Assembly (NCBI GenBank): GCA_042852035.1
Contig: BAAFHK010000001.1
Coordinates: 690,001-722,000, forward strand
DNA length: 32,000 nucleotides
Origin: Candidatus Saccharimonadota bacterium
Lineage (GTDB): Bacteria > Patescibacteriota > Gracilibacteria > BD1-5 > UBA2023
Direction of reading: 5' to 3'
Shown here: positions 1 through 32,000 of the stretch, piece after piece
Position numbering within the stretch: position 1 is the stretch's first letter
Layout: every line of letters begins with the position of its first letter
Notes under the pieces: model-generated
What the model was told of the DNA's origin: nothing
What the model saw: the letters and a program-made list of their open reading frames with translations, nothing else
The model's database searches: none
Made by a program: the position numbers and the translations under genes

Positions 1-3000
1 CATCCAACTTCACTTGCAAATTGGACTCAGACGGTTCAGGCTCAAGTTACATTGAATGTTCCTTCAAGTTTTCCAAAAGTTGTCGTACTCGCAGCTGGAG
101 TTACCGTTGAAGTGAGCAATGTACCTGGAATAGTAGTTGCTCATTGGTATCTTGTAGAAGCCGTTTCTTGGAGAGATGAACCAAGAACAAAGTCACTCAG
201 TCAAGCAGTAGTACCAGTAACGGTTAATCAAACTCAAACACTTGTAGATGCTGACTGATATCTTACATATACTACGATTTCATAAGGTCATGTAGGGAGA
301 GTTGCTGACATCATTTCAGTAACATTTGAGGCAAAATTACTCGTACTAGACTGTGTAGTAGTAACTCTATAAATAAATGTCCCCGTCTGTGAAGATGATA
401 GTGTCGACCAATTAGCCACACCATTAGCATCTGAGACAAGTATTTTCCCACTTCATGCATTATTTCGAATTCGCAGTGATCCACTCAAATCAAGAGTATT
501 AGTTGGATCAACTCAGATACCTACGCTTCCAAGTCTAAATATTGTCTTATTATCTCAGATTGCAATTGTTGGATTTCATGCCTGACCAATTTGGAACTCA
601 GGAGTACCAGCAAAATTATTAGCACCACCTCGATTTTCGTAACGAATATTTCTTTGATTTGAAAGTCATTTTAGAACAAGATCCACAAGATCAACAGAGC
701 CTGCTTGTTCAAGCATTAAACCATTCACTCATGCCCTGTTTTGGAGGTAAAGTCGTGCAGTTCCATATGTATCTCCTGTTTCCTCTATAACTAATCCTTG
801 ATTTCAAGATATACGACTATTTGCTGTTGGAAAAGTAATTGTTCAAGCCCCATTATCCGTAAAGCTTCCTATTCCAACGCTTGAACTTGAGAGCCATCGA
901 GTAACATAATTTGTTGTTCCTCAAGTGAGAGTTGCAACGACCGCTTGCCAAGACGCTACACCAGTAGCATCAGAAGTAAGAACCCTACCAGAAGCTGGTG
1001 ATCCTCCAGAAATCTTTACCTGCCCATTAACATCGAGTTTCACGCTACTTGATGGCGTTGAAGTTCCGATTCAAACACTTCCATTTGCACCTATTCTCAT
1101 TCTTTCGCTTCCTGCCGTATAGAATCGAGTAATACCATGAGTGTAGTTTGTAGTATTTTTCGTAGTTTGTCAGACAGTAAGAACTCCTCATGTTTGACCA
1201 GAAGTTCCAGCAGCATAATTTATTGCTAGACCCCTATCCCAGTCAAATCCATCAGAAAGAATAATGGAAGATCCTACTGCACCCATAAACCATAGTGATG
1301 ATGCGTTTTGATAGCTTTTAATAGTAAATTGCGATTGTCCTGCGGTATCATTAAGTTTAAAATCTCCGCCATTTATATGAAGCATAGACTGTGGATTGTT
1401 CGTACCAATTCCAACATACCCTCCAGTCGTGACACGAACCTTTTCCGTATTACTTGTACGAATTACGAGTGGTTGAGCATCCGTAGTTCAAAGGAAATTA
1501 GTTACCGGATCCGTTCCTGCATTTCCTATAAGTGACCATCCTGCAATACTTCCTGTCGCCGCTGTTTGCCAACTTGCAATTCATGATGCATCTGACACAA
1601 GGACCTTTCACATTCCTGGATTTCATCATCTAATTCTAATCGTTCCGTTGATATCAAGCTTGGTAGAACTGGTAGGTGAATTTGTAAAAATACCCACATT
1701 ACGATTCGTATAATCAAGATACATAGTGCCGCCTTGCATAGCACCAGTAGATACATTTCAAGAAAAGCGTGGGTCAAAGACTGCATACAAACCATTCATT
1801 ACTAGCGGCCATCTATGATTCGAAAGACCACTCCAGCTCGTTTGCCAGAATAGAAATCTATCACCCCCATCCGTAGCATTATCATCAAGCTTAAATACAT
1901 AATCCGTATTGTCTGCAGCATTCTCCACCGAATACATAGTTGCTGAATCAGTAGCCAGAAGCCATCGGAAGCCACCTGGGTTTGAGCTTCATATACCAGG
2001 CGAAGAAAAGTTAATGCTCTGGTTTGGTGTCAAAGTTTGGGACCCTCTCAAATACAAATTTCCATTTATGTCTAGACGAGATCCGGTTGAGGTTATCCCC
2101 ATTCAAACATTTCCATTTGCACCTATTCTCACCCGGTCCGTATTATTAGTTCGGAATAAGAGATCTACTGAATCGGTAGTACCAAGAAAGTTTGTACCAG
2201 CAATAGTTCCCGTATTTCATCAAAGATTCCATACAGACAGGGCACTTCAGGTAACTGATCCCCATGAAGCAAGTCCATTTGCATCTGAAACGAGAACCTT
2301 ACCAAGTCACGGATTTCCTCAGAGAATCTGGATTTGTCATGCAACAGATAGTCTTGCTGTTCCTGTTGAGGTACCGATTCAAATGGTTCCATTATTTCAA
2401 TATATCCAATTTCAAATATTAAGTTGATTTGATGAAGTCGATGCTGGAGCTTGGACACCATTCCCTATAAGGATATTTCATGATCCTGCACCTAAACTTG
2501 ATCCAGCATTAGCTCAAATTGCTACATTATTATGTCCAGTTGTACTACTGAGCGCATTATATCAGAAGGCCGTATTATTTGAGTTTGTGGTAACCGAATA
2601 GAGCGATTGGTATCAAAATGCAGTATTTCATACACCAGAAGTATTCGAATAAAGAGACTTAAATCCTGCCGCTGTTGAATACGATGAAGTAGTTGAGCTG
2701 AGGGCCTGAAATCCAAGTGCAGTATTTCCTCATACAGCACTTCAAGCAACTACACGAAGCGCTTCATATCACAGAGCTGTATTTGCATTTCCACTTGAGA
2801 GATTAAAGAGACTACGAGCTCAAAGACTTGTATTTCAAGTACCACTTGAGTTTGAGTAAAGAGCCTGGTAACCAACTCAAGCATTCCAAGATGCACCATT
2901 TCCATTATATAAAGATTCTTGTCCTACGGCCGTATTATTATATCCAGCACCATTTGTTCTCATCGATTTATAACCTACAGCCGTATTTGAATATCCTCAA

Positions 3001-6000
3001 CCATTCAAGAAGAGCGAATCTGGTCATACTGCAACATTACTGTTTCAAGTAGTTGATACCGAAAGAGCTCCAGATCAGACTCAAAGATTATTAAATCAAC
3101 GAGAATGATACTGTACCTGTCCAGCAGACCAGATTTCAAAATTACTTTGAGGGACACTAATACCCATTCCAATATATGATCCGCTTCAGTATATCAAGTT
3201 ACCAATATTGATCTGATTTGATCATGCTGGATTTACTGCATTTGCTCAAGATCCAATCATAATATTATTTGATCCTGTTGTAATATTGACTCCTGCAGCA
3301 TATCAAATAGCCGTATTTCATGATCATTGAATGATATTATCAAGCGCTTTGGCTCATACAGCAGTATTCCATGATCAAGATGCAGCATAATTAAGAGCGC
3401 TAATTCAGAGTCACACATTTCCATTTCATCGAAAGTGGATAAAAGTATCAGAAGTGGCTCAAGACCAAACCTCAAATCTACTCTGAGGGAAAGTAGTACC
3501 GATTCACACATTTCATGCTCATGCCTGATTTTGGAGTTGAGAATTCAGTCCAGTATTTATATAGAAATATTCAGGATGATTCGCAGGAACTGTAACCACT
3601 TTATTCCATGGGGCTGGAGTATTATATGGTGAATCATTCGTAAAGAGTCATCCTGTTTGTGATCCATTAAATCTTCAGCTTCGTGCAAAAAGTGGAGCAT
3701 CACCTCGAGCTCCGAGAGCGATTTGATAACCAAAAGTATCTCATTTTGCCGTCATGGTAAATGAATTCCATGGACTAGCAGAAAGTCAGGTTGCAGGATC
3801 ATCATTATTACAATCATATGGACTTGTTCCTGTCGAAGTAAGAGAACAAAGCGAGCTAACACCATTTTCTTTAAAGTATGGACCATTATTAGATGGGCCA
3901 TTTCATTGACTTACTACAAATGATTGTTTTCCAGGAATTGCAAAGTATTGATTGAAGTCATATGTAATATTAAAGTTATTGAGATCTGGGTTTGGAACTA
4001 AAACAGCATTTCTCAATACACCATTATATACTGCGATATTACTTATTGGACTTATTGGCAAAACCTTCCCTGAGGCATTCACTCAGAGCGCAACCACTCC
4101 ATTCGCAGTAAGAGGAGAACTCGGGTTAATTCGAGAAAGCCTCAATCAGGAATCATCCCCTATACCGGAATCAATGGTAAGTACATCATTGAGTCCTACT
4201 GAAGTCCCGATTCAAATATTTCTTCCATTATTAAAAAGTCCTGTACCAACATTCCATGTTCAACTATTATAGTAGATGGTGGCACCTGTAGTAGCTCAAG
4301 CAAGATTTAGGCTGGTAGCTGTAACTACTCAAGTCCAAGAAGCATTTCCAGAAGCATCAGAAGTAAGAAATTTTCCAACTCATGGAGAACCATTTCTTAA
4401 CCTTAGAGATCCAACAACATCAAGATTAGCGGTTGGAGACATAGTTCCGATTCATACATTTCCTCATCATGCAATAACATTATTATTTTGATCAACTCCC
4501 GGATTAATATAAAACCAATCTGATCGGTTTGTTGGAACGGTTATAGCCTTAAACCAGAGTGCTGGTATAGTCATGGCAGTATTCATAAGGGTACCACATC
4601 AAGAACTATACATACCTCAACGGACAACAAAAGGAGCATCAGTACGATCTGAAATAAGTATTTGATAGGCATATCTATCTCAGGACGTTGCATTCTGAGC
4701 GGTCATAACATAGGTTGCCCATGGTGTTTGACTACATCATGTAGGACCCTTATTTGTTGATCAAGTCTGGAATTCTGGACAGTTATATGGAACTCATCAA
4801 ACATCAGTTACCGTGAAAGACTGACGAGAATTTATGGTGAAGTATTTATCATAGTTTGCCCCTATAGTAGGAGGATTCGTAGTGCTATTAGCTACGGCAT
4901 TTGGGGTAGCACCCAGTGCGGTATAAACTGGAATAGCTCACTGTTGAGCAACGACAACATTTCCACTTCCATCGACACCAAGTGGCGCAGCAACTCCAGT
5001 AAATACGGGAGAAGTTGACACGAGCCTTGAGAGCCTCATTCATGAATCATTGGCGAGTCAAGAATCAAGGGTAAGTCTTTTAGTTGGGGATGCCGTACCA
5101 ATTCAAATATTAGTACCATTATTAAATAATCCCGTACCAACTCTCCAAGATCCACTATTATAATAAATCGTAGAACCCGTCACTGCACCAGCAAGATTTA
5201 AATTTGTAGCTGTAACTACTCAAGTCCAAGAAGCAATACCATTTGCGTCTGAAACTAACATTCTTCCGAGTCATTGTGTACCATTAATAATCTGAATTGT
5301 TCCTCATGAGACCGTGAGCTTCTGTCACGGTAAAGATGTACCAATACCAACTTCTCACGTTGTTAAAATTCTCACTTTTTCAGTATTACTTGTCTTAATT
5401 ACTAGGCTTTGCGCATCGGTTGTACCAAGAAAATTGGTTCCTGCTGTCGTACCAGCATTACCAACTATATTCCAAGAATTCATGGATGCTGGTGCTGATT
5501 GCCAACTTGCTACACCATTCGCATCAGAAGTAAGGACATAGTTATTTGTGGCTCATGAACGAATCCTGATTGTACCATTTACATCAAATTGAACTGATGG
5601 GGTTGTGGTATTCAATCAGATTTTACCTCATGTCTCATAGAGTATAGATGGATAAATACCGTTCCCTCAGGTTCAAAATTTCGTGATATAGAACTCTGCT
5701 CCTCAAGTAATTCCTGTAGCACTAATATTGGTAGCCGTTACTCCGGTCCATATTGCCAATCATGATGCATCGGATTGAAGATATCTTCATGCTCCTGGTG
5801 TTCCTCAGGTAATCTTAATTTGACCTGCTACTTCAAGTTTAGCTCATGGGGCCGCCGTACCGATACCGACATATGCGCCACTAATGTAGAGATTTTTCGT
5901 AAGAACTCCGTTGACCATATTTTGGAAATATATATCCGTCACTTCGGTTCCAACTCATAGATTTTGTGCTATATATCAAATACTTCCCTTTATGCCTGGA

Positions 6001-7091
6001 ACTGATCAGGATGCATACTGCCAAAAGTTGATATTTAAATCTCGAGTTGGAGTCCAGCTCTCTTCATATATATCTATCTTTCAACTTGATCCAACACCTC
6101 ATATTTTTACTCTTCAGCCAGCTCCCGAAAGAACTCAGGCTATCGCATCTCCATTTACACTAAACTTGTCATAGAAAGGTCCTGCATACCCTATTCCAAT
6201 GTTTCCAGAGGTACCATATATCCAGTTTCCTATATTAAGTTGACTCGAAGATGTTGGAGTAGTTGTATTTACAGCATTACCAATAAGGATATTTCATCCG
6301 GCTCAAGCTGTTAATGTCGATCCAGCAAGATTTCCAATAACAACATTATTTGGACTGGTAACATTGGCTCATAAAGCACTCAGACCTACTGCAACATTGG
6401 AGCTCAGATTTCATCATCAAGCACCAAATCGTACCCCATTTATACGAGCATCTCAACCAACAACATCAAACTTATAAGAAGCGCTTGGCGCAAGAGTGTT
6501 AATACCTACAGTTGTCCCATTATCGTAAATACTTGAGAGAATGAGCCCCACTCATCAAATTCCAAATTTTGGAACCACATACTGAGTTCATCAAGTAACT
6601 CAAGAGAGACTTATACTTGGAGTATTAGACCATCGCGCCACACCAGTTGTATCAGAAGTTAGGACATATCATGATGCAGCACCTGTAGGAAGTCGAATCC
6701 CTAAAAAGTTTGCGGTTCAACTTACATCAAGGAGGTATGCAGGACTTTGATTTGCTATACCAATTGCGCTTCCATTATTATAGAGAAGATTATTCCGTAC
6801 CCAATCTGTTCCATTGAATCGGATAGTATCTCCGAGTGTCTGACCCGAAAGAAAAAATCAATTTGCAACAGGAGTTACACATATTGGTTGACCGATATTA
6901 TTAAAACCTCAGACTACCTTATGTGCTCCATCACAAAGTGTCTCACTTGAGAAAATATTATCGAAGTACATTCGATACGTTCCTCAGGTTGTTTCTCATG
7001 TCGGTGTTGTAACCGGATAAGATAAAGCATATGATGTCACCGTAGAGGCAAGGAGAGACCATAAGGCTATATACCGTGCTATGCTTCGCAT
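1..7091 (-). CDS. Giant secreted fibre/adhesin-like surface protein, 3' end truncated by the window edge (>2,363 codons). It combines tail-fibre-like modules, YadA-head-like 14-residue repeats and a C-terminal jelly-roll-like region.
   Basis: The reverse strand from ATG 7091..7089 has no TAA/TAG down to position 1 when TGA=Gly. The frame closes exactly (last full codon 5..3). The N-terminus MRSIARYIALWSLLASTVTSYA looks like a signal peptide. There are nine copies of a module G-x-VGIGT..P...L.V.G.I.I..G.PG.G.vL.SDA.G.ASW. The track ORF 1188..1385(-) lies in this frame. Function is inferred from motifs only. Confidence 0.85.
2440..3440 (-). repeat. Coding tandem repeats of about 14 residues (about 42 bp) inside the giant gene, resembling trimeric-autotransporter/YadA head repeats
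   Basis: Translation reads ...NTAVGYKSMRTNGAGYNNTAVGQESLYNGNGASWNAGVGYQALYSNSSGTGNTSLGARSLFNLSSGNANTALGYEALRVVAGSAVGGNTALGFQALSS...NTAFGYQSLYSVTTNSNNTAFGYNALSSTTGHNNVAIGANAG... On the + strand this shows as recurring gccgtatt/gcagtatt strings. Confidence 0.7.
3530..5400 (-). repeat. In-phase tandem duplication of a module of about 297 codons inside the giant gene
   Basis: A 30-nt exact repeat gtagctgtaactactcaagtccaagaagca occurs at 4315-4344 and 5206-5235 (offset 891 bp = 297 codons). The flanks are diverged but alignable: ...SDANGIASWTGVVTATNLNLAGAVTGSTIYYNSGSWRVGTGLFNNGTNIGIGT... versus ...SDASGNASWTGVVTATSLNLAGATTGATIYYNSGTWNVGTGLFNNGRNIGIGT... Confidence 0.8.
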
Positions 7092-7117
7092 AAGTAGAAA
7101 AAAGGAATTAAAGGGTT

Positions 7118-8455
7118 TTATTGAAAAATACTTTGCAGACCAGGAGGGGGCTTACTATTGAGTTCTTGATTGAATTCAATAACTACAGATGCATTCGAAA
7201 AACGGGAATCATTATAAGGAACATTCTTCTGAGTTATATCAGCTGAATCATAAGTTCGGAAGTAATCAAAATCATATACCTGTGCATCCGCAACACTACA
7301 ATTCTGTATTACTACTGGACAAACTGGAGGAGACTGAAGCGATCAACCAATAGTATTCTTTGAAATCATAGATCATTTTATATAAAGTTGATTCCCTGGA
7401 ATATTCCATACTCATGACCCAACATATGGGATAATTTGACTTCCAACTTTTTCTCATGAATAGATTGATCACTCAGCGTAAAGAAAGCTATATATTCTCC
7501 CTACTAAGTCCTTAATAATAATATTTCCTCAACTTCAATTTGAATCTTTAAGTGCAATAATTGCATGATTTGAATCAGTATCAAGTCAGATTTGAGTCTG
7601 ACCAAGAATAACATCATTTCCCATCACTATAATCGACTTCTTCCCTGCTGGCCATGTCCAGCCACCAACACTCGTATCATAATCAGAACCGGTATGAATA
7701 AGGAAATCAAATTTTGTAGAATACTGATCTGTAAGATCACTTGGATTAGCATTTCTCGTTATAAGTGCTATATTTTTTCGTATTATGTTTAACATTTCAG
7801 CCTGACTCATAATTGAAAAAATGTATCAGACCTGCTGATTGGCGATATTATATATTCGAGTGCCTGCAATATTTCCTATAATAGCAATTTTTCAGATAAA
7901 ATTGAGTCCCACCCCATTAAACAAAACCCCACTTTGGGTTGCGCTAACAATTGGAGTAGTAGTATCAGCATAAAATGGTATCCACCCAAGAGCTGTACTA
8001 TGAGCAAAGCCTTCAAGCCTGCTTTCTGCTGGATTATAGTAGACTCATCCTGATGAGGAACCAATCCAGGTTCCTGAAAGTGATATCCATCATGAGTTTT
8101 GACTCCAAACAAATCAATCAACCGGGCAAGTTACACTCAAATCATTAAACACATTGTTCGGACACATAACTCGTGCCACTGGAAGAGTTGTATCACCATG
8201 AGAGAAGGTTGACCAACCAACATTTCAAAGCCAAAAATATCAAGAAAGCTTTCCATCCACATCAATTCCAGCATAGTATCAACTATTTGATGTGCCGATA
8301 TCAAATAGAACTCTTCCTGGATGTCCTCAATTCCAAGTATTATCTGGCAAAAAATCACCCCGGATTCGAAAAAATCTTCCCACCGAGGAAGTATTTAAAA
8401 CTAGGAAAGCAAAGGAAAAAATGAGTATTATCGAAAGGAAGAGTTTACGATTCAT
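7118..8455 (-). CDS. Secreted or membrane-anchored hypothetical protein (445 aa) with three G[YF]xW(S)xNxGWIx motifs, co-oriented 26 bp upstream of the giant gene
   Basis: ATG 8455..8453 to TAA 7120..7118 is 1,338 nt and open with TGA=Gly. The N-terminus MNRKLFLSIILIFSFAFLVL is hydrophobic. Motifs seen: GKLSGYFWLGNVGWSTFSHG, VDGFVWSQNSGWISLSG, LEGFAHSTALGWIPFY. Track ORF 7586..7810(-) is in this frame. Track ORFs 7876..8121 and 8137..8358 are off-frame artefacts. Confidence 0.75.
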
Positions 8456-8570
8456 AAAAAATGAATAGTATCATTGTGAAAAAACTAAATGTAGTATAGT
8501 AAAATAAGGAGATAAATCACGAAAAAAACTCTTACAGAAGAGGGAGAGTATTGTATCGTATAATTTTTGT

Positions 8571-9359
8571 ATGCAATCTTCTATTTTTGAAATTTCAATT
8601 CTTGGCATCAGTATCGCACCAAAGTGGTATGGACTCATGTATGCGCTCAGTTTTATTATATGCTATCAATTCATGAAAAAATGGAGCAAATTCTCCAGTA
8701 AAGAAATGGATAGTCTTCTTTTTTACGTATTTTTCTGAGTTATTTTGGGTGGAAGATTGTGATACGTTATTTTTTATAACCTCCCCTACTTTATAGAAAA
8801 TCCATCAGAAATATTTTTCATTTGGCAAGGATGAATGAGTTTTCACGGATGACTTATTTGAGTTCTTATCTCTATTTATTTTTTTTGTTGAAAATATAAG
8901 AAAACATTTTTTAGCGTTACCGATCCCCTTTCTGTTATAATTCCTCTTGCATTGTGACTCGGGAGATTATGAAATTTTATAAACCAAGAACTTTTAGGAT
9001 TCTTCCCATATTCATGACCATTTGCTATTGTCAAAAATTGAGCCTCTTACTTTCCAAGTCCGCTTTTTGAAATGCTTCTCGAATGAGGTATGCTTTTTAT
9101 TATCATGCTATTAAGCTCCAAAAAAATAGGCTTTTTTTCAAATACCTCTTTGGTGAAAAAATATTGAACTCTTTCAGGCATATTTCTGCTTTGATATGGT
9201 TCATTTCGACTTATAGCAGAAAATTTTCGGCTCCCCGATGAGCATATCGGTTATCTCTTTCAGACAAACTGGATTACTCTTGGCATGATCTATACTCTAC
9301 CTCTTATCCTGCTATGAAGTGCAATCCTCTATAATCAGAGAAATACAATCACTAAATAA
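8571..9359 (+). CDS. lgt: Prolipoprotein diacylglyceryl transferase
   Basis: 262 aa with TGA=Gly. Lgt signatures: [62 protein letters not shown] falls on the conserved glycines (for example 8832-8834 and 8850-8852). Confidence 0.9.
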
Positions 9360-9870
9360 CTTCTGCGAGTTCCTTACCAGGATAAAGCCATCCGATTCAA
9401 GTTGCATTTTTTATATGAACAAAGGAGTTCCAGTGACGAATCGCTTGATTCATTGATTGGAATCTTTGCTTCATATTTTTCTCGTAATCAATTATGAAAT
9501 CTCTAATATAGAGAAAATATTCATGCTTTTGAAGATCTTTTGAATGCACTGAAAGTTTCATAAGAAAAAGAAACTCATTTTGAATACGCGCATTATGTTC
9601 AAGAACATCGTAGAGCGAATTACTTGCTTCAATAATTGAGTCCGTGTGAACCTGTATTAGAGCATCAAAAGCCTCTCCCTTTACAACATACGGCCTCATA
9701 ACCTCAATAAGGGCAGGTATTTTTGATACCTTTCTTAAAAAAAGTATCAACAGGGCACGTTCTTCTGCCTTGACACGATTTGAAAAAACAGTATATACAA
9801 CAGTGTATAAGATACTAAAAACTCAAATGACTATAAGAAAACCAGAGATGAAAGGATGCAATTCGAGCAT
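9352..9870 (-). CDS. lemA: LemA-family-like membrane protein (172 aa)
   Basis: ATG 9870 to TAG 9354..9352. The product has an N-terminal TM helix (FISGFLIVIGVFSILYTVVY) and then helical regions with distant LemA resemblance (RKVSKIPALIEVMRPYV; IDYEKNMKQRFQSMNQAIRHWNSFV). It extends track ORF 9397..9750 at both ends. The family call is tentative. Confidence 0.5.
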
Positions 9871-9929
9871 ATTATAAAATTATTCTTGCTTCGAATATTA
9901 CACAAACTCTTATTCTTTTCAAGTAAGTT

Positions 9930-11348
9930 GTGAAGCGACACGAAATCATAGAGACAATTACTACCCCAATCCTTGAGCTCGCCTGAATGGTTGGGATTTT
10001 CTTTATCGCTTATAATCTTCGTCAAATTACTGATTGAATCCCCGGAATACAGCTTCCTATGCCCTATATTTCGAGAGAACAATTTACGCCATTTGTTATA
10101 TCTTGAGTTATTTTTTGGGGGATGGTTTTTGGCGTGAATTGACTCTATACTCATAGACAAGAACAACCTCTTTTTGATACTATAAAAAATGTTATTATAT
10201 ATTCTGGCATATGGTTTATAATGTATATATGATTTATCTATCTTAGCACCGGATTTCTCTTTTCAAAAGAAATCCCCCGTCTTATAATCTGATATGTCTA
10301 TATCCTATCTACTCTATTCTCTATTATTTTAAGAACATTAATATATTTTTTTCTCCGAATCCTCTATAATAAGAATGTAATCCCGAAGCAGGAGGTTCTC
10401 ATTATCTGAAAACCAGAAAATGAGATACTCAAAAATGATACCAGTACCCATTATATCTATTTAGACGCAACGGAAATTCAAATCATAGAGGAAAGCATTC
10501 GCCAAAAAAAGATTGATAGAGTTTTACTACTCGATCCATTAGGTGAAAATGAAAAAGCAAAAATTGTAAAACTCTGTTCGATTTATGGTATAAGTTTTTC
10601 TTATCCAAAAATACTTCCGGAAGTATACTGAATTTCACAGAAAGAAAATTTTATTGCTTGAATTGTTGTCATAGAAAGTACTTCATTGAAGATTTGAGCA
10701 TGGTGAAGGATATTTAAGCGATTTTTTGATATAATCATCTCTTTAATTTCACTTTTAATTCTGTCTCCATTTTTTTTAGTAATTTGAATACTAATAAAGA
10801 TTGAAGATCCTTTGGGCCCAATAATATTCAAGAATAAACGAATATGACACTGATGAAAAGAATTTTATCTTCTGAAATTCAGGTATATGTATTGGAAATA
10901 TTGTGTAAAAGATGCTTATGGGGTAAATCCAGAAAGTGATAGAGCCCTTCAATACGAAGAAAAGCTGAAAGAGACATTAGATGATCGGAAGTGACCACTC
11001 TATAAAATAGCAAATGATCCTCGAAAGACTCGAATTTGAAGGATTATTGAAAAACTTTCTATTGATGAACTTCCTCAACTCTGGAATGTTCTCATTTGAG
11101 ATATGTCACTCGTAGGACCACGACCCCATCAGCCTCGTGAGGTAGAAAATTATAATGAGCACCACTATCAGGTACTTACGATAAAACCCTGAATAACAGG
11201 AATGGCACAGGTATTTTGAAGAGATAAAAATACTTTCGATGATGAAGTTCGTTATGATGTATACTACATAGAGCACTATTCATTGCTCCTTGATTTTCTC
11301 ATTATTGGAAAAACTTTCTTAGTTATTCTTACCCGAGCTTTTCGATAA
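9930..11348 (+). CDS. Polyprenyl-phosphate sugar phosphotransferase (bacterial sugar transferase family, WbaP/WcaJ-like)
   Basis: The frame is open from 9927 to TAA 11346-11348 with TGA=Gly. C-terminal catalytic domain: KRFFDIIISLISLLILSPFFLVIGILIKIEDPLGPIIFKNKRIGHGGKEFYLLKFRYM...[27 protein letters not shown]...IKPGITGMAQV. The N-terminus has TM helices and VLIIG. The start is uncertain: GTG 9930 keeps the first TM helix, and ATG 9987 is the alternative. Confidence 0.85.
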
Positions 11349-11378
11349 TTCTAAATGATGCAGTCAGGACGAAAAACC

Positions 11379-11405
11379 TTGCAAATCAAAAAATATATAT
11401 ATAAT
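11379..11405 (+). promoter_or_regulatory. Putative sigma70-type promoter of the valS leader (TTGCAA-15 nt-TATAAT)
   Basis: TTGCAA at 11379-11384 and TATAAT at 11400-11405. An ATG follows 6 nt after the -10 box (11412). Confidence 0.4.
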
Positions 11406-11411
11406 GAACTT

Positions 11412-11507
11412 ATGTCATTAATTCTTATCCCATCTGTGGTGGTCACACAATAGGGAGAGGAATATGTTTTTTCATGACAGATCCTCTCCGCTTTTGGAGA
11501 GGTTTTT
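11412..11507 (+). promoter_or_regulatory. Candidate leader-peptide transcription attenuator upstream of valS
   Basis: A mini-ORF at 11412-11453 encodes MSLILIPSVVVTQ*, with three consecutive Val codons at 11436-11444. It is extendable in frame to ATG 11355. The core GGAGAGG occurs twice (11454-11460 and 11496-11502), and both copies are complementary to CCTCTCC (11483-11489). The second pairing is followed by TTTTT. Confidence 0.4.
11483..11507 (+). terminator. Rho-independent terminator-like hairpin (7-bp stem, 6-nt loop, U5)
   Basis: CCTCTCC-GCTTTT-GGAGAGG-TTTTT, located 57 nt upstream of the valS ATG. Confidence 0.55.
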
Positions 11508-11563
11508 CGTAGAGAAAACACCTCATGTATTTCTTCTTTTTTTAAAATTTTAACTCACAAACC

Positions 11564-14221
11564 ATGTCAGACTTTCCGAAGCAATATGACCCAAAAATAT
11601 GTGAATGATACATCCAGTCAATCTGGAAAGAAAAGAACATAGGCTCACCTCTTTCTTCGAAAACTTGAGAAACATTTTACATACCAATTCCTCCTCCAAA
11701 TGTCACTGGAAATCTCCATCTCTGACATGCACTCACTCTGACTCTTGAGGATATCATGTCAAGATATCATAGACTTAAATGAGATGCAACGCTCTGGGTT
11801 CCAGGAACAGATCATGCGGGTATTGCGACACAAGCTCAGGTAGAAAAACGCCTCGAAAGACAAGGCTCCTCAAGAAAATCTCTTTGAAGAGAAAAGTTTC
11901 TTGAAGCCTGTCGTGATTGGGTAAAGGAATATGGATGAAATATTCAAAAACAAATGTCTCTCATGGGGGCTTCAGTTTCATGGGAACATGAGCGATATAC
12001 TTTCGATGAAAAATCAAACCATCTTGTAGAAGATGTTTTTGTAGAACTTTATAAAAGATGACTCATATACCGCGGTGAGTATATGGTAAATTATTCACCT
12101 GTACTTGAATCTGTAATTTCAGATATTGAAGTTGAGTACCAAGAGCTCGATGAGAAAATGTACTATGTAAACTATTTTGTTTCAGGATCGGATAAGGAAA
12201 TAATGGTAGCAACTACTCGTCCTGAGACAATGCTTGCGGATCAGGCAATTGCTGTCCACCCAAAAGATAAACGATATAAAAAACTCATTGGTAGATCTGT
12301 TGTTCTTCCAATAGTAAATAAAGAAATCCCAATTATTGCTGATGATATGGTAGATATGGAGTTCTGAACTGGGGCAGTAAAAATAACCCCCGCTCACGAC
12401 CCAAGTGATTTTGAGTTTGCAAAAAGACACAACTTGCGAACAAACTATAGAGTTATAGATAAGAATGGCTTTATGACAAAGGAAGCTGGAACATTTGCTT
12501 GATTAAAATGAATTGAAGAGGCTCGATCGAATATTGTTGAACTTCTTCGTGCAAAAGGAAATCTCGTACGGGTAGAACCATATAAACACAAAGTGGGATT
12601 TTGCAGTCGAGGAAAATGTCGTATTGAATCTGTTGTTTCTACTCAGTGGTTTGTGAAGGCTGATTTAATGGCTAAAAAAGTTATAGAATGATATGAGAAA
12701 AAGGAATTCACAATTATTCCTTCAAGGTATGAAAAGGTATTTGAAGATTGGATATATAATCTAAGAGATTGGTGTATATCTCGGCAACTTTGGTGGTGAC
12801 ACCAGATACCTGCCTACTATCATAAAGAATCATGAGAATTACTCTGAGTAACGAGAGATCCTACCCAGCTTGAGGAAAAATACGGCAAAGAAAATCTTGT
12901 TAGAGATTCTGATGTTCTTGATACCTGGTTTTCAAGTGGACTCTGGCCATTTTCTATACTTGATTGGAATTTTGAAAATCCTGGTGAACTTTTTAAGAAA
13001 TTTTATCCTGCAAATGTTCTCGAGACATGACATGATATTTTATTCTTCTGGGTTATACGGATGTTACTCATGGGATATGAGCTTACTGGGCAAACCCCAT
13101 TTAAAACTATCTATCTTCACGGCCTTATTCTCGATGAAAATGGTAAAAAAATGAGTAAAAGTTGGGGGAATGTTATAGATCCAATCGAGGTAATACAAGA
13201 ATATTCTGCTGATGCTCTCAGGCTTGCAACAGTACTCGGAAATACTCCAGGGAATAATCTTAATTTCTCAAAAAATACCGTAGCTGAATATGGACTCTTT
13301 CTGAACAAATTATGGAATATTGTAAGATTCACCTGGATGAATGTTTGAGACATATCAAAAAATAGATCTGAAATAGAAAAAGAAATACTTAAAAACAAAG
13401 ATGAGCTTCTCCCTTATGAGTCATGGATTCTTTCCCGTCTTGCAAAGCAAATAAGTCGTATGACGGAAGGTATGGAAGATTACTCATTTTCACTCTCCTG
13501 ATCAGAGCTCCTCTCCTTTATTCGTGATGAATTTGCTGATTTTGCTATTGAAGCCTATAAAATCGAAAAGGATCACAGTAAAGTTTGATCGTTGGTTATG
13601 CAGCTCTGTATTCTTGATATACTTACCCTCCTTCATCCGTATGCACCTCATATTACGGAAATGCTTTACGGACAGATTACGGGTGGAAAGATTCTAGCAA
13701 CATCTGAATGGCCAAAAACACTCCTCAAAAGTGACGAAGAAAGCGAGTCGTCAATGACAAGAATCTGGAATGTTATACGTACCCTAAGAAATCTCAGAGC
13801 TGAATCAAGCATCAAACCTGGTGAATACAGAAAAGCATATCTTTCTTGTCCGAAAATTTATCTTACCTCTTTAGAATCCAACATTAATCTTATCGAAGGC
13901 CTTGCAAGAATTCAAGATCTTGAGATAACTCTTTCCCAAGTGAAACACCCAGGATTCTCGTATGGAGTGGTAGATGGAATAGATATCTATTTTGATGCAT
14001 CTATTGATGCTGAGAAAATTCTCGAAGAAAGAAGTCGTCTCGAGAAAGAAATCCAAACGAAAAAGACGTACATAAGAAGTATGCAGACGAAATTAAAAAA
14101 TAACGCCTTTATCTCAAATGCACCTGAAAAAGTTGTAAGAGCAGAGATGGAAAAACTTCATATTGCTGAAACCGAGTTGAAGAAATTCGAAGAAAAACTC
14201 ACACAGCTTGAAGAGGTATAG
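11564..14221 (+). CDS. valS: Valine--tRNA ligase
   Basis: A single 885-aa frame when the 18 in-frame TGA codons are read as Gly. Signatures: [15 protein letters not shown] (HIGH), [56 protein letters not shown] (KMSKS), and a C-terminal coiled coil. It joins track ORFs 12083..12367, 13061..13348 and 13592..14221. Confidence 0.97.
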
Positions 14222-14229
14222 AAAAAATT

Positions 14230-14256
14230 AAAACTCATTAATTGGTAATGAGTTTT
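14230..14256. terminator. Bidirectional rho-independent terminator between convergent valS and the M23 gene
   Basis: An 11-bp stem (AAAACTCATTA / TAATGAGTTTT) with loop ATTGG, flanked by an A-run on the 5' side and a T-run on the 3' side, so it reads as a terminator on both strands. Confidence 0.7.
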
Positions 14257-14279
14257 TTTAATGCTCCTGAAACAGCAAT

Positions 14280-16268
14280 CTATTTATCTATATCCAGACG
14301 GAATTTATAATTATCTTCTACAAATTTTCATTTTAATGCCGAAAGACATCGGATGATATTATTGTGCCAATTTGCATTACTCGAAGCATATATATAGCCG
14401 CTTGAATTCCCCCAACGAGAAAGCTCACTTACGGAATCATACGATCAAAGAAATTTATTATTAAAGGTTGAGGCCATCCAATAAATTCATTCTCGTGGGC
14501 TCTCAAATGAAACAACATCTCAACCATCTGTATTTCATACGTTTCCGATATTGTTTCGAGTCTTCAAGTAATTTCAGAGAGTGGTTTCTGCAAGTCATAC
14601 ACACATAAGGAAACTCGGATCGATTTTTGATTCAAGAGAAATATCCACCCAAGTATCCCAATTCTTAAAGTCAGAAGTAGCATAGGTGTTGAGGAGGTAT
14701 TTTTGTCTTTCCTCTTCCGTCTTTCATTCCATTCTAAACTTTCTCTCATAAGGCGAAAGATCTGCCTTTGATCAAACCCTTGCAACAATATCACTTATAA
14801 ACTTCTCTTGATATCGAGTAGGAAGACGAGAATAATCTAACTTGGAAATATCAAGAATTCTCAAAGGATCTATCGCCTCTCGATTTTTAAATACCTCATA
14901 ATGAAGGTGTGGACCTGTCGTCATAGGTCATGCTCCTGGGGTTCATGGAGTACCACCACTTTTAGCTATAACATCTCATTGCTCAACAAATTGGTAGGGC
15001 TTGACGAGCACTTCTGAAAGATGTCAGTAGACCGTAAAATATCCGTTCGGATGTTTTATTGCCATATAAGAATATCATCATGATACTGGTGGAAGTATAT
15101 AGTACACATATCATCAAAGACTCGCCTTAACTTGAGTTCCCTGCTCTGCTGGGATATCTATGGCATCATGCTGTGATCAAACCTCTCTATAGTAAGATGG
15201 ATCTCTAAAATAGGTCGTTATACCCGTCACTACATCGAGAGGCCATGTCAAAATATTTTCAGTTCAAGATGATACCTTTACATTCTTAAGAGCCTTTTCA
15301 TTACGATAAAAACTCAGAATATGTGCACATTTTTCAATTTCTTTTCATGTCTTCTTTTGTTTCTGGCAGCCATTTTTTTCAAGAATATTCTCAAGCGTTG
15401 CCGTGTATGCATTCGTAGCATCTTTCCATGATTCCTCTAGGGTCTTTTGCATATTTACCTGAGATTCTATATATTTTCCCAGGAGTTCTTCTCTCCCTTG
15501 TGTTGCAAGAAGAAGTTGCTCCCTAAAGCTTCTTTGTGTAATGAGATTTGTTTTTTGTTTTTCAAGCTTTTCGTTATCAATATCAAGTAGAGCAATTTCG
15601 TCATTCATTCTGATTTGAATTTTATAGTAGCTTTTTATGAGCTCTCTATAATCATCGATAAATTTCTGTCCAAGTGAACTTACAAGTGACTTATAGGTAA
15701 TATCCTGCGCAACATTATCAATATTCTCATCTGAAAGTATAAGCGATCGAAATACATCTACTTCATTTTTCTCATCAAAAATTAAATTTCCCTCCGCATA
15801 AACATTAGCTATATAAGAAAGCATTATCGAGCGGTTCTTCTTAATTTTTACTGACAATTCAATCGAAAGGTTCTTTAATTCATTAATGTCTTTCTTTTTT
15901 TCCTCTATTTGTCCTTCAATTTTTCTGATTTCAGATGATGTATCCGAAATATTTTCTTCTATATTTGCTATGAGACTCACAAGAGAATCTTTTTGGAGAG
16001 AAACTTCTGATTTCTTTTGTTCATATGTTTTTATAACTTGAGAAAGCCTATTTCTTAATCCTTCAATTCAAGAAATGAGATATTCCTTTTCATAAATATC
16101 ATTAGCTCAAGACTGATCAAACAATGAGTTTTCAAAAAGGATTTCGTACTCTTCTTTTTTAAAAGAATCAAGGATTCGTCCCGATGTAGCTGGATCAATA
16201 CTCAAGGCAATCAATGGCGACACTGATATAAGCAAGATACTTGAGAGGAATATTGTGGAATAGCGCAT
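14280..16268 (-). CDS. Secreted peptidoglycan hydrolase: N-terminal coiled coil, M23/LytM metallopeptidase domain, and a C-terminal glucosaminidase (FlgJ/LytD)-like domain
   Basis: ATG 16268 to TAG 14282..14280 (662 aa, TGA=Gly). Signal-like N-terminus MRYSTIFLSSILLISVSPLIALS. M23 motifs: HDAIDIPAEQGTQVKASLGGYV...YMAIKHPNGYFTVYGHLS...[29 protein letters not shown]. C-terminus: IDPSFLMCVGLAETTLGNYLKTRNNIGNVG (tentative). Track ORF 15345..15980(-) is in frame. Track ORF 14564..14794(-) is off-frame. Confidence 0.85.
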
Positions 16269-16452
16269 AATTTCATCATAACATATTCCCTCATGAAATA
16301 TTTCATTTCATTATACTATTTCTTATAAAAATATCTTGATTAAAGCTGTATTACTTGAGAAATATAAAAAATTGCTTGAAATTACTTTCTAATAAAGGTC
16401 CTCCAACCATAATTTTTGCGATAATACTCCGTCGTTGTATACAAGTTTTTAT

Positions 16453-16480
16453 TTGCATTAATCTGAAAGTTTTATACAAT
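16453..16480 (+). promoter_or_regulatory. Putative sigma70-type promoter (TTGCAT-16 nt-TACAAT) for the 16506 operon
   Basis: TTGCAT at 16453-16458 and TACAAT at 16475-16480. The ATG lies 25 nt downstream of the -10 box. Confidence 0.4.
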
Positions 16481-16505
16481 TCCCACTAACACATTAACTC
16501 AATTT

Positions 16506-16883
16506 ATGGCTCAAATTACTCAAAATGACTTCACTTTTACTCTTCTTGATGAAATTCAAGTTAAGTATCCTGAATTAGTTGATTTGATTCTCTGAAGCGA
16601 ATCGATTGATAATAATGAAAAACAGTATTGGTTCGATATTCTTCCATCTATGACAGATGAACAAGTGGATCGACTCTTTAATATTCTCATGACCGAAAGA
16701 AGACAACTTGAGGAGCTCAACATGAAGTATCAGGAAGAAATAAAAACACTAAACGAAAAACACCTTATTGAATGGCAAGCTCTACAAGCACAAAAGGCTC
16801 GAGATAAAGTAAAAAATGAGGAAAGCAAGGATAATTCTCAAGATGAAGCAAATACCGTTATCGAAATGCTCGATACACTCTAA
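16506..16883 (+). CDS. Small conserved hypothetical protein (125 aa), acidic coiled-coil C-terminus
   Basis: ATG 16506 to TAA 16883, with one in-frame TGA (LILGSESI). The motif SESIDNNEKQYWFDILPSMTDEQVDRLFNIL resembles a family I recall from other CPR genomes. This was not verified by any search. Confidence 0.7.
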
Positions 16884-16907
16884 AATACTTGCTAATTCTA
16901 TATTCTT

Positions 16908-18839
16908 GTGGAATCGATTCTCACAACAGACATAATACGATATGACCATCCAGGGAATTCAGGATCAATTAGGTCTCATATTCTCCATCCACAGAGCGAT
17001 ATTACCATAATATGCATTATATCAAGCCCAAAACAGAACGTAATGAGCGTGCTTGAAGATCATCTCCTTGAGTGCATAAGTTCTACGGAATGGAAATATA
17101 ATGATGAAGATACGGATTTTTCCTATGTAACAGAAAAATACAATCACTTTTTAACAAATCTTTCTCATGAAGATCTTGTTGAAATTGGTGTTATATTTGC
17201 TGTTGAAAGAAACTGACGCCTTATGGTATCAAGCATATGAGATGCTGAAGTGATTCTTCAAGAAAAAAGTGGAACACCCGTAAATATTCATGAAGATACA
17301 CGCTGACATCATGGTTTTGAGCTTATATCAAGTGGAGATATTCCTGTATATTGAACGGTTTTTGTTGTTTCACAAAATCTTGAAAATAAAGTATGAGATA
17401 CATTTTATTCTGATTGTGCCTTTACAGAAAGCTCGAAATTTATTGATACTGCACGGGAAGTTCTTGCAAGGGATATCGAAAGCACAACCCATATTGTTCG
17501 CATTAAGCATACTCCACTCAGCGAAGGAACATCATCAGGAATGAAGTCTCAGACAAGAAAAAACTGAGTTGCCTGAAGTTTTTTTCATTCTCTAAAAGAG
17601 AAGATTAGATCTATATTAAATACACTATTGTCTCATCCTCGATGGAGAAATTTCAAGGAAGACATTCTTATATTTTTTGATGAAAAGTATTCTATTATAC
17701 TCTCTGTATTTTTAATTCTATGAGTCATTCTATTTTTTGCACTCACCTCATATTTAGTAGGCGCACTTTTTAGAATCTCTGATGGAACAACAAAGGATGC
17801 GAAAAATCAAATTATTGAGGCAAAAACTCTTATTGAATCAAGTCAGAAGCTCACTACAAATCCAGTTCTATTTGATCAAACCATCAATAAGGCAGAATGA
17901 ATCCTTAATTGACTCGAATCAAAACAAGTTTATATCAAAGATATTCAAGACTTGAGAAATAAAATTGAAGCAATGAAAAAGGAAATCTATGATATTCAAT
18001 CAATTGACTTAACTGATCGAGCCTCAATTGTTCCATTTAATCCTGAGATTCTCACGCCAATAGGAATCTATGAAAAAGATAAGAAGCTCAATATAATTTG
18101 AAAGCAATGAACGATTCAAGACTATGCCATAGGCGATACTGGACTTCAAATAAAACAATATCCATCAGGTGAAACAATTAAGGACTACACCATACAGGAT
18201 GACGGAAATTTCTTTTTTCTTACCAATTCAAATAGAATTCTTGCATCTCGAAAAAGCGCTGAAATTAGCTATATAAATGTAACGTGACAAGAATGATGGG
18301 AAAACGCAGATGGAATTGCGACTTTTAATGGAAATCTCTACCTTTGGAATAAAAATGAGTGACAGATCTATAAACATCGTCCATGAATTAATGGATTTTC
18401 TCAAAAATCAAGCGTTCTCCCTTCCCCATCAGAAGGGATAATAGATATCGCCATTGATGGAGGGTTTTATCTTCTTAAAAATGATCAACGAATTATCCGC
18501 GCAATGGGATCAAATGGAAGTGCAACTGGGTTGGTTCTAAATAATCTCCCTTGAGGCTATACCATATGACAAAATAGCCAAAATACACGGATTGTGCTTT
18601 CATGAAATCTGAATTACATCTATATACTTGATAAAAATAAGGTTTGGATTTTTCTTCCTGATTCAAAAAGATTTCAGGATGTGCGATCATGGTCTTATAT
18701 AGCTCAAATTGAGTTTTGAAGCAAAGACAAAATTGTTGATATTGCTGTGCCTAGAGATTGACTCATGCACGTGCTCACAGAAAAAGCAGCTTACAGCATA
18801 GGATTTGAATTTGTTGATAATAACATAATTATTCACTAG
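16908..18839 (+). CDS. Bitopic membrane protein (643 aa): N-terminal PP2C/PPM-like domain (possibly degenerate), one TM helix, C-terminal repeat/propeller-like ectodomain
   Basis: GTG 16908 is the first start after TAA 16893. The frame is open to TAG 18837-18839 with TGA=Gly. N-terminal domain: GVIFAVERNGRLMVSSIGDAEVILQEKSG and ELISSGDIPVYGTVFVVSQNL (PP2C-like). TM helix: IILSVFLILGVILFFALTSYLVGALF. C-terminal half has recurring segments such as FFFLTNSNRIL, NGNLYLWNKNEGQIYKH, GGFYLLKNDQRII, YIYILDKNKVWIF. Confidence 0.7.
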
Positions 18840-18851
18840 TTATCTTAGTCT

Positions 18852-19457
18852 GTGTATACACTTAACGCCATTGTACTCTCAAAACAACTTATTCGAGATA
18901 ATCAGGTTCGCGTAATATTATTCACTGAAGACTATGGAAAAATTACCGCCTGGACAAAAAAGCCATACTCAATAAGCGACATATGATCTCTTACGGAAAT
19001 AGTTATTGAAAGAAAAAAGCAAGAAAATATTATTCACAGTATTACTCCACTACACACACCAAAGAATGAGTGATGGAATTATAAAACGACTCTCGAATAC
19101 CTTACACTCTTCCAACTTATAAGAGAAAGCCTTCCTGAATGAATGTCGCAAAAAGATATATTCCATGACATAAAAGAAATTATTAGCCACCTTTCTTCAA
19201 TCGATTTATATTTTCAAAGCAGCACAAATAAAACATTACAACTTTTCATACTTTCAAAAGCTCGCATCTTGAAGAGACAATGATTTTTACGCGAAGAGCT
19301 TTTTTTAAATTCAAAAGTTCTCTCAAACATATTTCAAAGACTCGATGTTGCAAGTATGAAAAGTATGATTAATTCAAGAGAAATACATTTACCAACACTA
19401 AAAGAAATTGAATACGCGATTTCTGAATGAATCCATACTTATAAAAATAGAATTTAA
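18852..19457 (+). CDS. recO: DNA repair protein RecO-like (201 aa, no zinc-finger cysteines)
   Basis: GTG 18852 (a TAG lies 3 nt upstream) to TAA 19455-19457. The N-terminal OB-fold pattern VYTLNAIVLSKQLIRDNQVRVILFTEDYGKITAWTKKP is typical of RecO. The C-terminal helical part is less diagnostic. Confidence 0.6.
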
Positions 19458-19468
19458 TCCCTTCTTTT

Positions 19469-20434
19469 ATGCTTAGCCTTTATATTGGAATTACTATCAT
19501 TGGACTTCTTTTCTGAAGTTTTGCAACTGTACTTGTTACCCGATGGCATACGCATGAAGAATGAATTTTATTTTGAAGGAGTAAATGCCCAAAATGTCAT
19601 CATACTCTTTCTTGGTTTGAACTTCTTCCTCTTATTTCATACATATTTCTTCTCTGAAAATGTAGAAAATGTTCCACAAAAATACCGCTTTTTTACCCGC
19701 TTGCTGAAATTATAATGGCTAGCATTTTTCTTATTCTAACAATATCTTACATAAGAATTGAATGATATTTTGTAGGCACCCAGTATGCTCTCTTACTGAT
19801 GCTATGATTCATTACTGGAGTTTATGTTCTTTCTGACATACGCTATATGGAAATACCTGATGAGATACTCGTACCCTGAATTTATTGATACCTTTTACTT
19901 CTTTGAATTGGTTATTACAATGACTCATTAGGTGGTATTTTTTTTGATGTATCAAGCTATATATGAGGTTACAAAGAGTTCATTTTTGATCATTTATTTG
20001 GAGCTTTTGTACTCTATACCTTTCTTTTTCTACAAATAATTATCCCAGCAACGATACAGTATGCCAAGAAAAAGAAATGGAGTGATGTTGGTTGAGTATT
20101 TCTTTCATATTTTACATTTCCCATCCTCCTCCTTTTTCCTCAAAAAGAGAGCACAAAGAATGATGATGAAACTTCGATTGAAACATGGGTGTGATGATGA
20201 GATTTAAGAGTTGCACTTTTTATATGAATAACCCTAGGGCTTGTCCATGGGATTTTTTCATTCTTTGTAGCCTATATCCTTTGAAGTTTTATTTGAATAA
20301 TCATTATTCTATTCACCTGAAAAGTAAAGAGCCAAATCCCCTTCTGACCATTTCTTGCCTTCTGATGGTTAATGGCAATATACTTTCATTCCGATATATT
20401 ATCACTCCTTGAGGCATATAAAACACTACTATAA
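19469..20434 (+). CDS. pilD: Prepilin peptidase (A24 family, type IV leader peptidase/N-methyltransferase)
   Basis: 321 aa with TGA=Gly. Signatures: LLFGSFATVLVTRW; Cys cluster GRSKCPKCHHTLSWFELLPLISYIFLLGKCRKC; catalytic Asp motifs SDIRYMEIPDE and WVGGGDLRVALFIG (GGG encoded by TGA-TGA-TGA at 20192-20200); IPFGPFLAFGW. Track ORF 19485..19715 is off-frame. Confidence 0.9.
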
Positions 20435-20531
20435 ATAATATTGTCAATTCTTTTTTAGAGGAATAGTTCTCTTTTACTCGACAGATAAAGAAAGAGGGTT
20501 ATACTTCAATTCAAAATATAATATATACTGT

Positions 20532-21059
20532 ATGGATGAAAAAAATATAAAAACACTTCGAGACTTAATTCAGTCGGCTCAAATATCGATCAATTCAGCA
20601 AAAAAGATTCTCAATTCTCTATTGGGTGAGGATTATGAAGATGGATTTGAAACTTCAATGGAATGACTCTCAACTTATACTCAATGAGAAGATAAAGTTA
20701 TTGAATGAGTATTTACTGGAGAATCAATGCTTTGATCTGATGGAAATATTTATCCAGTACCCCAGAATTACGCCTCAAAATCACTTCTTGTACAAGGAAG
20801 TAAGCTGAAAGCAATTATTCAACCCTCTTGAAAAATTGTATATAAAATAATAGGAGAAATACCATTCGAAAGTAAAATAGGTATCGTAACAAAAAATGGA
20901 GAAAAATACCAAATCACTACTGACACTAAGACTTACAATGTACTCTTGGCGGCAGTAACATTTCACCATTGCAGCATTGGGGATACTGTAAGTATTCGCA
21001 TTCCAGAAGGAAAAGATGCCACTTATGCTGTTATAGAAGCTATAGTACCAAAGAAATAA
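20532..21059 (+). CDS. Conserved hypothetical protein (175 aa)
   Basis: ATG 20532 to TAA 21057-21059 with several in-frame TGA codons. The core GSDGNIYPVPQNYASKSLLVQGSKLKAIIQPSGKIVYKIIG resembles a CPR-wide family of unknown function (from recollection only). Confidence 0.7.
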
Positions 21060-21070
21060 CTATTTAATTT

Positions 21071-22432
21071 ATGAGAAATCATTCTTCTTTACGCAAACAA
21101 ACTGAGTCAATCCCTTGGAAATGGGTATGAGTTATAATTATTATTTTTATCATTCTTACTTTTCTTCGAGGCATCTGATCAGGTAAGGATGATGATATGG
21201 GAAAGTGAATTCTCGTTGGCTGATCTGGAACTTTTGTTGCAACAAATAAAAATAATGAAAAACGTGATGTATGAGCAGGAGAAAAATTTTATGAAACTGA
21301 CGAGCTTTTTTCTGTAATATCAGGAATGGCGGAACTCAATGATTGAGGTTCGAAGATTTGGCTCGATAAGAACTCTGATTTTTCCCATACAGAGAATGGA
21401 TCATGATACCTCTTATCTCAAGGAAGAATGTGGGTAGAAGCAAGTAATGATATCTTTTTCTCGTTAAAACATATCGACATAAAACTTTCAGAGTGAGATA
21501 TCGCCCTTTTTGAGCAGCAAAGAATATACAGTATAGTATATGTGATTCGCTGAGAGGCAACTGTCTTATGAGGATCAAGAGAGGCTGCATTAAAGGGGTG
21601 AAAAAGGATTATGGTATCCCAATCAAATCTCATTAATCCTTGAGTTACTCTAGAGAGTCTTATTGGTGATATTGATGAATCAATTCAACAAAATGCATTC
21701 TTTCTTGCCCGAAATGGAAAAGATCTCCTTGAAAAACAAAAATCAAATGAATCAAAGGAATGATCTTGAACAATAAATAGTATTTCATGATCATGAAATA
21801 CTCAATCCAATTCGAGTTTAAATAAACTCGTGACTATAAGTTCACCAATCGATGGCTCCTTCATTACTGGTGGAGTCCTCATCGTAGAATGAAAATCACT
21901 TTCAGCACAGGTAAAAAAGATAATTATACAAGACCAACCAATTCAACTCATAGAATCACCCTGATCATTTCGATCTTCTCCAATTTCTATAAATACTTCA
22001 ACGGTCGACTTAGTATATAAGGCTTATGATGCTTGAAACAACCTTCTGGAGAGATGAGTTATCACTGTTTACTCCTCAGATAAACAATCTGGATCAGAAA
22101 AGCTGGTACCAAAAACATTTCCAACGAATGATAAGGATTTTCGCGTTATTAGCCCAAATGAAAACCCTTATAAGACAAATCTTTCAGCCATAACAGTCTC
22201 TTGAACTGTTCCAAAATGACAAGTTGAATACATTACGGTAAATAATTTTCGACTTAAAAAATTTATTGCAAAAAGCACAACTTGGTACTACTACGCAAAT
22301 ACAGAATATCAGACAATGAAAGAAGGATTTAATCTCTATGAAATTCGATTTTACGGACCAAATGATGCTCTCCTCTCAACACAACTCTTTACTATAATAA
22401 AAGAAGGTTGAGTCACCCTTTCCTGAGAATAA
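21071..22432 (+). CDS. Membrane-anchored protein (453 aa) with a FecR-like domain and C-terminal Ig-like domains
   Basis: ATG 21071 to TAA 22430-22432 (TGA=Gly). TM helix: WKWVGVIIIIFIILTFL. FecR-like stretch: GILVGGSGTFVATNKNNEKRDVGAGEKFYETDELFSVISGMAELNDGGSKIWLDKNSDF. Two beta-rich segments (VTISSPIDGSFITGGVLIVEGKS...; FRVISPNENPYKTNLSAITVSGTVPKG...). Domain labels are tentative. Confidence 0.6.
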
Positions 22433-22439
22433 CATTTAC

Positions 22440-23066
22440 ATGAATTATTTCATTCACTCACATAAGTGAGCCACCATGGTTGAGCTCATGGCCGCTCTTG
22501 GGATTCTTTCGCTTGGAATCACTGCCCTGCTACAAACTCTTGGCTGAGGAATACGCTATGCGAATGATACTGAAAACAATATTAAAGCCATTAATATAGC
22601 AAGAGAAGGAGTAGAAGCTATGATAAACATCAGGGACACAAATTGGCTTCGTTTTTCGAGCGATAGAACCAATTGTTGGATAGTTAAAAATTATGATGCT
22701 ACCTGTATTGGAGATACAACTCCTCCCGAAATAGCTTCAGGTGCATATACTGTAGTGTCATTGAATGGGGCATGGTATCTCTCCTGAGCAGTAAATGGAA
22801 TTAATCCCATAACAAACTGGACCACCTATAAGCAGGTATTTCGCGTTGGAATAGATAGTGCATGATTTTTTACTCAGACTGGAGTATCTGCCACAGCCTG
22901 TTCATCAACCATACAAAAAAATTGCCTTACTATCTTTACAAGAGAGGTAAATGTCACAGTCACTCCAGGAAATATGCTCGTCCAAAGTATTGCTCGATGG
23001 AATCAAGAAAGACCAAGAAGTGTCATAATTGAAACGAATCTTACAAATTGGAAATCTCGTTTTTAA
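22440..23066 (+). CDS. Type IV pilin-like protein / pseudopilin (208 aa)
   Basis: Class III signal peptide MNYFIHSHKG|ATMVELMAALGILSLGITALLQTL, with Gly at -1 (encoded by TGA) and Glu at +5. It starts 7 nt after the preceding gene and lies downstream of pilD. Confidence 0.75.
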
Positions 23067-23078
23067 GTTACCTTATTT

Positions 23079-23107
23079 AAAAATCCCCACTCAAGGTGGG
23101 GATTTTT
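23079..23107 (+). terminator. Rho-independent terminator
   Basis: An 11-bp stem AAAAATCCCCA / TGGGGATTTTT with a 7-nt loop, 13 nt after the pseudopilin stop. Confidence 0.7.
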
Positions 23108-23164
23108 AAATATTTGCCAATTAATAAAAGATATGCTATTCTTTAAAAAAATAAATACAAATAC

Positions 23165-24625
23165 ATGTCCCCCCTCACTCGAAATCTATCACGAGCCCTT
23201 ATAACAATATGGATCATAAATTGCGCCCTTGCTTTTACTATTGCGATTAAACAAGTCTGGATTCCCTATATGAACGCTGGGAATGAACCCTATTCAAATA
23301 TAGTATCGCCCCCATTCGATGGCACAATAATGCCCATACTCTATGTTCCTGATTGGACAAAAACTGAGAATCAGGATAAATCAAAAAGATTTGAAGATAT
23401 AAGCATAAGTGAATATATTCCTATTCCTCAATATGATGCTCTGGCATTGCTTGATTCCAATAGTGCCTCAAAATCAAGTACCATTTTAAGGTACACCTAT
23501 TTTACTCCTTATATGGGGTCTTATAATCTTGATTATAAGGAACATGTCTGAGGTCATCTCGGTATAGACATACGTGCACCCATCTGAACCCCAGTTCTCA
23601 GTATTGCAAATGGTGTTGTTGTTCGAACTGTTGAAGCGGATAGCTCATGAAATAAGTTTATTGTTGTAAGGCATGATAATATCCCACTAGAAGGTGGGAA
23701 AAAATCACTTTACTCGTGATATCTGCACCTATCAGAAATTCTTGTAAAAGAAGGAGACATTGTTAGAAAATGAGATATGATTGGCCGCGTTTGACTTACC
23801 GGAATTACTACGACACCACACCTTCATTTTCAAATCGATACCCCTGATGCACCATTTCATCCATATTGGCACTTCACGAGCACCGAGGCTAGAAATGCAA
23901 AACTGAATTTTTTTGAAGCAATTAATGCTGGACTAAATAAGGATAAAGCAGAAAAATATACAATTCACCCTCTGAATTTTATAAGCATGTACCTCTGAGG
24001 CGTTTCCGAAAATGAAAAAAATACCCCTCTTATTTCATCCAGCAAAGAAACTGAACCTACCCAATCAAAAACAATAGCTGCCTATATTTCAGAAAACGAG
24101 GAAAATTGTATTTGAAAACGATTTTCAGACGTTTCTGAGAAATCATCATTTGGTAAACTCCTTTATCCACTTCTAGACAGAAAATGCATTTTTCAAGAAG
24201 GCAAAGAGACATTTAATGCAAGAGAAAGTCTCACATTTCGTGAAGCACTCATAAATACAATGAGATTTTATGACATTGCTCCAACAAATGGCACAAGTCA
24301 TTTTCTCGATATCCCTATCTGAGATAGCATGCAATGATATGCACTAGTGGCTCATAGAAAGTGAATACTTACAGGAAGTCATGCTCATCCAGAGCATATC
24401 ATGACACGAGAAGAATTGGTGGACCTGATAATAAAAGTTTCCGATGCCCCAAAGAATCCATCCCAGATTCGCATTTATCCAGATGTTGATACAATGAATC
24501 CTTACTATAATCAAATTCAGGATTATGCGTTTCTCACAAAAGATCGATGAGGTAGGTTCTATCCAAAAAATATCGTTACGCGCTGAGTTTTTCTTCAGAT
24601 GCTCTCTCAGACAAATAAAAACTAG
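23165..24625 (+). CDS. M23/LytM metallopeptidase with three C-terminal SLH-like repeats (486 aa)
   Basis: Extends track ORF 23165..23551 through TGA codons to TAG 24623-24625. TM helix: ALITIWIINCALAFTIAI. M23 motifs: GGHLGIDIRAPIGTPVLSIANGVV...FIVVRHDN...LYSGYLHLSEILVKEGDIVRKGDMIGRVGLTGITTTPHLHFQI. SLH-like repeats: RFSDVSEKSSFGKLLYPLL...LTFREAL; HFLDIPIGDSMQGYALVAHRKGILTG...MTREELVDLI; YPDVDTMNPYYNQIQDYAFL...VTRGVFLQML. Confidence 0.8.
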
Positions 24626-24684
24626 ATTTCAGTGGAGAAATCGGTATATTATTAAGGATAATTATCGGCTTTCAATTTTAAAAT

Positions 24685-26148
24685 ATGGCATCACGTAAAA
24701 TAATTTTTCTTATTGCTGTAGGGATTCTCTGATTGCTTATCATTCTTGGAGTCGTTACTCTTGCAAACAAACAAGAGAATAATCAAAATAGTAAAGTTGA
24801 AAGTCTTTCTATTTGGGTTGTATGAGGCACAACTGAAGAATATCTAAAAATATTTGCCTGATTTAATGAGCTCTGAGCAATGTATAAAAATACACTTTTA
24901 GATGTTCGGGTATTTCCAAGTTATTCCAGCTATCGTGAAACCCTTCTTGCTACCCTTGATATCTGAAAGGGTCCAGATGTCTTTATGATAGAATGAGATG
25001 GTGATGAAGTTCTAGCATCAAAATCAGTTCCCGTGCCTGAGCCATACGTTAATCTTTCAGACTTTGAAAAACGATATGATGACATCTTCCTTCCCCTTCT
25101 TGGAACTATGGGCGAAGGAGAAACTCTAGCAAAAACAATAAAAGGCGTACCTCTTGGATATGAAACTCTTTGAGTTTTCTATAACAAGGCTTATTTCCCA
25201 AGTATACCAAAAACATGGAATGATATTGGACTTCTTTATAGTAGCAATAAAAGTTACTTCCCTGTTAATATTTGACTTTGACCGAGATACACACCCGATG
25301 CTACCGATATAATTGCATATTTTTTTCTTAAAAATTGAGTCCACGAAACAAAAGATCTCCCGAATGCTGGGAGTGCGCTTGAGGAATACTTACGTTATGG
25401 TAACACTGAAAAATCTGCCCCTATTTCTCCTGTTGATGATACAGTTACTGCGATCGAAAATACAACTGATACAGTGGAAAATCTCACCGATACAGCCATT
25501 ACTGTTTGACCAAAAATAGAGGAACACTGAGAAGCTCTTATCTGAATGAAGGATGAGTATGACGAAACATGACATTCCACTATTGACTCTTTTATGAGAG
25601 GAAAAATAGGTATGGTTATCGGATTCCCGAGCACAATTCGTGAAATCGAAAAAGCACAGAAACGAGCCTGAGAAAGCGCTGTAACAAGTCTTATACTTAC
25701 CGAAAGGATTCCACAGAACTCTCTCTGAAAGTCTCGTCTCAATATAGCACGGTATAAATACCTTGCAGTGTCTGCAAAGTCAGCAAATCCAAAAGCTGCA
25801 GCTGACTTCTTGAGTTATCTCATGAATCAAAAGACTCTCTCAATGGCAGTCGATGTCTTTCCCTACCTTATTTCACCGGATAGAACTATCAGTCAAACAC
25901 AATGACAAAAAAGTCTTTCAACACTTTTTACTCGTGCATATCTGGGAGCCTTTATTCCTGAAGATGGAGAGTCTTTATTCGTATATAATTATTGAGTAAA
26001 GAATGAATATGAAAAAATATTCGAAGAATACCTTGACAGAAAAAATAAAATTGATATTAATAATACATTAACTCGCGTAAAAGATGCTGTAGAATGCAAA
26101 ATAGAAAGTACTGTATGATGAATTCTCAGTGATAAGTGTCTCAAGTAG
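24685..26148 (+). CDS. Membrane-anchored extracellular solute-binding protein-like (SBP family 1-like), orphan (487 aa)
   Basis: ATG 24685 to TAG 26146-26148 (TGA=Gly). N-terminal anchor: IIFLIAVGILGLLIILGVV. SBP-like opening: LSIWVVGGTTEEYLKIFAGFNELGAMYKNTLLDVRVFPSYSSYRETLLATLDIGKGPDVFMIEGD, then GVPLGYETLGVFYNKAYF. No permease or ATPase genes are adjacent. Confidence 0.65.
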
Positions 26149-26161
26149 AATTTTTGGAAAT

Positions 26162-26190
26162 TTGCATTATTTCTCCTCATCTGCTACACT
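26162..26190 (+). promoter_or_regulatory. Putative sigma70-type promoter with leaderless geometry (TTGCAT-17 nt-TACACT-6 nt-ATG)
   Basis: TTGCAT at 26162-26167, TACACT at 26185-26190, ATG at 26197. Confidence 0.5.
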
Positions 26191-26196
26191 GATACT

Positions 26197-26631
26197 ATGA
26201 AAAAAGTTATAACATCTCTCCTTCTCGGAACACTTATCAGCCTTTCTCTTTTGGTACAATGAGCTCAGGCTGCTGGTTGCTGGTTTCAATTCACTTGTAG
26301 CCAAACAGATCCTGCTCAAATTGAAACCTGCAGTAATGGAACTTGTACTATTCAATGATGAGCCACTGTTGCATCGAATGCAGTAGGAGATCTTTTATCA
26401 AAAAAGAAAATTGAAGTATTTGTAGCAGATACTGTAAAATATTTTCTCTCTTTTGTTGCACTCATTGCTGTTGTATACTTTATCTACGCATGATTCCAAC
26501 TCATGGTGAGTGGTTGAGATGAAGAGAAGGCTAAAAAAACTCGAAAGATTATGATCTATGTTATTGTTGGAATTATTCTCATTTGGGTTTCCTATTGGCT
26601 TGTTGCAATCGTTATAAATTCACTTACTTAG
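26197..26631 (+). CDS. Small secreted membrane protein resembling TrbC/VirB2-type (T4SS-pilin-like) proteins common in CPR (144 aa)
   Basis: Signal peptide MKKVITSLLLGTLISLSLLVQGAQA. Four-Cys segment CWFQFTCSQTDPAQIETCSNGTC. Then two hydrophobic helices bracketing a charged loop: FLSFVALIAVVYFIYAGFQLMVSGGDEEKAKKTRKIMIYVIVGIILIWVSYWLVAIV. The family call rests on architecture only. Confidence 0.6.
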
Positions 26632-26649
26632 TTCCTCGGATATACTTTT

Positions 26650-29600
26650 ATGTTCTACATTTCCCAAAAGAAATCTACTGCCCTAAAAAGCCTCCTCCTT
26701 ATAGGAGTTTTTTTACTTCAAACAATCCTCCCTCTTATACCTAGGGCGATTGCTTATGAGAGCACTGATGATACATTTATATACTACAAACAAAAAATTG
26801 AGGGACTTCTTCAGGACCTGGAAAGAGAGTTTCGCGTCAATAACTCCGTAACTGATGCATCCATAAATAATATACGGAAGATGGTTCAGGAGGCCTACTA
26901 TCGACTTCCTGATAGAGGTGATTTTGCAAACGCAAATAGTGGAATAGAGAAATCTGTTGAACTCTATCTCGATCTTGCGCAAAAAAATAAATCAAGCCAG
27001 ACTTTTGTCTCAAATGCAGCAACTCAAACGGCTCGATTTCTCTACGAAGCAAAAATTGAGCAAATTACAGGAACAATCACCGCCAATCCTACAAACGGAA
27101 ATGCTCCGTTAACTACATCATTTTTTGCAACCGCTAAAGATCCATCGTGAGTAATTATTCCAGATGGAAATTACATATGGTGGATGCGAGAAAGAGGCTG
27201 AAACAGAAAGGAGCTCTGAAGGTGACCCCTCCTTACTTATACATTTTCGAAAGAAGGAAACTATCAGGTATTTCTTGATGTTGTATCAGACAGTAGAAAT
27301 AGTAAATGAAAGATTGATGTTCTTCCTCTTACCACCTCTCAAGACATAGAAGTACGTCCTCGACTCTGAAACGTAATCCTCCTTGTAAATGGGGTTAATG
27401 TGAGCAATCTCGATCAAATCAAAATAAGTCCTGCCGTTTGAAAAATTGGAGTACTTTTTGATGCTACTGCATCTAGGGCTGTGAGTAATGGCGTTATTTC
27501 AAAAACTGAATGGGATTTTTGAAATGGAAATACCTCAAAATATGATGGTCCACCAATTGTTGAAAGACAAATCTTTTCCAACGAATGATCATATAGAGTT
27601 GTTTTGAATATAACCAGCAACCAATGACAGCCATTTAAAAAAGAAATAACTTTAGTAGTCAGAGACCCCTCAGCCGTGATAACTGCTGATAAAGAATCGG
27701 CATTTCTCTGAGAAGAAATTCGAATGTCAGCAAAAACCTACTTGTCCAATACTGCAAATGTAGAATATAATTGGCAGGTTCAGGATGACATCGGAAAGAA
27801 AGTAATAGTAAGCCAAGAAGGGTCAACTTTTACTTATAAGTTCCAAAAAGTTGGACAATATGTTATTACTCTTACTTCAAGAAGCCCAAATGGGAATACA
27901 GATACCGATTCAAGAACCATTACTATAGAATCTCATGCCCCAACGGTTAATCTCGATACTCCAACTCCAATAAGCAAAGAAAAACCAAATGTTATAGTAT
28001 TTGATGCATCTAGAAGTTTTGATCTCGATACGAAAAGTGCCCGTTGACTCACTTATACTTGGATTATCGATGGTGAAAAAGTTAACCTTGATAATGTAAC
28101 AAATGATTGAGGAAAAGGTACCTATACCTTTACTCAAAAATGACAACATACTGTGTCACTAACCGTTGCAAATACCTATGGTAAGGTTACTACGATTGAT
28201 AAAACTTTTGAAGTTACTTCCCTGCTCACTGTTTGAGTGAATATAAGTCCGCGTGCGGCACCAATAGGAACGGCAATATCTTTTCAGGCTCGAGCCCCAG
28301 AAGCTAGTTTTTACGAATGGGATTTTGGTGATGGAAGTGCTCCCGTAAATGGAAATCTTGATTCTATAGAGCACATATATAATAAAACTGGGGTTTACAC
28401 CGTAACACTCCATGTAAAAAATATAAATTGAACTGAGGAGAATCTTATTTCACGTACCATTTATATCACTGATACTGATAGTCCATTCGCACTTATTGAT
28501 ATTAGTAATGGCTCAAATACGATTGCTGAAAACCCAAATGGGTGTGAAGCAAGCGGTACAGGTTGATCTTTTATGATTAACCGATCAGAAAATACTAAAA
28601 TTGATGGAGCTAAGTCAGTAAATGTCGATGGAAATACTTCATGACTGAGCTATACATGGAGATACATGTGAAGGGTAAAAACAGGATCGTCTCTTTATGA
28701 GAAATTTACAGAACTCTGATGCTTTCCGATTGAGCTCACTGTTCGAAGTGAGAAAAACGGATCATCTCATACTACAAAAAGATTTCTCGAAATCAGAAAC
28801 ATGCCACCGAAACTTACTTCAATTACTTCAAACGTAGATTCAACAAAGAAGGATTCACAAAAACTTATCGCAACGGTAAATGCTAATGGCGCAAAAGATG
28901 AAGATGGAGTTATAACATCCTATGTATGGTACTATACCACTGAAAGCGATAGCGAGAAACAAAATGTTAAAATTACTCAGCTTCCAACAACTTCTTTCGT
29001 GCTCCCAAATATCTCAGAAAAATACTACTTTTGAGTAATTCTCGAAGATAATGACGGGGCTCGTGTCGACAGCACTGATACTCTTGCTGAACAAATACCT
29101 CTTATTACTTCAAATGATGAGGCCAACATTAATATGCCCCTTATCAACTTAAGCGTTGATAAAACTCAAGCACTTACAGATGAAACAATAAACTTTTCCG
29201 TTTCAGCAAAGAATATACTCGGAGCAGACATAACCGGAAAGAGTGAGTATTACTGGGATTTCGATGGTGATGGACACACCGATAAGAGAAGCTCTGAGGC
29301 TACCGCTTCATATGCATACAAAAATTCTGGAAGATATAATATGAAGGTAAAGGTTGTAAATAATGGTGTCTCAAACACAAAATACCAAGTAGTATATGTA
29401 AAAAATGAACTTAAAGCATCCATAAAATGATATCGCTATGGAAATGCTGTCTATTTTATCAACACAAGCAAGTGATCTTATGATAAAGTAGAATGGCAGT
29501 ATGGAACAAACGTATCCGAAAATCAGTACTCTTTTATGCTTCCTTGGCCAATGAGTACCTGAAGTGGTCAAGTTGGTACTTTTACAGTAAAAGCATGAAC

Positions 29601-31725
29601 GAGTGAAGTATCGAGCACTGAAATATCTGAAAGCATAGTCGAAGAGACGCCAAAGCCTGAAGATGGTATTTCAATTCAAACATTTCCAATCATCCAAAGC
29701 GGAACACTACTAGTACAAGGAGCTGGAGAAAAAATACTCCTGAGTGCCTTCGGAAATAATGCAAAGGAATATGCAATAGATATCGATACAAAAATTGACA
29801 GCGATCTCGATGGTATTCCTGACAATGATAAAGATAATAAAGATACACCGTCATTTACTGATGGAAGTGTATTTGCGATTACAAACCTCGAAAGCGTAAA
29901 AACGAGAAATCGAGAAGTAAAGATAAGCCTTATTTGAGATGATTGAGCTACAATTGCTGTTAAAAAAATACCAGTCGTATTTAGCTATATTCCTGGAAAT
30001 AATACCGACACAACTGATTTAACATCTACATGAATTGTAGAGTCATTTAGTGCTATCGATAAAGAAAATCTCGAACAGTTACAATCAAAAATTCGCTCTC
30101 TAGAGTCCGACGATAGGATTATATTTACTCAAAAATACAACACACTCATTGAAAATTGGAGTGACCTCTACGAACGAACTCAGAATCTTCTCGAAATCCA
30201 AAAGGAGGTCGATGAAAGTGCCACTCTAGATGATAAAACAAAGGAGGATCTTTCAAAACTTATTGATATAATTCTTGTAGGAGATGCGCAAGCAACAAAT
30301 GAAATTAGTGTTGCAAGTAGAGTAATAGAATGAATGATTAAACTCGATAATCCTGATAGGGACTATATAATTGAACGACTGGAACAAATTAAAGCTCATC
30401 CAGCAAATCTAGCAGAAAATAAAGCTCTCTGAAAAGAAATCCTACTCAAGGTAGAATGAGATTCAAATCTTTCAAATGCTGATAAACTTCTCTTAAAGAG
30501 TCAACTTCAGATTATAGTAAATGGATGACAAGAAAGCATTCCTGCTGATGAAGTTATAGTACCAGTCGCAGAAACTTGATGAAGTGGTTGATTTTTTGGA
30601 TTCATCAAGGGGGCTCTGATAATTTTTTGAGTACTTATTGCTATAATACTTGGACTTGTTTTAATTGGATATATTTTCTACAGGCTTTCTCGAAAGAAAA
30701 ATGCTGATATGGGGTTTCAGGATTTTCTTATTGATTCCATCGCACATAATAAGACTACCTCTAAAGAAGCTATTCGAAAAGAAGCTGAAACCACTGTAAA
30801 AGCAGTTGAATTGAAACCAACTGATTCATCTAATATCATCAACCCAGTACATGATCCTCTACAAAATTCAGCTCCAACCTCCCCTCTAAATAATATTCCA
30901 TCTCCTGTTCCTGTATTTAAAGAAGAACCTCTCAGTCAGAAAAATACAACTCCTGTGGCATCACCTTTTGATCCTCTTAATTCAGGGAGCAAAGTAGATC
31001 CCCTTGCAGAGATTCATGAAGAAAAAAAGACTGAATCATTTGAAAAAAATACACCTGAATCAGGTTCAGTAGACCTTAATACAAACCAAAAGAATCCAGA
31101 AGAAGTCACGGAAAAATCAGCAGATGACCAAAGTGAAATCCCTGACTGGCTTAAGCCACTACCAAAAAATTCTTCAAAGAATCTAGACGATACTCAAATA
31201 TCTAAGTCAGAAGAAAATAATGAACCAAAAACAGAAACAACTGTAACAACCGATAAGAGTTCTATCTTATGACCCCAAGTTGACTCAACAAAAACTGAGG
31301 AAACATCATCCACCAAAGAAGAAAATCCCCCTTCACCATCAAGTAGTGATGCTACTCTAGGAAGGCCTGATAGCCCATTAGAGAATAGTGATGAAGAATT
31401 AGTACCTGATTGGCTTAAGCCCCTAGGAGACTCCTCTGAAATAGTCAATGGAGACAGTCCTTCCCTCCTTCCAATGAATGACGTTAATAGCCCTTCGGAT
31501 GATTATTCGCCTTTAATCGAAGAAACTCCTGCTGCGAGTGCGGAACTTCCAGAATGGCTTAAGGCATCGGCTTCAAATATTTCTCCTGAAGAAAAGAAGG
31601 ATAAAAAACCTGTGGAAACAAAAAAGAAAAAAGGAATAAAAAAAGCCCCAACAGCTCAAAAAGATGAAGATATCCAGCCTGAAAAAAAGATGGATAATCA
31701 AGATATTCCAGATTGGTTAAAATAA
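26650..31725 (+). CDS. Giant surface protein (1,691 aa): signal/anchor, helical N-domain, about 8 PKD-like Ig domains, helical stalk, one TM helix, low-complexity tail with four P[DE]WLK motifs
   Basis: Seven track ORFs (26650, 27724, 28237, 28801, 29134, 30709, 31474) share one frame and join through TGA=Gly with no TAA/TAG. PKD signatures: NPTNGNAPLTTSFFATAKDPSG...TYTFSKEGNYQVFLDV; FYEWDFGDGSAPVNG...HIYNKTGVYTVTLHV; EYYWDFDGDGHTDKRSSEATASYAYKNSGRYNMKVKV. TM helix: FIKGALIIFGVLIAIILGLVLIGYIFY (about 30600-30690). Confidence 0.85.
31141..31722 (+). repeat. Four dispersed P-[DE]-W-L-K short linear motifs in the post-TM tail of the PKD protein
   Basis: EIPDWLKPL (cct gac tgg ctt aag, 31141-31155). 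LVPDWLKPL (31405-31419). LPEWLKAS (31549-31563). IPDWLK-stop (31708-31722, the extreme C-terminus). Confidence 0.8.
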
Positions 31726-31753
31726 AAAATCCCCCTCATTCATGGGGGATTTT
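31726..31753 (+). terminator. Rho-independent terminator
   Basis: A 10-bp stem AAAAATCCCCC / GGGGGATTTT with an 8-nt loop, immediately after the TAA of the PKD gene and followed by a T-rich run. Confidence 0.7.
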
Positions 31754-31755
31754 GT

Positions 31756-31783
31756 TTGACGGGATAAATGAATATGATATACT
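31756..31783 (+). promoter_or_regulatory. Putative sigma70-type promoter (TTGACG-16 nt-TATACT)
   Basis: TTGACG at 31756-31761 and TATACT at 31778-31783. The ATG at 31806 lies 22 nt downstream. Confidence 0.35.
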
Positions 31784-31805
31784 CTATTGTATAAATACTC
31801 CATTT

Positions 31806-32000
31806 ATGAGTGAACAAAATAATCAAAATAATAAGAAGGAAGATTCATGACAAGCACCTTCTCTTCTTGCTAGTATAATAAAAGCATCTGCTGAAAGAGC
31901 TGGAACTACCATTCAGTCAGATTCTCAGCCTAAGCCTGAATCAGATACTCAAAAATCAGCAACTCTTTCAAAGAAAATACCACGAGAACCGATTTCCATA
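31806..32000 (+). CDS. Hypothetical protein, N-terminal fragment (gene continues past the right edge)
   Basis: ATG 31806, open to the window end (65 codons, one TGA). The sequence is low-complexity: MSEQNNQNNKKEDSGQAPSLLASIIKASAERAGTTIQSDSQPKPESD... There is no recognisable domain in the visible part. Confidence 0.45.

Follow-up and report, generated by a model that had tools for sequence, protein, structure and literature searches.

The 32,000-nucleotide stretch of DNA analysed here (the window) is almost certainly chromosomal DNA of the MAG HHAS10, an organism that reads UGA as glycine (translation table 25) and terminates translation at UAA and UAG alone. This reading, proposed in the original prediction for the window throughout, was borne out by the continuity of the reading frames and by the alignment of TGA columns with Gly; columns of valyl-tRNA synthetase (ValRS), codons of orthologues, alignments of X-masked queries to solved structures, Pfam scores and internal repeats agree in supporting table 25 from sequence comparison. 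That UGA is glycine here is already known from the glycine translations in GenBank and from Fujii et al. 2024 (PMC11393006). The value of the result is practical, not conceptual, and lies in the annotation of the window: table 25 is needed for any analysis of it, be it of open reading frames (ORFs), domains, intergenic regions or 'overlapping' and 'antisense' ORFs.

Classification

The glycine translations of Lgt, ValRS and a 125-aa protein are exact matches to the GenBank proteins GAB0174790.1, GAB0174793.1 and GAB0174795.1 (locus tag HHAS10_06740), respectively, whereas their tryptophan translations were absent from the public protein collection searched. The spacing of the three accessions agrees with the gene order of the window. 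The matching proteins belong to MAG HHAS10, which is listed as 'Candidatus Altimarinota' (taxid 363464 = Gracilibacteria) at NCBI and as c__JAEDAM01, f__UBA2023 in GTDB. Regarding the eight relatives with the nearest ValRS loci, all are MAGs labelled Gracilibacteria or Peribacteria. The window had originally been assigned to Gracilibacteria or Absconditabacteria; the exact matches to HHAS10 place it in Gracilibacteria, not in Absconditabacteria. Type IV pilus genes, with just one pilD among them, have been described for HHAS10 (Fujii et al. 2022, PMC9530719; Fujii et al. 2024, PMC11393006), as have four M23 peptidases, two of which fall within the window.

Gene models and stop codon usage

Under table 11, 6% (0.06) of the window lies in ORFs of 200 aa or more, against 93% (0.93) when TGA is read as sense, and the longest stop-to-stop ORF measures 240 aa and 2383 aa, respectively. 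No long frames were rescued when TAA or TAG was made sense instead (maximum 240 and 276 aa). Four standard-code control loci matched to the window in GC content (0.34-0.36, window 0.36) barely changed in coverage with TGA as sense (from 0.78-0.84 to 0.81-0.86), and the gain in the window is therefore not a by-product of composition. Table 11 yields only five ORFs of at least 130 aa in the window, of which at least one (1909-2427, plus strand) is antisense to a real gene. The supplied ORF track was thus misleading, as had been claimed, with genes fragmented by the standard code, and the comparison of gene calls under different codes that had been suggested returned long frames only with TGA as sense.

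Reading TGA as sense gives 18 tightly packed gene models (95% coding) with 383 in-frame TGA and no in-frame TAA or TAG across 10,149 codons. Of the 17 complete genes, ten end in TAA, seven in TAG and none in TGA, exactly as anticipated; TGA is never needed as a stop in the window. The gene models are as follows.

3..7091, minus strand: giant repeat surface protein, Gly/Asn/Thr-rich (>2363 aa, 3' end beyond the window; 135 in-frame TGA and 222 GGN codons; signal-peptide-like N-terminus; no Pfam family)
7118..8455, minus strand: hypothetical secreted protein (~445 aa, 17 TGA codons, TAA stop; start uncertain, ATG at 8638 being an alternative; no Pfam or NCBIfam match)
8571..9359, plus strand: lgt, prolipoprotein diacylglyceryl transferase (262 aa, 14 TGA codons)
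9352..9870, minus strand: hypothetical protein (172 aa, 2 TGA codons; convergent with lgt, overlap 8 bp)
9930..11348, plus strand: WbaP-like polyprenyl-phosphate sugar phosphotransferase (472 aa, 20 TGA codons)
11564..14221, plus strand: valS, valyl-tRNA synthetase (885 aa, 18 TGA codons)
14280..16268, minus strand: coiled-coil and M23 peptidase (662 aa, 22 TGA codons)
16506..16883, plus strand: hypothetical protein (125 aa, 1 TGA codon)
17043..18839, plus strand: hypothetical membrane protein (598 aa, 21 TGA codons)
18852..19457, plus strand: RecO-like protein, weak (201 aa, 5 TGA versus 1 GGN codon; RecO_N E = 1e-4 and TIGR00613 E = 2e-6, both under curated cut-offs)
19469..20434, plus strand: prepilin peptidase, PilD-like (321 aa, 20 TGA codons)
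20532..21059, plus strand: hypothetical protein (175 aa, 5 TGA codons)
21071..22432, plus strand: hypothetical membrane-anchored protein (453 aa, 24 TGA codons)
22440..23066, plus strand: pseudopilin / minor-pilin-like protein (208 aa; N_methyl E = 9e-4 and PilV-like TIGR02523 E = 6.5e-5, both under cut-offs)
23165..24625, plus strand: second M23 peptidase (486 aa, 13 TGA codons)
24685..26148, plus strand: extracellular solute-binding protein (487 aa, 20 TGA codons; SBP_bac_8 E = 2e-17)
26197..26631, plus strand: T4SS / Mbov_0395-type pilin-like membrane protein (144 aa, 5 TGA codons; PF18895 E = 2.6e-8, NF045849 E = 6e-8)
26650..31725, plus strand: giant PKD-repeat surface protein (1691 aa, 37 TGA codons; PKD_4 E = 7e-45; C-terminal transmembrane segment and acidic tail with DWLK repeats)

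The TGA codons that the original prediction had located in conserved motifs are all present and in frame. The count of 18 for valS is exact, and its motifs HLGH, FGTGAVK, WWGHQIP and ETGHDILFFW bear TGA: L-H-L-TGA-H-A at 11723-11725, the codon at 12365-12367, TGG TGG TGA at 12791-12799, and E-T-TGA-H-D-I-L-F-F-W at 13028-13030. In lgt, the motif GG-M-S-F-H-GG-L-I-G is encoded GGA TGA ... GGA TGA ... TGA (Q-G-TGA-M-S-F-H-G-TGA-L-I-TGA, with TGA at 8832-8834 and 8850-8852). The G-G-G-D motif of the prepilin peptidase is written TGA TGA TGA GAT (20192-20203), and the Gly at -1 of the pseudopilin is TGA at 22467-22469 (M-N-Y-F-I-H-S-H-K-TGA-A-T-M-V-E-L), with cleavage K-G/A-T-M-V-E and Glu at +5.

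The amino acid encoded by TGA

Queries were X-masked at TGA in these alignments, so that no residue was presupposed, and ValRS columns were scored against 14 standard-code reference sequences in an alignment of 22 sequences overall. The TGA columns of ValRS held 46% Gly and 0% Trp and the GGN columns 55% Gly, whereas the TGG columns held 70% Trp and the columns of other codons 3% Gly; the alignment to homologues suggested with the prediction thus found the TGA columns Gly-rich. Gly occupies seven of the 18 TGA columns in 13 or all 14 of the standard-code sequences (and is invariant in four of these seven); about half of the TGA columns are variable and non-Gly in distant homologues, as is likewise seen for GGN columns. 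The eight relatives (ValRS 51-77% identical) have GGN or TGA almost exclusively at the TGA columns of the window. Regarding solved structures, Gly stood opposite 10 of 16 aligned TGA positions in Thermus thermophilus ValRS (1GAX, E = 6e-179), 11 of 13 in Escherichia coli Lgt (5AZB) and seven of ten in the solved WbaP structure (28 of 39 combined), with no Trp in any of the three, all read by eye. PilD yielded no match to solved structures.

Pfam scores ranked the glycine (G) translation above the masked one (X) and the latter above the tryptophan (W) translation for five domains: LGT (186, 158 and 151 bits), Bac_transf (200.2, 178.5 and 169.8), Peptidase_M23 of 14280..16268 (86.6, 72.3 and 66.1), Peptidase_M23 of 23165..24625 (83.8 with G versus 70.8 with W) and A24_N_bact of the PilD-like protein (88.6, 81.3 and 78.2). 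The summed advantage of G over W was about 110 bits. Peptidase_A24 of the PilD-like protein was seen only with the Gly translation (26.2 bits, below the 26.5 cut-off). A homology-free test is provided by the giant protein at 3..7091, in whose repeats a free motif slot is filled only by TGA or GGN codons. Judged from these comparisons, TGA reads as glycine, not tryptophan, and is interchangeable with GGN among orthologues and internal repeats.

The continuity of the frames, taken alone, fits equally well a tryptophan meaning of UGA, the table 4 code used by Mycoplasmatales and several insect endosymbionts, and the low GC content of the window resembles that of code-4 lineages. The alignments nevertheless already refute that assignment, and its probability is minute: Trp is missing from the ValRS TGA columns and from all three structure alignments, substitution by W lowers every Pfam score below the X-masked one, and public collections hold the Gly translations, not the Trp ones. 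The original prediction had also held TGG beside TGA against code 4. The adjacency is real, but code-4 organisms likewise retain TGG for Trp, so that it is no argument against that code; the discriminating observation is the alignment of TGA columns with Gly and in no case with Trp.

Equally far-fetched is the standard code with the in-frame TGA as genuine stops, which would have to come from pseudogenisation, from errors in assembly or sequencing, or from programmed readthrough or selenocysteine; its only support is that TGA is present inside frames at all. Against it, the in-frame TGA are accompanied by zero TAA or TAG, they sit on catalytic and invariant glycines of essential genes (such as HLGH and GTGAVK of ValRS), and independent relatives have TGA or GGN at the same positions; TGA never aligns with Cys-rich or Sec positions, a single aligned Cys being found, in 1GAX. 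The giant surface proteins and the pilin-like gene might suggest that the window comes not from a bacterial chromosome but from a recoded mobile element or phage of a CPR host, and Gracilibacteria phages are known (PMC10746230). Such an origin is nonetheless highly improbable given the housekeeping genes of the window (valS, lgt, recO-like, pilD and the solute-binding protein), the location of the matching GenBank proteins, whose contig measures 750,307 bp in a MAG of 1.3 Mb, and the lack of phage structural or replication families among the domains found in the window.

Arginine codons

A CGA/CGG→Trp reassignment was predicted by Codetta for Absconditabacteria (Shulgina & Eddy 2021, PMC8629427). 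The genes of the window use CGA 85 times and CGG 14 times. At two of the three CGG and two of the five CGA columns of ValRS, Arg is found in 13 or more of the 14 sequences, the rest being Arg/Lys or variable; in this small sample of eight columns the Arg content is 59-67%, with no enrichment of Trp. The extended recoding requires Trp at such columns and rare codons, whereas CGA is common and Trp is not enriched. CGA and CGG behave as Arg, and the change predicted for Absconditabacteria is therefore absent here, in keeping with the placement in Gracilibacteria. A CGT→Trp change, considered because two Trp-conserved ValRS columns hold CGT, was rejected: in relatives the two columns are occupied by CGN, AAA (Lys) or GAA, and at other CGT columns the aligned residue is an invariant Arg. 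CGT at these two columns is a clade-specific substitution.

Level of TGA usage and decoding

TGA is the commonest glycine codon in the 18 genes of the window (42% of Gly codons), with a share that exceeds 60% in membrane proteins (PilD and WbaP, for instance) but is 33% in ValRS. Among ValRS orthologues the TGA share drops steeply with rising GC content (Spearman -0.87): TGA makes up 0-12% of Gly codons in higher-GC relatives, and the GC-rich relatives L004 and L005 (54% GC) have none in ValRS. In-frame TGA occurs in the ValRS loci of six of the eight nearest relatives. The degree and distribution of UGA use may be unreported, the recoding itself being known. That the gene-to-gene differences reflect selection (on the accuracy or speed of UGA decoding, or through competition with tRNA-Trp) and not local composition seems doubtful, at perhaps a slim chance; if true, HHAS10 would offer a useful example of codon capture at a late stage that still carries a cost.

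Going by published work on the lineage, UGA would be read by a dedicated tRNA-Gly with anticodon UCA, charged by glycyl-tRNA synthetase, and release factor 2, which recognises UGA, would have been lost. GGA codons would probably have mutated to TGA under AT pressure, once UGA had become rare as a stop. The tRNA expected with table 25 carries anticodon UCA and the glycine identity elements G1:C72, C2:G71, G3:C70 and U73. The window contains no tRNA genes and no release-factor genes, the Rfam scan of the window returned nothing, and the tRNA scan of the ValRS-locus flanks of the eight relatives found only one tRNA gene, a tRNA-Pro. A low level of ambiguous UGA decoding may occur in HHAS10.

Comparison with known systems

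UGA as glycine, the Candidate Division SR1 and Gracilibacteria code (table 25), was reportedly described by Campbell et al. in 2013, and UGA as glycine under table 25 is said to have been described by Rinke et al. in the same year. For Gracilibacteria the assignment has been established since 2013-2014. It was confirmed by proteomics in a BD1-5 relative, in which single Trp, Ala, Asp and Lys peptides at UGA were also recorded (Hanke et al. 2014, PMC4032931), confirmed for the clade with tRNA-UCA-Gly and the absence of RF2 as correlates (Shulgina & Eddy 2021, PMC8629427), and reported in 2024 for HHAS10 by Codetta (Fujii et al. 2024, PMC11393006).

The window resembles table 25 systems in that conserved glycines are written with in-frame TGA, Trp is still TGG, genes stop only at TAA or TAG, the GC content is low, and the genome is a small CPR one of the same lineage; there is no difference in kind, although its TGA use is heavy. 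Compared with the published MAG HHAS10, which is the same genome, there is no difference. Table 4 systems (Mycoplasmatales, Entomoplasmatales and some endosymbionts) have likewise lost UGA as a stop in AT-rich reduced genomes, and their table-11 ORFs are fragmented alike, but the amino acid differs, the TGA columns of the window being Gly and never Trp. Absconditabacteria (SR1), the sister lineage, also read UGA as glycine and differ in the predicted CGA/CGG→Trp change, both codons behaving as Arg in the window.

Reading frames and stop codons

The window has a GC content of 36%. Its longest stop-to-stop frame is 240 aa under the standard stops (table 11) and 2383 aa when TGA is read as sense; when TAA or TAG takes the place of TGA as sense, the maxima are 240 and 276 aa and the long frames are not rescued. 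The share of the window in frames of at least 200 aa rises from 6% to 93% with TGA as sense, bearing out the predicted gain in ORF continuity under table 25, whereas the coverage of four standard-code control loci matched to the window in GC (0.34-0.36) moves only from 0.78-0.84 to 0.81-0.86. The TGA-sense frames form 18 genes on 95% of the window, with intergenic gaps of -8 to 237 bp. Genes named in the text are listed below.

Genes of the window
3-7091 (-), giant protein
8571-9359, lgt
9352-9870 (-), hypothetical protein, hyp172
9930-11348, wbaP, sugar transferase
11564-14221, valS
14280-16268 (-), M23 peptidase
16506-16883, hypothetical protein of 125 aa, hyp125
18852-19457, recO-like
19469-20434 (+), pilD, prepilin peptidase
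23165-24625 (+), M23 peptidase
26650-31725 (+), PKD-repeat giant protein
31806-32000 (+), frame +2, apparent partial gene, begins 'MSEQNNQNNKKEDSG...', runs off the right edge

A new gene appears to start directly past the PKD-repeat giant at 31806 (+), and a 166-aa minus-strand ORF spanning 31503-32000 probably represents a spurious antisense frame. Only five table-11 ORFs of at least 130 aa occur in the window, and one of them (1909-2427, +) is antisense to the giant gene at 3-7091; the supplied ORF track was accurately described as systematically misleading. Each TGA codon that the original prediction had located was present at its coordinate and in its context, and the count of 18 in-frame TGA codons in valS was exact.

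Residue encoded by TGA

Each TGA was masked as X, so that no residue was presupposed. The window ValRS aligned with that of T. thermophilus (1GAX) at E = 6e-179. In pairwise alignments read by eye, Gly was opposite 10 of 16 aligned masked positions in ValRS (contexts HLGH, RLKG, LGREKF, YGG, KRGL, FGTGAVK, LKG, IEG, WWGHQIP and ETGHDILFFW), 11 of 13 in Lgt (against E. coli Lgt, 5AZB) and 7 of 10 in the sugar transferase (against WbaP). The remaining ValRS positions faced P, C, N, E, A and T, all in variable loops, and Trp was opposite TGA in none of the three alignments.

For a computed test, 22 ValRS loci were placed in a codon-aware alignment, one genome per GTDB species having been searched, and column composition was taken over its 14 standard-code sequences.

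Composition of cells aligned to window ValRS codons (14 standard-code ValRS)
TGA: 46% Gly, 0% Trp
GGN: 55% Gly
TGG: 70% Trp
All other codons: 3% Gly

TGA falls on conserved glycines, as had been proposed, and not on Trp. At 7 of the 18 TGA columns, no more than one of the 14 sequences departs from Gly, four of the seven columns being invariant. Eight relatives (51-77% ValRS identity) carry GGN or TGA at these columns almost without exception, and six of them have in-frame TGA within ValRS.

Pfam scores with TGA as Gly, masked (X) or Trp (bits)
LGT: Gly 186, X 158, Trp 151
Bac_transf: Gly 200, X 178.5, Trp 170
Peptidase_M23 (662-aa protein): Gly 86.6, X 72.3, Trp 66.1
Peptidase_M23 (486-aa protein): Gly 83.8, Trp 70.8
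A24_N_bact: Gly 88.6, X 81.3, Trp 78.2

A homologue-free test comes from the giant protein at 3-7091, where the free slot of the repeat motifs is filled by TGA or GGN only. In the window, UGA serves as sense, equivalent to GGN, and not as a terminator. Because the ValRS, Lgt and WbaP alignments, the Pfam scores and the giant-protein repeats agree, TGA is assigned to Gly and table 25 rather than to Trp and table 4.

A table 4 reading, UGA as Trp, is excluded by the alignments, in which TGA does not face Trp. The side argument that TGG beside TGA rules out code 4 is invalid by itself, since code-4 organisms retain TGG too. Pseudogenes, errors, readthrough or selenocysteine as the source of in-frame TGA are likewise excluded: the 18 genes hold 383 in-frame TGA but neither TAA nor TAG within their frames (of the 17 complete ones, 10 end in TAA and seven in TAG), TGA is located at catalytic glycines, and its pattern is conserved across independent genomes. 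A recoded phage is excluded by the housekeeping gene content and by the 750,307-bp contig that carries the GenBank entries matching the window proteins.

Glycine codon usage and proposed origin

TGA is the commonest Gly codon of the window (383, or 42%; GGA 262, GGT 162, GGG 60, GGC 48), and this quantitative aspect is the only mildly unusual one. Its share varies by gene: RecO-like 5/6, PilD 20/32 (63%), WbaP 20/33 (61%), PKD-repeat giant 37/107 and ValRS 18/54 (33%). In a set of nine ValRS orthologues, TGA makes up less of the Gly codons the higher the GC (Spearman -0.87, p = 0.002), and at the window's TGA positions relatives mostly carry GGA; the mutational route was probably GGA to TGA under AT pressure. 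Two relatives, L004 and L005 (GC 0.53-0.54; ValRS identity 64% and 56%), have no TGA in ValRS. They may use the standard code, or be recoded and make very little use of TGA, and may mark the boundary of the recoded clade.

From the literature on the clade, a UCA-anticodon tRNA-Gly would decode UGA, and RF2 would have been lost. The two 'Gracilibacteria' genomes without this tRNA and with RF2 are the unrecoded ones (Shulgina & Eddy, PMC8629427). No tRNA gene or other Rfam match was found in the 32,000-nt window.

Other genes and sites

The giant protein at 3-7091 (-) exceeds 2363 aa, contains about 15% glycine and extends past the window edge. No Pfam family matches it at E <= 0.01; its repeats, which include 'GNVGIGT...LDV.G' and 'NTA.GY.AL', presumably resemble fibre or adhesin head repeats, and the protein probably forms a surface fibre of the episymbiont. 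A T4SS/Mbov_0395-type pilin-like membrane protein (144 aa) lies 18 bp upstream of the 1691-aa PKD-repeat protein (pair at 26197-31725, +). The PKD-repeat protein carries a transmembrane segment at its C-terminus and, in its acidic tail, repeats of the motif 'PDWLK'. Together the two may form a surface or conjugation-like module.

Downstream of pilD come two unknown genes and then a minor-pilin-like gene (K-G|ATMVE), the four spanning 19469-23066 (+). PilD is a divergent prepilin peptidase with a long insertion between the two halves of its catalytic domain, which matches Pfam Peptidase_A24 weakly (26.2 bits, cut-off 26.5). One of the two M23 peptidases has a long coiled-coil N-terminus. Both probably belong to the four M23 copies of HHAS10, the source MAG, proposed as host-lysing enzymes (Fujii et al.).

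The valS CGT (Arg) codons at 13523-13525 and 11912-11914 occupy Trp columns of standard-code ValRS (invariant at 13523, mostly Trp at 11912). Recoding of CGT to Trp at 13523 was rejected; because all seven relatives covering the column hold CGN or AAA, the site is read from the alignment as a clade-wide Trp to Arg/Lys substitution in the anticodon-binding region.

Lineage and comparison with known systems

Table 25 recoding has been known since 2013. Proteomics confirmed it in 2014, with Gly at UGA in a BD1-5 bacterium (Hanke et al. 2014, PMC4032931), and a genome-wide screen followed in 2021 (PMC8629427). Gly translations of three window proteins are exact GenBank entries of a 'Candidatus Altimarinota bacterium' MAG; the corresponding Trp translations have no exact match in the protein collection.

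Exact matches of Gly translations
Lgt: GAB0174790.1
ValRS: GAB0174793.1
125-aa protein: GAB0174795.1, locus tag HHAS10_06740

The order lgt, hyp172, wbaP, valS, M23, hyp125 is consistent with the accession spacing (790, 793, 795). At NCBI, taxid 363464 stands for Gracilibacteria; Table 1 of PMC8629427 gives the same taxid. Fujii et al. 2022 (PMC9530719) described HHAS10 as a 1.3-Mb MAG in three contigs, obtained from activated sludge. A later paper (Fujii et al. 2024, PMC11393006) assigned it to GTDB class JAEDAM01, family UBA2023, located it by FISH within Zoogloea flocs, and ran Codetta, stating that glycine is the meaning of UGA in c__JAEDAM01 'including HHAS10'. The UGA = Gly finding is correct and well argued but already known, the 2024 report covering this exact MAG, whose GenBank annotation already follows it. 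Its value is operational, table 25 being required for all other work on the window.

The exact protein matches and the published placement of HHAS10 settle the choice between two phyla left by the original prediction: the window is from Gracilibacteria rather than Absconditabacteria. In Absconditabacteria, CGA and CGG are predicted as Trp (Shulgina & Eddy, PMC8629427), whereas the window's CGA and CGG (85 and 14 codons) read as Arg across the 8 columns that the ValRS alignment offers for them, in line with Gracilibacteria.

What the first reader, a model, noticed from the sequence alone, without database searches (positions are those of the whole stretch)
1..7091. Giant (>2,363 aa, still open at the window edge) tail-fibre-like surface protein hidden by recoding
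The reverse strand from ATG 7091 stays open to position 1 only under code 25. Roughly one codon in 15-20 is TGA, including a TGA-TGA-TGA run (+ strand tcatcatca, 6411-6419).

What the product looks like:
- It begins with a signal peptide.
- It then strings together nine copies of a module (G-x-VGIGT...L.V.G.I.I..G.PG.G.vL.SDA.G.ASW). I associate this module with proteins annotated as tail-fibre-domain proteins.
- It also has YadA-head-like repeats, two Cys-containing globular inserts, and a distal beta-rich region (PYEIVVYVRYQSASTSVGVGLTVTG...) reminiscent of C1q/BclA-type jelly rolls.

In a code-25 lineage whose described members live as episymbionts or predators on other bacteria, a multi-thousand-residue fibre is an obvious candidate host/prey-recognition organelle. 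That link is inference. A standard-code pipeline would miss this gene entirely and would instead report antisense ORFs.
Basis: partly seen in the sequence, partly recalled or inferred. Interest (0 to 1): 0.7.

Follow-up and report, generated by a model that had tools for sequence, protein, structure and literature searches.

The report
Giant tail-fibre-like adhesin, recoded episymbiont
A roughly 2,390-residue secreted fibre protein, readable only when TGA is translated as glycine, is encoded by an ultrasmall bacterium that lives attached to Zoogloea; its shaft resembles the prey-recognition fibres of Bdellovibrio and its tip resembles phage receptor-binding domains, so it is a good but untested candidate for host attachment.

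Summary
The minus-strand frame from ATG 7091 to the window edge has 2,363 codons, no TAA/TAG and 135 TGA. TGA is glycine: it sits on invariant Gly residues of ValRS, and it aligns to Gly codons in orthologues, never to TGG.

The window comes from MAG HHAS10 (class JAEDAM01, order BD1-5), a published episymbiont of Zoogloea.

Architecture of the protein:
- a signal peptide
- a lineage-specific N-terminal domain with one Cys pair
- nine 45-aa shaft modules plus half-modules
- two duplicated Cys-containing inserts
- a run of 17-aa repeats
- a C-terminal tip

A profile of the shaft matches crystal structures of Bdellovibrio MAT fibres (Bd2133, E=2.9e-11). An AlphaFold model of the orthologue's tip (pLDDT 91) is a TNF/C1q-type jelly roll. 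It matches TNF-like lectins, the MAT tip Bd2734, BclA and many phage tail-fibre C-termini.

Nine homologues end 18-28 aa (eight of them 27-28 aa) past our last residue, so only about 27 codons are missing.

The gene is chromosomal and syntenic. In 15 of 15 loci it follows a conserved 445-aa partner gene of unknown function.

I read it as a MAT-like trimeric adhesive fibre, a new variant of a known kind. Host binding remains inference.

The parts
1..7091 (-). Fibre gene: 2,363 codons within the window, with an inferred ~27 further codons plus a stop beyond position 1
   Evidence: No TAA/TAG and 135 TGA=Gly. 49% identity over ~2,000 aa to syntenic orthologue P0002. C-terminus inferred from nine homologues.
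7026..7091 (-). Signal peptide, aa 1-22 (MRSIARYIALWSLLASTVTSYA|LS)
   Evidence: Basic n-region, hydrophobic core, and a conserved small-x-Ala site before (L/V)xYP in 11 family members. No other TM-like segment in the protein. No predictor was run.
6855..7025 (-). Lineage-specific N-terminal domain, aa 23-79, with a Cys53/Cys71 pair; presumed cell-proximal anchor
   Evidence: Found directly after the signal peptide in 28 of 120 homologues and in 14 Gracilibacteria loci. 23 invariant columns in a 93-column alignment that spans the domain and the first shaft element, aa 23-112. No relative outside the lineage.
6630..6773 (-). Shaft module 1 (aa 107-154)
   Evidence: Module HMM i-E 1.4e-19
6192..6419 (-). 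Short block of Asn/Gly-rich beta-roll-like repeats (aa 225-300), including the TGA-TGA-TGA run at 6411-6419
   Evidence: 60% identical to aa 1504-1572. Triple TGA at codons 225-227.
5748..5879 (-). Shaft module 2 (aa 405-448)
   Evidence: i-E 7.7e-24
5502..5630 (-). Shaft module 3 (aa 488-530); begins the first ~115-aa supermodule (aa 484-600)
   Evidence: i-E 3.5e-24. Supermodule copies at 484-600, 1563-1679 and 1792-1912. Profile hits Bd2133 at E 2.9e-11.
5226..5360 (-). Shaft module 4 (aa 578-622)
   Evidence: i-E 1.1e-23
4467..5225 (-). Insert A (aa 623-875), with Cys771/786/832; lineage-specific, fold unknown
   Evidence: Tandem duplicate of insert B. Present in 31 homologues.
4335..4466 (-). 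Shaft module 5 (aa 876-919)
   Evidence: i-E 5.8e-25
3516..4334 (-). Insert B (aa 920-1192), with Cys1082/1094; the most conserved element of the family
   Evidence: E ~1e-110 to 1e-117 in 13 homologues. In the genome scan, all 23 loci came from Gracilibacteria-type MAGs. AF2 model failed, pLDDT 41. No PDB sequence relative.
2394..3509 (-). 17-residue repeat region (aa 1195-1566), consensus N-T-A-x-G-y-x-(A/S)-L-x-x-N-x-x-G-x-x
   Evidence: Autocorrelation peak at lag 17. PHROG virion structural and tail spike families, E 1e-23 to 1e-28. Pfam YadA_head not matched. Only E=0.011 to a YadA_head-positive segment of P0054.
2262..2393 (-). Shaft module 6 (aa 1567-1610)
   Evidence: i-E 8.8e-24
1569..1706 (-). 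Shaft module 7 (aa 1796-1841)
   Evidence: i-E 8.7e-26
948..1085 (-). Shaft module 8 (aa 2003-2048)
   Evidence: i-E 3e-24. Aligned to the Bd2133 beta-helix.
408..533 (-). Shaft module 9 (aa 2187-2228)
   Evidence: i-E 1.3e-21
3..407 (-). C-terminal tip domain (aa 2229-2363), cut by the window edge; TNF/C1q-type jelly roll
   Evidence: 45% identical to the P0002 tip. AF2 model of the P0002 tip: pLDDT 91.2, pTM 0.84. Foldseek matches: TNF-like lectins, Bd2734, 4-1BBL, BclA, and phage tail-fibre C-termini at TMq 0.7-0.8. 1,120 representative proteins carry the domain; among the 150 best, 95% of the complete copies end within 3 aa of the protein's C-terminus.
7118..8455 (-). Conserved partner gene (445 aa), 26 nt upstream of the fibre gene on the same strand; N-terminal hydrophobic segment, four invariant Cys, C-terminal DPPPG motif
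   Evidence: Immediately upstream of the fibre gene in 15 of 15 loci. 100% identical to GAB0174789.1 HHAS10_06680. No Pfam match and no PDB match. No terminator-like site in the 26-nt gap.

Best explanation
This is the chromosomal gene for a secreted, very long, probably trimeric surface fibre of the Zoogloea episymbiont HHAS10 (JAEDAM01/BD1-5, genetic code 25).

It is built like a phage tail fibre and like the mosaic adhesive trimer (MAT) fibres of Bdellovibrio.
- A Sec signal peptide is removed.
- A small, lineage-specific N-terminal domain with a disulfide stays close to the cell. It may be held there by the co-encoded 445-aa partner protein.
- A shaft follows, made of nine V-G-I-G-T...SDA-G-x-A-S-W modules, half-modules and a block of 17-residue repeats. 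It carries two globular inserts.
- The shaft projects a C-terminal TNF/C1q-type jelly-roll tip away from the cell. Scaling from the MAT fibres gives a length of very roughly 100 nm.
- The tip most likely binds a surface glycan or protein of the host.

Shown here: the reading frame and code, the domain architecture, shaft homology to MAT fibres, the tip fold (on the orthologue), chromosomal synteny, and the partner cassette.

Inferred: trimerisation, surface display, which end is anchored, the length, and host binding.
For: Frame and code.

Source organism and lifestyle: and PMC11393006.

Shaft: PHROG tail fibre and tail spike families. Bd2133 by single-sequence search, E 4.6e-7. By supermodule profile: Bd2133 2.9e-11, 8OJN 2.8e-7, and three more MAT structures more weakly. 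The same module occurs in Peredibacter 'tail fiber domain-containing protein' P0062, the annotation class counted as MATs in PMC13147790.

Tip: a high-confidence model matches trimeric TNF-like lectins BC2L-C and PLTL (TMt 0.65-0.72), the MAT tip Bd2734 (E 1.8e-5), 4-1BBL and BclA. It also matches phage tail-fibre C-termini at TMq 0.7-0.81, rmsd 2-3 A. The domain sits at the extreme C-terminus in 95% of the complete copies among the 150 best-scoring proteins.

Mosaic design: at least three unrelated tip types occur on fibres that share the N-domain. Syntenic orthologue P0001 has a different tip.

Cellular rather than viral: the locus ValRS, Bac_transf, LGT, partner, fibre, ABC-F is conserved in other MAGs. 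The protein has a signal peptide. The insert was not found on IMG/VR contigs.

MAT fibres are shown experimentally to be surface-displayed trimers, and one binds prey glycans (PMC10769870).
Against: - No expression, localisation or binding data exist for this protein or any family member.
- The tip model is of the orthologue (45% identity), is a monomer, and resembles TNF/C1q/Bd2734 in fold only. There is no sequence-level match.
[quoted passage not shown] The MAT N-domain could not be compared directly.
- The conserved inserts and the partner have no known fold or function.
- The HHAS10 paper attributes attachment to type IV pili and does not mention this protein.
- The orthologue is conserved across MAGs from different environments. 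That would also fit a general envelope role.
Confidence: 0.65

Rival explanations
1. It is a general structural component of the fibrous cell envelope or coat, or it mediates cohesion between symbiont cells. It would not be a host-specific recognition device.
For: One orthologue sits at a conserved housekeeping locus in many MAGs. Vampirococcus has a thick fibrous coat attributed to giant proteins in general (PMC8080830). HHAS10 cells form loose clusters of their own.
Against: The tip is a swappable domain of a type used for ligand binding in lectins, MAT fibres and phage receptor-binding proteins. Tip type differs between syntenic orthologues. That pattern is expected for a specificity determinant rather than a scaffold.
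Confidence: 0.2
2. It is a prophage or tailocin tail-fibre gene, not a cellular surface protein.
For: PHROG tail fibre, tail spike and virion structural hits. The tip fold is common at the C-termini of Caudovirales tail fibres.
Against: The protein has an N-terminal signal peptide. It is flanked by ValRS, LGT, a sugar transferase and ABC-F in conserved order in several MAGs. No phage structural or packaging genes were seen in the window. The family-specific insert is absent from IMG/VR contigs with the patterns used.
Confidence: 0.03
3. It is a trimeric autotransporter adhesin of the YadA type, as JGI labels some homologues.
For: Some homologues are named 'trimeric autotransporter adhesin' by JGI. 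The N-T-A-x-G repeats recall YadA head repeats, and some distant homologues carry Pfam YadA_head.
Against: Our protein has no YadA_head or YadA_anchor match at E<=1. The repeat period is 17 aa, not 14. The C-terminus is a TNF-like jelly roll, not a beta-barrel anchor. The polarity is the opposite of a TAA. From general knowledge and PMC8080830, these CPR bacteria have a single membrane.
Confidence: 0.02

Closest known systems
Mosaic adhesive trimer (MAT) fibres of Bdellovibrio bacteriovorus (Bd2133, Bd2734, Bd2439, Bd3182; Caulton et al. 2024, PMC10769870)
   Same: A signal peptide, then a conserved N-terminal domain. A long shaft of V-G-I-G-T-type repeats with significant sequence similarity (8OND E 2.9e-11, 8OJN 2.8e-7). 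A swappable C-terminal tip. Our tip has the TNF-like fold of the Bd2734 tip (8OKW). The bearer lives on other bacteria.
   Different: More than twice as long (~2,390 aa against ~1,000 aa). The N-terminal domain is a different, ~57-aa Cys-pair domain with no detectable similarity to anything outside the lineage. It has two lineage-specific Cys-containing inserts and a 17-aa repeat block. An obligatory upstream 445-aa partner gene is present. No S74 domain. The host is a monoderm-type CPR bacterium using code 25. One or two genes are seen per locus here, against 21 in the B. bacteriovorus genome.
Tailed-phage tail fibres with collagen or Mtd_N stalks and a C1q/TNF-like C-terminal receptor-binding domain
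   Same: Tip fold: TMq 0.7-0.81, rmsd 2-3 A. The tip sequence family also terminates proteins that match PHROG tail fibre and minor tail families. Shaft repeats match PHROG tail fibre and tail spike families.
   Different: It has a Sec signal peptide, lies in a chromosomal housekeeping context and has no virion genes nearby. It is far longer.
TNF-like bacterial lectins (BC2L-C N-terminal domain of Burkholderia cenocepacia; PLTL of Photorhabdus laumondii) and BclA of Bacillus anthracis
   Same: Jelly-roll fold of the tip: TMt 0.65-0.72 for the lectins and 0.53-0.56 for BclA. One tip homologue gives a sub-threshold BclA_C match.
   Different: 8-14% sequence identity, with no family-level sequence match. 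Sugar-binding residues were not examined. Here the domain caps a huge fibre.
Giant surface proteins of Vampirococcus lugosii (Absconditabacteria; PMC8080830)
   Same: Code-25 CPR episymbiont or predator. Giant secreted proteins proposed to form the fibrous surface and to bind the host.
   Different: The proteins described there carry WD40, PKD, integrin, fibronectin and DUF11 domains. No tail-fibre or MAT-type fibre is described. Homology to our protein was not tested.

Membership tests
Genetic code 25 (UGA = Gly) gene | In-frame TGA at positions where homologues have Gly; no in-frame TAA/TAG | tested here: met
   ValRS motifs. 93 of 114 aligned TGA codons face GGN or TGA, and none faces TGG. 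0 TAA/TAG in 2,363 codons. Codetta result for HHAS10 in PMC11393006.
MAT (mosaic adhesive trimer) fibre superfamily | N-terminal signal peptide | tested here: met
   Sequence features and a conserved cleavage-site context. No dedicated predictor was available.
MAT (mosaic adhesive trimer) fibre superfamily | The conserved ~130-aa beta-rich N-terminal domain shared by all 21 B. bacteriovorus MATs | tested here: inconclusive
   A conserved N-domain exists, but a profile search found only members of the same lineage and no PDB relative. No alignment to the N-terminus of Peredibacter P0062. No Bdellovibrio MAT N-domain sequence was available for direct comparison.
MAT (mosaic adhesive trimer) fibre superfamily | Shaft homologous to the intertwined trimeric beta-helix/prism of solved MATs | tested here: met
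   Supermodule profile: 8OND 2.9e-11, 8OJN 2.8e-7, 8OML 3e-3, 8OL4 0.03, 8ON4 0.06. Single-sequence search 4.6e-7.
MAT (mosaic adhesive trimer) fibre superfamily | Variable C-terminal tip: an S74 chaperone/protease, or an independent adhesive fold (NS74) | tested here: met
   No Peptidase_S74. TNF-like tip with a fold match to Bd2734. At least three tip types in the family. The model is of orthologue P0002.
MAT (mosaic adhesive trimer) fibre superfamily | Trimerisation and display on the cell surface | not testable with these tools
Phage tail fibre / receptor-binding protein | Encoded among virion structural genes and assembled on a virion without a Sec signal | tested here: not met
   Housekeeping synteny. 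Signal peptide present. Insert absent from IMG/VR.
Trimeric autotransporter adhesin (YadA family) | C-terminal YadA_anchor beta-barrel and 14-residue YadA_head repeats | tested here: not met
   No Pfam hit at E<=1. Repeat period of 17 aa. The C-terminus is a jelly roll.
C1q/TNF jelly-roll superfamily (tip) | Ten-strand jelly-roll fold | tested here: met
   57 PDB matches at E<=1e-3, led by TNF ligands, TNF-like lectins, Bd2734 and BclA. C1q-domain viral proteins also match. The model is of the orthologue, 45% identical to ours.
C1q/TNF jelly-roll superfamily (tip) | Sequence-level membership (Pfam C1q, TNF or BclA_C) | tested here: not met
   No Pfam hit in our protein. BclA_C scores only 16 bits (cut-off 38) in one homologue. 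No PDB sequence hit.

The most novel reading that the evidence does not exclude
The partner-plus-fibre cassette is the host-range determinant of JAEDAM01/BD1-5 episymbionts. A ~100-nm MAT-like fibre, assembled or anchored by the dedicated 445-aa partner on a single-membrane cell, would use a TNF-like lectin tip of the type found on phage receptor-binding proteins to bind Zoogloea surface polysaccharide. Swapping the tip among the three or more types seen in the family would retarget the symbiont to new hosts. The lineage-specific inserts would be additional binding knobs along the shaft.
Probability: 0.3. Interest if true: 0.7.

Novelty: new variant of a known kind. Interest (0 to 1): 0.55.

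Why it matters
How ultrasmall CPR/Patescibacteria episymbionts recognise their hosts is largely unknown. Published work credits type IV pili.

This locus offers a second, concrete candidate in an organism whose host is already known (HHAS10 on Zoogloea). Its tip domain folds confidently in prediction, so it could be expressed and tested for binding.

It also extends the MAT / phage-tail-fibre adhesin design, so far described in the papers I could search only for Bdellovibrio-like predators. Here it appears in a monoderm, recoded phylum, with its own anchor domain, inserts and partner gene.

There is a practical lesson too. Members of this family in public protein databases are mostly code-4 mistranslations (Trp for Gly) or short code-11 stubs. 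Domain annotation and structure prediction on those entries are degraded.

Tried and rejected
- Pfam and NCBIfam on the whole protein: no hit at E<=1.
- Recovering the missing C-terminus failed by every route:
  - an exact 40-mer in genome contigs and metagenome contigs found nothing;
  - close relatives of the C-terminal 268 aa were not found in metagenome contigs.
- The AF2 model of the Cys-containing insert was unusable (pLDDT 41), so no fold search was run on it. A profile of the insert has no PDB sequence relative.
- The N-domain profile found only truncated stubs from the same lineage and no PDB relative.
- The partner protein has no Pfam, PDB or named homologue.
- YadA_head membership was rejected: period 17, no Pfam hit, and BLASTP E 0.011 to a YadA_head-positive segment.
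- The tip alignment was too divergent to scan viral contigs.
- tRNA and Rfam scans of the window found nothing.
- The prophage and TAA readings were considered and rejected (see rival explanations).


Full report
**1. The observation**

On the reverse strand, the frame that starts at ATG 7091 runs to the window edge. It has 2,363 codons, no TAA or TAG, and 135 TGA, one codon in 17.5. The TGA triplet at + strand 6411-6419 corresponds to codons 225-227.

The other five frames of the same 7.1 kb hold 32-147 TAA/TAG. The longest TAA/TAG-free run in 200 shuffles was 228 codons, against 2,383 observed.

The whole 32-kb window is recoded in the same way. At least 16 long frames each carry 5-37 in-frame TGA.

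TGA is glycine, not tryptophan.
- In the window's valyl-tRNA synthetase it falls on the invariant Gly of HLGHA, WWGHQIP, ETGHD and FGTGAVK.
- In the fibre gene it alternates with GGN in the V-G-I-G-T motif.
- Of 114 TGA codons that align to the L001 orthologue's gene, 93 face GGN or TGA and none faces TGG.

With the standard code the region yields only three ORFs of at least 90 aa, two of them antisense.

**2. Where the window comes from**

The 445-aa protein encoded just upstream is 100% identical, end to end, to GAB0174789.1. That entry is 'HHAS10_06680 [Candidatus Altimarinota bacterium]', on a 750-kb contig.

According to Fujii et al. 2024 (PMC11393006), HHAS10 is:
- a MAG of class JAEDAM01, order BD1-5, from activated sludge;
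- a tiny coccus seen by FISH only in association with Zoogloea, whose ribosomal signal drops near it;
- an organism in which UGA=Gly was confirmed with Codetta.

That paper discusses type IV pili, ComEC, PHA depolymerase and M23 peptidases. It does not mention this protein.

I could not fetch the contig itself.

**3. Anatomy of the protein**

| Residues (aa) | Feature |
|---|---|
| 1-22 | Signal-peptide-like. The cleavage context small-x-Ala, then (L/V)xYP, is conserved in the family. |
| 23-79 | Small domain with Cys53/Cys71. Found directly after the signal peptide in 28 of 120 homologues. |
| 107-154, 405-448, 488-530, 578-622, 876-919, 1567-1610, 1796-1841, 2003-2048, 2187-2228 | Nine full ~45-aa modules, consensus xVGIGT..P...L.V.G.i.i.gG.pG.GkvLtSDa.G.AsW. 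Nine weaker partial matches, mostly to the V-G-I-G-T half, also occur. |
| 484-600, 1563-1679, 1792-1912 | Three modules extend into ~115-aa supermodules. |
| 579-892 versus 877-1208 | A tandem duplication. Each copy carries a ~250-aa insert with Cys residues (771/786/832 and 1082/1094). |
| 1195-1566 | N-T-A-x-G-type repeats with a 17-residue period. A short copy lies at 225-300. |
| 2229-2363 | A beta-rich tip. |

The protein has no other hydrophobic segment. It is 15% Gly and rich in Thr, Ser and Asn.

The 'YadA-head' label is only a motif resemblance. The period is 17 aa, not 14. Pfam YadA_head does not match. The best alignment to a YadA_head-positive segment of a distant homologue has E=0.011.

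**4. The missing end**

Nine homologues carry the same tip at their extreme C-terminus. Each ends 18-28 residues (eight of them 27-28) after the position that aligns with our residue 2362. The protein is therefore about 2,390 aa, and the window lacks only about 27 codons. This is inference from homologues.

**5. Relatives and locus**

A search of 5.8 billion proteins gave 155 hits at E<=1e-10.
- The top ~29 are 1,400-3,900 aa, and all but one have no precomputed Pfam domain.
- Their stored sequences are code-4 translations, with Trp where Gly belongs.
- More distant hits carry Peptidase_S74, YadA_head or collagen repeats. NCBI names them 'tail fiber domain-containing protein' (Saprospiraceae, Flavobacteriales, Peredibacter).

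Two orthologous loci (L001, L004) share the order ValRS, sugar transferase, small ORF, LGT, ~445-aa protein, fibre, ABC-F. The window shows the same order as far as it reaches.

A genome scan with the insert profile returned 23 loci. All are from MAGs labelled Gracilibacteria, Peribacteria or Patescibacteria. Read with code 25, they encode fibres of 1,500-3,329 aa with the same N-domain, 4-11 modules and one or two inserts. Three MAGs have two fibre genes in tandem.

The ~445-aa gene sits immediately upstream on the same strand in all 15 loci where the fibre's 5' end is visible. In the window the gap is 26 nt with no terminator-like site.

The partner has an N-terminal hydrophobic segment, four invariant Cys and a C-terminal DPPPG motif. 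It has no Pfam or PDB relative, and its 97 homologues are unnamed apart from 'hypothetical protein'.

**6. The shaft**

PHROGs matches:
- tail spike and virion structural families on the 17-aa repeat block (E 1e-23 to 1e-28);
- a tail fibre family on the modules (E 5.5e-12).

Against PDB sequences the whole protein hits only Bd2133 of Bdellovibrio (8OND, E 4.6e-7). A profile of the three supermodules raises this to 2.9e-11. It adds 8OJN (2.8e-7), 8OML, 8OL4 and 8ON4, deposited as Bdellovibrio 'cell wall surface anchor family proteins'. I take these to be from the same MAT study, by their adjacent entry codes. Two designed proteins are the only other matches.

Caulton et al. 2024 (PMC10769870) showed that these MAT proteins are surface-displayed, intertwined trimeric beta-helix/prism fibres. 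They have a conserved N-terminal domain and interchangeable C-terminal tips: S74, novel beta-sandwiches, TNF-like or C-type lectin. One of them binds prey O-antigen.

Our module is nearly the same as that of Peredibacter P0062. That protein belongs to the annotation class counted as MATs in that genus (PMC13147790).

**7. The tip**

I therefore modelled the complete tip of syntenic orthologue P0002, which is 45% identical to ours and has two code-4 artefacts, using a 40-sequence alignment.

The model is all-beta, with pLDDT 91.2 and pTM 0.84.

Foldseek against the PDB gave 57 matches at E<=1e-3:
- 4-1BB ligand;
- the TNF-like lectins PLTL and BC2L-C N-domain (TMt 0.65-0.72);
- the C-terminal domain of MAT fibre Bd2734 (8OKW, E 1.8e-5);
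- Eiger;
- BclA.

Against predicted viral structures it gave 420 matches at E<=1e-3. The best are C-termini of tailed-phage proteins with collagen repeats, Mtd_N or lambda Stf repeats, or named tail fibre (TMq 0.7-0.81, rmsd 2-3 A). C1q-domain proteins also match.

At sequence level:
- the tip family has 1,120 representative proteins at E<=1e-3;
- among the 150 best-scoring, 95% of the complete copies end within 3 residues of the C-terminus;
- several of those proteins match PHROG tail fibre or minor tail families;
- there is no sequence-level match to Pfam C1q, TNF or BclA_C, or to any PDB chain.

**8. Mosaicism**

Among 18 full-length family members that share the N-domain, the last 170 residues fall into at least three unrelated groups: a Cys-rich tip (8 members), the TNF-like tip (7 members) and a third type (3 members). 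The syntenic orthologue P0001 carries the Cys-rich tip where ours has the TNF-like one.

**9. Interpretation**

The best-supported reading is a secreted, MAT-like, phage-tail-fibre-like adhesive fibre with these features:
- the N-terminus stays near the cell;
- the shaft is probably trimeric;
- the TNF-like tip is distal and acts as the ligand-binding end;
- the partner protein is a plausible anchor or assembly factor.

Scaling from Bd3182 (922 aa, ~550 A) suggests a length on the order of 100 nm. This is a rough inference.

Nothing here shows trimerisation, surface display or binding to Zoogloea.

Rival readings:
- A general envelope or cohesion role cannot be excluded.
- A prophage tail fibre is unlikely, given the signal peptide and the housekeeping synteny.
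- A YadA-type autotransporter is unlikely, because there is no anchor barrel and the polarity is reversed.

**10. Novelty**

The design is known: MAT fibres and phage tail fibres. Giant surface proteins of code-25 CPR predators have been noted in general terms (PMC8080830).

In the literature I could search, MAT-type fibres are described only for Bdellovibrio-like organisms. The Gracilibacteria and HHAS10 papers do not describe this family.

The differences from MATs are real:
- twice the length;
- a different N-domain;
- lineage-specific inserts;
- a 17-aa repeat block;
- an obligatory partner gene;
- a monoderm, recoded host.

I rate it a new variant of a known kind and of moderate interest. 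Its main value is that it gives a testable host-recognition candidate in a symbiosis whose host is already identified.

Noticed in passing
window 7118-8455 (-): A 445-aa protein with no known domain lies directly upstream of the fibre gene in 15 of 15 Gracilibacteria-type loci. It has an N-terminal hydrophobic segment, four invariant Cys and a C-terminal DPPPG motif. It looks like a dedicated partner, with a possible anchor, chaperone or export role.
   Followed up: yes
database hits P0001-P0029 and P0271-P0291: Public copies of this fibre family are stored either as code-4 translations (Trp in place of TGA-encoded Gly) or as 51-144-aa N-terminal stubs cut at the first TGA. None of the top hits has a Pfam annotation.
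   Followed up: partly
window 1-7091 versus the protein database: The HHAS10 fibre protein itself is not in the 5.8-billion-protein collection (best hit 60% identity). Its immediate neighbour from the same NCBI record is present at 100% identity. The giant gene may not be called in the deposited annotation.
   Followed up: no
window 14280-16310 (-) and 23147-24625 (+): Two Peptidase_M23 proteins. The first has a long coiled-coil-like N-terminal half. The HHAS10 paper notes four M23 peptidases as possible bacteriolytic factors.
   Followed up: partly
window 19451-20434 (+) and 22401-23066 (+): A prepilin peptidase (A24_N_bact plus Peptidase_A24) and a small protein with a weak N-terminal methylation motif (pilin-like). 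Type IV pilus parts therefore lie 12-16 kb from the fibre gene.
   Followed up: partly
window 26149-31725 (+): A T4SS_pilin-like 144-aa protein is followed directly by a 1,691-aa protein. That protein has at least five PKD domains, a C-terminal transmembrane helix and a cytoplasmic tail with repeated (I/V)PDWLK motifs. It is a second large surface protein of a different kind.
   Followed up: partly
loci L007, L008, L009: In three Gracilibacteria MAGs the partner gene is followed by two tandem fibre genes (about 1,250-1,630 aa and about 1,650-1,700 aa). The first of each pair has only a weak N-domain match, or none (L009).
   Followed up: no
window aa 81-134 versus 633-687 of the fibre (nt ~6690-6851 and ~5031-5195): The motif G-D-T-I-R-F-N-G-T-x-W...L-Y-N-N-G-x-x-I-G-I closes the N-terminal region and recurs in front of each insert. 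It also resembles G-D/N-x-L-x-Y-N-G-x-A-W-V repeats in Peredibacter P0062. The conserved 'N-domain' is therefore a ~57-aa unique part plus a shaft element.
   Followed up: partly

What the first reader, a model, noticed from the sequence alone, without database searches (positions are those of the whole stretch)
11355..11566. Candidate valine-sensing leader-peptide attenuator in front of valS
A 215-nt spacer lies between the sugar-transferase stop and valS. It contains the following elements:
- A promoter-like TTGCAA/TATAAT pair.
- A 13-codon ORF starting 6 nt after the -10 box: MSLILIPSVVVTQ-stop. It has three consecutive Val codons, GTG GTG GTC, at 11436-11444. It is also extendable in frame to ATG 11355, only 7 nt after the upstream gene.
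- Its TAG stop (11451-11453) overlaps GGGAGAGG (11453-11460).
- CCTCTCC (11483-11489).
- A second GGAGAGG (11496-11502), followed by TTTTT.

The two identical GGAGAGG copies compete for the same CCTCTCC. The upstream pairing would act as an antiterminator (8 bp, 20-nt loop). The downstream pairing would be a terminator (7 bp, 6-nt loop, U-run).

Proposed logic: a ribosome reaching the stop codon would cover the upstream copy and favour termination. A ribosome stalled on the Val codons would leave that copy free and favour read-through into valS. Leader-peptide attenuation is established for amino-acid operons and for pheST in enterobacteria. I know of no description of it for valS in CPR bacteria. 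This is a hypothesis built on sequence only.
Basis: inference. Interest (0 to 1): 0.65.

Follow-up and report, generated by a model that had tools for sequence, protein, structure and literature searches.

The report
Valine-sensing leader-peptide attenuator before valS
A short upstream reading frame with a run of valine codons, followed by two mutually exclusive RNA hairpins and a terminator, most likely lets this uncultured Gracilibacterium make more valyl-tRNA synthetase when charged tRNA-Val runs low; this is the classic trp-type switch, found here in a new lineage and before a new gene.

Summary
The window uses TGA as a glycine codon (genetic code 25, Gracilibacteria) and shows no Shine-Dalgarno motifs.

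I collected valS upstream regions from public genomes and metagenomes. The same arrangement occurs in 15 distinct sequences, in relatives whose ValRS is about 69-85% identical. It has these parts:
- A TTGNAA-N15/16-TATAAT-type promoter.
- An ATG 6-7 nt after the -10 box, which predicts a leaderless mRNA.
- An 11-14-codon ORF (19 codons in L114) with 2-4 Val codons near its end.
- A stop codon 1-10 nt before "region 2" (14 of 15).
- A region 3 that can pair with region 2 (antiterminator) or with region 4 plus a U-run (terminator).

Constrained folding reproduces the classic logic in 15/15 leaders. Both helices show compensatory changes, including three-way covariation.

Relatives without the element have the same promoter directly before valS. 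In one relative only 13 nt separate the U-run from the valS ATG, so valS must be transcribed through the terminator.

Verdict: this is a real, conserved, ribosome-mediated attenuator. It is a new member of a known kind: valS, a CPR lineage, and a leaderless leader ORF. There is no expression data. The invariant GUGGU, built on a minor Val codon, is unexplained.

The parts
9987..11348 (+). Upstream gene: bacterial sugar transferase (TGA read as Gly). No terminator lies between it and the leader promoter.
   Evidence: Pfam PF02397, E = 2.4e-59. The same neighbour is found in relatives.
11379..11384 (+). -35-like hexamer TTGCAA
   Evidence: Read directly. TTGNAA sits at a fixed -33/-34 from the leader ATG in 14/14 leaders (with L103 read), and in L116 by eye.
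11400..11405 (+). -10 hexamer TATAAT, 15 nt after the -35 hexamer and 6 nt before the leader ATG
   Evidence: TATAAT, TATACT or TATTAT lies 6-7 nt before the ATG in all leaders.
11412..11453 (+). Leader ORF MSLILIPSVVVTQ-TAG. It is predicted to start at the transcript's 5' end (leaderless).
   Evidence: Homologous ORFs occur in 14 other distinct leaders.
11436..11444 (+). Regulatory Val codons GTG GTG GTC. GTG and GTC are the two rarest Val codons in this window.
   Evidence: Codon usage: GTG 0.11 and GTC 0.10 of Val codons in window genes. GTGGT is invariant in 15/15 leaders.
11421..11431 (+). Region 1 (AUUCUUAUCCC). It pairs with region 2 when no ribosome is on the leader.
   Evidence: MFE and centroid fold. 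The 1:2 hairpin is -14.9 kcal/mol. Region 2 is paired to upstream sequence in 14/14 leaders and in L116.
11453..11463 (+). Region 2 (GGGAGAGGAAU). Positions 11454-11461 form the 5' arm of the antiterminator. The region overlaps the TAG stop.
11482..11489 (+). Region 3 (UCCUCUCC). It is shared by the antiterminator (with region 2) and the terminator (with region 4).
11496..11502 (+). Region 4 (GGAGAGG), the 3' arm of the terminator hairpin
11503..11507 (+). U-run of the intrinsic terminator
11564..14221 (+). Regulated gene valS (valyl-tRNA synthetase, 885 aa, 18 in-frame TGA = Gly)
   Evidence: Pfam tRNA-synt_1, Anticodon_1 and Val_tRNA-synt_C. Homologues.

Best explanation
This is a ribosome-mediated (leader-peptide) transcription attenuator of valS.

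**Start of the transcript (inferred).** Transcription starts from the TTGCAA/TATAAT promoter at or next to the A of ATG 11412. The 13-codon leader ORF is therefore translated as a leaderless mRNA.

**When Val-tRNA is plentiful.** The ribosome runs to the TAG (11451-11453). There it either occludes region 2 (11453-11463) or leaves, which lets region 1 (11421-11431) re-pair with region 2. Region 3 (11482-11489) then pairs with region 4 (11496-11502). RNA polymerase terminates at the U-run (11503-11507).

**When charged tRNA-Val is scarce.** The ribosome stalls on GUG GUG GUC (11436-11444). It holds region 1 and leaves region 2 free. Region 2 pairs with region 3 as soon as region 3 is made (8 bp, -17 kcal/mol). 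The terminator cannot form, and transcription continues into valS, raising ValRS.

**What is shown.**
- All sequence elements are present.
- They are conserved in 15 leaders.
- Both helices covary.
- The folding energetics fit the model.
- The geometry fits the model.

**What is inferred.**
- The transcription start.
- Translation of the ORF.
- Stalling at the Val codons.
- The regulatory response itself.
For: 1. **Conservation.** There are 15 distinct leaders upstream of valS in Gracilibacteria whose ValRS is about 69-85% identical. Their peptides include MSLILIPSVVVTQ, MSKLLFLTSVVVTQ, MNILLSSSVVIR, MRISPLSSVVLL, MQKALIASVVVR, MITLAQTVVVNV, MTSLIFPSQVVQSL and MNLQLIASVVVKA.
2. **Reading frame.** The distance from the ATG to GTGGT is always 24 or 27 nt, apart from one frameshifted MAG sequence. 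In the window's closest cluster, all four kinds of change within S-V-V-V-T-Q-stop are synonymous third-position changes: GTG>GTA, ACA>ACG, CAA>CAG and TAG>TAA. The N-terminal codons change freely.
3. **Geometry.** The first Val codon lies 13-24 nt before region 2. The stop lies 1-10 nt before region 2 in 13 of the 14 leaders; L116 is about the same by eye.
4. **Constrained folds.** These cover all 15 leaders:
   - With no ribosome, the 1:2 hairpin plus the terminator form in 14/15.
   - With a ribosome on the first Val codon, the antiterminator forms in 15/15 (-9.3 to -21.9 kcal/mol).
   - With a ribosome on the stop, the antiterminator is lost in 13/15.
5. **Covariation.** The terminator has 85.7% of cells paired, 5 pairs with double changes, and a score of 0.225 against 0.112 for shuffles (0/500). 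The antiterminator has 82.5%, 5 pairs, and 0.252 against 0.096 (0/500). Slid controls are far lower. Three-way compensation occurs at region 3 positions 4-6.
6. **The terminator lies inside the only route to valS.** Relatives L002, L003, L031, L036 and L118 have the same promoter 25-45 nt before valS with no ORF and no terminator. In L110 only 13 nt separate the U-run from the valS ATG, and in L008 and L023 only 30-31 nt.
7. **Leaderless start is plausible.** No SD motif lies before any of the 17 window ORFs. The -10 box sits 6-7 nt before the ATG in 15/15 leaders.
8. **Val enrichment.** Leaders have 2-4 Val in 11-14 codons (3 in 19 in L114), against about 6% Val in ValRS. GTG makes up 66% of leader Val codons against 16% in the valS genes.
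9. **Precedent.** Similar elements are known or predicted for pheST, for Streptomyces leuS and trpS (PMC1262725), and as leaderless leader peptides before aaRS genes in Deinococcus deserti (PMC4007540).
Against: - There are no transcript, ribosome or reporter data. All sequences are from MAGs or metagenomes.
- An open frame on its own is not informative here. The +1 frame is open in 11/15 leaders and the +2 frame in 15/15.
- GUGGU is invariant even though GTG is a minor codon. This hints at an RNA-level constraint that codon identity alone does not explain.
- In L023 and L094 the stop lies 9-10 nt before region 2. A terminating ribosome would therefore not fully mask region 2, and those leaders must rely on 1:2 refolding after release.
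- In L008 the Val codons are out of frame with the 5'-terminal ATG. In L114 a TGA (= Gly) replaces the stop.
- The distribution is patchy, and equally close relatives lack the element.
- Transcription-translation coupling has not been studied in CPR bacteria.
Confidence: 0.78

Rival explanations
1. It is a genuine terminator/antiterminator switch in the valS 5' UTR, but the ribosome is not the sensor. One option is that uncharged tRNA-Val docks its 3' ACCA on the invariant UGGU, as in a minimal T-box. Another is that a protein, for example ValRS itself, binds the conserved CAUCUGUGGU segment.
For: - GUGGU is invariant in 15/15 leaders although GTG supplies only 11-16% of Val codons in genes.
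- UGGU is the complement of the ACCA end of tRNA-Val (own knowledge of T-box rules).
- Frame openness is not in itself significant.
Against: - No T-box or any other Rfam family is found in the window or in 14 relatives.
- Only about 40 nt precede region 2, which leaves no room for a Stem I or specifier loop.
- UGGU is not in a bulge of the antiterminator. It lies 10-20 nt 5' of it.
- This model does not explain the ATG fixed 6-7 nt after the -10 box, the 24/27-nt phasing, the in-frame stop abutting region 2, or the synonymous-only changes.
- The loop between regions 2 and 3 is not conserved across lineages, so no common protein site is evident.
Confidence: 0.1
2. The hairpin and U-run simply end an independent short transcript (a small-protein or sRNA gene, or read-through from the sugar-transferase gene). 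On this view valS has its own promoter downstream, and the Val run and the duplicated arm have no regulatory role.
For: - In the window 56 nt lie between the U-run and valS, and they include a TAAAAT that could serve as a weak -10.
- The terminator is a standard intrinsic terminator.
Against: - In L110 only 13 nt, and in L008 and L023 only 30-31 nt, separate the U-run from the valS ATG. That is too short for a promoter.
- Relatives without the element use the same promoter directly for valS and have no terminator after the transferase gene.
- The antiterminator arm covaries with region 3. A plain terminator has no need for this.
Confidence: 0.07
3. It is a chance coincidence of a short ORF, a repeat and a hairpin in an AT-rich spacer.
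For: Short open frames are common in this pyrimidine-rich stretch.
Against: - The arrangement recurs in 15 distinct sequences with diverged primary sequence and compensatory changes.
- The generic screen finds almost nothing else in about 1.4 Mb of strand sequence.
- Fold z-scores are -3.4 and -3.8.
Confidence: 0.02

Closest known systems
E. coli pheST attenuator (pheM leader peptide)
   Same: It controls an aminoacyl-tRNA synthetase operon through a short leader ORF rich in the cognate codons, followed by alternative antiterminator and terminator hairpins. It has the same feedback logic: low charged tRNA leads to more synthetase. (Own knowledge; cited as the precedent in PMC1262725.)
   Different: - It senses Phe rather than Val and comes from gamma-proteobacteria.
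- Its leader ORF is initiated through a Shine-Dalgarno sequence, not at the 5' end.
- There is no sequence homology. The best Rfam hit to a leader family in the window is Phe_leader at 17.7 bits against a gathering score of 55.
E. coli trp operon attenuator (trpL)
   Same: - It has the four-region architecture (1:2, 2:3, 3:4).
- Its leader is about 14 codons, with only 2-3 regulatory codons placed a few codons before the stop.
- The stop is close enough to region 2 that a terminating ribosome blocks the antiterminator (own knowledge; summarised in PMC4007540).
   Different: - It controls a biosynthetic operon, not a synthetase.
- It uses Trp codons.
- Its leader is SD-dependent.
- It is about 140 nt long, against 96 nt here.
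ilvBN / ilvGMEDA leaders of enterobacteria
   Same: They are leader peptides that sense valine (with Leu and Ile) through runs of Val codons (own knowledge).
   Different: They are multivalent, have longer leaders, and control biosynthetic operons. A Gracilibacterium is not expected to have such pathways.
Predicted classical attenuators upstream of leuS and trpS in Streptomyces
   Same: They are computationally predicted combinations of leader ORF, antiterminator and terminator in front of aaRS genes outside the proteobacteria (PMC1262725).
   Different: They are from Actinobacteria, involve other amino acids, occur in few genomes, and were not described as leaderless.
Leaderless leader peptides of Deinococcus deserti (e.g. 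cysS)
   Same: The transcription start coincides with the AUG of a roughly 10-aa peptide rich in the cognate residue, upstream of tRNA synthetase genes. These were proposed to act in attenuation (PMC4007540).
   Different: - A different phylum.
- The structures were not analysed in the text I could read.
- Its Table S9 was not available, so I do not know whether valS is among the 14 cases.
T-box riboswitch
   Same: It has the same regulatory target class (aaRS genes) and the same output (terminator versus antiterminator). A UGGN motif is present.
   Different: There is no Stem I, specifier loop or T-box bulge, the leader is only about 96 nt long, and there is no Rfam hit. It is a functional analogue only.

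Membership tests
Ribosome-mediated (leader-peptide) transcription attenuator | A short ORF lies between the promoter and the regulated gene. | tested here: met
   The window has a 13-codon ORF at 11412-11453. The 15 leaders have ORFs of 11-14 codons (19 in L114).
Ribosome-mediated (leader-peptide) transcription attenuator | The ORF is enriched in codons of the amino acid relevant to the regulated gene, and this is conserved across relatives. | tested here: met
   There are 2-4 Val codons, with at least 2 adjacent, in 15/15 leaders. The ValRS genes have about 6% Val.
Ribosome-mediated (leader-peptide) transcription attenuator | A Rho-independent terminator lies between the ORF and the gene. | tested here: met
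   The window has a 7-bp stem, 6-nt loop and U5. A hairpin plus T5-7 is present in all leaders.
Ribosome-mediated (leader-peptide) transcription attenuator | An antiterminator exists that is mutually exclusive with the terminator, supported by covariation. | tested here: met
   The 2:3 helix forms in 15/15 constrained folds. Covariation is 0.252 against 0.096 for shuffles. Three-way compensatory changes are seen. Caveat: the alignment registers were taken from the predicted structures.
Ribosome-mediated (leader-peptide) transcription attenuator | Geometry: a ribosome stalled on the regulatory codons leaves region 2 free, and a ribosome at the stop blocks it. | tested here: met
   The first Val codon lies 13-24 nt before region 2. 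The stop lies 1-10 nt before it, except in L114, whose stop lies inside region 2. The geometry is weak in L023 and L094, where the stop is 9-10 nt upstream.
Ribosome-mediated (leader-peptide) transcription attenuator | Region 1 pairs with region 2 in untranslated RNA (the default is termination). | tested here: met
   In the full-length ribosome-free fold, the 1:2 hairpin plus the terminator is the MFE in 14/15 leaders. The exception is L106, which carries a mutation in region 1. In the leader truncated just after region 2, region 2 pairs with upstream sequence in 14/14.
Ribosome-mediated (leader-peptide) transcription attenuator | The leader is translated, and read-through rises on starvation for the amino acid. 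| not testable with these tools
   This needs Term-seq, ribosome profiling or reporter assays.
T-box riboswitch (RF00230) | A Stem I with a specifier loop and a T-box bulge in the antiterminator, with a match to the covariance model. | tested here: not met
   No T-box hit appears even at E <= 10 in 11250-11700. Nothing is found at the gathering threshold in the window or in 14 relatives. Only about 40 nt precede region 2.
Leaderless mRNA | The transcription start falls at or within a few nt of the start codon. | tested here: inconclusive
   The -10 hexamer ends 6-7 nt before the ATG in 15/15 leaders, and the genome lacks SD motifs. No transcription start has been mapped.

The most novel reading that the evidence does not exclude
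The invariant GUGGU is more than a pair of Val codons. On this reading its UGGU docks the ACCA end of uncharged tRNA-Val, or it must be decoded by one particular scarce tRNA-Val isoacceptor. The element would then combine ribosome stalling with direct tRNA sensing. It would be a minimal hybrid between a T-box and a leader-peptide attenuator, in a lineage with a reassigned genetic code.
Probability: 0.05. Interest if true: 0.85.

Novelty: new member of a known kind. Interest (0 to 1): 0.5.

Why it matters
CPR/Patescibacteria are known almost only from genomes, and very little is known about how they regulate genes. In the paper library I searched, no paper mentions both the Candidate Phyla Radiation and transcription attenuation. 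The two papers that mention both Patescibacteria and leader peptides do so only once each and I did not open them.

If the element works as proposed, it implies three things about a reduced, probably host-dependent bacterium that uses genetic code 25:
- It monitors tRNA-Val charging.
- It couples translation to transcription closely enough for attenuation to work.
- It initiates translation on a 5'-terminal AUG.

The element also extends leader-peptide control of synthetase genes to valS. I found no description of this for valS. It gives a compact 96-nt element that is easy to test. The covarying set of 15 sequences could seed a covariance model to search for sister elements with other codon runs before other synthetase genes.

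Tried and rejected
- **T-box or other known RNA family.** Rfam gave nothing.
- **GGGAGAGG as a Shine-Dalgarno for a second ORF (ATG 11464, 29 aa).** The genome shows no SD use. The second ORF is not conserved in frame; in L103 the ATG is shifted.
- **The 32-codon extension from ATG 11355.** It is not conserved.
- **Open-frame statistics as evidence of coding.** They are uninformative because the other frames are open too.
- **MAFFT alignment of whole leaders (A2).** It left region 4 out of register. I therefore used a 27-nt pseudo-alignment of the three arms (A3). Its registers come from the predicted structures, which biases it towards pairing.
- **Analogous leaders before other synthetase genes.**
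  - There are no IleRS, LeuRS or MetRS paralogues in the fetched loci.
  - There are no tRNA genes in them either.
  - The generic screen found none.
- **Table S9 of the D. deserti paper.** It is not held, so I could not check whether valS is listed.
Full report
**1. Observation**

Reading 11200-11700 confirms every coordinate in the finding:
- The sugar-transferase ORF ends with TAA at 11346-11348 and valS starts at ATG 11564, so the spacer is 215 nt.
- TTGCAA is at 11379-11384 and TATAAT at 11400-11405. The spacer between them is 15 nt, which is why the 16-18-nt promoter scan did not list the pair.
- ATG 11412 lies 6 nt after the -10 box and opens MSLILIPSVVVTQ-TAG. GTG GTG GTC is at 11436-11444 and TAG at 11451-11453.
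- GGGAGAGG is at 11453-11460, CCTCTCC at 11483-11489, GGAGAGG at 11496-11502 and T5 at 11503-11507.
- The terminator scan independently reports 11483-11502.

**2. Genetic code and translation signals**

With the standard bacterial code the window has almost no long ORFs. If only TAA and TAG are treated as stops, long ORFs appear that are full of in-frame TGA, for example 135 in one 2383-codon frame.

Codon counts over 17 ORFs show that TGA would supply 41% of Gly codons, while Trp is already at 1.3% from TGG alone. TGA is therefore Gly (code 25). The closest database relatives are labelled Candidatus Gracilibacteria.

The flanking genes are a PF02397 sugar transferase and a complete ValRS. None of the 17 ORFs has a Shine-Dalgarno-like motif in the 25 nt upstream. 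GGGAGAGG should therefore not be read as a ribosome-binding site.

**3. Relatives**

I gathered valS loci by three routes:
- A genome scan.
- A metagenome scan with an alignment of ValRS N-termini.
- Twelve look-ups of the closest ValRS proteins.

Fifteen distinct upstream sequences carry the same arrangement: the window, L103, L104, L105, L106, L109, L001, L110, L023, L094, L112, L113, L114, L008 and L116. All belong to relatives with about 69-85% ValRS identity. They share these features:
- A TTGNAA hexamer fixed at -33/-34 from the leader ATG.
- A TATAAT, TATACT or TATTAT box ending 6-7 nt before that ATG.
- An ORF of 11-14 codons (19 in L114).
- At least two adjacent Val codons near the end of the ORF.
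- An in-frame stop shortly after the Val codons.
- A purine-rich arm, a pyrimidine-rich arm, a second purine-rich arm and a T-run.

The peptides are:

| Locus | Leader peptide |
|---|---|
| window | MSLILIPSVVVTQ |
| L103, L104 | MSFILIPSVVVTQ |
| L106 | MSSIRIPSVVVTQ |
| L105 | MSKLLFLTSVVVTQ |
| L109 | MSKNAPLSSVVVTQ |
| L001 | MNILLSSSVVIR |
| L110 | MRISPLSSVVLL |
| L023 | MQKALIASVVVR |
| L094 | MITLAQTVVVNV |
| L116 | MNLQLIASVVVKA |
| L112 | MTSLIFPSQVVQSL |
| L113 | MYYMFLSSIVVQSL |
| L114 | MYYIFPIHVVVRPF(G)YSRD |
| L008 | see below |

In L008 a 1-nt deletion puts the Val codons in frame with an internal ATG (MCLTLIVVESL).

**4. The terminator sits inside the valS transcription unit**

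Relatives with the same gene order but no element (L002, L003, L031, L036, L118) have the homologous promoter 25-45 nt in front of valS. They have neither an ORF nor a terminator. The transferase gene therefore does not need a terminator at this position, and the promoter is the valS promoter.

In L110 only 13 nt lie between the U-run and the valS ATG. In L008 and L023 the gap is 30-31 nt. A separate promoter cannot fit there. An essential gene placed behind a terminator, with no promoter of its own, implies regulated or leaky read-through.

**5. Structures**

The 96-nt window leader folds into a region 1:2 hairpin plus the terminator. This fold is both the MFE and the centroid, at -29.9 kcal/mol with z = -2.6. 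The antiterminator alone is -17.2 kcal/mol (z = -3.8) and the terminator alone is -12.9 kcal/mol (z = -3.4).

For all leaders I masked the nucleotides a ribosome would cover, taken as everything up to 12 nt past the first base of the A-site codon. I then folded the RNA both with and without the not-yet-transcribed 3' arm. The results were:
- With no ribosome, region 2 pairs with region 1 and the terminator forms in 14 of 15. The exception is L106, which has a mutation in region 1.
- With a ribosome on the first Val codon, region 2 pairs with region 3 in 15 of 15 (-9.3 to -21.9 kcal/mol).
- With a ribosome on the stop, this pairing disappears in 13 of 15.
- In L023 and L094 the stop lies 9-10 nt before region 2. 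Termination there must rely on region 1:2 refolding after the ribosome is released.

Distances fit the model. The first Val codon lies 13-24 nt before region 2, and the stop lies 1-10 nt before it. L114 is the exception: its TAG lies inside region 2.

**6. Covariation**

I anchored the comparison on the invariant CCUC of region 3, and the partners change together:
- Position 6 of region 3 is C in the window group, paired with G in both region 2 and region 4. In L112, L113, L114 and L008 it is G, paired with C in region 2 (L112, L113, L114) and with C or U in region 4 (all four).
- L023 has CCUCCAA with UUGGAGG and UGGAGGC.

On a 27-column pseudo-alignment of the three arms (A3) the counts were as follows:

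| Helix | Cells paired | Pairs with double changes | Covariation score | Shuffled mean | Shuffles reaching it |
|---|---|---|---|---|---|
| Terminator | 85.7% | 5 | 0.225 | 0.112 | 0/500 |
| Antiterminator | 82.5% | 5 | 0.252 | 0.096 | 0/500 |

Sliding the partner by 1-3 columns drops pairing to 48-64%.

There are three caveats. The registers were taken from predicted structures. The sequences are related to one another. The number of independent lineages is about 7-8.

**7. Is the ORF translated?**

Openness of the frame is not evidence, because the +1 frame is open in 11/15 and the +2 frame in 15/15. The evidence is the following:
- **Phase.** The distance from the ATG to GTGGT is 24 or 27 nt in 14 of 15, so length changes came in threes.
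- **Start position.** The ATG sits where a transcript from the conserved -10 box would begin.
- **Stop position.** The in-frame stop abuts region 2.
- **Substitution pattern.** Within the window's own cluster, all changes in S-V-V-V-T-Q-stop are synonymous third-position changes (GTG>GTA, ACA>ACG, CAA>CAG, TAG>TAA). Codons 3-8 change amino acid freely.

The Val codons used are the rare ones. GTG is 11% and GTC 10% of Val codons in the window. Across the first 14 leaders (L116 was fetched later), GTG is 25 of 38 leader Val codons, against 16% in the valS genes.

**8. Unexplained: the invariant GUGGU**

GUGGU is invariant in all 15 leaders. A rare, slowly decoded codon would make a sensitive sensor, as with the CUA codons of the E. 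coli leu leader (own knowledge). UGGU is also the complement of the ACCA end of tRNA-Val.

I consider a T-box-like mechanism unlikely for three reasons:
- There is no Rfam hit.
- There is no space for a Stem I.
- UGGU lies outside the antiterminator helix.

Only a synonymous recoding experiment can separate the two ideas.

**9. Specificity**

I ran a generic screen for a short ORF plus an antiterminator plus a terminator plus a downstream gene. It covered all fetched DNA, about 685 kb on both strands. It recovered the valS leaders and only three other places, none with Val runs.

I could not test whether other synthetase genes of these organisms carry sister elements:
- No such genes lie in the fetched loci.

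**10. Comparison with known systems**

The architecture and logic are those of classical attenuation (trpL). The target class matches pheST of E. coli and the predicted leuS and trpS attenuators of Streptomyces (PMC1262725).

I found no paper describing such an element for valS. No paper in the library mentions both the Candidate Phyla Radiation and transcription attenuation. Two papers mention both Patescibacteria and leader peptides, once each, and I did not open them.

The element is therefore a new member of a known kind, and not a new mechanism.

**11. Verdict**

I put the confidence that this is a Val-tRNA-sensing, ribosome-mediated attenuator of valS at about 0.78.

The remaining doubt comes from the complete lack of expression data and from the GUGGU constraint.

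Interest is moderate, at 0.5. It is a clean, compact and testable regulatory element in a lineage where almost nothing is known about regulation, but its principle has been familiar since the 1970s.

Noticed in passing
whole window; e.g. valS 11564-14221 has 18 in-frame TGA: TGA is a sense codon. It would supply 41% of Gly codons, while Trp is already 1.3% from TGG alone. The organism therefore uses genetic code 25 (Gracilibacteria/BD1-5). With table 11 the window looks almost free of genes.
   Followed up: yes
25 nt upstream of the 17 long ORFs of the window (e.g. 11539-11563, 20507-20531): No Shine-Dalgarno-like motif precedes any ORF. Several starts have a TATAAT-like box within about 10 nt. 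In relatives such as L006, L052, L061, L063 and L064, TATAAT lies 9 nt before the valS ATG. This suggests widespread leaderless or near-leaderless mRNAs.
   Followed up: partly
L071 1636-1666, L080 2346-2376, L086 2442-2472, L090 457-487, L099 2453-2482 and about 8 more loci: In more distant ValRS relatives (55-60% identity) valS is preceded by a different element. It is a covarying 11-13-bp hairpin followed by T6-7, whose loop is a (T)ATAAT -10 box. A TTGAAA -35 hexamer sits just 5' of the stem. The T-run ends 12-19 nt (in some loci about 100 nt) before the valS ATG. It looks like an overlapping terminator/promoter module.
   Followed up: partly
window 11436-11440 and the homologous position in 14 relatives: GTGGT (GUG followed by GUN) is invariant in all 15 leaders, although GTG is a minor Val codon (11% in window genes, 16% in the valS genes). 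This could reflect a rare-codon sensor, an RNA-level constraint, or a tRNA ACCA complement. It is unresolved.
   Followed up: partly
window 11413-11418 with 11474-11479: In the ribosome-free fold the 5' end including the start codon (UGUCAU) pairs with AUGACA in the loop between regions 2 and 3. L105 and L109 extend this helix through an A-run/U-run pairing. It may sequester the start codon of the terminated leader RNA.
   Followed up: no
L114 2294-2404; L008 485-590: L114 has TGA where L112 and L113 have the TAA stop of the leader ORF. With code 25 the ORF runs five codons further, into region 2. L008 has a 1-nt deletion that puts the Val codons out of frame with the 5'-terminal ATG, and an internal ATG restores the frame. 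These may be real variants or assembly errors.
   Followed up: partly
proteins P0006, P0011, P0013-P0015, P0018, P0026, P0027, P0033, P0063: Several Gracilibacteria ValRS carry a 30-55-aa insertion after the conserved LGVTRDP motif. The window's enzyme lacks it. P0037 and P0080 have insertions elsewhere.
   Followed up: no
window 11464-11553 (+): A second small ORF of 29 aa starts 3 nt after GGGAGAGG and spans the terminator. Its frame is not kept in the closest relatives (L103 has the ATG shifted), so it is probably not a gene.
   Followed up: yes
L025-L030, L032 (upstream of valS): In one group of relatives with about 75% identity, valS follows the M23-peptidase-like gene on the same strand instead of the sugar transferase. 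That gene lies downstream of valS on the opposite strand in the window. There a plain terminator and promoter precede valS and there is no leader. A local rearrangement therefore coincides with loss or absence of the attenuator.
   Followed up: no
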